From: Amphiscolops sp. MND2022 | Taxonomy: Eukaryota | Direction: 5' to 3' | NCBI GenBank assembly: GCA_964187785.1 | Contig: OZ076409.1 | Coordinates: 3,908,001 to 3,972,000 of the forward strand | DNA length: 64,000 nucleotides | Shown here: positions 1 to 64,000 of the stretch, in pieces | How the letters are laid out: every line of letters begins with the position of its first letter | How positions within the stretch are numbered: position 1 is the stretch's first letter | Notes under the pieces: generated by a model | Database searches by the model: none | What the model was told of the DNA's origin: nothing | What the model saw: only the letters and a program-made list of their open reading frames with translations | Made by a program: the position numbers and the translations under genes

Positions 1-3000
1 AACACTGCCATTCATTTTCCAAAGGCCACACAGAGCATACAAAGCTAAAATAGTATAACATTTCAAACAGTCCAAAGCACATAAATCACAACGCTGACAT
101 GTAAATATAAAATCAATCAAATCTTTATACTTCCTCGAACCTTACTCTAACTAGATATAAACTTTAACACCCAACTCCGTTCTTTTTAACCTGACTCAAG
201 TTAAAAAATGCATTTTCGTCGAAACTCACGTAAGGAAAGAATAACTATACACATCTTGATGAAGACTCGACATACAACTTAATGTTGAATTATAAAATTC
301 ACACAACAAATAACTTTTCACAATCCCTCCTATTCTCCACAGTCTTTGAATCACCTCTTTTATCATATTAACATCATATTAAACGCGACTCAACGTTTTC
401 AAACAAATTCAGATATTCATTTTACATTTCATCGAACACTCTTCATAATAACTAATTTTGCTGTTAAATATATTTAAAACGTTCAAATCCCAGTCGGATG
501 ATATACCTATACTCTTGTATTCGATCATAACCCCCATCACCCATTGTATTCGGTCATAAGCCACATCACTCGCTTATTTAATGTCTAGACTTGAATTCTG
601 TCCCATGAACTTAAATGTATCTAGTTTAAATTCAAAATAATACCGTACCATTTGAAGCACTTATTTGATTTATATTCGTTCACACCTCTGATAAAGTCTT
701 CACCATCACGCTGTCACTGTTTTCTTAAGACATAATACTGCAGCTCTGATAGAGTCCTAAAGAAGTACTTCGTCTCTAATTGAATAACCATCTAAAACAA
801 CAAACAAGTACTTTAACTAATTGCAATTGTTGCTTTTGTTGTCGACAAATTGTTTCTAACTGAAATTCCTGCTACCATCATCTTTTTTGTTTCAGACAAA
901 CTTGCCGAAATTGTTTTCTTGATGCTCCTCATTTTTTTCACCCTCAACAGATTTTTTTTACTCGTTCGAAACATTTCCTTTTCCCTAAATCAATCACTCT
1001 CTAATCTTTTACTCTCCAATATCACCTACTTAAAACAAACCTCCACCAACCATACAAGTATCGTTGCTCATCTACAAATTTGCATCTTTCTTTTTCTCTT
1101 AGACTCTAGTCATACGAAGCACCAACATGGATTTTAACCAATACGTCTAGTATCAGTCTCTTCACAATATTCTTTCAATCACACTGCCTCTTATACTATC
1201 AATTTCTCCTCTTTGAAATCCACAGAACTCTTTATCATCTCTCTACTCGACAATCCATTCACCTCGACATAATAGTAGATAGACTTGGGTTATATTTCCA
1301 TCGCCGCTTTCATTCATATTGACAACTCAAACAAATTCTCTTCAAATCCCTAGACAATCTCATTTAAAATCCCACTGTTCCTCTTCCTTTTGAAACGTGT
1401 CACGAAGATCTTTACACCATACCTCTTATTCGTGAACATCATGACTCCTACTTTTACCTTTTCGATAGTCACTCTGTAACAGAAAAAACCAGATAAAGTT
1501 ACTTTTTCAATCCCTTTCACGTCTCCTCTTACTTCTGATGAAACCCTCAGAAACAATATTCACCCTCCCAAAATATACATACCCATTTCTAAAGTTTTCA
1601 TAACGTTTCCCAAAAACCTCTCTAAACAAAATAACCTCTTATTCCAACAGTTTTAATCCATCCGTCATACAGGCACTCCTCCACAAGGACCTTCGTTTTA
1701 ACCTCCCTTATTGACCTCCCTAATATTGAATTACTTCGAGCCACTGAAGATAACCCTCATCTTCGGCTTCAAAGAGATATCCTTCAAATTAATTATTTTC
1801 AATATCACTTTTTTCCAAAACCTTACATTAAACACAGCAACTAAAGAGCAAATCCAAATACACTCCGTTTTCCTTCAAATCTTTTTCAACACAACTTTCA
1901 ACTCCTTTGAGATTCAAAATTCCAACATGGTTGTCTTAATTTGCCCTCCCAGTTACCTCACGATGTTTGCCGCCCATTTATAGCTAATAACGAAAAGAAA
2001 CGCCCATACTTTTACAATCTCATCAACTTTTCAGTTGACCTTTTTATGTACCTCCGCTTTGATAACCTAATTGTTAATGAAAGTCTCAAACTTCCTCCTA
2101 CTGTGAGACCTTAGGAAACACTTATTCCTCAACCGCCATCTATCGACACTACCTCTGAAAGTTTTTTTTCAAACTATACCCTCTACTCCAAATGTTTTGA
2201 TACCTCTCTTTGCCATTGGCAATCCAGATCGCAATTTAGTTCCTCCACCTCCTTCCATCTTACAATCTCCCACAAGACTCATCCTTCCATATTCTCGTTA
2301 CCCCAACATCCCAGCTTTTTTCTATCTCTTCTTCCCTTCGATCCGTAGCTCCCCGGGTTCTTCCTCTATACCCCGTCAACTCCTCAATCTCTTCCAACTA
2401 TCACGCGTCCCATTTTCTTGTGCTATCACAACTCAATCTCATTCCACGTATCATTCAAACTTTTCAAATCCCCCTCTATTTTCTTTTACCTCATATCATC
2501 CGTTTCAACAAACTTTTCCTAATACATCCTTAGCCTCCAATACTCACAGCCTTCCTCTTCCGAGTTCCTATGATCCTTATGCATCTCTCCAACCTAAAGT
2601 TCATAACTCTCCTCAAATATATCTTCCACATCCTTTACCACCCAATCCTCTTTCATCTACTTCTTCAACATACTCTCTCATATCCTTCTATCTAAACTTT
2701 TGATGACCTGGATATTAAGTATCTTCCTGAAACGTGTCTAGATCACCTTACTGCTCGGGTAACATTTCAACTCGGACCTCAAGCTCTTGATATTCAATCA
2801 CCTTTTTCTTGGCACTCCAGACGTCTGTCACTCTTCTATTGTTCCCTTGCAGAAGCTGCCTCAAATTGATTTGGTTGTTTATAAGCATGGTGGGTCTTCT
2901 TTCCTCCAACGTTTCAAAAATCAATCAATTTCCCAACTACATGCTTGCCATGCTCAACTTGGGCAGTTTCAATTGTTAAAAAATAACAAAAATGTACGTC

Positions 3001-3980
3001 ACTATGCTCTAAAATATGTACCCCTTGTTATGCAAGGATGGTAAATGAATACCTTTTCTCTAATGTTCAGGAATGTAATGGAAATTGCACTCGTGGTATC
3101 CCTAAGAAAAAAGCTTGTTTTGCTAATAAACGTCAAGGTTAACATTTCTAGCTCCCTTGAACCATCAGTTCCATTTTATTCACTTGTCAATATGGTCATC
3201 ACTGAAGACATCACACTCGAAACAATCCAAACTCGAGAATTTTCTCTTGAATTTAACAACCTGTTCGAAACACTTCAAAAAAACGCTCCATTGTATAAAC
3301 ATCTTCTGATTCTCCTCAAATACATGCTATGCACCCTAACAAGAAACCTAAACCTCAATTTAAAAACTATCGTTTCTTTTGTAACAAAAACAACTTTTCA
3401 TTATCTACTTGCTATCGTTGTCTAAATAAATTTAGCGAATCTAAATCTCAATCTGAATAGCCTACACCTTTTTTTATCAGCATTTCAAAACACCGAACGG
3501 TATGTCAAATAATTACTCATCTCGTTACCGTAGTCGAGGCTTCAGTAATACTTATCGTAAACCCTCGAGGAATTCCCAAAACTCATGTCGTTTTCCTTCA
3601 CGTTTTAATTGTCTTCATTGATAAAACGACAGAAACAGACCACAATGTCACTCTTCAATTCAGATAAAAACAGAACTCGTTATGATCAATATTATACATC
3701 TTTTTAAAATATCAAAATTCACGCCCATACTTCATTACAATTCTTCTCACAGTCGCCACAGATACTAGCCACGTTTTCGTGAACGCTCCTCTGGTTATAA
3801 CAATTCTTCTTTCAGACGATATAGATCACCATTCCGCCCACCTTCAAAACTACGTCCAGATCGCTTTAGAAGTCGATCTCCCTCAAGCTCAAAACCCAAA
3901 CCAAATCATCTTCATGGACCTACTAAAAACTCCACTCATCCACTCAACATACACTTTCACCTCCACATGAACAATCCTCT
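1..3980 (+). mobile_element. Degenerate Ty3/Gypsy-type LTR retrotransposon remnant (5' region + gag), copy A
   Basis: Homologous by eye to 18885-19740 and 22481-25900 (e.g. 600-820 vs 18950-19165 and 22540-22775; 1300-2150 vs 23960-24720). Gag-like Pro-rich segment, decayed zinc knuckle at ~3370-3415 (FFCNKNNFSLSTCY) and Arg/Ser-rich tail. Many stops and frameshifts; boundaries approximate. Confidence 0.6.
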
Positions 3981-3984
3981 CCGA

Positions 3985-5763
3985 GCATAGCAGACGTCTT
4001 TTTTCACCATGAGCGCTGAAACGAAGACCACGTTTGGTTATTTTTGTTCCGTTTTTATCAGACAAGCTAGTAGTGTGTGTGCAGTCAAAAAAGTTAATTT
4101 CCTGAGTAAATGTACCACAACTCGCAATCTGAAACAGGCATTGGTCCCAATTATTTTGATGTTGCTTGGAATTCAGCCTCTTTGCCCTTTCTGCACAAAC
4201 GACTGTTACAAAAATTTGAATAACTTTTTCAGCAAAACGGAACCTGCAAAACATAATAATTCAAGTCTTGGTTAGTAAGTTTGAGACCAATCTACATGTT
4301 GCAGGTGCTCATGCACAAATGTATTCCAGGGGTTCAAACGACAACAATTCAACAAGAAAACTGCAAAGTCGCATCTGTCTGAGAAACCAGTGCAACTTCA
4401 GTTGGGCGTGACTTGGACTTCTCATCGTGCAGATGGTTTCATTGGCGGCTTTGAGATTTCGATTTGCTCTGACTTGACACCCTGTTTGTTGGACGGAAAA
4501 ACTACTTGCTTGGTTCACTTGTCTCCTCTACTTTGCGATTCAGGCTGGCTTTTATAGTGTTTTATCAGATAGAAACAGAGCCAGCTAGCACTTCAATCCA
4601 GAACACTCTTTTTTCAAAAAGTTAAATTTCCTCTCATGCAATTATTGAGTCCATCACAAACTGGCAAAACGATTTTGATGTTGCAGTTATTTTCTGTGAT
4701 GAAAAAGATGAATTTCAGACACCCTGTTCTGTTTCTCGGAAAACCAATTTCCGTTGCCTCCTGTAAGAAAGATTCTGGTTGTTTGTTGACTGAAAAATGT
4801 GTACCTATCGAAAGCAAACTCCCGCGACCGACAACACCTATCGAAACAAAGGCTGACAGAACATTCAGTTCGAACTCAAACGTCTTTCAACGAAAACGAG
4901 GACGACAATTTCGTTGTACGAGTTTCAGTTGCTTACTGTGGACAATTTAGTAACACGTTGTGAGGGAAACACGTCTGTGTTTTGAGAACGAAAAATTCGA
5001 AATACTTCACACGAATCTTGTAATGCGAGAGAATTCAAAGACACATGCAGGAATTGGGCGCAAGGATATGAATCCGAAGCAATCCAGAGAAAGGTATAAA
5101 CAGGGAGATTTCTCAGTGCCGAATAGATCAAAAACAAGCCAGTGGCTGACTTTTGAAATGAACACACTTCGGAGATGGGGTTAACGACCGACTCTGTTCG
5201 TACAACTGTTTAAAAAGTGTGGAGAGTAGTAAAATAGAAATCTTTATCCAGAACAGCCAGACAGTTGAACATATTAATATTTGCAGGATAAAACATCAAA
5301 AATTAGCCAATTTTTACAAATAAAAACTAACAACGTATAAATCGATGAGCAAGTTTTTTCAGTGAAAAAATTTGTCATAAAGAAGAAATCACTGATATGG
5401 TACTATTTTTGTTAAATACAAAACAAGTGAAAACACAGAATTTTTCCGGTGAAAATATTCTTGAAAAATGACTCATTTATCATTCAATGATTTTGATGAC
5501 ATTTATGGATTAAAAGATGAAGCAACCTCTAGTGTGAAATAAAAAGAAATCTTTAATGAATTAAGTCTTCAAGCTGTAATATATATGCGAGATGATTCTT
5601 TTATCGCTAATAGTGGCATAGTTAACTTACTTGAAACTAAAGGAGCACACTGGTTTTGTTTGCTGATGCGATTTATACTAATTCAAATGGCTGTCCACAT
5701 CCAATAAATGTAGTAAGTCAAAATAATATAGGTATTTATTCAGAATATCAAATTCAGAAAAAT
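3985..5763 (+). mobile_element. Polinton/Maverick-like (adintovirus-type) remnant, unit 1, left part (continues 14186-14890 and 18668-18884)
   Basis: Collinear with 19741-22480 (ctcgcaa.ctgaaacaggca at 4122 and 19741). Ends in the 5' half of an adenain-like protease. Confidence 0.65.
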
Positions 5764-6708
5764 TGTAACGGCTGCTTGCCTTTATCCTGCGCTGAGGCTT
5801 GACAAACTTTACGCCGCCCTGATCCGTTGCTTAGTACTGTGGACCGTTACTAAACATATCCTGGTTTCTTGTTTTAAAGGTCTGTATCTTTGACTGGTGG
5901 GTCCGATGTGACCCGTGGAATCTGCAGCGATTCCTCTTTGCACTGATTTGGAGCCGATGTGATCCGTAACACACTTCCCTCACAGTATCTTCACGCGCTC
6001 CGGCTCTCCAACTATGAGAGTAGCTACTTAGTCGCTCTAACTCTAGCGAAAAGTTGTGAAGATTGAGAAGTTGAATAATTAGTCTCGCGGTCTTGAGACC
6101 CAACTTGACTATAGCTATTTACTGGAGAAAATCTCTATCTAATAATGGTAGAATTGTGTTTGACAATTCTACAGTAAATATAAGCAAATATCAGTTGAAA
6201 TATGTTGTATAAATAAATGACATTTAAAGCGTAGAATGAAGTTATTGGCTGAGTAAACAACTATGTGGTGGTTTTGGCATGTTGGTTAGGTGGGCTAGAA
6301 AGTATGTTTACACAATGTAAATATAATAAATGTCAACGGAGTTACATTTCCTTTAAGGTCAAATGAGAAAATAACATAATTATTAATACATCAAAATTGG
6401 GTTTTCATGGGGCCCGACTTAGGTCACTTTGGGTGGTAATTGCTCGGTACCCAGGGGAGAAACGAGGTCAAGTGTAGGAAGTGAAAAGTTGAGTTAGCAT
6501 CTCTAGTATATACATGCTAAGTTTCAGGGTCATTGGACAAGTGATTCGCAAAAAGGGGGGTGGTGTTTTTTTACACACGGCAAATTTTGCTAGAAGTTGC
6601 AATTCCCCAACCAAACTCTTGATCAACTTTCTAAGAGTTTTGAGTTCTAAGTTTCATCAGTCACGTTCGAATTTGAGTTTCTGATCTCGCAATTGACTGG
6701 CGCCAACA
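5764..6708 (-). repeat. BEL/Pao 3' LTR
   Basis: On the minus strand reads TGTTGGCGCC...CCGTTACA. Preceded by purine-rich PPT-like GAAAAACAGGGCCGGCAA (6709-6726). Direct repeat of 13257-14185. Confidence 0.93.
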
Positions 6709-6709
6709 T

Positions 6710-9700
6710 TGCCGGCCCTGTTTTTCTCCTGAAAAACACTTTTGTAGAACATGGGTGCCAGTTTCACTACTTGTCGTTTCAGTTTTTCATCTTCAGTTTT
6801 CACCAGCGCTGATCTCACTCTCCCATCGCTTCCATGATAGATTTATAACACTGTACCCAGCTTGTAAGGTGCTCTTTTTACAATTTCATCCACTATCCAA
6901 AGCAAATCATTGACTTCCAGTTGTCGAACTTCTTCTTTATTCCATTTAGATCTCTCATTCCTTTGTGTTAAATATTCTCCACTCCATCTGCTCCAAATCT
7001 TGTCTCGGTATGCTTGTGATACTCTGAATACTTTTTTCAGATCGGTATATCGCTGAGCGTCAGAAATAAATGGGGTTGCTGGACTTGCACATCCTAGCAG
7101 GAAGTGATTTGGAGTCAAAGCTTCCAAATCTTTAGGATCATCACTGACACTAGTCAGAGGTCTCGAATTCAAAATCTGCTCCACTAGACACATTGTTGTG
7201 GATAATACATCATCTGCCAGCGTTCGGTTTCCCACTATTGCCATCATAGCTTTCTTGCAGCTTCTGACCATTCGCTCCCAGATACCTCCAAAATGCGGCG
7301 CACCTGGAGGCTTAAACTTCCATTGTTTTTGCTTTTACTGCTCAAAATCTGATTGATGCCAAGCTTCTATCCATTCTCGCATTTCTCTAGCTGCAAATCT
7401 TGTTCCATTATCACTTAGAATGATTATCGGTTTTCCTCTTCGAGCGATGAATTTCGTAATTGCAGCAAGACATGCGTGGGCTTCCATGCTGGGCACGACT
7501 TCCTTATGCACAGCTCTTGTTGTTAAACACATTAACGGACAACACCATCGTTTCATTGATTTCCTCATGAATTTCACTTCGAATGAGTATTTTTAGTAGT
7601 CTATTCGAAAGTAGTCTATTTAGGTATTGGCAAAAGGGAAAACTCGTTCTTCCAACCTTTCTTTAGGTAGGTCTGCCATGAAAGGTTGAACTCCTCCAAC
7701 TTGTTGCTTTCTGCATTTGACACACTTCCACTTCACATTTCTGAGCGCGTTTCGGAGTCCAGTTATCCAATAATTTTGCTGCAAAAAGCTGTGGACATAC
7801 TCCGCTCCTTCATGGTAGTTACTTTCATGCGCATCTTCAATCAATTTCCTCAATATCAGATGCTTCGCAGATAGCAACATTGGATGTTTCATTTCATAAC
7901 TTGCATCAGCATGCTGTAGTCGTCCTTTTAATCGCATTAGGTTCTTGTCGTCCATAAATGGTGACAGTTTGTTCAAGTGATCAGATGCAGCCATGGGTTT
8001 ACCTGCGGCAAATGCTTGATAAGTTTGACCGAAGCTTTCTATCTGGCTCTTCCTCAGTAACAGTCTGATCACCTGCTGGATTTCTTCTGCCTTTACTACA
8101 CTACCTTTAATTTTTGAACTGAATCGAAGGCAATATACGAAGATCCGGGTTATTCGTCTGAACGAACCGAACTTCTCCCAATCAATGTCCTTTTCTTCTG
8201 ACACGACTTCAAAGACTTGTTCTATGTCTTCTGTTTCTTGCTGAAACAACTGTGGTGAGGTTTGTGGCCAATCATCTTCTTTCTGTCGAAGCCATGCCGG
8301 CACTGAGAACCACTCACTCTTTTCTAGTTCAAGAACAGATTTTCTTCTTGTTCCAATGTCGGCCGTTTGGTCAATTTCAACGTCGTCGTGTTCATCTACG
8401 ATCAGTTGTTTCAATCGGGGTCCATACATAGCTGCTTGAAGCTCTAGTCTTGGTATTGATTGTTGCTTCATTGGCGCTACGTGGCATTTCCCTACCACAT
8501 ATGCGAGCTCTCCAGTTTGTTGACCTCAAAAGTAAGCAACTATGCACATGACATCCAGGGATGCATCGGCGAAAGTATGCAAGTCCACTACTTCAGCATT
8601 TTTCGATAAATACTTTCTTTTGATTGTCATTTCATTCATGTGACTTAACTCCGATGCCCAATCCTTGAATGCTATCTCGTCTTCTGGAGATAACTCTTCG
8701 TCCCAGGATTGCCCATGCTTCTTCCAAATTCCTTTGACCAACAATCTCATTCTCACTGTGATTGGGGAAATCAATCCCAACGGGTCAAACACAGAGGATA
8801 CGTGAGATAAAACAATTCTCTGAGTGATCTTGGCAGGCACCTCTTTTCCCATACCGCGGCAAGTCTCAAGACTGTCTGACTACACACTCCACTGGAGTCC
8901 CAAGATAGAGGGTGCTAAGGGTTCGGCTCCGAATGTTTTACTGAGCGAGACTGATCTATCTTCCGGGGATATTTCTTCCATCACTTTCTCGGAGTTGCAA
9001 ATCCATTTCGTTAGTTGAAAGCCACGGTCCGCTAAGGATTTCCGCAAGCATTAGTACACTTCCACATCTTCTTCCTCTGAAGCTACTGAGTTCACAAAAT
9101 CGTCCATGCAGAAACTTCTGTTGATCAATTTTGCAACCATCCCGTTTTCATCTCTTTAGTCTCGTCCGACTTGTTGCAAAGCATAGTTGACACATGTTGG
9201 CGAACTGTTAGCTCCAAAAATGTGTCTTCCATCTTCATACACAGATATAGGGTCAGTGTGGTTTTCTCTCCACAAAAATCTCAGTACTTTGCAGTCAGTA
9301 GGAGGTACTTTCACTTGGAGAAACATCGCTTCGACATCTGCTGTCTAGGCAATTTGTTTCTCTCTGAATCTGAAGATAATTCCTTTCAGCGATTGTAGGA
9401 GGTCTGGACCGGCCATCAAGTTATCATTTAGTGAAACAACTCCGAACTTTGAGGCAGCGTTGCATACTCGTCTCACTTTGTCTGGCTTGTTCGGGTTCAG
9501 CACAGGGAGATGCGGAACGTACCACTGAAGGTCTGATTTAGTGTTTTCAAGCTCGGCTTCATCTAGAATTATTACAAACCCCGTTTGTACGTCCACATCA
9601 ATTATCTCTTCGTAGCGTTGTTTCAAGTTCGCATCCTTTTCCAGTCGGCGCTCGAGAGACTTCAATTGACTTACGGCTGAACTGTAATTGTTTGGCAAAT

Positions 9701-12700
9701 GCGGCTTTGAATTTTTCCAAAGTAGTCCGACCTCATACCTCTCTCCATCGAACTTTGTGGTTACCTTGAGCATTTTGAGGGCCTTGTCGTCCTCGTTGGA
9801 CCTTCCGGATACGCTGCAGTTGGAAGCATACGATTCCATGCTCCACCAAGACTTCACTTGATCCGCTAATGGGTCCACTTCGGCTGCAACTAGACTTTCA
9901 GTTGCGAGTTTCGCTGTTTCTTGTTGAGGCAATGGTCCACTGAGCATCCATCCCAGCTTCGTTCGCACTGCCCAGGGCTTTGCGTTTCCACACTTTCTAT
10001 AGTCAGTTGCTCTATGCAGATGATAACAATCTTGGCCTAAGGTGACTTTGACATCTTTCAGATTGATGGTTGTGTCTTTCAAAACTGACAGGTGAGGATA
10101 TGTTTCTTTCATTTTCTTGAGGTTGTACGTTCGATGTCCGGCATTCACGTCGGGATGACTATAGGCCATTATATCTTCTTTGACCTTTCCGTCTCGCGAT
10201 CTCCAATCTTGACTCGAAGTCGTTTGCTACTAATATCTGATGTTCCATGAATACCTGCAACATTCAGATCCACTGGCTGTCCCGTCAGATTTAGCGCTTT
10301 TATCAGGCTCTCGTCTAAAAAGGACAGGCTGGCTCCAGTGTCACACAAAGCGAACGTTTTCAGAGTTTAGTTCCCACTTCCTATCGTTACTAGAATGACG
10401 GGAAGCACACCACCTGCTTCTCATTGAGGATAGGTTGGAGACCTCATTGACATTTTCAACATTTTTCTTTTGTTCCACGTCCTTGGATGGTCTGTGTAGC
10501 AATCTGTGATGGGGTTTTCCGCAACAACTTACGTCGCAGAGTCTACCAGAGCAATTTCTCATCTCATGCGCGTCTGACAAGCATTTGAAGCACAGCATCA
10601 GTTCTTTCGCCTTTTGTCCTCTTTCTAGACGTTCATCTTCTTGAACTTTTCGCATTTCCAAATTGGATGCTTGCCGTCTTTCAAAACCCACTCTCTCTGG
10701 TTCTTCGAGTTGTCACTGGCTGTGTTTGTTGCTGATGTTGCAAACGTGGAACCTTTTGCCTTTTCTTTGTAGGTCGACTTCGCGCGATCAGCATACGGGT
10801 TTGAAGACAAAAGCAATTCATCTGGAACATCTGCCATATCAATGAGCCACTCACTGAATACAGCGAGTCCAGGTTGATACAGGTTCATTTGCTTCACATA
10901 AGTGAGCCACTTCAATTTCATGTCTAGCGTTAACTTCCTTGTGGCATTACCCAGAACTCCTTCTGAGTTTAAGTCTCTCACGTAGTTGAATTGTGTCAGA
11001 ACATTCACGCAACTCGACACTATTCTCGCAAACTTGATCAATGCTGCTCCGTCATACGGTTTCATCGGTGGAAAGGAGTAAATTCGCTTCAGCTGAGCAT
11101 TCAAAACCATCTGCGGTTTTCCAAAGTTTCAAACTAGAACGTTCTACGCCACATTGTACATCTCAGCGGTGTACCCAAGGCCAGCAATCGCCTCTTTGGC
11201 TTTGCCCGTTACCATCGTCTTTAGGTGATTCATCTTTACACTGTCGTCTATATTTGCTGCGTGGACGGTTGCTTGAAATAGTTGTGACCACTCTGGCCAC
11301 TCCAACGGGTCTCCTGAGAATTCTGCCAACTTCAGTTTTGGCAAGCTAGATCTGATGAAATACTCATCTCTCGCATTTGACACTATGTTTGGCCCTTGAC
11401 TAGGCAAATACTGCTTCTGTGTGTTCGCAAGCTCTGGGACTTGATATGCACCACTCGGAATGCCTCCAAACGTAGGTGGTAACCGATTCTGTTCTGCACC
11501 GAGAGTCATCGACGGCTTCGAAGAGGCGAATTTCACTTCTGGTTGTGCTGTTGCTCTTTGACTGCCAACATCTATGACAGTCTTCGTTCTGTCCTTTCCA
11601 ATATCTCGCACAGCGGCTTCTGTGGACATGACCGGTTTCGATGAGGACTTCAAGTCCCTCATTTTTGCGGAGCATTGTTCTCCATGAGTTGATTGTACTG
11701 TAATCACTGGTGCTGAGACGGACGTTTGCTGGTGTACAAATGGCACGTTAATCGACGATGCCACGTTTTCAGTTCCTTCTGTCTTGTCCATCCATCCTGA
11801 GACTTTCGTCAGATTGTCATCTGGAGTCCCGACTGGTGAGATACTTCGGAAGCTAGACCCACCACTACTCGACACTTGCGCCATTTGTAGTTCCTTTTCA
11901 GCAATTTTGGCTTTGCGGGCCATCTCCTCTTGCAAGCCAACCATCTCATTTTCCAAGCTAGCTATCTTAACTTCGTTTGCTTCACGTCTCAGTTTCTCTA
12001 GGCGGGTTTGAAGTTCTTCTTGCTCTTTCAAACTTTTAACTCCAAATCGAGAACTCGTCTTGCACTTGATGTTTTTGAAATCACAGACGTTTTGTTACTT
12101 TTGGTCCTTTTACTTCGCGAATGTATGCTCAATTTTTCTATTGGCAATGATCTAGCACCTTTTTTTCCGCTCTTGGCTGTCATACGAGTTATGACCATTG
12201 TCTTCGTTGTGCTCATCGTCTGGTTGTGGCTCCTTTACAACTGAAGTGTCGCGGCACTTTAGTTGTTGCTCTTTCCAATTCACATGGGCACGGAATATTC
12301 CTTCCATGCGGTGCAGTTCACGGTGGATCGAAGTATCTCCACCAGGTTTCAACATCCCATTCTTTTCAACCAAAATTTCAGCTCTCCTTTTGAGAGTTTC
12401 TTCATTGCTTTCAAGCAAAGCTTTGTAATCCTCTGAATTGCAAAACGCATCTCGATTCTTTTCGACTTCATCTTCGTTTTTCTCAATCATTTCATCAAAT
12501 TTCGCTTTGGACTTTTGAAGCTGTAGGAACTCCTTCAACAGTCCTTCATATTTCAGGCTTCGCATCATTGTGATCATCTGACCAATGTTTTTGCTTCTTC
12601 TTTCCCAGGACGATAATTCATCACGATACCTGGATAACCTGTCGCTTTTATTATTTGTCCATTCTGGCTGATACTTGGCTTTCAAGAGCAATTTGCTCGC

Positions 12701-12925
12701 TTCGAATAGTTTCTCCAATCTGGTCAGTAGATCTTGCCGGTTAGGCAGAAGATCTGCAAGGTGCTCTTTTTTCACGTTGTCTTTGCGCAACTCAGCAGGT
12801 ATTGTATCCACTTTTGCCTCAAACTTTTGAATTGCTTTCATGTTGCTCTCCCATTTTGGCCTGTCCATAGAACTCTTCAAATGACTGTCAATTTTTTTGT
12901 AATCAATTCTCTTTGGTTCAGCCAT
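6710..12925 (-). pseudogene. BEL/Pao gag-pol polyprotein, frameshifted
   Basis: Gag PKLKLAEFSGDPLEWPEWSQLF (DUF1759-like); knuckles CFKCLSDAHEMRNC and CDVSCCGKPHHRLLH; protease ALCDTGAS (~10330); RT PHLPVLNPNKPDKVRRVCNAAS, SLNDNLMAGPDLL and MDD (~9105); RNase H LHTFADAS and SIPRLELQAA; integrase HEG..CVKC, SDNG, LNSRPL, LTPNHFL. Confidence 0.93.
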
Positions 12926-12965
12926 CTCTTCTCTTTTTGATCGAACTCAATTCCCAAAGTCTCAA

Positions 12966-13130
12966 TAGCCAATCTCCCAGAGACACAGTTGCCCAATCTC
13001 CCAGAGACACAGTAGCCCAATCTCCCAGAGACACAGTAGCCCAATCTCCCAGAGACACAGTAGCCTAATCTCCCAGAGACACAGTAGCCCAATCTCCCAG
13101 ATACACAGTAGCTCAAACTCCCAGAGACAC
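12966..13130. repeat. 24-bp tandem repeat (~7 copies) in the BEL 5' leader
   Basis: Unit gcccaatctcccagagacacagta. Confidence 0.9.
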
Positions 13131-13236
13131 AAAAACAGAGACTCCAAGATTCAGACACTTGTTCTTCTTGGGCAATCTTCTCAGTTGTCCACCAACGAGT
13201 CGTCTTTTTCTAGTCCGGGTCGTCCACCAACAAGTT

Positions 13237-13254
13237 TTCCGGGTCGGCGGACCA
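13237..13254 (-). promoter_or_regulatory. BEL primer-binding site
   Basis: TGGTCCGCCGACCCGGAA starts 2 nt after the LTR end (..TACA tt TGG). TGG pairs with tRNA CCA; the tRNA was not identified. Confidence 0.75.
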
Positions 13255-13256
13255 AA

Positions 13257-14185
13257 TGTAACGGCTGCTTGCCCTTATCCTGCCCTGAGGCTTGACAAAC
13301 TTTACGCCGCCCTGATCCGTTGCTTCGTACTGTGTACCGTTACTAAACAAATCCTGGTTTCTTGTTTTAAAGGACTGTATCTTTGACTGGTTGGTCCGAT
13401 GTGACCCGTGGAATCTCCAGCAATTCCTCTTTGCACTGATTTGGATCCGATGTGATCCGTAAAACACTTCCCTCACAGTATCTTCACGCGCTCCGGCTCT
13501 CCAACTATGAGAGTAGCTACTTAGTCGCTCTAACTCTAGCGAACAGTTGTGAAGATTGAGAAGTTGATTAATTAGTCTCGCGGTCCTGAGACCCAACTTG
13601 ACTATAGCTATTCAGTGGAGAAAATCTCTATCTAATAATGGTACAAATGTGGTTTACAATTCTACAGTAAATATAAGAAAATATCAGTTGAAATATGTTG
13701 TATAAATAAATGACATTTAAAGCGTAGAATGAAGTTATTGGCTAAGTAAACAACTATATGGTGGTTTTGGCATGTTGGTTAGGTAGGCTAGAAAGTATGT
13801 TTACACAATTTAAATATAATAAATGTCAACGGAGTTACATTTCCTTCACGGTCAAATGAGAAAATAACATAACTATCAATACATCAAAACTGGGTTTTCA
13901 TGGGGTCCGACCTAGGTCACTTTGGGAGTTAATTGCTCGGAACCCAGGGGCGATACGATGTCAAGTGTGCGGAGTGAAAAGTTGAGTTAGCACCTCTAGT
14001 ATATACATGCTAAGTTTCAGGGTCATTGAACAAGTGCTTCGCAAAAACGGGGGGTGTTTTTTTACACACGGCCAATTTCGCTAGAAGTTGCAATTTCCCA
14101 ACCAAACTCTTGATCAATTTTTTAAGAGTTTTGGGTTCTAAGTTTCATCAGTCACGTTCGAATTTGAGTTTCTGATCTCGCAATT
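13257..14185 (-). repeat. BEL/Pao 5' LTR (outer ~14 bp missing)
   Basis: Matches 5764-6694; the terminal gactggcgccaaca of the other LTR is absent. Confidence 0.92.
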
Positions 14186-14890
14186 CTGATAAATGATAGT
14201 TATTGTACCTCTTATTGTTTATATGTTATACATCTTACACAAGTTATAGGCCTCAAAAATGCAGTTTCAAATTTATACTCTCAGACATATTCATGAAGAC
14301 GTATCATTGATAAATGAGAAAAATTAAAGACTATTCAGCCTAATTTAAAATCATAACTCAGAAACAATTGGAACCACAACCCAATCAACATGCAGTAAAG
14401 TTGTGTAAAACATAAATTATCGACAAAAGTCAAGTATTATAGATAAAATTGCTGCTAGTGGATTTAAAGCTTATAAAAATAGAAATTATATGATTCTATA
14501 TGATAACTGGAGCCCACAAATTTACAACCTATGATGAAAGTGAATCTCTCTATTTAAACGTTGCAAAATCTAAATTAGACGTATTTCAGAATACTCATTC
14601 CAAATCGCCAGAAACTCTAGAATTCGAACACACTAAACAAAACAATATTTTTTTCCAATATTACCCAGGAGTTTTCTGAAAATTGCATGACGGGACTTAC
14701 AAGTTCAGAAGTATGCATTACCGTTAAAAAAACGCCTACCATCAACAAACTTAAAATTCTTCTAAAAGACGAAAAACTCAAAGAACTTGGAATTAACACT
14801 CAATAGGAAAAGACCAAATACCCAACTACAGGAAATATTCGAAATTTCCAAGCAAAAACCAACTTTTAAAAAACCAATATTACTATTTAT

Positions 14891-15073
14891 TGTATTCTGT
14901 GAGAATATCTCAATTGAAAACGTTTGTAAAATAACAATGTTTTTTCTAGCTCAAAAAGCATTGTAATGAGATCGTAACGAGTCTTCATTTTTAGAACTAA
15001 ATGTTTGTTTGGAAATACGAACTAAAAAGGGCAACATTTGTTTATCAACAGTTCTCAAATAAGCTATTCTTCA
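14891..15073 (-). repeat. Gypsy 3' LTR
   Basis: TG...CA direct repeat of 18504-18667, adjacent to the PPT. Confidence 0.9.
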
Positions 15074-15146
15074 TTTCCCCCTCTTTGTTTGGATGAGAGG
15101 TATCCAATTGATTTCCGTTGCCGTCCAGGTTGATGCTGTGGTCAGT

Positions 15147-18100
15147 TTACCGTCCACGTCTTGGTGCAGTATCAGGGTGTTCGTGATTGGCATAGTGGTT
15201 TTCCATTGACTGGAACATTTGTGGTTGTGAGCGGATTACTGGTTGTCTTCGCTTTTCCGCTCCGGCATTTCTTCTGTTGTCTCCAGTAGTGGTGACAGGT
15301 TTAGACGTTTTGCGGTGTTTCCTGTAATCAGATTGATTAACTGGATTATTTAATCTAATGACTGGATTTGTTTTCGTTAATCGTTTTGACCGGCGTAGGT
15401 TAGTTTCTTGTGCTTTTTCTAAATTATCATCGATTTCGGTGCTAGAGCTAAGGTTACTTGCTAATTCTAGATCTGAATCAATAGTATTAGATACCTTACC
15501 GTTTATGTCTTTAATATGGAGGTCTTGTCCTGACTGTTGAGTGTCATTGATGACCTGTTCTATGTCGGATTCCGACATGTGTTCTGCGTTGATTGTGAGG
15601 GGCCCCATTGGTTTATTATTGTTTATTCCCGGTTGTTTCTCTGGTGAGGCTGACTTTTCACGGTTTCTTTAAATTTTGGTTTTCCCCTACCAAATGTTCC
15701 GCATTTTCGATTGTTTGGTGTTTCCGGGCTGGTGTCCAATTGCTCGTCTTGTGATTGGGATGGCTCGAGAGTTGCTGGTGACTTGTCTTCTTTGCGGGCA
15801 AATCTTCCGTCCGGTCCTCTTGGTCCGGTTCCGCTGTTGGAAGTTTCCTGTTCAAATGTTGTAATTGGTTTACTGATTAGTTTACGGTGAATAATTTTTT
15901 TTCGGCTGTAGTTACGGTATGGTTAGATTCCTTCACCGCTGTTTGTAAATGATCGGAGTAGGGACTTTCAAATTTTGATCTTTCCGTTCGAAGAACTGAA
16001 ACGGGTATTTACTAACCGTCTTGGTTGACTTTTTCTTTTGTTTCATAGGTAGATGGTCGGAACTACTGCCTTCTCCACTGAATGTGCAAACCTGTAGGGT
16101 TTCTGATTTTGCTGAAGCGGAATGGTTATTGGTTAATTTTTTGATTTCTTTTAATTTTAACATATTGCTCAGCTCCGTGTTCGGTTCTCTACCGAAGTGT
16201 ACTTCGAATGCTGATTTTCTCAGTCTAGTGTGTGGGGTTGTTCGCATTACTCCTAATGCCAGATCGAGCGCTTTTCCAAATGGTTCGCCCGCTTTTATAT
16301 TAGTTAGTAAGTTTTCTTTTAGTGTTCTCACCCCCCGTTCTACTAAACCGGTGGGGGTGTGTATTTACGGTGTCCCGTAAATCAGTGAGATAAAATTCTT
16401 TCTACAGAATTCTCTTAAGTAGTGACCCGTAAACGCTGATGCTTTATCGGTTCTAATCGTTTTTGGTATGCCGTTTAGTTGGATGTATTGTTGAAGGAAA
16501 TTTACCGCCGTTTTTCCGTCCGTTGATTTGCATAGACTGGCTGCCGGCCATTTACTGAACCGGACCATTTATGATTTGTGATTGGTTAAAATGGTTGCTA
16601 AGGCAACCAATTTTAGAAACAAATCCGTAGTGCGGTGCTATGCTGTTAATGACATATTCTTCTTCGTATACGTCATCTTTTTGCGCGGGTGCGATTGGAT
16701 TTCAACTCAAGTAATCGGTAAGCGCTAGATGTTTTCCGGCGATATGGTTTACGTTTATTGTAAAATGTGCTAGTCGGTATAGCCGGCGCGTTAAGCGCGC
16801 GCTGTATGTTTTGTTAGAGCGGTTGCGTTTTATTAGCGGTTCGAGGGCTTGATGGTCCGTCAAAAGTTTGACGGGTTTCACGTACATGTAAAGACGAAAG
16901 TGTTCTAGACCCCAAACAACCGCTAGTAATTCCAACTCGTTTATTGCATATTTGTTTTCTGTGTCCGATAGAAATCTGCTTTTGAACGCTATCGTTTTTA
17001 AATCTCCGTTATCTTGTTCTTGCCAGAGAGTTGCGCCTAAACCTTTTGTACTGTCGTCTCTTGTTTTGGTGTTCGGTCGAACGGGGCTATAGTGAGCAAG
17101 GCACGATATTTCCGTGATTTTGCGTTTTAATCAGTTAAACGCTTCGGAGTGTTCCATGGTCCAGTTCCATTTATTTTTCTTTTTTACCAACTGTCTTAGT
17201 AGGTCCGTTTGCGTTGACAAATTTTCGATGTATTTTGACAAATACTGAATTGCGCTTAAGAAACATCTAAGTTCTTTTTCGTTTTTTGGTTCTTTCAGTT
17301 CTTGTATTGCTTTTTACTTGTCCTGTAACTCTCTGATCTGATACAGTTTTGGTCAATTTTATGACCCACCTATTCTATTTCGGATTTGAAAAAGTCTGAT
17401 TTGTTTTCGCTGAGTCTGTAACCTGCCTTTTCTAATTTAGTTAATACCTCGGTTAACTCACGTTTGTGTTGCTCTTTTGTCCTTTTTGTGACGATTAGTA
17501 TGTCGCCTAACCACGCCGGGTGTTTGTTCTCCAGTGCTTGGTCAATCTTTTCTTGAATATTGGTCGGAATGTCCGCCAGTCCATAGAAACCTTTTCTCAG
17601 TCACACAATTTCGCGTAGTGACTGATTTTTCCGCAATTTAAGCATTTCTTTGCTTTTGCCGGACAATCGTGAAGCTTGCTCCAGTTTGGTGCGCCGCATC
17701 TGATACAGTCGACTTTTCTGAGTTTGTTCGGTTTTTCTTTTTCCCGTTTTTGGTAGTTTCGTTTTCTATTAACGTGTTTTATTTTTGTTTCTTCTTCTGA
17801 ATCTCGTGATTTGTTCATTTTTTCGTACATGGATTCGTGGATTGTGTCGGTGATAGCTTCCACCGACAGGTCTCCTTTTTTGATTTTCTTCTCGAGATCG
17901 TTGTCTCCAGTTGTTTTTCCGATGACTGAAAGGAATTTTCAGGATAGTAATTCTGCTGCAGTTATTTCTTCGAATTCGCAGTTTTTTTCTATTTCCAGAA
18001 TTCGCTTCCACGTTTCGACTGCCGATTCTCCCGGTTCTCTTTTCAGGTTAAAGAAATCGGCTCTGCTATGATGTTTGTTCCGCTCAGGGACAAAATTTAG

Positions 18101-18430
18101 TCTGAACAGTGCGTATAGACGGTACAATGGTAGAGAAGTTGGTTTTCGTCATTTCTGTTAATGCTGACTGCCCGATTGCCCAGATAAAGACGTCTTTTAT
18201 TTCCTCTTGTTGCTCCCTGTATTGTGGCAACACTTCTTTGGAGTTTGTCATTTTTGGTATGTCCAACTCTCGAGTCACTTTTATGTATTGGGTAAAGTTT
18301 CTCTACCAGAGCTTTGCACTGGTGTGGTCATTTTTCTCCAGGATCGGCATAGGTAACTTCTGGGTAGTCGTCCGTTCAACCGATCGTGTGGTGATATTGT
18401 TTGGTTGCGAGCGGCTGCTCGTTTCTCCAA
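15147..18430 (-). pseudogene. Gypsy gag-pol remnants (Gag knuckle, partial RT, RNase H, integrase core)
   Basis: CLNCGKISHYAKLC knuckle; RT remnant KGFYGLADIPT...; RNase H ELLAVVWGLEHFRLY..LLTDHQALE..HIAGK; integrase GIPKTIRTDKASAF..GLVERG. Protease, RT N-terminus and integrase HHCC finger are deleted. Confidence 0.88.
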
Positions 18431-18487
18431 TGGAGTTGTTTGGTTCGTCTTCTCTTGTTGTGAAGTTTTTTTCTAATAGATCAGAAT

Positions 18488-18500
18488 GTTGACTGCGCCA
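18488..18500 (-). promoter_or_regulatory. Gypsy primer-binding site (tRNA-Ser-like)
   Basis: TGGCGCAGTCAAC 3 nt inside the 5' LTR end; resembles the tRNA-Ser PBS of insect gypsy-group elements. Confidence 0.75.
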
Positions 18501-18503
18501 TAT

Positions 18504-18667
18504 TGTATTCTGTGAGAATATCTCAATTGAAAACGTTTGTAAAATAACAATGTTTTTCTCTAGCTCAGGAAGTATCGTAATGAGATCAAGCTTCAGTTAT
18601 AGAACTAAAGGTTTGTTTGTCTATACGAACTAAAAATCGCAACAGTTCTCAATTAGGCTATTCTTCA
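18504..18667 (-). repeat. Gypsy 5' LTR
   Basis: Direct repeat of 14891-15073 with small indels. Confidence 0.9.
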
Positions 18668-18884
18668 CTATTGAACAAAGAAATGATTTTAATTTTGTAT
18701 TTCAATTAGAAACAGACATAATATCAATGAAATTAGTTTTATCAACCTCAAACCACACTCATTTTATTTCAGACTTGACGAATTCCTAGGATTTCAAAAC
18801 ACACACTTCTCAAAAGGAACTCATAAGTCAGTAAAAACAAGTCATGATTGCATCAATAGACAACGTTCATCTGCAGTGTGATTG

Positions 18885-19740
18885 TGTATTGGTAAACCTA
18901 TAATCCAGTTCTTAATCATCATCACGCACCCACATCATGTGGATGTCTAAACTAGAAACACACATTCCGAATTTTAATGTATCTAATTGATATTCGATAC
19001 GTATTTCACCCTCTACATCACTTTTGATTTCTAACCATTCACAAAGATAACAAAGACTTACCATCGAGGTCTCATCATTCTCAGAGCTAAAACTGCAGCT
19101 CCTAAAGGACTGTTCATCTCTGAAACATTCTAAAACAACAAAACAAAATAAAAGTACTTCAACTGGTGCGACCAAAGCAAATCAATTCTTTTCCTCCTTT
19201 TTTTACCTTCTGTACTAATCACAAAAGTAATTCGGAATATTTGTCGGTACAATTTCATCTCTTCTATACTAATCACTATTCAAACGTTGTTCAACCTCGT
19301 AGTCGGTACAACTTCACCGCTTCTGTACAAATCACCAAATGTGATTCAGCATCTTCTGCTGGTACATTTTCATTTCGGTACTAATCAAGTTGGTTCGACA
19401 TCATGTCGGTACAATTTGGGTAATAACCATCTTTGATTCAATAATTTCATCGGTACATCCCTTTCGGTACTAACCAAATTCTTCTTTGTTCATCATCTAT
19501 GTTGGTACACATAATTTCGTCGCCTTTTTCTGTAACATTAAATACCTACCTTAAATGATTCCGTTTGTGTTCTTACGATTTCGTTGCATATTTTTGGACT
19601 TTTTTCTCCTAGTCGACATATTCATGCTTGATTTCAATCCCCGATAAATGTTTGAGACTCCAATCAATATTTTCGAGAGAAAATCTAGCTACCATCATCT
19701 CTTTTGTTTCGCTTGTTTCATTTTTTACGCTTGTCTTTCT
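18885..19740 (+). mobile_element. Gypsy-family 5' fragment, copy B
   Basis: Collinear with 22481-23330 (shared cggtac-rich block) and with ~600-820. Confidence 0.6.
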
Positions 19741-21210
19741 CTCGCAACCTGAAACAGGCATTTGTCCTGTTTATTTTGACAATGCTAGGAATTTATCCTC
19801 TTTGCCCTTTCTGCAGCAACGACTGTTACCAAAATTTGAATAATTTTTTCAGCAAAACGGAACCCGCAGATCATAATTTCCCAAGTCTTGATTAGTACGT
19901 TTGAGACCAATCTATCTGTTGCATGTTGTCAAGCACATATGTATTCTAGGGGTTCAAACGACAACACTTCAACAACAAAACTGCAAAGTCGCATCTGTCT
20001 GAGAAACCAATGCAACTTCAGTTGGGTGTAACTTGGACTTCTTATCGTGCAGATGGTTTCAATTGGTGGCTTTGAGATTTCGAGTTGCTCTGATTTGACC
20101 TCCTCTTTGTTGGAGAGAAAAACTACTTGTCTCCTCTAGTTCGCGATTCAGGCTGGCTTTTATAACGTTTTATCAGATAGAAACAGAGCCAACTAGCACT
20201 TCAATCCAGATTACACTTTTTTCAAAAATCTAAATTCCCTCTCATAAAATTATTGAGTCCATCACAAACTTGGCAAAACGATTTTGATGTTGCAGTTATT
20301 TTCAGGTTGATTCATAGTCGCTTGTATAGTTTGGATTCGCGGAGAAATCAGCAACGACTAGCTCCCTCAAGTTGAGTATTGGCTTGGTTCCTCTTGAAAA
20401 GCAGTCGTGTAGTAATTTGAGATTGTTGGTTAGCTCAATTTGCGGAAATTAGTGATGGTAATCGGCGGATCATCGTGTTGTTCAATAGTCTTGTTTTCTT
20501 CCAAAAATGATTCAGCAAAACTCACACGAAGCGATAATTAAACAAACCAGGGCACCAGTGAACAACCCGGTTGCTATGATCAACATTGCCAGTCGAATAT
20601 CGAACGCCTGAGTAGCCTTATCATCTTCACTTTGTCGTGTAGCCTTGCTGCTGGAGCCAAGGTTTGGGTGTCCCGGGAAGCTTGTTTTTGGTCCTCGTGG
20701 CCTCTCGAGGTCATCTGAAACAAAGCCGTGTTTCCAAATCTCGCAGTAATCCTTCACTGATGAAAAATATGAATTTCACACTCCCTATTCTGTTTCTGGG
20801 AAAACCAATTTCCGTTGCCTCTAAGAATGATTCAGGTTGTTTTTTGACTGACAAATGACTCACTTCGGAGAGGGGGTCACGGTTAACGACCGACTCTGTT
20901 CGTACAACTGTTTCGAAAGACTGGAGAGTAGTATTATAGAAATCTTTATCCGTAACAGCCAGACAGTTGAACCTAATAATATTTGCAAGATAAATCATCA
21001 AAAATTAGCCATTTTTTACAACAAAATACTATCAACGTATAAATCGATGAAGAAGTTTTTTCAATGAAAAAATTTTTCATGAAGAAGAATTCTTTAATTT
21101 GGTAGTAATAATTTTAAAAACATAACAAATTAAAACACCTAATTTCTTCGATGAACATAGTCTAAAAATTGACTGTTTTATGACTAAAAGAAGTTGATGA
21201 TGAATTTTGA

Positions 21211-21560
21211 TTGAAAAATGAAGCAACTTCTAGTGTGAAATTAAAAGCAATCTTTAATGAACCAAATATTCTAGGTGTAATAAATATGCGAGATGATGCT
21301 TTTATCAATTATAGTGGCATAGTTACCTTACAACCAACTAAAGGAACACATTGGGTTATGTTTGCTGATGAGTTTTTTTTATTCACATGGCTGTCAACAT
21401 CCAATAACTGTAGTATATCAAAATTTTTGAGGTATTCAATCTAAAAATTAAATCCAGAAAATTGATACTTATTGAGCCTCTTTTTGTTTATACGCTTTAT
21501 ATCTTCACAATGTCTAGGCTTCAAACATGCCAATTTAAATGTCTACTCTCAGACATACTC
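21211..21560 (+). pseudogene. Adenain-like cysteine protease pseudogene, copy 2
   Basis: GIVTLQPTKGTHWVMF, frameshift to FYSHGCQHP, then IQKIDTY*ASFCLYALYL. Confidence 0.7.
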
Positions 21561-21788
21561 ATGAAGATGTATCATTGATAAATGAGAAAAATTACAGAAT
21601 GTTCAGCTCAATTTAAAGTCATAACCCCGAAACAATCGGAACCACAACCCAATCAACATGCAACAAAGATCAACATGCAAGAAAAATAATGATGAAATAT
21701 CAACAGAAACACAAGAGTTTTTAAATCAAATTGCTGCTAGTGGATTTAGACATTTTTTAATAGTAACGAAATAATTTCTATACGATAA

Positions 21789-22480
21789 ATGGAGCTATCA
21801 AACTCTGTAATTGATGATAAAAAAGAATCTCTCCATTTAAACGTTGCAAAAGCTAATTTAGACATAGTAGAGAATACTCATTCTAAACCACCAGAAACTC
21901 TCGAATTTGAACAGACTAAACAAAAAGAAATTTTCTATTCAATAATACTCTGGAGTTTTCTGAAAAATGGATGGCGGGACTCACAAGTTTAGAAGTATAT
22001 AGTACCGCTTATAATATAACTCCCGAAAACAACAAACCTAAGACACTGCCAACAGACGAACAACTCAAAAAACTTGGTCACTCAATAGGTAATGAATATT
22101 GAATATTTATATAAAATCTCCTATACCAAGTTCGAAGAAAAAGCTTATACTTTTATGGTTGATAGTTATTTTTAAACAGAAAAAACTTAGTAGAAGAAAA
22201 TTTGACCAACGAATGAAAGTACTTGAAATGTTTACACAAGCACCAACTACACAATAACCAATACAACTCTTAAAAAAATTGATTCTAATTTTGAATTTTT
22301 TGAAAAGCAGATACATTATCAATGAAATCAGTTTTAACAACCTCAAACCAAATTCATTTTACTTCAGACCTTGACAAGTTCCTAAGATTTATAAGCACAC
22401 ACTACTAAGAATAAACTCATAAATCAATTGAAACCAGTCTTGATTACATCAATAGACAAAGTCCATCTGAAGTATGATTG
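21789..22480 (+). pseudogene. Penton/minor-capsid-like pseudogene, copy 2 (3' truncated)
   Basis: ENTHSKPPETLEFEQTKQ...WMAGLTSLEVYSTAYNITPENNK...KPVLITSIDKVHLKYDCV. Confidence 0.55.
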
Positions 22481-25400
22481 TGTAGTGGTATACCTAATCA
22501 AATTGTTAAACATCATCCCCCATCCAATAAACGAATGTCTAAACCTAAAATACGCACTTTGAGTTTTAATGTATCAGACTTAAATTCAATACGTTTTTTA
22601 CCATGTAAATCATTTCTTTTAGTTTCCAACCATTCACAACGATAATGAAGTCTTTACCATCAAGTTGTCATCGTTCTAATACCTAATACTGCAGCTCTCT
22701 TTGAGTCTTTCAATGTACTGCTCGTTTCTCAAATAATATAAAATAGCAAAACCAAATAAAAAGTACTTTAGCTGGTAGCAAATCCCTTCTTTCCTTCTTT
22801 TTCTTCTACTTTCTGTACTAATCACAAAATTGATTTGGGATATTTGTCGGTACAATTTCATCTCTTATGTATTAATCACTATTCAAAAGTGGTTGGACCT
22901 CGTAGTCGGTACAGTTTCATCGCTGCTGTACTAATCACTAAGTGTGGATCAGCATTTTCTGCTGTTATTGTTTCACTTGTCAATAAAGTTGGTTCGTCAT
23001 CCTGTCGGTACAATTCCGGTACTTACCAACTTTGTATCGATTTTTTTATTGGTATATCCCATTCTGAACTGAGCAAATTCTTCTTTGGTTCAACATTTCT
23101 GTTGGTACACAAACAATTTTATCGCCTTTTTCTATAACACTTAAATGCCTACATTGAACGATTCCGTTTGTATTCTCATAATTTTGGTGTAAATTGTTCG
23201 ACTTTTTGTGATCGTTCTCCTAGTCTGCAATTCCATGATTTACTTCATTTCCCAATAAAAGCTTGAGACTTTAATAAATGTTTCCCACCGAAAATCTTGC
23301 AACCATCATCCTTTTTGCAATGCTTATCTTTCTCATGCATCTTGTTGAAAAAATACTTGCATCTCATCTTTCTACTTGATCCATCACCTTTCCATTCCCA
23401 GAATTTCCATCAATCTTTATCTAAACTCCATTCTACTAGAGAAACCAAACTTTACCTTATTTTACCATACTCATTTCCAATCTTTCCCTTCTCTCAAAAT
23501 GTTTTCTTCATTGTTTCTCCTAGTGTCAAGCTCTTCTTTCGTTTAAACCCAAACCCTTTTCTAGCTGTTTTACAACTAACAGTTGTGACCACAATTTTAT
23601 TACTTTCCTCCAACTCAACTGAGGAGAAGTCCTTCAGCCCGCAGTTTTTGCCCGAGAACCACATCACGCACGCCACCGCCCAGTTTACCAGCAAGCTCAA
23701 CATTTGTCAGATTTTATCTTTATCCTTACCTCTCAGCATATTCGCATCAACTTCGTCAAAAAGTTCATCTTTATTTTCATCATCCTGCTCCTGAACTTTC
23801 TATAGATCTTGGTATTCTCTGAGACCGCATTTCACGATATTTTAGTCCTCATTGCCATTCCCGATGTCTAACAACCCTCCCCTTCTAATTCCTCTTCTTT
23901 TTCCTTTGATGACTCTCACCAACGTCTTTCGCGAGGAAGTACTCAACTAATAACAAAGTTTCCAAGGAATTTCATTTATAACTCAATTGAACCCCTTTCT
24001 TTTGAAACATACCCTGCAGATTTTTTTACCATACCTCTTATCCGTGAACGTCATGATTCATATTTTTATTACATAGACAATCATTCGGTAACGGAAACTC
24101 GTGATGAAATTCCTTTTTCCAGTCTTTTCCTTTCCACTCAACTCTTCGAAACAAATCTATCCCAATAATATTTACGTACATACTGCCCAAGATTGCAACA
24201 TTTCTTAAAAAGCTCTCTGACAAAAAGAATATTCTCTCTCAACATGTTTTGTTCACCATACGCTTTTGATGTTATTCTTCAAACAGAAACTCTTTTTGAT
24301 CTCCCTAATCTTGAACACTTTCGCTCTATAGAAAACAATCCACACGATTGGCTTCAAACTGATATACTTCAGATTCATCATTTGCAATACCTTGTTTTTC
24401 AGAATATCACACTGAATACTCAGACTGAAGAACAAATTAAAATCTACTCTGTTTTTCTTCGGACTTTTTCCCGACATACCTACCAACTTGTTTGGGGTTC
24501 TAAATTCCAAGTTGCTTGTCTTTAGTTTCCTACACAATTTTCTTCGGGAGAACTCCTCGCTTTTATTGCTGATTCAAAATATCATCACCCTCATATCTCA
24601 ACCTCCTTGATTTTCCACTACTAATTTTACCAACCTCATTTGTGACAACCTTAGTCCCAACAAAAGTCTTGAACTGCCTCCTCCTGATAAGCCATAAGCA
24701 AAATATCTCCTCAACAAACACTTCCTTCCTCGTCAAAGGTTTTAATCCATACTCACCCTATTGGTTTCCACTGTGAAATGGAAACCAGGCAAAGTACGCA
24801 ATTGTAGAGAGTGTAAAGTGGACATTTACTGTAGTTTGATCACTACGCGTAAAACCAAATCACACAAGGTAACGAGCAAAACTCGTAACGCGTATCAGAA
24901 AAAAACGCGTTCTATCGGCTGTTAATCAAACTAGCAAGCTCTTGCTAGTTCGTTGCGGCATATGTATCGTAATGCAACCTCATCAATTTGAACTACCTCC
25001 TCCAACTCCGATAAATGAAGTCATAACTACTCAGCCTTTTACCTCACATTCACTACACCAAATGAAGACTCCACCTGCTCCTCGTCCTCCAGGTTCTGTC
25101 AGCTACTCTTCAGCAAAATGCTTCTAAAAAAAGATACCTTATCTGAAACGCCACCAGTAAATGCAGTACACCGTTAAAAATCCAAATTTTAATACAAGAG
25201 ATTGCTCCTTTTGTCAAAAAAAACCCATTCGGTATCCACTTGTTATCGTAGACTAAGTATGCTTGAAGATCAAAACTTCAATCAAAATCACCTTCCCTCT
25301 CCTATCACCAACACTTTGAATCTCCATATATTGAATATAAAAATTACACTTCTCGCAATTGTAGTTGAAGTAATAGTAAAAAATATAGAAGACCTTCTCG

Positions 25401-25899
25401 AGAATCTCGATTTACATCTCGTTTCTTTTCCCAATCTGATTATCGCTCAAGATAATATGACAGACAATCACATTATATCATTCCTCAAACTCCGATCGTA
25501 ATCGATCTCGCTATGATCAATAATACAAAAAATCTCCTGCTCGAAAATATTATAATTCCCACTCCCAATATAAATCCAAATTTTCTGGTAATCGTAATCG
25601 AAAGTACTCCCGTTCTCGTGGACGCTCCTCTTACAACAATAGTTACAATATTTGCATTTTTAGACGATATAAACAACCATATCGTTCACCTTTTAAACCA
25701 CGCACTTATCGTTATAGAAGCCTATCACACTCAAATTTTAATATACACTAAAATTACACGTACAAAGACACTCTCAATCTTACTCAACAAACTCTTTCAT
25801 CCTCTCATAACCAGAATTTCTCTGAATCTAACTTCTCCGCTACAACTCCTTCCTCTTTATTTGTATGTCTACATGTTTTTAAACCCCCTGAAGGCTCAT

Positions 25900-28565
25900 C
25901 TTTACCCTCTAACGTAGACTTTTTATTCCTACTCGACAGTGGTACTTCTATCTGTGTTTTGAAATTAATACAAGAGATTGCTCCTTTTGTCAAAAAAATA
26001 CCCATTCGGTATCCACTTGTTATCGTAGACTAATCAATATCCTAACTCAATATCCTCAACCTTTACTATTTTAGCCGACCACTTCCTTAAATGCTCAGAA
26101 AATACACATACAACCTAACTCAATATCCTCAACCTTTACTATTTTAGCCGACCACTTCCTTAAATGCTCAAAAAATACACATACAAATAATGATTTTCTA
26201 CAAATGATACATTTTCTCCCAGAAACTCATCGATCAAGGTTTCGCACTTGATTGTTTTGATGATATTCTCCTCATAGCTCATACATACAAAAAGTCACAT
26301 GTTACTACTCATTGAACAATTACACCAAACATGTAGCTCCAATATTCTCAAAACAGCCTCCGAAAAATTTTTTATTGATAAGTTTCCTGGTCATGAAATC
26401 GGAAACAATACTGTTTAACCTATCTCCTCTAAAATCGGTGGTATTCACAAATTGAAAACTCCCACCTCTGAAACAGAACGATTTCGATTCGTTGTTTCTA
26501 TGAATTCTTATTCTGTTTTTATTAAAAACTCCATTTATCACCCAAACTGTTTTACAATCTCCTCCATGATGACGTCTGCTCTGAATGGACTCCTGAACTG
26601 GACAAACTATTCAATGAAATCAAAACCTCTCTTTCAAAAGATGCAGAACTTGCAATTCCCAATACCACTCATCCTTTTTATATTACTGTTGACGCCTTCC
26701 TTATTGGTTTAGGCGCTATATAATTTAAACCTATTTCCAACAAATTGCAAGTTATCTCCTACACTTCTCGTATACTAACAACTCAAGACCAAAAACACTC
26801 TATCTTTGATAGAGAACTTTGTGCTTTAATTTTTGCACTTTCACGGAATGATTTTATTATTATTGGTTCTCAATATCCACCATCTCTTCTACTGACCATA
26901 TTCCTGTTTTATTAATTTTCTCTCTCGAAGGAAACCTCACACCTCGACAATGTAAGGCGCAAAGGTTATTAACAAACTTATCTAAACCTCGTATTCTTCA
27001 CACAGCACGTACTAAGCTCACTGTTGCTGACATACCCGCTCCAGACTTTTCAACTGTTACAAATTAAATATGTCGGTTACAACACACAACACAACACCAT
27101 AAACTGCGGTTCTTCAACCTAAACCAAACAATTCTTCAAAAGAAGTTCAGTATTTGATTAAACAAGAAGACGTTTCGACTACACAAAACATGATTCTCAT
27201 CCCATCCTTGTTGACTATGATGCTGACCAGTTTACCCTTCGCATTCAAGATAAAAGTATTACAGTTACATATACTCCATGTAATAATGATCCTTTTTTAT
27301 TTCAATCCGTTTCCTCTTCTCCGAACAAAACAAAAATCCTATTAAAAACAAAGTCAAAACGTTACTTCAACAAGCTCCACTCTTAAATGAAACTGATTTT
27401 TTTGAAGATAATGATCCTGTTACCAAAAAAATTCCGCACCAAATTCCGAATCAACCTCAACTTTCACTTACTATTAGCATTCTCCTTTTTAAGTTCACCA
27501 CCAAAGTTTTCATGATCCTTCCCTTTCGATTGATATAAAAACTAATACAAGTAACTCCTCCGTTCCTATTTCAGGAAAGTTTTCTATAAAACAGGAACCT
27601 TATAACCTTACTCCAAATGATAAAACAACCTCCGTTTTTAATACTTAAAACCAACAAATCTAACATCCATATACAGATCTAAATTCTCATTTAGTCGAAC
27701 ATTACACACCTAACTCTAGAACATTTGAAGAACTTTTCACCAAATCTCAACACTCTACAGACCAAACCATTTACACTTTTTATGCACCTTTTGACAAAAC
27801 CCATTCACATGGTCATTCCGGTGGAAAACTCTCTATTAAAACTTTTAACCAATTTTATTACATACCCCATCTGCCATTTTGTTTCTCCATTTTTATACAT
27901 GACTGTGTTGAATGTCAAGGCAACAAACACCTTCCTGTTTTTGTGGAAAATTTTTTTAGTCATTTTGTTGTAACAAATCCAACTCCTCAATTTTTTTATA
28001 CAATTCAAACAAAACTTCATCACTGGATAAGAAAGTGTGGCCCTTCTGATTTTCCAATCACCGATCGATGTACCGAATACATTAATCGAGATATGACTCA
28101 TCTTTTAATCGTTTTTATGTTAATCATACTCCACGTGCTCCATATTCCCCATGCGCAAACGATAGAGGTGAAGTTCAAAATTGTGATTCTCTCCTCCCAC
28201 ACACACATTTTTGTGATAATGATCCTAACCCTTTTTTCCATTCTCTTATTACTGAACCTTTTTCTCGTTGGCTGCTGAACAAGCATTGTTACAAATATAC
28301 TCAACTTTTCGCCGCCACATAAACAATAAACTAATTTCTCAAACCTCCACGTTATTAAACTACTCACTTAAAACCACTCCCTCCTAGTACTTTTGTTATA
28401 AATGCAGATTATAAATCTGTTTTTTTTTCTAACAAACTCAAACCTAAATCTATTGGCCCCTACAAAATTATTCAACACCTGTCGGATATTACCTTTGAAC
28501 TTATGGCTCGAAATGGTTCTACATTTCACACTCATCGTAATCATAATTTACCTTATTATCCAAAA
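25900..28565 (+). pseudogene. Gypsy pol remnants
   Basis: Protease FLLDSGTSICVL (~25925); RT CFDDILL (~26255); RNase H HPFYITVDA..LGA, ISYTSRILT, DRELCAL, TDH; integrase HSHGHSG...CVEC, ITDRCTEY; GPY module KLKPKSIGPYKII (~28455). Confidence 0.85.
26041..26186. repeat. 73-bp tandem duplication
   Basis: cctaactcaatatcctcaacctttactattttagccgaccacttccttaaatgctca.aaaatacacatacaa twice. Confidence 0.9.
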
Positions 28566-29470
28566 AAAACCTCCTATTTCTGTAATTTTCGCCAATAAAA
28601 TGTTTTCATTTCATCACGTCAATATCGTTCCACCCCATCTATTCTTGATAATCTAAATACTGATAGGTATCAGGATGACCTGTCGCAGTATTTTGATTCC
28701 AATCAAGATCAACTATTTGGGTCTTTTGATTCGAACACCTCAACTATCTCGTCCAGTCCTACAACAGACACAATGTTATCTAGTTCTTCGTTTCCTACCA
28801 ATTCCATAAGCAATTCGCAAAACCCTTCGTTAATTTTACATCGCCCACTTTTATATTCATTTCCTCTAACTCCTTCACTAGATACAACTTCAATTAATAC
28901 TGTTCAACATGCCCCTATAATAACAGCTCATATTGAACTTATCCCACAAAAACAATCAACCCTTCCCCTTTCACATACAGAACTTAAGTGAACTCCTTTT
29001 GATATAACTGCAACTCATTCACCACCTCCTCCTCATCCTCACATTCCTGACCTAACCGATATTGACTAAATACAACTTCGAAATATTCATAAACCCATAC
29101 CTCTTAAACCAAATATAGTCCCTACCTCTATCAAAGGTGGTCCCAGACTTTCTCAATTTGATCCCTCGCTTCCACTTCATAAACCTTGTAAACATAGACA
29201 GCCTGATTCTTCGCGTCCACCTCCAAAACTTTTAACGATACCTGCCCTTGACTCTTTTGACACACTCAGTGAAAAATACGCTTCAAGCGACGTTGATTTT
29301 AATTCTTTTCACTCATTTATCCTCGTCTGCCTCCTTCCAACTCTGCTTGTTAACACACTACTTTCTCACTAGATAACCTTCATCATGAAACTTGTCTACG
29401 ATCTGATGATATTACACCCTTCAGAACGGATCTCCCAAAATCGACCTGGGTCTTCTACGAAAATATACAA

Positions 29471-31110
29471 TCAGTTTGTCAGAATGCCACGCATATGACC
29501 GCTCGTTGTGTTGAAAATGACCTCCAAAGAATTGCACAGAAATGTATTAGGGAAAAGTATCCTAATCATGTATGCTAATCATGATGTAGCAATTCGCCAG
29601 CAAGAAGGAAACCTGACAAGCAGAGATGCAAAGAGGCCATACCTTCAGTTCAACATATCACATAAAAATGGTTCGTATATCGGTACTGTAGGTGCAGTTC
29701 TCCTCGCAGGTAGTAGTCCTCGAGTGGTCATTGCTGATAAAGGAGCTTGCAGGTGCAAAAGACGGTAAAATTAGCAAACTTTGTGATGGTGTTTGGGGCC
29801 CCAAGATATCATTGTTGGCAGTGAAGAAAGCGCAGATGTCCCTTGCGTTAATATCATAAAAATCTGGTTTTATAAACTTTTCAATAAAGATAAACTCAAG
29901 CATAAAGTGTAAAATGACAAACTCATATCTGCTTTTGATGCTTGCGAACGCCGCGATCGAGTTTGAACCAATGTGTTTCATGTCTGCGACTAGAAGAATT
30001 CAGCAGTGAAACGTTCAAAAAATGGGCTGAAGCATATTACCAATTCATTATCTTGATATTCGGACATGCCGATTTGACACTTTATAAATCGAAAACGCTG
30101 AAAATTCCTCAACTTATTGAAAGTGGATATATACGAAGACTACTTGATCATTTGTGTGAAGTGAAGGCCTTGAAAAATCCAACCACCAAGCTAATCGTGG
30201 CTTCCAAACAATAACAATGCGCGGAGTCGGCAAAGTCTATCACAAGGATCCACTATTCCTCTAGTTGTCCTTTTCTTTTTTGAATTCCTCAAGATTCGCA
30301 GTTGAAGTTGGAGACAAAAGGTCGTACGCTGAACCAACTTCTAAGAACATCATGGAACCTGAACAAAACGCAACAACAGAGGTCCACTATGATACCATAA
30401 TGTGACTGGAAACAAAAAGAACTAACAGACAGTTTCGAAAAGTACCTCAAACAGCGTAATGAATATATTTCATGGTGCAACAAATATGATATGCATTGAC
30501 ATTCCGGGACCTCTGTACCTTGATATTTGCCGCAAAGAACCACCATCAACATCTATCGCCACTGGTTGTCAAGAAAATCATTCAAGTGGATTAAGATTTT
30601 GCCTGTTTGGTCGCTTGGGTACTTGCAAAAAACAATACTCTAACACATGACATAGTGAAACAATTGATTATCAATATGGGAGAAACTTTTCTAGAAAATG
30701 AACCAGCTGACGTGTTAATGAGCACCCATTCACAACTCCCCAGTTGTTTTGTTCTCGCCAAGGACGAAAAAGATCTAGTTTTAGGTACCGGTTCCACAGA
30801 GGAAACAAACGACATGAAAAAACCAAGGAAAAGAGGGTCATCAGCAACACGGGAGGTTGGAATTGAACCATCACTATATTCCAAAGTAGCGAATCCATTC
30901 GCAGCTTGGGGTTTCAATTTTTGAACATCGATTTTGTAGCTGAAGTCGACGAGAAAAAATGCTGATTGACCCGGAGCCATACATTCTTCGCATGGATCCA
31001 AACTTGTTGAAAATTGTGTCAACGACAGAAGACCTTCGTGGAAATCCACGGGGTGAAAGTGTATCTGCAATTGTCGCTCTCAAGAGATACCGTGATGGCA
31101 CTTTTTAACA
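29471..31110 (+). pseudogene. RAG1/Transib-like DDE transposase + BRCT, copy 1 (5'-truncated, frameshifted)
   Basis: VCQNATHMTARCVENDL aligns to TCPNVLHMIIRSVESDL of copy 2. YYQFIILIFGHADLTLYKSK..LCE-GLEKSNH aligns to YYQSTICLFGDRALTPYKLK..TEGTEKSHH. SGLRFCLFGRLG..LTHDIVKQLIINMG is a BRCT-like start. Confidence 0.7.
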
Positions 31111-31289
31111 AAAATTTTCGTTTTGATTTACTATTCTCTTCCAATTCATGTGTTTAGTGATGAATTCTAGAGAACTTTTTAGGTTAATTGTGATGCTCCT
31201 ACGAATCTAAGGAAAGGTTTTACATGTCGTTGATTGGTACCAAAAAGCACACAAAAGGAGGCTCCGTTTCTTAGACCAAATCTTTAAGC

Positions 31290-31560
31290 ACATGGCGTGG
31301 AAACCAAATACAAATCCTAATACATTGCGTACTTTCACTCAAAGGGTATACACATGATTGCGCGTTACAACGAGTGTCGTAGTTTCCACGGTTTTTCAGC
31401 ATAAATTGACTTGCTCAAAGAATGCAATTCGGAAAACAAGACCATATCATTCAACACATGGCGTGAAAACAAAACACGAATCCTAATACATTGCGGACTT
31501 CCACTCAAAGGGGTAGACGAATGATTGCGCGTTACCATAAATGTCCTGGTTTCCATTGCG
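31290..31560. repeat. ~166-bp repeat unit (further copies 33530-33816 and 57485-57550)
   Basis: catggcgtggaaaccaaa.acaaatcctaatacattgcg..cttccactcaaaggg.ta.ac..atgattgcgcgtta recurs. Confidence 0.8.
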
Positions 31561-31834
31561 GTTTTATCTTGCGGAACTTCACTTGTTGAGGTATACTCCT
31601 GATTTTTCTCCTATTTTTATTCTTCGGAAGTTTTTTTTTGTATTCAAAACATTTCAAAGCATGCTTTGAACGTTTGAGTATAGTTTTCAATTAGTTTTCA
31701 CATTAAACTTCTTGCGCTGGTCGCTGAATAAAACAGGTTGTAAGGTATTTTGTTGCGCTTTTTTATTGTCGTTTTTTCAATGATAACGGAAATCTAAATC
31801 TGAATCTACAATCAAATCTAAACCTTAAAAAAAT

Positions 31835-33440
31835 CTAGTTCAATGGAGGCTGAGCGTTTCCCATAATGGCAGCAACAATGGGACAGCGTTCCAGGTGCAA
31901 AGATGGATCTAGCAATTTTACCGGCAAGACAGTTCTTCCCCTGCCTTTAACATGGGTAACCATCATTGCGGGTTTTGACTGGAGTTCTAGTAAATATGTT
32001 GTCGTCATAACTTCCTCGTAGGTTTTCGTGTAGGGGTGAACACCGATGGACACATAATCTGGAACAGTTAGAGCCTTACTGGGATCCGTATTCTTTTTGG
32101 TATGCTCGCTCAGATAGTTGCGGTTGCTTTTTGGTGGCTCAGGCAGAGTCACTCAAGCTTTTTTGGCCCAAAACGATGTAAAGTCATTCAGGACTGAGAT
32201 CGGGTAGCACCTGTAAAACGTTAAAATCAAATTATTGCTCTAAAGCTTTGGAAAAACTGGCCCTTCAACCTGGAGAGCAAATTTCAATTGAAAACTCCAA
32301 AATATTTTGGTATAGTTCTTGTATATCATGAACCTATTGACTTAGTAGCACAAAATTTCACTCAGTTGTTTTTTACTTGCATGTATACTAGACATGAATG
32401 TAGAAAATTACCTATATGTGTTTTGAAGTCTTGAAAAATGCAAGACTTTTTCATGAACAAAAGTTTTTGAACTAGAAAACGACCCTCATTAGAAACAAAG
32501 AGGAAATGATTGAAAATGGAAAAAAAGTTTTGTTTCCAAACAAGTCTGAAGGCTTAATAATCTTACTTTACGGGCGGCGTGTCCATTGTATATTGATTGC
32601 ACTGTGCTGTATATCGACACAAGGCGCCGACAGAGTCGAGGGCACAGCTTTCCGGCAATACGGTACGCCAGAAGTATCAACATCTCTGGAAGATCAGGGA
32701 ACTTGTATTCGGATCTTTTTGGGAACTCGACAATGATTGAGTGTCTTATCTTGGGCAGGTGCTCGAACGCCAGGAAGTTTGTTCCCAAGGAAATGGCATT
32801 GCCTTTCGTAAGAACAAAGTGGAGGAAATTTGGGGGCATGACTAGAAAATCTCCAGTTGTGACATGCAACCGCAAACATCTCTCTTCCAGCTGGTCGATG
32901 GTCCTGAAGAATGTTGGCCTGCAATTACATCAATTGTGTTTTTCAAATTTCTTGACATCAACAAAAGTAAACTGGAAAAACTTTTAATACTTGAAAAGAG
33001 ACGTTAATTGCTTGCTGGGTGTTGTTTTTCATCACCAAAAAATGTTAGCTGAAAAGTATGATTGTTTGTTTTTGAAAATAGAACAGTGTTCCTGAAGACA
33101 AGAAAATTGGTGAGCTAGAAAAGTTTTTCTACTAACGTACAGTTCTTCTCAGCAGTCGACCATCTTTCAAAAATCCTGAGATTTTTCTTCGACGGTTTCA
33201 CCAAAAAAAAATCTTCTTTCCAGTTAGAACTGTGTAAAACACAATGGTCGAAAAATAACACCTGATGCCACGTCGTGTGCACAGAACTTTGAGTGACCAG
33301 GACACAATAGGAAGTAGAACAAGAGTAAGGCAAGAGTTGGGGAGTGTCCTGACGTCGATGACCTTTCAAGGGTGATACCCTCTACCTGGATGACAGTTGG
33401 CCAACTCACCGAAAATTTCTTTATACGTCATTTCTCGTGT
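31835..33440 (-). pseudogene. ZnF-JmjC gene copy 1, 3' exons (KDM2/KDM7-type JmjC)
   Basis: Exon start ag|TREMTYKEIF; TWHQ..STIVFYTVLTGKKIFFLVKPSKKNLRIFERW; CLRLHVTTGDFLVMPPNFLHFVLTKGNAISLGTNFL (distal Fe-binding His present). GT-AG introns; frameshifts. Confidence 0.8.
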
Positions 33441-33899
33441 CTGTAAGAACATCCTATTAAATGATGATGCTAGGCAAGGTTCTAATTCACGTTATCAACA
33501 AAGTACTTGTCACACGTAGATTGGCCCTCGATTGGTATCAAAACGAACTCGACATAATGAACTGTCCCGGTTTCCACAATTTTTCAGTATAGATTGACTT
33601 GCTTAAAAAATGCAATGCGGAAAACAAGACCATATCTTTAAATATATGACGTGGAAACCAAACACAAATCCTAATAGATTGAGAAGTTCCAATCAAAGGG
33701 GTATACACATGATTGCGCGTTATCAAAGTGTCCTGCTTTCCAAAGTTTTTCAGTATAAATTGACTTGCTCAAAGAAGGCAATGCGGAAAACAAAGACACA
33801 TCTTTAAAAAGATGACCATCACGATACATATCCCCGCAAGCAAGTTCCCAGATCTTGCGACTTGCATTAATATCCAATCACAGTGAGTTATTATTATAA

Positions 33900-34085
33900 A
33901 TACAGTTTTACACTTTTCTCCTATTACACGAAGTCATAATTAGTTACACTGAAAGACTAAAATTCACTATTTGACTGGTTTACACTATTTTCCGGTCCAT
34001 AAATTTACACTAATTGACTGCATTACGCACTTTTGCAGTACTACGCACTTTGACTAAATTACGCAAATTTCCACTACGCATCAAT
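33900..34085. repeat. Left subterminal short-repeat array (tttgactaaattac[a/g]c-like); counterpart at ~57050-57420
   Basis: Multiple ttacac/ttacgca/tttgact motifs near both TIRs; both orientations occur at the right end. Confidence 0.65.
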
Positions 34086-35056
34086 TTCACTTGCTAGATG
34101 TTTCAGTTATTGTCGGAAAACATCGGTATTGATTCAATGATGATTAGTATTGAATTCTGAGTGATTTGAATTCAATCACGAGAATTGAAATCATAAACTT
34201 TCTATTTACAAATTTTGCTTACTGACATGATCAGTTAGCACTTAGTTCAAATGAGCTTAGGAAAACTAGGTTAGTTTTTTCTTCGAGGAAATCATATTTT
34301 TTATTTCAATTCATTTAATTTCAAAACTGTTAGAGGTTTGATGTTGAAACTAGTTTTGAAAGAGTTCAAAGGCAATGAATAGCTTTTGGAAAGAATAACA
34401 GAGTATTTGAAGTTTTGACAAGTAGTGATGTTTTATTTGTTTGGGGAAAACAGCCAGAAAGTCTGTGAAATGGATCGTCCTGAATGCAGAAGAAAACAAG
34501 CTTCATTCCCGAGAAAAGCTGAAACTCCCAGAAATACCCACATATCTCATCTTTAAGGTCGCATCTTCAAGGACCCACATAATGTAGGATTATCGAAAGA
34601 AAACGACCCCAGTTAACAAGGAAATTCAAAATTGAATCAACTCAGAAAGTTTCCAGGACTCAAAACTACTTTCTGCTATCTCTGATAAAAACAAAAGTGT
34701 TAATTTTGAACGATTTTATAATTTTATATTATTCCAATTTTAGTATCATTTCTCTATAAGTATTTTTATCCCCTGAGAGTGTGCTTGCAAGTTGTCGTGA
34801 TGTGCTTACGAGTAACCCAATGCGTTAATGTATTAGTTGAAGTGAAATAACATCATCATTGAATGATGATTGGTATTGACTTCTAAGTGATTCTAATCAC
34901 AAAAACGGGTTAAAATTTTGACTACTGTTATGATCAGAACTGGTTAATTTACCAAATCTTCAGCCAATTAAACTCCCGACTATATATTAATTCTCTTAAC
35001 GCAATTTGTTGAACAGTGCAAGATTATGAAGTACTGAAGTCCCATTGATTACAAGT

Positions 35057-35132
35057 GATCGATGGCGTAGGTTGTGGAATACAAGGCGGTCGATCTTTAG
35101 GACTGAGTTCGATTCCCGGTAGGGACGTTTTT
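35057..35132 (+). other. tRNA-derived (SINE-head-like) remnant
   Basis: A-box-like TGGCGTAGGTTG and B-box GAGTTCGATTCCC followed by a T-run; no convincing cloverleaf. Confidence 0.45.
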
Positions 35133-35798
35133 TAGAATTGAATTTTTTTTTCGTAATACAAAATCAAAAACTATCATATATGATATAAACGTATGGATAT
35201 AGTAGTAACACATTAAAATCCAGAAGAGCATTTTCGTTGCAGAGCATATTTGCTGTGATAATTTAGAAGCCACATACGATACGCACTTTTGCCTTGTGAA
35301 TTCACGCAGTCCTAAGCCGACTTTGGTGAAATGTTCTGGTTCTACTAAGGAAGAATTAACATCCTGAGAAATTCTGAGAAAAGATCCTCGAGTTAATGTT
35401 GGTATCCGTTTTTCGTTGAGAGTAAAAAAATGTTTTAGCGAACAAAAATCAATTTAGCCTTTCTCCTCATGACACCTTCAAGGGTTTCCCTATTCATTTT
35501 CTTCACCATAAAACATCATGTAACATCAAAGAAGTACAAATCAAAAAATGCAAGTAGGTAAATAATTTCAAACTTTTTTTACATTAAATGAACAATATTA
35601 AAAAAATGCAAGTATTTCAAAAATTTCAAATATTTTACATTGAATAAACAGAATTCAACCAAGGTCAGTTAATGCAGTTATAAATTAATTTGAATCGGTG
35701 TATAGACTATCATAACTAACACTTTGAAATGACTTTCGACAGGCATTCAAGGAGGAACAGTCAGACGCGTTCAAGTTGTCTTTTTATAAACGAAATTG

Positions 35799-36630
35799 GG
35801 TAGTCCTGACTAAGTAGGGTCCCTATAATGTAAGTGTGGTCCATGCATGTTTTGTCAGAATATTTATTATAACGTAGTCAGCTATGTTTACATACCTCTA
35901 GTGCCCTAAAATGCAGGAGCGAAGCGAAGCGGAGCGACGTGCCATATGGTAATGCCTCAATGTTGCTACTGGGCGAAAGGAGCAAAGCGACCGAGCTATA
36001 CAACAAAAATGCTAACCTCTTCAAATCAAGTTCCATACATTTTGGCTGTAACAGCACTGGTACTCCTGACCGGGCAACCTACAGTTCCTAAGTGTGGTCC
36101 CTACTAAATTTATGCAGTTGGCTTGAACACTCCTGACAAAGTGTGGTCCCTAACAGATTTAGAATGACCAACGTAAACCAAACTTTACATGTAGTTCAAA
36201 TCAGCAGAATTCAATTTACTAGCTTTTAGTGCTGTTACAGCCAATATGTATGAGACTTGAATTGAAAAGATTAGCAGATTTGTTCTATAGCTCAATCGCT
36301 TTGCTAAGTAGCAACATTGAGTCATGGCCATATGGCACATCGCTCCGCTCTTGCATTTAGGGCAGTAGGGGCATGTGAACATAGCTACCTTTTGATAATT
36401 ATTCCGACAAAATATGCAGGGACCACACTAACATTATAGGGACCACAATTAGTAACGAGAATCCGCTGGAGTGCCACAGCACTATAGGCTAGTAAATTGA
36501 ATTCTGCTGTTTTGTACTTGTAATGTTAACTTTACGTTGGCTATTCTAAATTTGCTAGGGACCAAACTTAGTGAGGAGTTTATAGGCCGGCTGCACAAAT
36601 TTTTAGGGACCACACTTAGTCAGGAGTACC
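35799..36630. mobile_element. Foldback/MITE-like element
   Basis: TIR GGTA(G/C)TCCTGACTAAGT..GGTCCCTA at both ends; internal inverted arms ~35820-36058 vs ~36229-36446 and ~36089-36178 vs ~36533-36620. Confidence 0.8.
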
Positions 36631-37251
36631 GGAAAATGTGCGCAAAGTTCGAGCCATATCGGTCGAGTCAAAAAAAGTTCTAATCAGCGTGACGCTTGTT
36701 TGTTGAAAACGCAACAGTCTAAGTCACTAAAAACAGTCAATTTAGGGAAGCCCTTGCATTTCAAATAAGTTAGGATTCCATTACATTTCATTACTGCATT
36801 AAATTTTTCCCAATCCCTGGACTCAACTAATCCAAGTTTAACTAAAATATTACGTGTTGCACGTGTAAGTGAGGTAGGAAATGACATGACGCTGAATGAG
36901 TTCGGAGGCACTGAATGGCACTGACTGAGGGAAGGTTGTCCGGATCGTTCACACATCAGCTATTCAGTGCACCAAGCTTGTATGCGCTGACTCATGATGG
37001 AGGCCAAAACACGATTCCTCTGGGACTTGAATTCTGAACACTTCAATTTCAGAATGATAATCTTTCAATAAATGATGATGATTTTGCTACTATCAAACGC
37101 TAGAATGAACGCTTTCAAAAAATGTATAAGTCGTAAGTAACATGACATCTGGTGACCAGATTTGATTCATGTTGAAATCAATTCTCAAATAAAATTTGCC
37201 AAATGTGGAATGGAATTTGAAGTAGACTTAAGATTAAATTTGTACGAATTA

Positions 37252-39898
37252 CCTGTCTCACGGGGAATGGATTAGCATTTCAATATCCTGATTGACTTCA
37301 TAGTCTCTGCCACGGAAGGGTGCTGGCACTCAACAACTTCAGGAGTTGGGATGTGCTGGTCGTACTGCCGCTCTTCGGTGGATGCTACCGAGGAAGGATA
37401 GCAAGGGGTAAGGTGCGAGAACGATCAGCTCATCATCCGTGATTGCGCTGTCAGGCATTCTCTCGCCGTCATTGTTTCTTTTTGTCCATTTTGCAGGATA
37501 GTATGCTCGGGACAGGTTCAAATAACGGGACAGGTCTGACAGGCATGCTACAGAGACTTGGTTGTCAAATCTGCTGTGGGTGAAAATCTGATTGTCAAGA
37601 TATTCCCTTGAGAAACGAGCGTAGCGCTGAAAAGTAAAAGATGTGAAAACTCAATATCTTTGTCATCTTGAATACTACTCTATCTTGAAATTTTTAATCA
37701 TTAAATATACAATTTACCCGTTACAAAATTGAAGACAATTTGTTCGGAACAACTATTCTCACCATTTGCACTTCCTGAAAATACTTTGCTGTCCTGAAAA
37801 ATTAGGTCTACTAACTGTCCGTCGGTCTCTTGGCTAATATATTGATTGAATAGCTCAATATTACTTTGCGTCGGTGCCACGAGGAAAAAGTTTTCTCACC
37901 CGTGAGTACAGTGTACATCACGGACGTTGCCGAGAAATCCTGGTGCCAAATGGTCTGGCATCCATCGTTCGACACGAGCAGGTAATTACGAGGTAGCACA
38001 AGAGAATGGTTCTGATCTGTCTCCAATGATCTCATCAACAAAGTGATTGATGGATGTTTGCTGAATCATCATCGGGACAGTGTACACTTTGTGTAAAAAA
38101 GCATGACTGAGATTCATCTCAAACCGATCATGACATTAAACAAAATGAGTTGATAACTTAAATGAGACTTATCTCAAACCGATCATGACAGTAAACAAAA
38201 TGAGTTGATAACCCAAATGAGGTTTACCTCACGCCGATCATGACAGTGAACAAAATGAGTTGATAACCTTATTTGAGATTTATCTCAAACCGATCATGAC
38301 AGTAAACAAAATGAGTTGATAACATAAATGAGGTTTATCTCAAACCGATCTTGTCAGTAAAAAAGAGTATTACCTTCGGTTTAAACTGAATGTCGATTAC
38401 ATTCAGAGCGTAGAAAGGCCTGCTGGTGTCATTCCGGAGGAACTCATCCCGCACAGCGTGAAGGGTCAAATTACGTGTCTAAAATTTGAAAAAAGATCTT
38501 TTTGCGGGACATGTATCGTAATGATAGACAACTCACACCCCTGAAGTTAACCATCAATTCGAAGATTTACTGTTTCGAGAGAATCACTCATTGGGGGTAT
38601 GGTGAGAATTGAGAGAAAATACTTGATCAAATTTACCTGTCCAAGTTTTGCTGACTTGACGTTGATGGTATGATCAGTATCTTGGAGATTCTGGGGCTGG
38701 CGAAGTTCAACCAATTGATCAAAAAATGGTTTGTTGGCTTGAGGCCATTTGATATGCCGACAATGATCAACCCCAATCTGCCAAACTATGGGGATACCAT
38801 TCCTTATCAACTGAGAGACTTTCCTCACTTGGTATTTTATGGGGCCATTCCATCTCGCTATGGGAAACTTCGGGGAACTTGAAGATACGTCCAAGCACAA
38901 TTGGAAGTATGCGGGGGAGCCAAAAACATCAGGGAGCGTGGCATGAAAGTCACTTGGAGCGAGGCACTCGCTTGATGAAAGGAAATCAGGTAGGTCATCA
39001 ACCTGTATAAGTAGAAAATGATAGTATAGTAATTGAGTATGATACATAGAGAGTTTAAACAGTTGAGTAAAATCAAATTGGGTTAAAATGATATTCAATC
39101 TTATGAACCATTTTGGAAAATAAATGATTTTGTGAGTCAATGATGTAATAAAATTACAACAATGATTTGATAGTGCAATAACTCACTTGTGCCTTGCAGT
39201 CCGGATGTTTGGAGAGGTGGATTTGCAGATCGTATGAATACTAGAAGACCTTGCCACATCCATAGCACTTGTGGCTTTGGCGTCTCTCTCCTCGTGCTGG
39301 TTTTGTAAATTACAATCATAGTTATCACTTCGAATCATGGAGTAACAGATTTGATCTGGTGTTCAAAACTAAATTTGTTTACTGGCATAATTAGATCACA
39401 TTATTAATTTGATCTGATGTTCAAAGTTTGAATAAAATTGTTTACTGGCATGATCAGATGAAATTAGCGATTTGATCTGATGTTTAAAACCTAAATATTT
39501 TGTTTACTGGAATGAACAAACCACTTGCTGTACTTGTACATGGTGATCGCTTCTTTTCTTTTGAGCTCACGTTGCTTCACACCGTATTTGGTCAGCTGAT
39601 GCTTCTTCATGAACTTGACCTGCATCAGTACTTGTCCACACTGCTGGCAAGATCGCTGCCTGATCTTCCACTCCTCCCTTGACTCACAAAGGCAGGTGGA
39701 CTTCTGGTGGCGCGTGACGTTGCTTTTCACTTTGGACGAGTAGTCACAAGTACCTTGTCCGCAGTGAAAAAGCTTGCTCGACGGAGAATATCGAGGTGTG
39801 GATGCTGCCGGGGTAGAATCGCAAGAGGATGCTGCTGAGGTTGAAGGGGCGAGAGAATTGTCATTTGAAGACATGATAACTAAAAAACATGGGACCAT
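37252..39898 (-). pseudogene. ZnF-JmjC gene copy 2 (C2H2-like fingers + KDM2/KDM7-type JmjC), multi-exon
   Basis: First exon FHCGQGTCDYSSKVKSNVTRHQKSTC...CQQCGQVLMQVKFMKKHQ. JmjC RNYLLVSNDGCQTIWHQDFSATSVMYTVLTGEKTF matches the KDM2/7 pattern YCLMS....TDFHxDFGGTSVWYHVLxGEKIF. Introns such as 38479-38636. The exon with the distal His was not found. Confidence 0.82.
38105..38365. repeat. ~55-bp tandem repeat (~4.5 copies), intronic
   Basis: tgagatttatctcaaaccgatcatgacagtaaacaaaatgagttgataac unit. Confidence 0.9.
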
Positions 39899-39929
39899 GA
39901 AGCCTTTCTCAATTTCTTTTTAAAAAATT

Positions 39930-40162
39930 GAAGTCTGACTGACTAAGTTAAAAACATGAAAAGGTCTGAGTGACCTTGTCAAAAACATGAGCACGTCTGA
40001 GTGACCAACTTAAAAACATGAAAAGGTCTGACTGACCATGTTAAAGTCTTGAATAGGTCGGAATGACCATGTCAAAAAAGGAATAGATCTTAGTGACCAT
40101 GTCAAAAACATGAGTAGATCTGAGTGACCATGACAAAAACATGAGTACGTCTGAATGACCAT
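39930..40162 (-). repeat. ~31-34-bp minisatellite (gacatggtcactcagacct core), inverted relative to 48400-48830 and 52160-52450
   Basis: Repeated aggtctgagtgaccatgtcaaaaa. Confidence 0.85.
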
Positions 40163-40520
40163 CAGGGTTTTGACATCGCTAATCTTCCGCTAGTCGCTAA
40201 ACCGCTAATTTGAAAAGTGCTATTTCGCTGAAAAGCTTTTTCCGCAAACTATTAAATGTTTAGCTTCAACTATGTTTCAAATTATTTTATTCGGATTTGG
40301 GAAGAGAAAAGACTAGAATTCTTTATTCTGCGCGTGTTTTACAAGGGTAAGAGTTGGAATTGTTCCGAATATCATTTTGAAACACCGTTTGTACACAGAA
40401 GAAATTTTGAATTTGGAGGGTCTGTTAGTTACCGCTAATTGAATCGCTAATGAAATCGCTGAAAAAATTCTGCGCGGTCGCTAATTCGCTAAATCGCTGA
40501 TTAGCGGTCCTAAAACTCTG
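40163..40520. mobile_element. hAT-like MITE
   Basis: Termini CAGGGTTTT...AAAACTCTG; 8-bp TSD atgaccat/gtgaccat; subterminal cgctaa repeats. Confidence 0.8.
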
Positions 40521-40629
40521 GTGACCATGTCAAAGATGAAATTAATAATACATATCATCAATGCATAAAAGCAAAATAAAGGTCAAGAAACATAAATAAC
40601 CCATCATTATTATACATGATAAAACAGAG

Positions 40630-41850
40630 TTAAACTGAAAATTTTTGATTCTTAGAGGTTTTGTCTTTTGCATGGCTCCGGTAACTAGACATTGTCTTAT
40701 AATTGACATTTGACACTAGAGCAACGATGACATATATGTTTTTGCTGAAATTGAGGCTGCAAGTTTTGTCGACTTTGACTTTCAGTGAAACGACACAAAC
40801 TGTCCCATCCGCAACTTTGTCCCATTCGTGTCCCAAAACAGTGTCCCAGACAGCTGTTGAGCATTGTCCTTCTTCAAACTGTAAGTGACTGAACCACCTT
40901 CTGCCGGAATACCAAACGCATGCATCAAAACGGAGCAGCTTGGAGCAATGTCTTTTCTGAAGTCCCAAATTCTAGATTGATCGCTATAAAAATGCATCAG
41001 CAAGTGCTTCAGGTTAGAGTACGCCCAGTACACTTGGCATAATTATTGTCAAAAGGAACATCTGGGGTACTATGAAGTGGCAGAGTCCGATCTTTCTTCA
41101 CGTAACAAAGAGGTACCGTTGATTTGAAGAAAGGGTCATCTTCTTTCTCAACTTCGATGACTAGTCTCGAGTCTTCGATGAAAATCCAAAACAACCTCAA
41201 CGAGAACTCAGTGCCCACCACGTTTACGATGTCTCCTTCAACTGCAACCCCATTTTTGATTGGGATGGAAACAAGCTCTACATGACCTTCAGGTTTCGTT
41301 AGGAAAGGTTCGGCTGGTCCTCCAGAAAGCACCTTCGCTAATTTCGCTTTCTTTCTAGAAGGCAGTTCAGTTCGGATGTTGCAATCGTCTTCGTCGTCTG
41401 TATCTTCTTCTGTTTCTTCTCGAAGCGTCACTCTCTTTTTCTTGTAAAGTTCTTCATGCGTTCCCGGTCGTAGTTGAAAGTAAGAAACTGTCGCAAGATC
41501 AATTCCATCTAGCTGGTCGTCAAAAAAATTCCCCTCTTCAATTGGGACAACTACAGGTGACACAAGCATCTGTTTTCTAAATGGATCATTTTTCATGACA
41601 TATCCCTCTTTCACGTTCTTCGTCAGTACTCCATCTCTTTCCATTGATTACGTGTAATGAATCAGATCATTTCTGACTCGCTTTTGTTTGAAGTAGCCAA
41701 GCACTTCAAGACTGAGGACCAACTCAATTCGCCTGGTGTAACTTGCGGCTGTGCCTTCGTTTTCTCTGATGGGCCATTTTTCAGGAAATTCGTGGAAGCG
41801 TGGTGGCGCTTCTAAAATTCCGTTAGCGTACTTGCTTGAGTAGTTCAGTC
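40630..41850 (-). pseudogene. Orphan protein gene, frameshifted, function unknown
   Basis: Overlapping minus-strand ORFs 41009-41644, 40782-41033 and 40630-40968 with protein-like composition, an acidic tract (EETEEDTDDEDD) and an NLS-like PSRKKAK. Confidence 0.6.
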
Positions 41851-42340
41851 ATTGTACGGTGTCCTGATAAAAGCGATCACCTGAATCTATTTTGATATAA
41901 TTGGAAAAAGAATATTGGTGGGAGTTTCCGAACGTGTAAGGCTTCATTTATTGCTAGTTTTATGAACAAAAAAATGCTCCCATTTTTTGTTTTCCTGGCG
42001 ATTTTCACCCACAGAAGCTATCACGGGGTTGAAAAATGTATCATGATACATGTATCAAGATATCATTTTGAAGTTTATAAATTTAAAACAACTTGAAGCT
42101 TGAAGCTCATACTACTACAATTTACAGTTTTTTCAAGAAAAAACTAAATCGCCAGATTCATATTGTTTGAGAAATTTTTCCGTCAAAAGTTTTCTGGAAA
42201 CAAAAATTTGTAAGTGGGTCAAAAATTAAAAAAACTAAAGAATGATGTTTTGGAAAATGCTCTCGACCAATGAAATGAGCGCGTGAGACATTGATCAGCA
42301 AAGGATATTTGTTTGTTTGCTTTCTTTCTGCATGATATCC

Positions 42341-44549
42341 AGCTATTTGGGAATTCACCAATTAGTATGTGTATTTTCTCTCACTTTCAATTCTGTTTGG
42401 CGCATCAAGTGAAAAATCTGGCTCAGAAAGAACACTTCTGGTATTTTCCCAGTTTTTCAAAACCAGCTAATTGTAACTTTCTCAATTTTTGTACCAGGAA
42501 AATTTAAATAAAACACTAATGCAAACTAGATGAAGTTCCAAGATTCTTTTGTTTCTTATGTTTTTCAAAATCTTTGACAGATTTCGAGCAAATCAAGCCT
42601 AAAATCGCCCCGGGTGACCTTTTCTTAATCGCAGTACTGTATTTAGGAGAAATTTGATTTGATCATGCCAGTAAACAAAATTTTAATACGTACGATTCAC
42701 AATTTTCTTGAAGATAACAGTATATTCCATAACCAATAGTTTTTGCGGACACTTGATTAGTTTTATCAGATATTCAGAATAACAAAATGACTTACTTTAT
42801 GCGTCCCGATGATCTCCGTAATGTAAGCTGAACGCCAAAGGCCGCATTCTTCTTCAAAGCATTGGAGTAGTTTTCCACAGTTGAAGTTTTTTGAGAATTG
42901 CATTGTTAAATGGATGGACTTGGTATCGAGTTGAATTTATCAAGATTAGGAGTGGTTTAAGTAAGTCTGGCAGGCAAATGTGTGAGTAAAAAGGCAAAAA
43001 TCCAATGCATAGATGTGATTCTGGTACCTGACTGTTTTGAGTTGATTTAAGTTACTAACACCTAACTTTGAGGGTAATCCTTTAAGGCATGAGTTTATTA
43101 GATGTAATCAGTTAGTTAATTAATATAGGTGTCAATTATGTTGGTTCCATATTGCTATTCTGCTGTATAGTCACGAAACGTGAAAAATGAAAAAACTTTT
43201 CTGAAGAAGTTCGGTAGTGGGGGAAAACAGAAGAGAGCAAAAACACTCGCCCGGAATCGAACCCACACACAACATATGAGAATAAAGGCAATTAACTACT
43301 GAGCTATCGATGTTGCTCATGCAGCCATCAACAGCACAAATAAATTACTGTGATTAGGAAATCGTCCCCTATGCGCTAAGCGTCGTTATCAACCAATTAG
43401 AATGATTAGGTACCAAAAAACATAAGAGCAGCTAACATAAAAACTACTTTTTGAAAAATTAGTTTCAAATAACATAAAAATGAAATTAGTTTCAAATAAC
43501 ATAAAAAAGAAATTAGTTTCAAATAACAGAAAAATGAACCCGAATACCTAGCTAAGAAATCAAACTCACGAAAATATATTTGTAATTTTCATACTTTTTT
43601 CAGTGAAACTTTTGAAATGTGAATGCTTTTGACAACTAAAACTTTCTCGTAAACAATGTTATTTTTGTGTTTGGTCAAATTCATTTCATTTTTATGTTAT
43701 TTGAAACTAATTTTGTTTTTGTTATTTGCTCTTATGTTCAACTAAGCTATTTGGGAATTCACCAAATAGAATGTGTATTTTCTCTCACTTTCAATTCTGA
43801 TTGGCGCATCAAGTGAAATCTCTGGCGCAGAAAGAACACTTCTGGTATTTTCCCAGTTTTTCAAAACTAGCTAATTGTAACTTTCTCAATTTTTGTACCA
43901 GAAAAATTTAAATAAAACACTATTGCAAACTAGATGAAGTTCCAAGGTTCTTTAGTTTCTTATGTTTTTCAAAATTTTCGACAGATTCCGAGCAAATCGA
44001 GCTTAAAATCGCCCCGGGTGACCTTTTCTTAATCACAGTACTGTATGTAGGAGAAATTTGATTTGATCATGCCAGTAAACAAAATTTTATTACATACGAT
44101 TCATAATTTTCTTGAAGATAACAGTATATTCCATAACCAATAGTTTTTGCGGACCCTTGATTAGTTTTATCAGATGTTCAGAAAAACAAAATGACTTACT
44201 TTATGCGTCCCATTGATCTCCGTAAAGTAAGCTGAACGCCAAAGGCCGCATTCTTCTTCAAAGCATTGGAGTAGTTTTCCACAGTTGAAGTTTTTTGAGA
44301 AATGCATTGTTAAATGGACGGACTTGGTATCGAGTTGAATTTATCAAGATTAGGAGTGGTCTAAGTAAGTCTTGCAGGCAAATGTGTGAGTAAAAAGGCA
44401 AAAATCCAACGCATAGGTGTGATTTTGGTACCTGACTGTTTTTAGTTGATTTAAGTTACTAACACCTAACTTTGAGGGTAATACTTTAAGGCATGAGATT
44501 ATTAGATGTAATCAGTTAGTTAATTAATATAGGTGTTAATTATGTTGGT
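42341..44549. repeat. ~805-bp direct duplication (42341-43145 and 43745-44549)
   Basis: Near-identical from agctatttgggaattcacca to aattatgttggt. Confidence 0.92.
43410..43763. mobile_element. MITE family (further copies ~52880-53267 and partial from 59494)
   Basis: Imperfect inverted ends cataagagca.. / ..tgctcttatg..tttgggaattcacc with internal aaattagtttcaaataac repeats. Confidence 0.65.
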
Positions 44550-44999
44550 AGTGAAAAGCGTTTATCACCTCTTGACATGAGGTAATCTCCTGATTGCCTC
44601 TTTTTCTGGGTGTGTAACAAAATTTTCTGAGGATCAGTTCTTCAGTTGTTCACCATTCTTGCTTCGTATTGCTCGCTTCTAATCTTGACTCTACAATTTC
44701 TTCGAATTCTCAATTGTCGAATAATACCACATCTCAATTTTATTTCAAATTCAAACAGATTAGTTAACAAATTTCAAACATCACTTCTGCTCATCTTAAT
44801 TCTGCTTTCAATGTTTTAAGCTTTCAAAAAATTTCAAAATATTTAAAGCTAACAGAATACCATTTAGTTTTAGTAAATTTTACAGTTGTCACTCTACTGT
44901 AACTTTTCACTTCAACCAGTTTTGTTTAATTTTACTATAACAATTTTTGTTTAACGCTTCTTTCCTTTACGTTCATAATTTTCATTTGTATCTTCAATC

Positions 45000-47900
45000 A
45001 TGAACGGCGATTGAATGTTCTCTTTTTCAAACAACTCGAGTTCTAATTATCACAATCTCCGAGAAATCGCTAATCAAGTTTTATAGAACGCCCCACCCAC
45101 AACATCAAATTTCAGTTATTCGCAACTCATCGAGGAGTCCCCTAGGTACCATGAGATGCAACCACGGCAACCCCACCATCAAGCCTCAACCCAACCAGCT
45201 GTCTATGATCCCTACGAATTTGTGTCGTCCAATTCGGTCCCTCATGCTTCCAACTCACCTCATGACAGTGTTGTGTCCGGAAATCAGCAAAATTTAGATG
45301 AAGTATGCGGATAAACAATATTTTTGTTCAAAGTATCTCAAAGTGTCAACAAAGTACTAGATAGAAAAAAATTTTCTGCATAAAAAAAGGTTAATAACTT
45401 GTTAATAATATGCTCGTAGTTTTTAGGAAAATAAGAAACTGGAAATCTATGATTTCATATTACTCAAGACTTGTTATTTGTTTCAAACTCGTCAAACAAA
45501 GAGTTCGGCAAACAGTTTTTATGCAATTTATCATGTCTTTTGTTTCATATTGTTTTTCGAAAAACTTTCTACTTCAAACTGAAAAAACGGATGTTCTTGT
45601 TTCTCAATCTTCATTTATATCGAATGAAAATTAAAGAAATGTACTTCTTGTTTAATTGGCTTTACCTAAATCAGAATTTGGCGGCCTTTTCAACATTCAG
45701 TTGGCATCTCAGCTTTGAACGAATTTGAACCCGAACAATTTTTTGAACATACACGATATATCACATTCAAAAAAAGGGGTCGAAAACAATCAAAAACAAA
45801 AAAAACAATAAATTAGGGTATTTAAATCTCAAAATATTTTAAAACGGTTTTTAATGGCGTGTCTTAAAACATTGTTTTGAAACAGGCCAACCCTGATATT
45901 ACGAGTTGAATACTAGTGAAAAAATGGTTACTAGTTGAAATGGTTTTTCAAACAACTGCGAATTATTCTTGTGATAACGATTTTTCATTTCCAGCACAAA
46001 CCACGACTTATTACCCTCCCCACGTGGTACCAGCAGAAAACAACCCTCGGTTTGATCCTGGATCGACGTCAACTCTGATGCGACACCCTCACCCGATGCA
46101 TAGACCCCGCTTTGAGGCATTGACTTTGCGAGTGCCTCCGATAAGCACTGTTCTATTTCCGGGTGCAGGTAGCTGTCAGATGCCTGCCGTTTCCGAATTC
46201 CCACCAGCAATGCCGCCAAGTGATGAGCGATCCCAGGCGATGAAAAAATGGGCTCAAGGTCGCGCCCACTTTCAGCATCTGGTTGACTGCGACAAGACGC
46301 CCCCAAAAGAGGATTGTCTGCTCGTCTTCCAATGCCTAATGATAATGTGGCGCTACATCAATAGCTACCCCTCCCGCCTTCTGAAGCGATTCACTGTCTA
46401 TGATTTTGTGAATTTCAACGAAAATGACAGTGGCAGCTTCGTGGTTGCCTTTGAAGACGGGACCAAGTACAAATATAGAACTGCCCTCAGGTTCACCAAA
46501 TTCGAGAAAAGTGTTTTGACATTTTTTTCAAACGTATCAGACCAGTTTGGATTAATTCACTGAGAGTCCTGAATGAAAGTTTCGACGTTTCAACAATTGT
46601 CGCAAATTTCAACGAAAGAACCCAGACCTTCTTCTACAACTCACAGGGCAATAAAAAATTGAATGTTTCAAGAGACTGCGAAAACTTTCAAAGCAAGATG
46701 AATGCGACTCACAAAAAGAAACGGATAGCAATTGTTGCTGGCCCTGATGAGGAAAGGATAAACGACGATGCCGAGAACCCTCGCCCAAGCACAATTGATG
46801 ACCCGACCGTCAACTTGAAGAAGGCGCGCATTTCACAGGACGAGATGATGACCATGTCGCCGACTTCCAAGAAACGAGTTTTCTATTCGGATTCCGATTT
46901 TCTTGAAAGTTTTAATGAGGTAAGTTCTTGTGTTTTCACAACAAGAGACAATAAAAAGTTATCAAGCGTTATCAAACAATGATTTGTTAGTAAAAAATTT
47001 TTGATTTAATTTTGTTTACCGGCATGATCAGATCATCAATGTATGATTAACCAATGACTTTCACAACTTACTGTTTCTATATGCAACTCAATATTTTCTT
47101 GTTTTCGCAATATGGGACAATACAAAATTATCAAACGATTTTGATTTGTTAGTGAAAAACGTTTGATTTAATTTTGTTTACGGGCATGATCAGATCATCC
47201 AATTATGATTAACCAATGACTTTCACAACTAAGATTTTCAAAATGAAAAAGTATTTTCGACTCCCAACGAACGAAGATGAAAAGATCCCGACGCCTGCTC
47301 AATGTCGCAAAACGATCATGGAAAACACCTCTATATACAAGGCTGTAGCGCAAGAGCTGGGGGAAAGAGTCAACGATCATTTGCGTTACAAACTTGTAAA
47401 ATTACGTGTCCAAAAGATGTTGCAAATTTTGGCTGGATCTACAGCTCCTTCCAAAACCACTGTTGTGAACAATGTGCGAAGCCGTGGTTGGACCGATCAT
47501 GCGAGGATTGTAGATAGCACACTCGCTCTATGGAAACCAGCCCCGGTTTCCGAAAAGAGAAGATCGACGCGCCACACTCCGACTGAGGACACGACTGCTC
47601 ATTCACACAGTAGAGGATACAACTTGTTCTTTTGCAGTTTCACATCTGCTATCGTCAACATGCAGAAAGTAACTGAATTCGTGGCAAGTCAGCATTGGCC
47701 GTTCCTACAGATTTGCGAGAAGATCGTTTTCGACAATGGTGCTTCTGGACGAGGCGTAGTAGCAACGACCCCGATCAACAAATACGAAGTTGTCTGTAAT
47801 TATCACACAGATGTGATCATCACACAGTCCGTAATGTGCCAACGTGAAAACACGCAATATATTCTAGACTGTGGCGACATAGTATTTGATGCAACTTTAG

Positions 47901-48400
47901 ACACTTGTGAATGCCACCCTGGACGAAGAACATTCGGAAGACTTTAGAATTATAGACCAGATAATCAACCCCAATGCAATGTCCGAATGAAGCTCATGGT
48001 GATAAACGGAAAGAACGCTGTTTTTTTCATCGCAAAGAGAGACATAGACGCGTTGGAAGAAATATGCTTCGATTACAAAGACCCAAAATGCAAAGGCGAA
48101 TTTTGTTCGAGACCTACTGCTGTTACTGTGTCATCCGATCCACCAACCTCTGATCCGCCAACCTCTGACCCGCCAACCTCTGACCCGCCAGCCTCTGACC
48201 CACCAACCTCTGACCCGCCAACCTCTGACCCGCCAACCTCTGACCCGCCAACCTCTGACCCGCCAACCTCTGACCCACCATCCTCTGAACCTCTATCCGA
48301 CTCACCGACCGTTGAGCACGTCCTATTACCTGAGTCCCAAGAAACCTTCCCACCATTGTCCAACGACTCTACCATTTTTGACGATTCGCTAATTTATTAA
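45000..48400 (+). pseudogene. Multi-exon SET-domain gene (PR-Set7/SETD8-like SET at ~47740-48085), disrupted
   Basis: GRGVVATTPINKYEVVCNYH...FDAT...TFGRL*NY...CNVRMKLMVINGKNAVFFIAKRDIDALEEICFDY; in-frame TAG at 47945-47947. Likely upstream exons 45000-45302 and 45994-46919 (GT-AG); their linkage to the SET exon is inferred. Confidence 0.82.
48133..48290 (+). repeat. 15-bp coding tandem repeat (SDPPT x ~10)
   Basis: tctgacccgccaacc units in frame after the SET domain. Confidence 0.92.
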
Positions 48401-48830
48401 ATTTCAGACCTACAAACTTCTTTTTTGAAATCACTTGGTCATTCATCATTTAAATCACTCAGACCTACACTTTTTTGTCAGGGTCACTCAGACCTACTAG
48501 GTAGTACAAAGTCTTTTTTTGACATGGTCACAAAGACCTACAAATTTCTTTTTTGACGTGATCACTCCAACCAACATTTTTTTTTGAAATGGTCACTCAG
48601 CACTACAAATTTCTTTTTTGACATTGTCACTCAGACCTACTCTTTTTTGACAGGGTCACTCAGACCTACTAGGTAGTACTAGGTAGTACAAAGTCCTTTT
48701 TTGACATGGTCACTCAGACCTACAATTTTCTTTGTTGACGTGGTCACTCCAACCGACAAAAATATATTTTTGAAATATCAAATACTCAGCACTGCAAATC
48801 TCTTTTTTGACATTGTCACTTTCTTGACAT
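48400..48830 (+). repeat. ~34-bp minisatellite between SET and transposase genes
   Basis: ttttttgacatggtcactcagacctacaaatttc units. Confidence 0.88.
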
Positions 48831-48860
48831 GACGTTTCATCCCAACGTTTTAAATTTTAG

Positions 48861-51800
48861 TTGGACATGTTCAAGCAAAAACCCATAATTGTTGACGGGA
48901 AAGCAAATTATGTGAAGCTTGCCTTCCTGAACATTCTCTTCCCAACGATGTTCTCCCTACATCCCGATAAGAAATTTGGTCTCAAGAAAAATGGCCCACG
49001 AAAGATCAAAACATACATCGAGAAACATTTCAACGGGTCAAAAGTCCAGATCAACGATGTCTATAAGCCTAACGGGATCAAGTCCGAACGATCTGCTGCA
49101 CTGCGAGAAGATATATTTGATCTAATGATGATATCTGCCCCACCGTGCACACTTCCTTGGTCTCCCGAAAGACTACAATATTTGAGACATTTCTATCCAA
49201 CTTTGCCCCTTGCTTGTATCGACGCACAAGAATTGAAGACTGTTGATGTATCGATCCTGAACGCACCCGATGCGCCAGCCGACTTATCAATTCAATCAAC
49301 TTGAGAAGTCACAGGTCTGGTCTAATTCATTTAAACTTTTGATAGATTCAACCGAATCCCTGAATCAGTTCGCTCTGAGTTTGAGAGACTATCTCTACAA
49401 ACAAAAAGATGTTTCAAAAAGAAAGATTACTATTGTCTGTCGACTCCTCAGAATGCTACTTCCAAATCTTTTCAGTAAAGATAGAGACGAAACACAAATC
49501 AATATCCAATGCCTCCTTATGATGAACAAACATCAGGACCTTCTCGTGAAGATACGCCAGTTACTCCAGTGCCGATTCGTGAAAGCGACGATATTGCCAT
49601 CACGACTCGAACTTTCAATCATCAATAGACGGAATAATGATTTATTCAGAACTATGCTTGAACCATCGAGAACGCATACCGGCTTCCGTGTAAACCTTGT
49701 GAACTTTGTGAAGTTTGTTGCCCTTCATGTCTATGGAAAGAATTCCATCTCAGGATTGCGAATCGACATTTATACACATTTATACGACAGTTGATACAAT
49801 GTCACGAGGCAAACGAGATGTCGTGAGAATGGCCTTCCGCATCTTAGATACTGAAATTGAAACTGAACAATCTTCGACGCATGTTTTCAATTTCGCAGTT
49901 TTCGACGTAAGTTTTTGGCTTTTGTGTTTTCCAATTTTGCTTTCTGATTTGATCTTCAATGTGAATATATTTCTTAGAATTTTGCTTACTGACGTCATCT
50001 TCGGTTCATGTTTTGTTTTCATTTTACTTACTGGCATGATCTTCCAAAAGTTCTATGTTTCTTTAATTTTGCTTACTGGCATGATCTTCCATGTCGTGTA
50101 TGTTTTCACAGGGGAAAGATGTACGAGTCAATTTAGAGTATAACCTGACAATGGCGAACGTATTAGGACACAATGGGTGGTTATACAATGAAGCCAAAGC
50201 ATTGCATGAAGAAGGAGCCCTTTTGAATTGTTCAGGTGATTCGCCTTTCCAGCTGATATCACTGAAAGGAGTCAATAGTGACGTGTCATGCCTATCGAAA
50301 ATGTGCCTGTATGTTCCTGATCATCACATTTTGTCGCAAATTGTCCCAAAGCAGCAAGTGAAAAAGAACAGTGAAGCACACAAGACGGCGAAGGAAGGCA
50401 AGGATGCGATTCTTCCTTCCACGGTTGATCATTTCACTGGAAGACGAACTGTGCTGACTATTTATATCAACGAACAAATTCCATCGCTTATGTTTTTGAA
50501 GTCCACATTCAACACGTGCCCTAATGTTCTTCACATGATTATTCGATCTGTCGAAAGTGATTTGAAGCTACACGTCGATTCACTGATCATATCTAACATA
50601 CTTGCGATATCGAAATTAGAATGTAATATTACACAAAGAAATGTAAAGCCGTCTCGGTTCAGTTTTGAAATAGTTGATAGGATTTGTAAGGCTGTTACTT
50701 TGATCTTTCGAGACGCCGAAGTCATAATTTCGGACTGTACACGGACGAGCGAATATGGACGAATGGATACTCCTAAATTCGAAGAGGTATATTCATTCAA
50801 AGAGGCACATGTTTACAAGGCTGATCAGGCGAATGAAAATGCACCATATAATGTACTGATATCCTTGGTGGACGATTTAGAAACATCGTTTCCGAAAGGC
50901 ATTGGTATTTCACAACGGAAATTGGCCGATCTGCAATTTCAATCGCTTTACCAACTGCTGGAGCTACTGCGACAACGGGCGTTGACTGATCTCCAAAGTA
51001 GTAGAGACCTTTACGAGACATATTATCAAAGTACCATATGTCTATTTGGGGATCGTGCCTTGACTCCGTACAAACTGAAGATCGACATGCTGCTGAGGAT
51101 AATCGAATAGGGAGAGATTTTAGCCCCATTTAATTACATGACCGAAGGCACAGAAAAGAGTCACCATACAGCCAGCAAAGATTACAATTCGAGAACGATG
51201 CGCGACGGCTGTAACGATGCTTGGAATATGTCGTCAAAATATCTTGACATACGATTTTCACTCTTTCGAGCCATTGATTTGTCGTCGTCAAAGTCGAAGT
51301 TGCTTCAGCAGTGCCCCGACCAAATAACCAAGACGTATCTACAGATTTGCCAAGAGTCGATTGATGAGCCATCTCTTGACATCGGAAGGACAAGCGATAT
51401 TTTCAGATGCATACACTTCGTTGTTCTCGGAACATATGGGCACTTGAAAGAAACTCAAGGAAGTTTGGAGAGGAACATTTTGAAAAATGTTGGCATTGTT
51501 CTGAGCAATACAGACATCATTAATCGAAGCAAGTTTAGTTTCCTGAGCCACCATTACTCTGTCCTCCCGAATAGCAAGTGCATAGATACTTTGGTAAAAA
51601 ACACGCCCGGCACGAAGGAGACACTTACTACCAAAGCGGTAAATCATACCACCCTGGGCAATTGGATTTACTTGAAAGCCGAATTCATTACTGATTGTGT
51701 GAAGAAAAACATGTTGATGGATCCCAAAAACTACTTTTTTGAACTGGATGCCACAGCAAGGGCTAAATTGAGAAAAACACGTTTCCAGAACATTGCGCCG

Positions 51801-51920
51801 CAATTACAACGACAATCACAACCTCTCGGAGCTGGATCGATAACATACCATACGGCAATCAGAAAGTATAAAATCGCCCAGAAAGCATTGAAAAAGAAAT
51901 TCAACAGCGTCGATTATTGA
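48861..51920 (+). pseudogene. RAG1/Transib-like DDE transposase with C-terminal BRCT domain, copy 2
   Basis: Putative triad: LRIDIY..VDTMSRGKRDVVRMAF (D1, broken by a small duplication at ~49767-49790), LNCSGDSPF (D2), MTEGTEKSHH (E); also CPNVLHMIIRSVE and LTPYK. Phase-0 intron 49907-50111 (FD|GKD); stop at 51108-51110. BRCT IFRCIHFVVLG...WIYLKAEFITDCVKKNMLMDPKNY. Confidence 0.75.
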
Positions 51921-52159
51921 CCCTACAATTTTTAATGATTCACACTTTTGTTAAACGCTATAAATACAGCACTCTGATTAAGAAAACGTCCCCCGGGCGT
52001 ACTGTGTATGACGCTGAAAGTTTATTTAAACGTCCCTCAAAATTATCACCGCCAGGTAACAGCCTGTTTTTAAATGGTTGAATAATTAAAATAGACAATC
52101 AGTTTTTCACAAAGAGTCCTTCAAGACTATGAAAAAAATGAAAAGGCTCTTCCCATACA

Positions 52160-52452
52160 ATTTTTTTGACATGATCCTCAGACCCACAAACTTTTTTGAC
52201 AAGATCCCCCAGACCTACAAATTGTTTTTTGACATGGCCACTCATTCCTAAAAAATTCTTTTTGACATGATCACTCAAACCTACAAATTTCTTTTTTGAC
52301 ATGATCACTCAGACCTACAAAGTTCTTTTTTGACATGGTCATTCAGACCTAAAATTTTCTTTTCTGACACGGTCACTCAGACCTACAAATTTCTTTTTTG
52401 ACATGGTCACTCAGACCTACAAATTTCTTTTTTGACATGGTCACTCAGCACT
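52160..52452 (+). repeat. ~34-bp minisatellite downstream of the transposase
   Basis: Same unit as 48400-48830, ~8-9 copies. Confidence 0.9.
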
Positions 52453-53540
52453 CCATATTTCTTGTATATATTGTAGAATCGATGGAATAATTACACTCAA
52501 GTTTTTTTTACTGGCATGATCAGACGACAAGTATAACTTTGTTTACCGGCATGATCAGAACACAACAATTATAGTAATTTTGGGACCATGTCATTTATTT
52601 CCCCGAGGTACACTTTGAAATTGAATTTTGTTCGCGGTAAAAACTAATGAGCAACTACTTGTTACTTACTGGCAATCGATGTAATGGATAGGATTATTTC
52701 ATCAATTATTTTATTGGATCAAAATTTCAGCGCAAACGATGTCGACATAATGGTATTTGAACATTTTGTCTTATTACTCCCCGCTGCAGTTTGGGGGATA
52801 GATGACATGGTCCTAATTATGTGTACTGGCATGATCATAATATACAAAAACCAGAAATGAAAAACAACGAAATCATTACGTACCAAATAGCATAAGAGCA
52901 AATGACATCAAAACAAAAATAGTTTTAAATAACCTAAAATTCAAATTAGTTTCAAATAACAAAAAACCGACTATCCGGTTAAACAATCGACATCAGAAAC
53001 TTTCACCTGTAGTTTCCACGCTTTTTTGAGTGATTATTTTGAATTGTGAATTACTTTGACCACTAAATCATTCTCGTAAACAATTTTTTTTGTTTGGTGA
53101 AACTCATCATGAAAACTAAAAATGTTTACGAGAAATTTTTTGTTTATATAGAAATCTAGAAATTTGAAATTAATTTCAAATGACAAACATGAAATGACTT
53201 CATTTTTATGTGATTTGACACTAATTTCGACTTTGTTATTTGCCAAATGTTATATGGGAATTCACCAACAAAAATTCATAAAAGAATTCTGTCTTCCTTT
53301 TTGGTTGTGCTTTGGATAAAATTGATCGTCGGTCTGGATAAATTGGCCAATACGGTGTCCATTCAGTAAACAGAAACCACTGCATGCAGAAATCAAAATT
53401 ACATGTAGACTCTAATTTCAGAAGAACTGCGCTAATTAATGGCGTGTAATAATGCTTGGAACACTAGACCCAGCCATAACAATTTAAAACGCTACCTTTC
53501 CACTAAAATGAAATGAATTTAATAATTCAGATGAGTTGAT

Positions 53541-53806
53541 GGATCTTTTCTGTTAATTCCCCTCATCGATTTGTCCTACCCCAACACCATATGTTATTTG
53601 CTCTTATTTTGAATCTTTTTTGATAATCCTCCCGAGTATTTTGATAAAGTTAAGCGGTTTTGAGAAGTTATTTTTGATTTGATAGTAACAACCAATCAAA
53701 TTGCAGTATTTCTAATTCTAACTGCAACTGAAACTTATCGCTGATAATGGTGGGAATTAAATTTTCTGCGCTTGCTGTGGGGGATTGTAATTAACAGAAA
53801 AGATCC
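53541..53806. mobile_element. MITE with perfect 18-bp TIR (related copies ~59580-59790 and ~60933-61078)
   Basis: GGATCTTTTCTGTTAATT ... AATTAACAGAAAAGATCC. Confidence 0.8.
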
Positions 53807-54095
53807 CTTACTTTATTAAGGAATCAACTGAAAAATCTCGTCATCTCAGATTAGCTTCGCATAACAAGTTGCGTTTTCAAACCAATTGTCAATTTGGTGA
53901 ATTGTGGCTTTTGATTAATTTCCAAAGAAAGTCAACTACCTCCACGAGAGAAAACAACTATCAAGCCAGATGAAAGAAATGCTTTACTTTTGTTAACTGG
54001 CGTGATTTGATTACTGGTGTGATCTGCGAATAAATTCACATTCAAATGAAGCATCAAAAATCAAACCACGATTGGTCCCAAAATGTTAACATGTG

Positions 54096-54213
54096 AAAAA
54101 ATCAGTAATAATCAGCAATCAGTGAAGATTGAATGAAATAGAGTCAATTGAAAAATTTCATTTGACTCTAATTCATTCAACAATCACTGATTGCTAATCT
54201 TTACTGATTTTTT
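54096..54213. repeat. ~118-bp imperfect palindrome
   Basis: aaaaaatcagtaa..agcaatcagtga..ttgaatgaa.tagagtcaa / ttgactcta.ttcattcaa..tcactgattgct..ttactgatttttt. Confidence 0.8.
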
Positions 54214-55372
54214 ACTATGATTTCCTAAATATCCTACGGAAAGTTTATTGCGTTAATATTTCACTGTTGTTGCCAACTTTTATCCAGCTGCTTTAAAGAT
54301 TCATGAAAGTTTTGGCGGCAATTTCTTGCCGCGAAGTTCTGAAATATCCAATTTGATATGCATCAGTTCTAAAATCAGATGAGTAGTTTCAAGATTTACC
54401 ACCGGAACTTTACTGAATTTTCTAGGTTTTATAAAAATTCACCCTGCATGCAGGTCTGCAGCATGCGAAAATTTTCTGCAGTCTCAACTAGGAAATTCAT
54501 TATATGTTTTTCAATAGATTTATCTAGATTTTCAAAAGTATATATAAGTGTCCAATGCCTCAGCATAATGGGGACACAGGCTCAGATGATAATTCCCGCG
54601 GGCATTCGAAGCTAAAAGTGTTTAATAGTACCTCCTGATCGATCCCCGCCAACAACCCACTGGCTAGGCGATTCTATGCAGACAACCCTCATGAAGATTC
54701 CCTTCATATCAGAAGACAATGTAGTTGTTCCTCTTAACGACGATAGGAAGAGCCCATATCGAAGTATCACTGCGCCACTGCATCCCTTTTGATGTCCAAT
54801 TTTCGATCTTATCAAACTCGGATAGATTCAGATAAAAATAATGGGTGAATTTCACATGAAATGCATTCATATGGAACGAATTTTTTAAACCTAAGTTCAG
54901 TAATTGAAAGTAAATTCAAGTTATTTGAATTTGGTTTACTGGCATGGTGAGGATTTTTCATTGTGAAAATTCACATTCAAACGATAAATGAATGAATTTT
55001 GATTACCGGTATGATCAGATTGAATTTGAATTCAGATGAATAAATGTGAGTTTACTCGCAGATCTTACCAGTAATCAAATCATATCTTGCCCGTTCTTCA
55101 AAAGAACTTCCTTCGTTTTGAATTCAAATCACTTAGAGTTCAATACTAATCACCATTCAATACTGATGTTCTATTGATGTTCAATACTGGCAATAACTAA
55201 ACCATCAAGCCTTGAAGTGGAACATTACATCAACACACGCATGTTAATACATGTAAAATACTACGTTGCCATGTTTAACAAATTAGGTGAAATCAATCTG
55301 ATCATACCAGTGATCAAAATTCAATTATTCGCTTCCGATGCGAATGTAAGTTCAGATGATTAAAAAAACTTC

Positions 55373-55875
55373 CCTTTCTATCGTTGTGAAGGGAAATAAC
55401 AACAATCAACAACTAATTCATCTTTTATTCACATCACAAAGGATTGCAGTGGTTTTGCAATTGTGCCTTCCTGTCGCTGTGAAAGGGAATAACAACGATA
55501 AACAACTAATTCATCTTTTTTTCAAAACAAAAAGGGATGCATTGGATCTTCAATTGTGCCTTCCTATCGCTGTGAAAGGGAATAACAACGCTCAAGAACT
55601 GATTCATCTTTTTTTCAAATCAAAAAGGATTGCAGTGGTTTTTCAATTGTGCCTTCCTATCGCTGTGAAAGGGAATAACAACGATCAAGAACTGATTCAT
55701 CTTTTTTCAAATCAAAAAGGATTGCAGTGGTTTTTCAATTGTGCCTTCATATCGCTGTGGAAGGGAATAACAACAATCAAGAACTGATTTCTTTTTTCAC
55801 ATCAAAAAGGGATACAGTAGCGCAGTGGACCTCCAATTATGCCTTCCAATTATGCCTTCCGATCGCTGTGAAGTG
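55373..55875. repeat. 93-bp tandem repeat (~5 copies)
   Basis: cttcctatcgctgtgaaagggaataacaac... at 55467, 55560 and 55653. Confidence 0.9.
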
Positions 55876-57624
55876 GAACGATGTCTTTTGCCAAATCGAT
55901 ATGGGGGTAATACAGAGTGGTCTGTATAGAGTCACCGAGCAGTGCGTATGTTAGGGAATCGATCCGGCGGTAGACAACGGTGCTAACTTCACTTCATACT
56001 CAAGTGAAATATTAACTGCGCCACCATCCCCAACATGCCGTTGCATTGAAAACATGTTTACACTCACACAAGTTTATCTTTCGTTTCTCTGACTGTCCAA
56101 CTTGAATTGTATAATACTTTGTAATCGAATTGTACAATATTTTTAACAGTTCTAAGTAACGATTGCATTTCAAACAGCATTACAATCACGCGTGTAATAT
56201 TAGAATGCTTCACTCTAATGCGTTAATGTTTCAGTAATCACAAAAAGCCAAACCAAAAAATTTATGGTTAAAATGTTTGCATGCTGTCACGATCAGTTTG
56301 ATTAAGTGTTGTCAAAGTCAGTTTCGTAGCTGAAACGTATCTATTTGGTTGCTGAAGGTGCTATTTGATTTGTGTGTGTGTGTGTGGTTGGGGCTGTGGG
56401 TCATTCGTATCAAGGTGTAACGGGTTGGTGAGGGGTGCATATGAAGTGTATACATGCATATAAATAGTATCACTGTAGCTATTCAAAAAATTGGTTTTCA
56501 AGCCTTTTAGCTTCAAATAACATAAAACTGAAATTACTTTCATTTACCATAAAAAGAAAAGTGATAACCCGGTAAAAATTTCTATTTGTAATTTCTAGAC
56601 CACTTAAACTTTCTCGTCAACAATTTTTGTTTTGTGAAACTGTTTTCCATCAACTTTGTCGGGCACAAATAACTGCTTAGATTACAAATCTCAACGAAAA
56701 ATTACTTTTGCCCAGTATAATTTAGTTTTAAAGAGGCTCTCAGTTAGGGGATCACATAGTGTCGCCCATAACAAGACCCACGCCGAGAACGTGGCCTCTG
56801 AAGGGTCTCAAAACTTGTAAATACATCTAACTAACAATACTTCAACCCTGTGTTGTGTAGGAAAATGAACACATGGTCCAGTTTATTTTCAAACATTTTG
56901 CTTACTGGTAGATCAGTAAGCAATTAGTTCAAATCATTAAACTCTAAATTGACATAATTAGTTAGTTACACTAAATGGCTAGATTCTTTTGCGTGCAGGT
57001 GTCATCCAATGTAAACTTTGGTGTATGTATGTATGTGTTAATGTAAGTATGCGGTAATTGTTTAATCGCGTAATTCAGTCAAAGTTAATGTGTAATTTAG
57101 TCAAAGTTATTAAACGCCAAGCAACTATTCAATGTAAAATGATGTGTTGGAAGAAATTATTAAATTGCCGTAAACTAGTCAAATTTTGACTAAATTACAC
57201 TTTTCGATAGTTTTTTAAATGTAGACTCAATAAAAGTGAAATTTAATCGAACTTTGACTAACTTACACCTTACTAAATTAGCTTGTTAATTTTGACTGTT
57301 TTACACCATTTACTAACTACGCATTTTGACTGGAATTCACCGCGTTCGCATTACACTTTGCTGCACCACTACACTTATGGATTACTACAGTCTTTGACAA
57401 ATTTACAGTAATTGAATATTTTACCCAGAAAACTATTTACACCAAGTGATAACTTTCCACTTTTGCGGGACATGTATCGTAATGACGTGGAAACCAAACA
57501 CATACACTAATACAATGCAGAACTTCACTTGAAAGGGTAAACCCATATTTTGTGTAATGGAACGACTAAATTTGTTTTTCAATAAGTGCTAAACATGGTT
57601 CAAACGAGTGAAAATCTTTTTTAC

Positions 57625-59493
57625 CTCTCCGATTCTGACTGACTTGACTTCAATTGGGGCATCAGGTTAAGCAAGGTTGGCCGGTCGCAGAAACCGTTTG
57701 ATCTCCGCCACGAAGCCTTTTTTCACGGAGAATTTAGAGACGTTCAGTCCTTTGCAGTGCTTGGCTCCGTTTCTCCAAATCAATTGGACACCATCAAGGG
57801 GTCGAAGAAGGTGACCAAGCGTTCAGTTTGGTTGTCATGGGGACCTTGCCACTCAGCGTAGGAAAATCGACATTTTAGAGGCATGTTTTTGGAACATGCG
57901 AAGTGCTCTTGGTTGCCAAATGTGGGGAGTCCCGAAATTGAATGTCAAATCAAGTGGCTTCGGTGATTGGGCAATTTGACATGGGGTTGATCTCGCTATG
58001 TGGTTCCTCAGGCTGTATCCGTACCCGGATGACGTCCCACACGAAATGGAGAAGTGAAGAATTTTTCCGAAAAGTTTGTGTTTTTGGGCCTTCTATTTTA
58101 CATCACGAAAAATATGTTCTTTGTTTTCGTTTTTTTTCTTTCGCGTACGATAATCGGTTCAAGACCTGAAAAAATTCCAAAACATGAATAAACAAAATCC
58201 TGGAAACAATCTGAACAATAACGGTAATGGTTATTCCTGACTTCTTCGCAAGCAGCAATCTTTCCAGGTTGTTTCGTGCAGTATTTGGCTCTTCTTTGAT
58301 GGCGCTCTTTACTTTTTTTGATCGTCAAAATCTGACCACCTTTCTCGCAGGTCAAATTCTGAGCAACTTGTTCCTGCTTGCTGACTTTTTTGCATGCCCG
58401 AAGAAGACTGGTTAAATGCCATTTTCTTCCAGCAACGTAGTCGCAATTCGGAAACGGGAAGCCTAAACATATCTTTTTAAATTATACGAGATGAAGAAGT
58501 CAAACAAAAAACCATACCTATACATACAATATACATGCATAATTCGGATTGTTTTCCACGAGTTACAAAAATGATGTTTTATTTAGATTGTTCAAAACTT
58601 TGAAAAATGGTATACATGATATATTGATCCACGTGATGGTTGATTTGACAAACTATTTATCATTCACTTTACAATTACAAAAAAATGGAGCTTGTATTTT
58701 GTCAAATGGATTTGTCAAAACGAGTACAAGAACGAGTATATGAAACTCTTACGTTTTTTAGGTGGCAGAGTTGTATCTCGAAATTAGTCACAGAGTTGCC
58801 TTCTTCGGTTTTCTAGCAAGCCAGGGCAGGCGCGGGCAAGATCAGCAAGGGCTTCTCGGGGGGGGGGGGGCATAATGATCGCAAGCACCGAATGTGCAGA
58901 GATGACCTGAGTAATGAAACAAAGATGAAAATGTATACGAAAAATAAAGACTCATACACAGGGGTGTTCGAACCATAACTGCGTGAAAAAATATTGGCAA
59001 TTAATGGAATCAAATAATGGATTGGAAGAACCGACTTAATGCAACAACGTTGATAGAAGACGCCATTTATTTTTATTCAAAATTACCATGGCATATTTCA
59101 ATTCTGCGAACAAAGATAAATAATTCCGTTCTGAAGAAAAAAAAGCTCCATTCTTTTTTGAACATCTTTGTTCATAAAGACCCAAAAACTCAACAGAAGT
59201 AAGTCCAGAATAAAGTGCAGAAACGTTCAGCACAAATTCAAACATTTTTCGCCGTCGAAGTTGAAGTTTGATAGTTTTTGACTTACTTCACTCGTAGTCA
59301 AGAAAAACTTTGTTTTATCAGGCTGTAGATTTTTCAGTAATTCAGGAATTTACGACTTACCAAAGAACCGTTCTGGTGATGAGTCAGACGAGTCCACGCG
59401 GGATCTAACATTCTGAGAAGTGCTGGGTCCGGTAGCTTGCTCGGAAGTACTTACAGGTGTTTTCTTCAATTTCGGCTGTAACAACTTGAACAT
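57625..59493 (-). pseudogene. ZnF-JmjC gene copy 1, 5' exons
   Basis: Exon ~59493-59361 splices in frame to FPFPNCDYVAGRKWHLTS..LTCEKGGQILTIKKSKERHQ (zinc fingers as in copy 2). A later exon FSYAEWQGP...LIWRNGAKHC...PANL..IEVKSVRIGE|gt aligns to copy 2 FPIARWNGP...IVWQIGVDHC...PQNL..INVKSAKLGQ|gt. Confidence 0.78.
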
Positions 59494-61332
59494 GTGAATT
59501 CCCAAATAACATAAGAGCAAATAACAAAAACTAAATTAGTTTCAATTAACAAAAATAAAATTGTTTACGAGAAAGTTCAGATCTTAGCGGCTAATTCCCC
59601 CTCGATTTAATTTCCCAGTTTTTATTACTCTATACATGTATTACTCCACTTATTTCATAACACTACCTGCAACTGAAACTCATCGCTGATTTTGGTGGGG
59701 GGTTAGAGGTTAAAATATTCTCGCTTACTGTAGGGAAGGGGGTTGGTTAAAACTTTCTCCCTTACTGAGGGGAATTAACAAAAAAGATCCAATTGTTTTG
59801 ATATTCAAAAGCATTCACAATTCAAAAGATTCACGGATAAAAGTATAAGAACTTCAGTTAAAATTTCATGGGTTCCATTGCTTAACCGTTGAAAATGAAG
59901 TACGATCTTCTAGAAGTTTGTCAGATTTTCCTAGTTTTTCTCGAGCAAAAAATCCTCGCTAAAGTACCTTTTTTGGAAGTGACTCGACGTAAACAATTTG
60001 AAAGTTATCAATACACTTTTTGAAAAAAACTGCCCTAAAATTGTAAACAGAATCTGCTTCTAAAGTGAAAAGTCAATTACAGTAGGGGGCTTTAATTAAC
60101 ACCTCCAGGGGCAGTTAATTTTAAACTGATAAATTCTTGAAAAAATGCAAAAACAGTTTCTTCTTGGAGTTTGGGATTGAAATTGAAACAAGTAGAAGTT
60201 GAGAGAATAGTTGGATTGTGAAAGATTTTGGGCATTAAAATTGTTTCAAAATTGTTCGATCTGATTTTATAGGGGAATCCTTCTGGTCCAAACTTGGAAC
60301 CAATCTTAATTATCCAAAACAAAAATCAAACCAAAGACAATTTTTCAACTAAAATTTTGTTTCCGAAAACAAATAGGTCAACTTACCAATAAAATTGGCT
60401 CCGGGTAATGTCCGTTAATTGGCTGGGGGTATTACCGGCTGCTGGCTGTTGGGTGTCTTCTAAACTTTGGCTTGTTAATGAGAGAGTGAGAGATTTGGCT
60501 TGTTAATATGAGTGAGTGATTTGGCTTGTTAATCAGGCAACAGTACAGTGCGAACGATAGGAAAAGAGGTATGGCAATGAAAACTACCAATCAGTTGATG
60601 TGTGTGATACGCGCCGCCGATAGGAGCCTCTGATTAGCCAATAGGAATCACACACTGTTGGAACAGTCATCAGTTTGATACGAGTTGCTGATACTCGCCG
60701 CTGATTAGTCAACAGAAATTACTCACGGCTGGAACAGTTAGGATTTTTTTGATACGAGGCGCTGATACGCGACGCTGGTTGAAACTGTAAACTTTTTGAT
60801 AAGCGATGACCGATAAGACAAAAACAACTATTTCTTTTAGAGTGATTCCCTCACAAAGTTGATTCCCTCAGTTGAAAAAGATTGTGAAATATTCAAAAGG
60901 ATATCCTTTTGATTATGTTTTCTATTATTGTGCATCTTTCCTGTTAATTCCCCCCATCCACAGTGAGCGTGGAATTCTCAATTCCCCACCAGTGAAAACA
61001 ATAGGTGAAAATATCGTTGAAATACTGGGGGGGTATTAAATTACTGGGGGGAGGGGAGGAAATAACAGAAAAAGTCCAATATTCAATTCAACCAAAATCT
61101 TTTCAATTCCATCCCATGTGAATCGATGAAAGATTTGGTATAATATATTCAAGTCAAAACTAAGGAATATTAGAAAATGGTAAATGCTGTAATGGTAACA
61201 ATATAGGTGAAAAAAATTCCGTCACTATTTGGGGAAATTCAAAAAGATATCCCATTGATTAGGTTTGTCCTTGAATATGTGCTTTCGTGATTGGAACGGG
61301 GTGTTTGTTGCTGGTCAAAAACTTTCTGGTCG

Positions 61333-61800
61333 CTAAAAAGCTTCTCGATTCGACCCACGATAGGGAAAAAAATCTCCCAACTTCCACTCTAAATATTAAA
61401 ATTTAATTTTTTTTTAAATACAAATTTATTCCAGTATAAATGTAGTATTTCACTATTGTATATCACTATAGTATAAGTGTACTCCAATATAGTATAGTAT
61501 AGTTTGTATTAGAGTAAAGTAAAGTACAAGTATCCTGAATCTTTTCAATTGCATTCTCATTGACTATTTCAAAGAAATTTTCAATTTTATCATCTAAAAA
61601 GCTTCACGATTCGACCCACGCATGGATTCAAAATCTCCCGATTTCCACTCTACTTTTCAAAATAAATTTTTCATATTTAAATAGTTTATTCCAGTTGGTA
61701 TAATTGTAGAATTTCACTATTGTTTATCACTATAGTATAAATATTTTCCACTATAGTATAGTATGGTGTATAATATAGTATTAATAAAGTATAATAAAGT
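61333..61800. repeat. ~265-bp diverged tandem duplication
   Basis: aaaaagcttc.cgattcgacccacg..aaaatctccc.a.ttccactcta...cactatagtataa occurs twice. Confidence 0.75.
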
Positions 61801-64000
61801 ATTGAAAGAAAATAATCTTTTTCATTTTTTCAAATTCATATCCAAATTTCATTTTTCCAAATTCAAACGCAGCTGGTATATTTGTAGTACCATAGTATAG
61901 TAGAGTCTTGAAATAAATTTATCAACAATATAAAGATGAAAAGAAGACAAGCCGACAATTTTACAGAAAGTGAGACATTGATTGGAACTTGTTTGTGGTA
62001 ATTGACTTTGTATTTACTCTCTGGCTTGTTAATTTGATTTCAGCTATTCAAAGTGTAAGTGAAAACTAAGACGCTAAAGTTTACAACCATCTGATTGGTT
62101 GTAATGCACTTTGTGGAATCTAAGACAAAAATTTGCCGGCATCTTGTCGGCATATTTTTGGTCCCAGTTTCCGCAATTTGAAACCGGCTTACGTATTAAC
62201 CCACACCCTCGGATTCCGAAAAACGCCGATTTTCGTGGCGTGGATCCCGCAAAATCAGTGCTAATTTGTCAATTTTACACGCTTTAAGACCTGTCTGCAG
62301 AATCGGAGGACATACACGCGCAGAAAAGTGTCTGTGGCGATTTAGCTTCCAGATGCAGTGTAATGTAACCCCAAACACTCTGGCTGGGTCTCCTAATTTT
62401 AAACTTTGCTGGAACCACTAAGTCATTGGGGACTTAAAATTAGATCCAATTTAGTTGTTATTTTTGTGGCATTTACGTACACATTTTCCGCTTACCCATT
62501 CCTTAAAACTGTTCACTAAAACACAATATTCTTCCTTCAACCAATTTTAAATTGATAAATAAAACGCAATAAATTCCTTCAACCAATATTTTTAAGTGTG
62601 CACTATCGCGTTTGATAGATTTTCATTTTCAATCTTACATTACACCGATTAATACTATAGAGGTTAGTGCAGTTTTCCTTAATGTCAATATTTTTAATTG
62701 GTAAAACCGTTCATTATTTGTTTTGTTGTTAATGTTTAGTTGTGAAAAATTGGTAATTTAGATAGTATGCATTGAAAATATGCTTATTTTAACTGTTTTA
62801 TTGGTCCGATAAAATTGGTATTATATTTCATACTTGTAAAACATGGCTAATTTTTGATGATATAGATTGAAAATACGCTTATTTTAATTGTCTGACTGCC
62901 CAGGATCGGGATTTCCCACACTACTAATTACGTCGGTGACGCTGTTTCTCAACCGTACGGAGGCAGCTGTTACTGGTATCAAACATTCAAGAAAAGATTT
63001 GTTTTTGTTTTTGAGTTCGAACGCTCTTTTGACACTTGAAAAATGGTAGTAGTTGTTGTAGCGATCACTTAGTGAGAGACTAAAACTGAAGATAATGGAC
63101 AAGTTTGTTTCTCAGTGGGCAATATTCAGCCCATGATAAATATGAAGAATGTCAAAGAATGTTGGTTTTCGCGAAGAAACGCACTCTTAATGACGTATAC
63201 CCTATAGGCGTATTTCACTGATTCAAAACAGTGAATACCTGGATGGAAGTGGCGCAAATATTGGTAGATTCGTTCGGAGCAAAAAGTTGTTTCAAAATAC
63301 TTTCAACATCTCCAAATTAATCACAGAAGAGACCTGTACCTGGACCTCAGAAAGCAACATGTGTCCAAAAAGTGCATCACCCACATGCGTGGAAATTGTG
63401 CTTCCAAAGAAGTGTTTATCAGCTAATTTCCCGAGAGTTTCACCTACAATGTTTTGTTGTACTTGTTATATTAGAGGATAAAAAGAAAACAGGTTTCGGA
63501 ATGAACATTGCCAATACTTGTTTCGAATAAGTTTTCTTTCTAACCACAATTTGTTGAAACACTTTTCAAAATAAAAGAAAAGACATTTGCGAGAGTATTT
63601 GGTGAGGCGTTTTTGACCAATACAACAGTTTTATGGTCGCACTAATTGCTTCATTATTGAAAAGGAACAGAATGCAAACGATGAAATCAAACTCTCAAAA
63701 AAATGGACCAAGATAGTTTTTTTAAAGATCGTAGTAAATAGTAAAGAAAAGACGGAAGAGACGAAGCGCTAATCATCTAAGGGACCTACCTTGATCACTT
63801 ACAACGGCGGAACGGCTGCCCAGGACATCATCGTAAAGGTCTTTCCGGTCCTTTCGTATTAATCCGTGCAAGATTGCAGCAATCAGAAGCATTGACGCTG
63901 AAACCAGAAAATGTCGAATGTTCAAACTTGTGTAAACATAAAACAAAAAGATAGGAAAAAGCGACGACTCATATCAGGTTTCCCAATTGGTTACAAATAC

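What the first reader, a model, noticed from the sequence alone, without database searches (positions are those of the whole stretch)
33817..57484. Candidate ~23.7 kb DNA transposon carrying a histone methyltransferase and a histone demethylase
Seen: TIRs matching at ~20/23 positions, a 2-bp TSD (AC), subterminal repeat arrays at both ends, and two independent signs of insertion (the split 166-bp repeat and the split JmjC-1 gene both rejoin when the element is removed). Inside lie ZnF-JmjC (-), an orphan gene (-), SET (+) and DDE transposase-BRCT (+), in divergent arrangement. Known: 2-bp TSDs with subterminal arrays occur in CMC-group (EnSpm/Mirage) elements, and chromatin-modifier cargo is reported for some transposons (e.g. 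TET/JBP with KDZ elements). Inference: a large transposon family encoding its own chromatin writer and eraser. I do not recall a described element with this gene set.
Basis: partly seen in the sequence, partly recalled or inferred. Interest (0 to 1): 0.95.

Follow-up and report, generated by a model that had tools for sequence, protein, structure and literature searches.

The report
Giant transposon carrying histone-modifier genes
This stretch is a decayed 23.7-kb copy of a family of very large jumping genes that carry their own histone methyltransferase and histone demethylase genes, and a younger branch of the family still looks able to move in this genome.

Summary
Window 33817-57484 (23,668 bp) is one insertion of a terminal-inverted-repeat (TIR) DNA transposon. 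Both ends are sharp boundaries of a high-copy repeat. All 14 paired copies checked carry a 2-bp target-site duplication (TSD). A second full-length copy is collinear from end to end.

The element holds four genes:
- a ~1,000-aa transposase whose model matches the RAG1/Transib core (Z 18.4) and ends in a BRCT domain;
- a ~800-aa protein ending in a KMT5A-like SET domain;
- a zinc-finger protein with a KDM2/KDM7-like JmjC domain;
- a ~430-aa protein of no known family.

The same four genes occur in a second subfamily ("B", 28.1 kb). It has about 100 near-identical copies with open frames, and its JmjC gene sits in a different position. Between subfamilies only the exons remain similar, so the cargo has been kept by selection.

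The window copy itself is dead: stops in SET and transposase, two frameshifts, and half of JmjC deleted. It sits inside the JmjC gene of an older related element.

The transposase matches no Pfam transposase family and lacks the motif that defines CMC/Transib. Giant transposons with chromatin or DNA modifiers are already reported in algae and fungi, so this is a new variant of a known kind. What the cargo does was not tested.

The parts
33815..33816 (.). Left copy of the 2-bp target-site duplication (AC)
   Evidence: The same dinucleotide stands at 57485-57486.
33817..33839 (+). Left terminal inverted repeat (CATCACGATACATATCCCCGCAA)
   Evidence: All 40 scored genome matches start at this base. 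It agrees at 20 of 23 positions with the right end.
33971..34064 (+). Left subterminal array: 3 copies of TTGACT-NNW-TTAC(A/G)C
   Evidence: 12 matches in the window against 2.9 expected.
36972..39754 (-). Zinc-finger/JmjC gene, broken. Two C2H2-like finger exons, the N-terminal exon and exon A (frameshift, 2 stops) are present. Exon B, which holds the second iron-binding His, is deleted.
   Evidence: tblastn and tblastx against the intact subfamily-B gene. The B exons match KDM2A at E 1.2e-9 and 2.5e-5. About 690 bp present in the C3 copy is missing between 37777 and 37798.
39933..40162 (-). Intergenic tandem array, 31-34-bp unit, 7.5 copies
   Evidence: The same unit recurs at 48515-48669 and 52162-52463 in the opposite orientation.
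40654..41869 (-). Gene of unknown family ('orphan', full length about 430 aa); 2 stops in its first exon here
   Evidence: A full-length homologue is P0156 (431 aa). No Pfam match.
46078..48256 (+). X-SET gene: a conserved N-terminal region X plus a C-terminal SET domain; in-frame stop at 47945-47947 inside the SET domain
   Evidence: Pfam SET on both halves. X and SET are one protein in homologue P0175. Closest solved relative is KMT5A/SETD8.
48515..48669 (+). Intergenic tandem array, 34-bp unit, 4.8 copies
49035..51911 (+). Transposase-BRCT gene, broken. Exon 1 is read in three frames (two frameshifts). The intron is about 49907-50111. Exon 2 has a stop at 51108-51110. BRCT lies at the 3' end.
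   Evidence: The fold of homologue P0003 matches the RAG1 core at Z 18.4 and BRCT at Z about 11.
52162..52463 (+). Tandem array after the transposase gene, 34-bp unit, 9.1 copies
57068..57306 (.). Right subterminal array: 6 copies of the 15-bp motif, 3 on each strand
57462..57484 (-). Right terminal inverted repeat (ends ...GCGGGACATGTATCGTAATG)
   Evidence: 39 of 40 scored genome matches end at this base.
57485..57486 (.). Right copy of the 2-bp target-site duplication (AC)
32654..33330 (-). Flank: JmjC exons B (32654-32920) and A (33142-33330) of an older related element, cut off from their upstream exon by the insertion
   Evidence: Exon B is 36% identical to the subfamily-B exon (E 7e-23) and matches KDM2A at E 0.0027.
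57622..57923 (-). Flank: N-terminal exon of the same older JmjC gene, on the other side of the insertion
   Evidence: With the insertion removed, this exon lies 623 bp from exon A; the spacing inside the element's own gene is 541 bp.
33563..33816 (+). Flank: 166-bp tandem repeat interrupted by the insertion; it continues at 57487

Best explanation
**What it is.** Window 33817-57484 is a dead copy of a large cut-and-paste DNA transposon. The family has 13-14-bp perfect termini (CATTACGATACA.. / ..TGTATCGTAATG), arrays of a 15-bp motif just inside both ends, and a 2-bp target duplication.

**How it moves.**
- The transposase is a ~1,000-1,100-aa DDE enzyme. Its catalytic core is built like RAG1/Transib, and a BRCT domain follows the core.
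- The candidate catalytic residues, numbered on homologue P0003, are D370, D454 and E744 or E747.
- It presumably binds the termini and subterminal motifs, excises the element, and re-inserts it with a 2-base stagger.

**What else it carries.** Three further genes have been kept by selection through the split into subfamilies:
- a protein ending in a KMT5A-like SET domain;
- a C2H2 zinc-finger protein with a KDM2/KDM7-type JmjC domain. The iron-binding H-x-D...H residues are intact in live copies;
- a protein of unknown fold.

**Inferred, not shown.**
- The JmjC and SET proteins act on the chromatin of the element itself or of its target, for example by removing repressive lysine methylation. 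This would keep the element transcribed and mobile.
- The zinc fingers or the unknown protein supply the targeting.
- The BRCT domain links transposition to break repair.

**History of this copy.** It inserted into an intron-like stretch of the JmjC gene of an older related element. It then decayed, while the 28.1-kb sister subfamily B has spread recently.
For: **A real transposon**
- Sharp shared ends.
- 14 of 14 checked copies have 2-bp TSDs.
- Short internally deleted derivatives of 0.67-4.6 kb carry the same two ends.
- The C3 copy is collinear end to end at 80-93% identity.
- The insertion site is rebuilt to the base by the 166-bp repeat and by the flanking gene.

**Transposase**
- The AlphaFold model of homologue P0003 has pLDDT 82 and pTM 0.74.
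- It matches the RAG1 core at Z 18.4, rmsd 4.0 A, over 411 residues, and Transib at Z 16.5 over 400 residues.
- It matches BRCT domains at Z about 11.
- D370, D374, D454, E744 and E747 are kept in 28/28 to 37/37 aligned homologues.
- The intron has canonical GT..AG sites at the point where P0003 reads straight through.

**Cargo genes**
- SET: Pfam E 1e-9 in subfamily B; KMT5A E 4.7e-6.
- JmjC: KDM2A E 1.2e-9 and 2.5e-5 for two consecutive exons, with H-T-D and the second His aligned.

**Cargo belongs to the element**
- 11/11 close copies have SET and 10/11 have the unknown gene.
- Of the first 20 subfamily-B transposase places, 20 have the JmjC exon, 16 the SET gene and 14 the unknown gene at the expected distance and strand. 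Each list scores only 118-150 of 563-1,189 candidates.

**Selection.** Between subfamilies only the exons remain alignable. Synonymous differences are saturated (pS 0.74-0.87), while pN is 0.18-0.38 for all four genes.

**Recent activity of subfamily B**
- Copies are 96-99% identical over the parts searched.
- 78 of 105 rows show the same 617-aa open frame.
- 99 of 150 scored JmjC exons are full length and open.
Against: - No transcript, no enzyme activity and no transposition event was observed. No RNA run could be listed.
- The SET domain has N-Y where the cofactor-binding N-H motif normally stands, in both subfamilies. It may therefore be inactive or have changed function.
- The catalytic triad was read from conservation and overall superposition, not from a residue-by-residue structural alignment.
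- The transposase matches no Pfam transposase model in 0 of 51 homologues.
- JmjC was examined in only two copies of the window's own subfamily (the window and C3).
- Whether the gene set travels together in other species could not be tested. The seven environmental contigs found are 1.7-5.9 kb and hold only the transposase.
- Subfamily B's transposase gene model is not complete at its 5' end.
Confidence: 0.87

Rival explanations
1. The element is a transposon, but SET, JmjC and the unknown gene are passengers. They would be host genes picked up by chance, as in Pack-MULEs, with no role in the element's life.
For: - Gene capture by large DNA transposons is common (passages read).
- The SET domain carries an unusual N-Y motif.
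- The genes are broken in the window copy.
Against: - All three genes are kept in two subfamilies so diverged that non-coding DNA no longer aligns.
- pN is far below saturated pS, as for the transposase itself.
- The JmjC gene has moved within the element and was still kept.
- An older third element in the flank also pairs a transposase with this JmjC type.
- About 100 young copies keep the frames open.
Confidence: 0.07
2. The cargo proteins act on something other than the element's chromatin. Possible targets are the transposase or repair proteins, or host chromatin at large. In that case the 'writer and eraser of its own chromatin' picture is wrong even though the genes are functional.
For: - KMT5A-type and JmjC enzymes have known non-histone substrates (from general knowledge, not tested here).
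- No targeting evidence was obtained.
- The model of the unknown protein failed.
Against: - The JmjC protein carries C2H2-type fingers.
- The element carries ordered arrays of short motifs at its ends and between its genes. These would suit sequence-specific recruitment, but this is circumstantial only.
Confidence: 0.25
3. The 23.7 kb is not one mobile unit. It would be a chance pile-up of unrelated sequences between two independent short elements that share these ends.
For: Most copies of the ends belong to short derivatives of 0.67-4.6 kb, and the interior holds other repeats.
Against: - The C3 copy is collinear over the whole length, with its own TA duplication.
- The AC duplication and the exact rejoining of the flanks span the whole 23.7 kb.
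- The 28.1-kb subfamily has the same termini type and the same genes.
Confidence: 0.02

Closest known systems
Transib transposons and RAG1
   Same: The predicted transposase core superposes on the RAG1 core (Z 18.4, 411 residues, model 275-794 on RAG1 459-1006) and on Helicoverpa Transib (Z 16.5). These stand well above the other rows listed. It is a cut-and-paste element with TIRs.
   Different: - TSD is 2 bp, not 5 bp.
- Termini are CATTACG.., not CACAGTG-like.
- The C(2)C and H(3-4)H zinc motifs are not conserved.
- No Pfam RAG1 family matches.
- It has a C-terminal BRCT domain and three extra genes, and the elements are 24-28 kb long.
CMC group (CACTA/EnSpm, Mirage, Chapaev), especially Mirage
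   Same: 2-bp TSD, 5'-CA..TG-3' termini, subterminal repeat arrays, and more than one gene per element. The group's features are taken from passages of PMC12730594. That Mirage has 2-bp TSDs and that CACTA elements have subterminal motifs bound by a second protein is recalled, not from a call.
   Different: [quoted passage not shown] No hit to any Pfam transposase model. Sequence relationship to Repbase Mirage or EnSpm could not be tested.
Giant Plavaka/EnSpm elements of red algae with accessory genes PAG1-3 (bioRxiv 10.1101/2025.02.11.637652, section read)
   Same: - Giant DNA transposons with a transposase plus three conserved accessory genes.
- One accessory gene carries a SET domain, one a 2OG-dependent oxygenase with a DNA-binding part, and one is unknown.
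- Tandem arrays lie beside the accessory genes.
- The proposed role is modification of the element's own chromatin or DNA.
   Different: - There the SET protein also has an N6-adenine DNA methylase domain. None was found here.
- There the oxygenase has a ParB-like domain. Here it is a KDM2/7-type JmjC with C2H2 fingers.
- Sizes are 17-19 kb there against 24-28 kb here.
- No BRCT transposase is reported in the passages read.
Fungal KDZ, Plavaka and other transposons carrying TET/JBP dioxygenases (PMC12730594, passages read)
   Same: DNA transposons that keep an epigenetic 'eraser' of the 2OG-oxygenase class as cargo. PlavakaB has 2-3-bp TSDs and CATCA..TGATG ends, which resemble these termini.
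   Different: That cargo acts on methylcytosine, not on methyl-lysine. No SET partner is described for them in the passages read.
HarbingerS and MuDR families of Phytophthora carrying SET genes (cited in PMC12730594; the original Repbase Reports were not seen)
   Same: DNA transposons with a SET histone methyltransferase-type gene.
   Different: The transposase superfamilies are unrelated, and no demethylase partner is mentioned.
KDM2A / PHF8 / KDM7 and KMT5A (SETD8) host enzymes
   Same: They are the closest solved relatives of the cargo domains.
   Different: The cargo proteins are only about 30-40% identical over the catalytic domains. They lack the PHD, CXXC and F-box parts and carry C2H2 fingers instead. 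The SET domain has N-Y for N-H.

Membership tests
Class II TIR (cut-and-paste) DNA transposon | Terminal inverted repeats at sharp, shared boundaries in many dispersed copies | tested here: met
   40/40 left-end matches start at base 1 and 39/40 right-end matches stop at base 300. The window TIR agrees at 20/23.
Class II TIR (cut-and-paste) DNA transposon | Target-site duplication of fixed length and variable sequence | tested here: met
   14 of 14 paired copies have a 2-bp TSD.
Class II TIR (cut-and-paste) DNA transposon | Encodes a DDE (RNase H-fold) transposase | tested here: met
   Fold match to RAG1, Transib, P element and Hermes transposases. Acidic residues D370, D454 and E744/E747 are conserved. 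The window copy itself is broken.
Class II TIR (cut-and-paste) DNA transposon | Observed excision or new insertion | not testable with these tools
   Only indirect evidence: 96-99% identity among subfamily-B copies.
Transib superfamily / RAG1-like | RAG1-core-like architecture of the transposase | tested here: met
   Z 18.4, rmsd 4.0 A, 411 aligned residues.
Transib superfamily / RAG1-like | 5-bp target-site duplication | tested here: not met
   2 bp in 14 of 14 copies. The 5-bp figure for Transib is recalled.
Transib superfamily / RAG1-like | [quoted passage not shown] | tested here: not met
   No such conserved pairs in the 51-sequence alignment. Conserved instead are C523 (23/34), H528, H741 and H751. 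The motif definition comes from PMC12730594.
Transib superfamily / RAG1-like | Match to the Pfam RAG1 domain families | tested here: not met
   0 of 51 homologues match at E <= 0.01. Only a weak lead from the protein atlas, score 0.75.
CMC group (EnSpm/CACTA-Mirage-Chapaev) | TSD of 2-4 bp and 5'-CA..TG-3' termini | tested here: met
   2-bp TSD; termini CAT..ATG.
CMC group (EnSpm/CACTA-Mirage-Chapaev) | C(2)C / H(3-4)H motif in the transposase | tested here: not met
CMC group (EnSpm/CACTA-Mirage-Chapaev) | Sequence similarity to reference CMC transposases | tested here: inconclusive
   No Pfam transposase model hit. Repbase and Dfam references were not available.
Plavaka | 2-3-bp TSD with CATCA..TGATG (PlavakaB) termini | tested here: inconclusive
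   The TSD fits. The family terminus is CATTACG; only this window copy reads CATCACG.
Plavaka | Transposase groups with Plavaka in a phylogeny | not testable with these tools
   No reference sequences were at hand.
JmjC lysine demethylases, KDM2/KDM7 branch | JmjC domain recognisable by sequence | tested here: met
   Subfamily-B exons match KDM2A, PHF8 and KDM7 at E 1.2e-9 and 2.5e-5. The per-exon Pfam JmjC/Cupin_8 scores fall below the cut-off. The window copy keeps only the first half.
JmjC lysine demethylases, KDM2/KDM7 branch | Iron-binding H-x-D ... H | tested here: met
   H-T-D and I-H align to the KDM2A positions in the subfamily-B copy. In the window the exon with the second His is deleted.
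JmjC lysine demethylases, KDM2/KDM7 branch | Demethylase activity on histone lysines | not testable with these tools
SET-domain lysine methyltransferases (KMT5A-like) | SET domain above the Pfam cut-off | tested here: met
   39.1 bits in subfamily B, 43.9 bits in P0175, and 22.8 and 24.4 bits for the two window halves against a cut-off of 22.4.
SET-domain lysine methyltransferases (KMT5A-like) | Cofactor-binding N-H motif and catalytic Tyr in E-L-x-x-D-Y | tested here: inconclusive
   N-Y replaces N-H in both subfamilies, while ..EELCFDY is kept. The roles of these residues are recalled.
BRCT domain | BRCT fold at the transposase C-terminus | tested here: met
   Z about 11 to 53BP1, BRCA1, MDC1 and XRCC1 BRCT domains over model residues 835-995. 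Pfam BRCT_2 matches 9 of 51 homologues. P0009 passes the BRCT cut-off. The window scores only 17.4 bits.

The most novel reading that the evidence does not exclude
This would be an undescribed lineage of RAG1/Transib-like transposons. Its marks are a BRCT-fused transposase lacking the RAG1-type zinc motifs, a 2-bp TSD and a size of 24-28 kb. It would have kept, through long evolution, a matched pair of methyl-lysine enzymes (KMT5A-like SET and KDM2/7-like JmjC with its own zinc fingers) that it aims at its own chromatin to escape silencing. Its 28-kb branch would still be transposing in this genome.
Probability: 0.35. Interest if true: 0.88.

Novelty: new variant of a known kind. Interest (0 to 1): 0.72.

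Why it matters
**Chromatin.** Hosts silence transposons largely through histone and DNA methylation. An element that carries both a methyl-lysine writer-type and an eraser-type gene, and keeps them under selection, would be a natural case of a parasite editing the marks used against it. So far such cargo is described mainly for DNA-modifying enzymes in fungi and algae. About 100 near-identical 28-kb copies with open frames offer material for direct tests: which marks, which targets, and what effect on mobility.

**RAG1 relatives.** The transposase widens the known range of RAG1/Transib-like enzymes. It has the same core architecture but a different target stagger, no canonical zinc motif, and a BRCT domain that hints at a built-in link to break repair. 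This bears on how the RAG recombinase lineage diversified.

**Annotation.** These genes are present in public protein sets only as unnamed predictions. They could be mistaken for host chromatin regulators.

Tried and rejected
- **Pfam on window frames.** Pfam on all stop-to-stop frames of 45 aa or more in 32.8-42.5 kb and 57.4-58.5 kb gave no JmjC hit. The domain became visible only through the intact subfamily-B exons.
- **Genome-wide Pfam JmjC scan.** It listed other JmjC loci but none in this family; only 150 of 775 candidates were scored.
- **RNA evidence.** No RNA holder was listed for the 10-kb subfamily-B stretch.
- **Unknown protein.** The AlphaFold model of P0156 with 22 sequences was poor (pLDDT 42) and was not searched. 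Pfam found nothing.
- **Protein atlas.** Only a weak lead, score 0.75, to a cluster of which 16-18% of members carry RAG1 families.
- **Cross-species gene order.**
  - The search for related loci with the 51-sequence alignment did not complete because no stretch was conserved enough.
  - A 12-sequence alignment found 7 environmental contigs of 1.7-5.9 kb with the transposase only.
- **Other ORFs of the subfamily-B element.** 13 frames of 90 aa or more gave no credible Pfam family.
- **Earlier scan notes.** Nothing was on record.
- **Literature.** Searches listed no TIR transposon described with both a SET and a JmjC gene, and none of the listed papers mentioned BRCT alongside CACTA or Mirage transposases. 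Repbase Reports and most subscription journals are outside that library.
- **Virus or Polinton-like reading.** Rejected. No capsid, polymerase or integrase-type gene was seen, and the element has TIRs with a TSD.
- **Simple Mirage or Transib member.** Rejected. A defining motif or the TSD length is not met.

Full report
**1. The observation**

The window lies in a 1.07-Gb eukaryotic assembly.

- The first 300 bases match 40 scored places elsewhere in the genome at 92-100% identity, out of 455 first-look candidates. All 40 begin at query base 1.
- The last 300 bases match 40 scored places out of 473 candidates. 39 of them end at query base 300.
- The left terminus CATCACGATACATATCCCCGCAA and the reverse complement of the right terminus agree at 20 of 23 positions with one gap. 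Other copies read CATTACG, so the C at position 4 is a private change.
- The dinucleotide AC flanks both ends.
- In one search every pair of ends that could be matched, 12 of 12, has a 2-bp duplication of differing sequence: GT, TG, TG, AT, AC, TA, CA, AG, AT, AG, CA, TC. A chance match has probability 1/16 each.
- A 15-bp motif, TTGACT-NNW-TTAC(A/G)C, occurs 12 times in the window against 2.9 expected. None of 100 shuffles reached 12. Three copies lie within 250 bp of the left end and six within 420 bp of the right end.

**2. Proof of insertion**

- The last 88 bases of the left flank (33729-33816) align to 33563-33650, one 166-bp period upstream. The sequence that follows in that earlier unit aligns with the right flank starting exactly at 57487. 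The first 16 bases are identical, and the score is 33 against 9 for a control taken from inside the element.
- A minus-strand JmjC gene is split in the same way. Its exons B and A lie at 32654-32920 and 33142-33330, and its N-terminal exon lies at 57622-57923.
- With the element removed, the N-terminal exon and exon A would be 623 bp apart. The spacing in the element's own copy of this gene type is 541 bp.
- The flanking exon B is 36% identical to the subfamily-B exon (E 7e-23) and weakly matches KDM2A (E 0.0027).
- A fragment of a related transposase lies at 29960-30231.
- So the element sits inside an older element of the same broad family.

**3. One mobile unit, in a family**

- Many copies of the ends belong to short derivatives of 0.67-4.6 kb that keep both termini.
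- A second long copy on contig C3 (25,037 bp, TSD TA) is collinear with the window element from the first base to the last, at 80-93% identity.
- The long open frame at 50085-51107 has 942 first-look candidates. Of the 118 scored, one is the window, 12 are 84-89% identical ("subfamily A") and 105 are 67-71% identical ("subfamily B").
- 78 of the 105 subfamily-B rows list the same 617-aa open frame.
- SET has 563 candidates and the unknown gene 575. Both lie beside the transposase in the same order and orientation. This holds for 11 of 11 other subfamily-A copies for SET and 10 of 11 for the unknown gene.
- I checked the first 20 subfamily-B transposase places against the lists:

| Gene beside the subfamily-B transposase | Places with a match | Position |
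|---|---|---|
| JmjC exon | 20 of 20 | 3.2-3.6 kb downstream, same strand |
| SET | 16 of 20 | about 3.1-3.4 kb upstream |
| Unknown gene | 14 of 20 | opposite strand |

- The lists are capped at 150 scored places, so a miss is not an absence.
- One subfamily-B copy on contig C13 was read in full. It is 28,124 bp long with termini CATTACGATACAC.. / ..GTGTATCGTAATG and TSD TA.
- Other subfamily-B copies are 96-99% identical to it over the 16.5 kb searched.

**4. The genes**

*(a) Transposase*
- Two main exons are joined at a canonical GT..AG intron, at the point where a 1,104-aa public homologue (P0003) reads straight through.
- An exhaustive HMMER search found 349 cluster representatives at E <= 0.001. 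The ten looked up were either unnamed or called "hypothetical protein".
- None of 51 aligned homologues matches any Pfam transposase model. 9 of 51 match BRCT_2.
- The AlphaFold model has pLDDT 82 and pTM 0.74.
- It superposes on the RAG1 core at Z 18.4 (rmsd 4.0 A, 411 residues, model 275-794 on RAG1 459-1006) and on Transib at Z 16.5. Residues 835-995 superpose on BRCT domains at Z about 11.
- Foldseek also lists the P element and Hermes transposases, more weakly.
- D370, D374, D454, D525, H528, E535, H741, E744, E747 and H751 are kept in 28/28 to 38/38 aligned sequences.
- The C(2)C and H(3-4)H pairs that define CMC/Transib are not conserved.

*(b) X-SET*
- The SET domain scores 39.1 bits in subfamily B. 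Its closest solved relative is KMT5A/SETD8 (E 4.7e-6).
- The upstream frame "X" and SET are one 796-aa protein in homologue P0175.
- Both subfamilies have N-Y in place of the usual N-H.

*(c) Zinc-finger JmjC*
- In subfamily B the gene lies downstream of the transposase on the same strand. In subfamily A it lies at the left end on the opposite strand.
- Two consecutive subfamily-B exons match KDM2A residues 162-213 (E 1.2e-9) and 229-298 (E 2.5e-5). H-T-D and the second His are aligned.
- Upstream exons carry C2H2-like fingers.

*(d) The unknown gene*
- It encodes about 430 aa and has 22 public homologues, none with a Pfam domain. Its structural model failed.

**5. State of the window copy**

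- Transposase exon 1 is read in three frames, so it has two frameshifts.
- Transposase exon 2 has a stop at 51108-51110.
- SET has a stop at 47945-47947, inside the domain.
- JmjC exon A has a frameshift and two stops.
- About 690 bp holding JmjC exon B is missing between 37777 and 37798, compared with the C3 copy.
- The later JmjC exons are largely gone.
- This copy cannot be autonomous.

**6. Selection on the cargo**

- Between subfamilies A and B, nucleotide similarity survives only over the exons.
- On codon alignments, synonymous differences are saturated (pS 0.74-0.87). Non-synonymous differences are 0.18-0.38 for transposase, SET, JmjC and the unknown gene alike.
- The JmjC gene has changed place and strand within the element and was still kept.
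- These points argue that all four genes serve the element.

**7. Likely mechanism**

*Shown*
- A TIR element with a 2-bp target stagger.
- A RAG1/Transib-like DDE transposase with BRCT.
- Conserved SET and JmjC cargo with intact metal-binding residues in young copies.
- Ordered motif arrays at the ends and between genes: 34-bp units at 39933-40162, 48515-48669 and 52162-52463.

*Inferred*
- The transposase recognises the termini and subterminal motifs.
- BRCT recruits repair factors.
- The zinc-finger JmjC protein, and perhaps the unknown protein, are drawn to the element's arrays. Together with the SET protein they reset lysine methylation over the element and so counter silencing.
- The N-Y change leaves SET activity open.

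**8. Comparison with what is known**

- By fold, the nearest relatives are RAG1 and Transib. By TSD, CA..TG ends and subterminal repeats, the element resembles the CMC group, with Mirage for the 2-bp TSD. A defining motif of both is missing, and Transib's 5-bp TSD is not met.
[quoted passage not shown] They note PlavakaB ends CATCA..TGATG with 2-3-bp TSDs, and cite SET genes in HarbingerS and MuDR of Phytophthora.
- A section of bioRxiv 10.1101/2025.02.11.637652 describes 17-19-kb Plavaka elements of a red alga with three accessory genes. One is an N6-methylase-SET protein and one a ParB-2OG-oxygenase protein.
- Passages of PMC12477816 describe giant KDZ, EnSpm and Sola-1 elements with accessory genes in a brown alga.
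- Passages of PMC11244446 describe KDM4-like JmjC genes in endogenous giant viruses.
- The kind of thing is therefore known. The particular enzymes, the BRCT-bearing RAG1-like transposase and the gene set were not found in eight literature searches. Those searches do not cover Repbase Reports.

**9. Verdict**

The finding is real and its interpretation is right in substance. The window copy is a relic, and the interesting object is the family, above all the young 28-kb subfamily. It is best rated a new variant of a known kind. Three questions remain open: its exact place among RAG1/Transib/CMC relatives, the activity and targets of the cargo enzymes, and whether the gene set travels together in other species.

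Noticed in passing
window 29499-33381 and 57622-58481: An older, decayed element of the same broad family surrounds the insertion. Transposase fragments lie on the + strand (29960-30231). A zinc-finger/JmjC gene lies on the - strand, convergent with the transposase. This is a third gene arrangement, besides those of subfamilies A and B.
   Followed up: partly
window 39933-40162, 48515-48669, 52162-52463: Tandem arrays of a 31-34-bp unit (TTTTTTGACATGGTCACTCAGACCTACAAATTTC) sit between the genes. Each has the same polarity relative to the neighbouring genes' direction. The arrays are also present in the C3 copy. Their role is unknown; they could be binding sites, terminators or promoters.
   Followed up: partly
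window 1-4000 and 22000-30000: These stretches have strongly negative GC skew (-0.30 to -0.47) with AT skew near zero. Long low-complexity frames lie on the + strand. The cause was not examined.
   Followed up: no
own genome, e.g. C1:6292791, C7:8351160, C6:37289557, C4:9273891: Two further sets of near-identical single-exon JmjC frames (207 aa and 206 aa) are scattered over many contigs and are not next to this family's genes. They may belong to other mobile families that carry JmjC.
   Followed up: no
window 48143-48288: A 15-bp tandem repeat of 9.7 copies encodes (S/T)DPPT repeats just after the SET domain.
   Followed up: no
window 55373-55810: A 93-bp tandem array of 4.8 copies at 89% match lies inside the element's right arm.
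   Followed up: no
own genome C8:37.51-37.58 Mb (L005, L012, L059): This cluster holds two subfamily-A gene sets in opposite orientation plus several loose ends of the family. It may be nested or rearranged copies.
   Followed up: no
public proteins P0175 and P0156: The clusters of the X-SET protein and of the unknown protein list members on contigs of the same six lengths (129,196 to 854,100 bp). This suggests the two genes are also linked in another public assembly.
   Followed up: partly
L066 (C13 copy, oriented positions 5980-6530): About 550 bp is private to this subfamily-B copy. Other copies join 5979 directly to 6531.
   Followed up: no
L063 (C3 copy, about 1.1-1.5 kb inside its left end): A run of N sits inside the C3 copy. 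It is either an assembly gap or a withheld stretch.
   Followed up: no

Follow-up and report, generated by a model that had tools for sequence, protein, structure and literature searches.

A transposon of 23.7 kb with terminal inverted repeats (TIRs) was identified at positions 33817-57484 of the window, i.e. the 64,000-nucleotide stretch of DNA analysed here. It encloses two genes for chromatin enzymes, one with a KDM2/7-type JmjC domain and one with a KMT5A-like SET domain; judged by sequence, this pair is a conserved transposon module and does not consist of host orthologues. The element contains at least five genes, namely a transposase gene and at least four accessory genes with SET and JmjC among them. 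It is fairly likely that the element is a decayed autonomous cut-and-paste transposon of the CMCT clade, which would set chromatin by means of a lysine-methylation writer and eraser of its own. Copies of the window element are referred to as family 1, and a second family from the same genome, showing 50-61% amino-acid identity to family 1, as family 2.

The TIRs and the target site duplication (TSD) were established on family-1 copies, with the repeat unit mapped on three copies besides the window. The left TIR (33817-33841, +) begins with CATCACGATACAT, where other copies read CATTACG, and the right TIR (57460-57484, +) ends with GCGGGACATGTATCGTAATG; the dinucleotide AC is found on both sides, at 33815-33816 and at 57485-57486. 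The left end reads CAT(T/C)ACGATACATATCCCCGCAAG and the right end again closes with GCGGGACATGTATCGTAATG. The termini are thus of the type 5'-CA..TG-3' (CATTACG...CGTAATG) and form imperfect TIRs whose first 25 positions are complementary at about 21-22 sites. Homology of the window, C2, and C11 copies begins exactly at 33817 and their upstream flanks are unlike; the right boundary is common to the window, C10, C2, and C11 copies, each of which has a different flank. A 2-bp TSD was present in all three copies with both ends readable (AC, CG, and TC), and the C11 copy carries a local duplication at both junctions. Family-1 copies are scattered over many contigs.

A first reading of the 25-mer at 57460-57484 as the end of a nested short element was dropped. 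The 25-mer is assigned to the element TIR because it has an imperfect inverted partner at 33817 and matching 2-bp flanks in three copies. The same 25-mer recurs in the same orientation at 38499-38523 within a JmjC intron. Rfam gave no match at gathering score within the window.

The 23.7-kb element itself sits inside an intron of a JmjC gene belonging to an older, third element family. Using family-2 exons in tblastn, exons E6 and E5 of this outer gene were found at 32654-33330 (-), and its exon E3 was found on the far side of the insertion at 57622-57923 (-). Third-family E6 shows 43% amino-acid identity to family 1. This nesting bears on the question whether the two genes are ordinary host orthologues of KDM2/7 and KMT5A, or members of a host multigene family that segmental duplication has spread, a reading for which domain similarity speaks and nothing further. 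It is opposed by the position of the window copy in an intron of another element's gene, by the TIRs, 2-bp duplications, and unrelated flanks of the unit, and by the lack of the PHD, CXXC, and F-box domains that the host enzymes carry. Furthermore, each gene had 750 to 1147 candidates at first look, and 94-150 matches, spread over many contigs, were scored; for SET these were 750 candidates and 150 scored matches, with a transposon context wherever checked. Copy number and element ends together refute the host-gene reading, including the ordinary single-copy orthologues that the earlier note had set against its own proposal, and we rate its probability as next to nil.

The JmjC gene lies on the minus strand. 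Its first coding exon (39530-39874, ATG at 39874) contains a CxxC..H-type finger-like region, for which zf-H2C2_5 scored E 0.0012, below the cut-off. It is followed by a C2H2 zinc-finger exon (CYGCGK..YDLQIHLSKH; 39193-39276, -), which carries a stop in the window copy and was recognised by Pfam zf-C2H2 with E 1.5e-6 on the C10 copy. Segment comparison between families yielded the N-terminal exon segment E3 (38628-39005, -) and the small exon segment E4 (38374-38476, -). Downstream of the fingers and in the same gene, the KDM2/7-type JmjC motif WHQDFSATSVMYTVLTGEKTF was found at 37886-37984 (-) within an ORF at 37811-38065 (-); the corresponding exon (37822-38084, -) encodes T..HxD..Y..K, with WHQDF at about 37937-37948; in the window copy this exon is disrupted by two frameshifting indels and a stop. 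From the exon for the distal Fe-ligand His only the last 51 of 393 nt remain (37727-37777, -), and the window copy has a deletion at 37777/37798 of about 700 bp as compared to the C10 and C2 copies and about 400 bp as compared to C11. The last conserved exon segment, E7 (37406-37632, -), was projected from C10 by blastn at 89% identity and is conserved with family 2 by tblastx. Hence, the window copy is broken by the finger stop, by two frameshifts in the HxD exon, and by the loss of most of the exon for the third iron ligand.

Classification of the JmjC gene was carried out exon by exon using the ranking of PDB matches; searching with one exon for longer, annotated JmjC proteins gave no scored match. 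For the HxD exon of a sister element, all 14 PDB matches were KDM2A, PHF8, KDM7, or PHF2 (best E 1.2e-9). A three-sequence profile of the next exon gave KDM2A, KDM7, and PHF8 as its 12 best PDB matches (E 5.7e-7 to 3.4e-5), with JMJD6 reaching just E 1.4. The single distal-His exon of C10 found no match in PDB by phmmer; the three-sequence profile did. In the intact relatives (the C2 copy and locus L044) the Fe(II) ligands HxD...H and the 2-oxoglutarate-pocket residues T, Y, and K could be aligned, the distal His is invariant in all three families, and seven JmjC exon segments are common to two families. By sequence, the gene belongs to the KDM2/7 (JHDM1-type) group. The earlier note had described a KDM2/7-type JmjC domain following C2H2-like fingers in place of PHD or CXXC domains, and this description was borne out: PDB matches at E<=1e-3 fall in this group only, and Pfam scans of all exon ORFs returned zf-C2H2 only, with no PHD and no CXXC.

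The SET gene, a 384-codon ORF, is located at 47213-48400 (+). Its KMT5A-like SET domain spans approximately codons 177-291, and C-terminal SDPPT repeats are encoded at 48143-48288. The window copy is interrupted by an in-frame TAG at 47945-47947; an intact copy matched Pfam SET with E 4.1e-14. A single sequence searched against PDB found 14 KMT5A/SETD8 sequences as its best matches (E 7.8e-8), and with a family profile KMT5A scored E 4e-11 versus 1e-5 for EZH2, a difference of six orders of magnitude. The placement nearest to PR-Set7, made by eye in the earlier note, agrees with this ranking, and KMT5A/PR-Set7 is by sequence the nearest characterised relative of the element SET.

An alignment of 12 SET sequences, with identities as low as 32%, shows GxG, Y197, N246, and F286-D287-Y288 to be conserved. 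At the NH motif, 11 of the 12 have NY, the zebrafish relative alone having NH. The His of this motif matters for activity in some SET enzymes. As NY replaces the canonical NH, SET activity is not to be assumed. The best match, PDB entry 3f9w, has F where other KMT5A entries have Y, and the element SET also has F at this position; the F in 3f9w is the Y334F product-specificity mutation of KMT5A. An AF2 model of the SET protein built from the 12-row alignment reached a pLDDT of 44.6, which is too poor for fold comparison.

A further gene of the element encodes a RAG1/Transib-like DDE transposase with a BRCT-like C-terminus (48861-51920, +). In the window it is split over four reading frames and carries D149N and a stop at 51108-51110. 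A representative library contained 184 HMMER matches, the long members comprising 1000-1300 aa; no Pfam transposase model matched the large ORF. An AF2 model of the approximately 1000-aa transposase reached a pLDDT of 78. When it was compared with 48,161 chains by VIA-align, BbRAGL ranked top (Z 12.2 over 236 aa, rmsd 3.2), followed by four RAG1 entries (Z 10.1-11.7), HzTransib (8.1), and the P element transposase (7.6), and the first unrelated chain after these seven best had Z 6.3. Foldseek found no match to the model at E<=0.001. Atlas pointed independently to RAG1, Plavaka, and Transposase_21 clusters. The acidic residues D52, D149, E356, and E359 are conserved in 22 of 22 to 28 of 28 sequences and show RAG1-like spacing. 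The catalytic region is predicted, on the strength of the model, to fold like RAG1/ProtoRAG/Transib. Among 28 sequences covering part of the protein, columns with at least 80% conservation include H152, H353, and H363 and no Cys pair; the C(2)C and H(3-4)H motifs, which PMC12730594 gives for the CMCT clade, were not evident among these conserved columns. The BRCT-like C-terminus was detected in four of 14 homologues at E<1e-3 and, in addition, in L044 (E 1.7e-4), with all scores below the Pfam cut-off.

Two further coding regions lack a known family. An ORF of 212 aa at 41009-41647 (-) gave no usable Atlas match, and the region is 90-91% conserved in other copies. Upstream of SET, two overlapping ORFs at 45910-46982 (+) correspond to one gene in the C2 copy; 18 homologues with 43-95% identity were found, none with a Pfam family.

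An 18-nt core, TGACATGGTCACTCAGAC, occurs in 20 copies versus 0.06 expected and is confined to three arrays of 31-34-bp repeats. The first array, with a 31-bp repeat, lies directly upstream of the JmjC start (39933-40162, -; 7.5 copies by TRF, 6 of the 20 core matches). The second, located after the SET stop and ahead of the transposase start (48476-48753, +), and the third, downstream of the transposase gene (52162-52463, +; 9.1 copies), consist of the same repeat and hold seven core matches each. The JmjC and transposase genes thus each have an array a short distance upstream, and the transposase gene has another a short distance downstream. These arrays are a hint of self-targeting, and they are candidate binding sites.

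In family 1, SET and JmjC are linked in 18 loci besides the window, 6-15 kb apart and in divergent orientation. This family is decaying: all seven JmjC segments were open in one of 12 copies examined, a stop-free SET was present in one of nine close copies, and both genes were intact in none of the copies examined. In family 2, SET, transposase, and ZnF-JmjC are encoded on one strand with the transposase in the middle, and the distance between SET and JmjC was 7.35-7.44 kb in all 14 pairs checked. Gene order and orientation differ between the families; linkage to the transposase is retained. At least 80-120 family-2 copies were scored, mostly with open frames. Matches without internal stop numbered 113 of 117 for SET, 124 of 129 for the JmjC exon, and 76 of 83 for the transposase, the last mostly as open frames of 617 aa. 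A 2.6-kb stretch showed 98-100% identity in 40 of 40 scored matches. Family-2 elements are much younger than the window copy. A 2-bp deletion in the transposase of L044 had prompted the idea that family 2 is non-autonomous; it was rejected because 76 of the 83 other transposase matches are stop-free and most have an unbroken 617-aa frame.

For SET, a dN/dS of about 0.09 was determined when family 1 was compared with a family of 66% identity, a comparison in which dS is saturated. For JmjC, comparison of the C2 copy with other-subfamily copies over 331-530 codons gave 0.24-0.29 in nine of ten cases, and 0.39 was obtained for C2 versus L018. Neutral evolution, which the earlier note had considered along with a loss of catalytic residues in all copies, does not fit these values, which are well below 1. 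The window copies are pseudogenes with stops, frameshifts, and a lost exon; in family 2 the catalytic motifs are intact. The claim that both genes belong to a mobile element and form a module is upheld by their linkage in 18 other family-1 loci and, together with the transposase, again in family 2.

DNA transposons capture fragments of host genes, and most family-1 copies are broken; SET and JmjC could on these grounds be passengers, captured host gene copies without a function for the element. However, two to three families, at 43-61% amino-acid identity, retain full-length genes with catalytic residues, dN/dS is 0.09-0.29, linkage to the transposase persists despite changed gene order and orientation, and frames are open in more than 100 scored copies. 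We consider passengers improbable. The pair is kept by selection on the element, because SET, transposase, and JmjC stay linked in family 2, which is nearly uniform and by far the more abundant, with open frames, intact motifs, and dN/dS well below 1.

How the element would use these enzymes can be outlined as follows. By encoding both a writer and an eraser of lysine methylation, it would set the chromatin state of its copies or of donor and target sites. In the likeliest version, the finger-JmjC protein would be brought to element DNA and strip repressive low-degree methyl marks in a KDM2/7-like manner, with the 31-34-bp repeat arrays beside the genes as candidate docking sites for the fingers. 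The SET enzyme would deposit a mark, of H4K20 type by its nearest relative, favoring transcription, replication-coupled events, or repair of excision breaks. The two enzymes might also, as the earlier note proposed, share a single target residue. A point against this outline is that the enzymes may act on non-histone substrates.

A different use is suggested by the BRCT-like domain, which is found repeatedly at the C-terminal end in the transposase family. The SET/JmjC pair and this tail might prepare chromatin for handling of double-strand breaks at excision and integration sites and have no part in anti-silencing, for example through an H4K20-type mark for 53BP1/NHEJ or through turnover of an H3K36-type mark. 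Break repair involves KMT5A and H4K20 methylation, and SETMAR, the primate SET-transposase fusion, is reported to methylate H3K36 at breaks. KMT5A is nearest to the element SET, and JmjC is equally close to KDM2A and PHF8, which is in line with such a role. It rests wholly on analogy to nearest relatives, though; the BRCT scores fall under the Pfam cut-off, none of the present results ties the enzymes to breaks, and C2H2 fingers together with gene-side arrays fit sequence-specific targeting of the element better. We regard a role confined to break handling as unlikely. Tentatively, and as one possibility among others, we propose a RAG1/Transib-like lineage, probably still active in an animal genome, with a writer/eraser pair, in which the fingers may bring the eraser to the gene-side arrays and chromatin may be reset against silencing or for excision and integration.

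If true, this would be the first transposon-encoded histone demethylase and a histone-level counterpart of the DNA-level factors TET/JBP and VANC. It would offer a natural and testable instance in which a mobile element edits histone marks, with the trio of genes kept across deeply diverged families and found, with open frames, in about a hundred or more near-identical copies. It would also tie a RAG1-type recombinase to chromatin enzymes prior to domestication, which bears on the origin of the histone-mark dependence of RAG. The abundant young family is ready material for tests of expression, activity, and insertion polymorphism.

Compared with known enzymes, the element JmjC shares the Fe(II) ligands and T, Y, and K in its intact copies with KDM2A/KDM2B and KDM7A/PHF8/PHF2, at about 30-40% identity over aligned stretches. 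Demethylation by enzymes of this group concerns H3K36me1/2, H3K9me1/2, H3K27me2, or H4K20me1. It is equally close to KDM2 and KDM7 (E 1.2e-9 versus 1.5e-9), and the two are inseparable. Host KDM2/7 enzymes carry PHD, or CXXC plus PHD plus F-box/LRR domains, whereas the element protein has N-terminal C2H2-type fingers instead and is encoded by a multi-copy, transposon-borne gene. KMT5A/SETD8/PR-Set7, an H4K20 monomethyltransferase, shares with the element SET the GxG, the YH-motif tyrosine, and the tyrosine of ELxFDY. It has NH and, in the wild type, Y where the element family has NY and F. The element SET adds about 170 aa of conserved N-terminal sequence without known family, conserved Cys/His pairs flanking the SET domain, and the SDPPT repeat tail, and it is transposon-borne and multi-copy.

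Among transposons, Transib produces a 5-bp target duplication and has RSS-like CACAATG ends; the element is unlike Transib proper, with its 2-bp duplication and CATTACG ends. The CMCT clade, as described in PMC12730594, comprises EnSpm/CACTA, Mirage, Chapaev, Transib, and Plavaka, as well as ESTA and Lanisha, and is considered here together with RAG1/ProtoRAG; 5'-CA..TG-3' termini, a TSD within the clade's range of 2-5 bp, and a RAG1/Transib-like core are common to the clade and the element. The element differs by the lack of a Pfam match to the clade families, by its BRCT-like tail, and by its size of 23.7 kb with at least five genes.

A literature search outside Repbase Reports recovered SET- and TET-carrying transposons, and neither a JmjC-carrying transposon nor a writer/eraser pair. 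SET-carrying and DNA-methylation-editing transposons are thus known already; for the JmjC and SET pair with a RAG1-like transposase no description was found. In Phytophthora, families of HarbingerS and MuDR bear a gene for a SET histone methyltransferase (Kojima & Jurka, Repbase Reports 2014, cited in PMC12730594). As in the element, SET is an accessory gene there; these families belong to other transposase superfamilies and an oomycete host, and the passages of PMC12730594 at hand mention no demethylase partner. Fungal DNA transposons encode TET/JBP dioxygenases, and plant VANDAL elements encode the anti-silencing factor VANC (both according to PMC12730594, VANC being cited there). The concept that the element would share with them is that of a cut-and-paste transposon encoding a protein that edits or regulates silencing marks. 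TET/JBP and VANC act on DNA methylation, whereas the element enzymes are, by sequence relationship, of the histone-lysine type and comprise a writer plus an eraser. TET/JBP and JmjC proteins are both Fe(II)/2-oxoglutarate dioxygenases. Finally, SETMAR/Metnase is a domesticated single-copy fusion of SET and a mariner transposase in primates. It likewise associates SET with a DDE transposase, but in the element the genes are separate, mobile, and multi-copy.

A CMCT-type cut-and-paste transposon lineage in the genome of Amphiscolops sp. keeps a KMT5A-like SET gene, a C2H2-KDM2/7-like JmjC gene and a RAG1-like transposase under purifying selection. Comparison of the window by blastn with three other copies found in the 1.07-Gb assembly (C10, C2 and C11), and of these copies among each other, delimited a repeat unit of 23.7 kb at window 33817-57484. 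The left end reads CAT(T/C)ACGATACATATCCCCGCAAG and the right end ...GCGGGACATGTATCGTAATG; together, they form an imperfect inverted repeat terminating in 5'-CA..TG-3'. Flanking sequences were unrelated at the right end in all four copies and at the left end in all three compared. In each of the three copies for which both ends could be read, the two bases bordering one end agreed with those bordering the other (AC/AC, CG/CG, TC/TC), which has a probability by chance of about 1 in 4096. An N run masks the left end of C10; both C11 junctions are locally duplicated. Together with about 100 bp of flank, each C11 junction is repeated in tandem, at 21290/23261 (period about 1.97 kb) and at 47979/50239 (period about 2.26 kb) in the joined stretch L033-L038. 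Two tandem duplications were also seen in the C10 copy, one internal to the element (about 5 kb) and one at the right end (about 6.85 kb). All of these duplications may be either artefacts of the assembly or genuine rearrangements.

The element contains a ZnF-JmjC gene of seven exon segments (minus strand, ATG at 39874), an ORF of 212 aa matching no known family (41009-41647, minus), internal repeats (42341-45325), a gene with 18 homologues, none of them in a Pfam family (45910-46982, plus), the SET gene (47213-48400, plus) and the transposase gene (48861-51920, plus). A right arm of about 5.5 kb without clear ORFs extends to 57484; it includes 4.8 copies of a 93-bp tandem repeat (55373-55810). 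Arrays of 31-34-bp repeats were found directly 5' of the JmjC start (39933-40162), between SET and transposase (48476-48753) and 3' of the transposase (52162-52463), two of the three sharing the orientation of the gene that follows. Their 18-nt core TGACATGGTCACTCAGAC gave 20 matches against 0.06 expected, every one within the element, and no match in 10 kb of a second, abundant family of the same genome. The arrays are candidate protein-binding or promoter repeats. In the window/C11 subfamily, a JmjC intron holds a further copy of the right-end 25-mer, oriented as at the element end (window 38499-38523; C11 copy 29044-29068), which may represent a solo end or what is left of a short derivative.

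JmjC-gene exons of a third, older family are located on both sides of the element at 32654-33330 and 57622-57923 (both minus), the distal-His exon being 43% identical in amino acids to that of the 23.7-kb family; therefore, the 23.7-kb element was inserted in an intron of that JmjC gene. A transposase-like fragment of the outer element lies at 29960-30231 (plus). Further upstream, a BEL/Pao LTR retrotransposon remnant (about 6843-12946, minus) was identified by the Pfam families Pao peptidase, Integrase_H2C2 and DUF5641; as BEL/Pao elements are not known outside metazoans, this remnant would point to an animal host. Cytosine strongly exceeds guanine in window regions 1-4000 and 22000-30000 (GC skew -0.3 to -0.47), where the ORFs are of low complexity and have a high content of Pro, Ser and Leu.

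Judged against the C10, C2 and C11 copies, the window copy is dead. Its JmjC gene has a stop within a C2H2 finger, and two indels shift the frame of the HxD exon; the motif pointed out in the earlier note is in a frame different from the remainder of this exon. The distal-His exon is reduced from 393 nt to its last 51, and a deletion at 37777/37798 comprises about 700 bp as compared to C10 and C2 and about 400 bp as compared to C11. The SET ORF is interrupted by an in-frame TAG (47945-47947), and the transposase has N in place of a conserved aspartate (D149) and a stop at 51108-51110.

The earlier note had proposed a KDM2/7-type JmjC protein with C2H2-like fingers instead of PHD or CXXC domains, and both proposals held. 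The translation of window ORF 37811-38065 (minus) includes YLLVSNDGCQTIWHQDFSATSVMYTVLTGEKTF. The homologous exon of L044, a copy of the second family (L044:5940-6308), gave 14 PDB matches, all of them KDM2A, PHF8, KDM7 or PHF2 (best E 1.2e-9), to which the active-site T, H-x-D, Y and K align. With a profile built for the next exon from sequences of three families, KDM2A (5.7e-7), KDM7 (6.6e-6) and PHF8 (1.7e-5) came first, and JMJD6 was at just 1.4; the distal His is invariant in all three families. Two exons with fingers precede the JmjC exons, the second matching Pfam zf-C2H2 (E 1.5e-6), and Pfam scans of the exons of this gene found neither PHD nor CXXC.

The predicted proximity of the SET protein to PR-Set7 was likewise confirmed: KMT5A/SETD8 were the best solved relatives with a single sequence (E 7.8e-8) and with a family profile (4e-11 vs 1e-5 for EZH2). 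The Pfam SET match is split into two halves in the window copy and reaches E 4.1e-14 in an intact one. GxG, Y197, N246 and F286-D287-Y288 are kept throughout an alignment of 12 SET proteins with identities as low as 32%, and the canonical NH is changed to NY in all except a zebrafish protein. This uncharacterised protein of 596 aa, si:dkey-23a23.2 (P0017), is the sole named relative (27% identity by BLASTP, 32% in the multiple alignment). The SDPPT tail of the SET protein is encoded by a 15-bp repeat (window 48143-48288).

The transposase region of the C2 copy consists of ORFs of 423, 451 and 161 aa, for which Pfam gave no match apart from a sub-threshold BRCT_2. A HMMER search of 1.84 billion representatives with the 451-aa piece retrieved 184 proteins, some of them encoded by a single ORF of 1000-1300 aa and 30-40% identical. 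Foldseek with an AF2 model (pLDDT 78, 28-row alignment) gave no significant match; RAG1 entries had the lowest rmsd among the listed rows. In a structure search independent of Foldseek, BbRAGL ranked top of 48,161 chains (Z 12.2, 236 residues, rmsd 3.2), followed by four RAG1 entries (Z 10.1-11.7), HzTransib (8.1) and P element transposase (7.6); unrelated chains began at 6.3. Atlas independently returned RAG1, Plavaka and Transposase_21 clusters. Conserved acidic residues are D52 (22/22), D149 (27/28) and E356/E359 (28/28), separated by 97 and about 207 residues; this is close to the spacing of D600, D708 and E962 in RAG1.

Transposon copies saturated the protein searches of this genome; counts refer to scored matches out of larger candidate sets. 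For the JmjC exon, 150 of 1147 first-look candidates were scored: 21 belong to the 23.7-kb family (14 without stops), and the other 129 show 46-53% identity, 124 being stop-free and many having equal scores. Among 150 scored of 750 SET candidates, 117 rows show 60-62% identity, 113 of them stop-free with ORFs of 342-343 aa. For the transposase (94 scored of 1020), 83 matches show 73-77% identity; 76 are stop-free, with open frames mostly of 617 aa. L044 (contig C2, 66373001-66383000) carries the transposase and then a ZnF-JmjC gene, again of seven exon segments, on one strand, with a SET gene immediately upstream; its transposase has a private 2-bp deletion missing from most copies of the second family. 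All 14 coordinate pairs compared in this family place SET and the JmjC exon on one strand, at a distance of 7.35-7.44 kb and flanking the transposase. Over a 2.6-kb stretch, all 40 scored matches (1196 candidates) were 98-100% identical, so this family expanded very recently.

A dN/dS comparison among element copies, as suggested in the earlier note, pointed to constraint. For SET, dN/dS was about 0.09, with dS saturated, between the 23.7-kb family and a 66%-identical one (N-terminal half 0.26-0.28). Within the 23.7-kb family it was 0.3-0.7, as expected when post-insertion neutral decay is mixed in, and 1.36 for one near-identical pair. For JmjC, the C2 copy was compared with ten copies belonging to other subfamilies; nine of the ratios were 0.24-0.29 (331-530 codons, dS about 0.28), and the tenth, with copy L018, was 0.39. 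The 23.7-kb family is decaying: all JmjC segments are open in one of 12 copies, SET is stop-free in one of nine close copies, and none of the copies examined has both. Conservation, linkage, copy number and defined element ends speak against SET and JmjC being mere passengers, and also against their being host orthologues, an outcome named beforehand as contrary to the original proposal.

The SET and JmjC products would set lysine methylation on chromatin at element copies or at donor or target sites. We favor that the JmjC protein, a putative demethylase guided by its fingers, removes repressive marks at the element itself, because the fingers replace the chromatin readers of the host enzymes and element-specific repeat arrays adjoin the genes. 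The main rival is a role of the pair in break repair, suggested by analogy to KMT5A and KDM2A, by the BRCT-like tail of the transposase and by the precedent of SETMAR.

Our literature search, with Repbase Reports outside its reach, retrieved no description of a JmjC-carrying transposon or of a writer/eraser pair. According to PMC12730594, HarbingerS and MuDR transposons of Phytophthora have taken up SET genes, and TET/JBP is carried by diverse fungal transposons. The same paper gives 5'-CA..TG-3' ends, duplications of 2-5 bp and C(2)C/H(3-4)H motifs as hallmarks of the CMCT clade. These motifs are not evident in the transposase described here; the element shares with this clade both the 5'-CA..TG-3' ends and the duplication length, which is 2 bp here.
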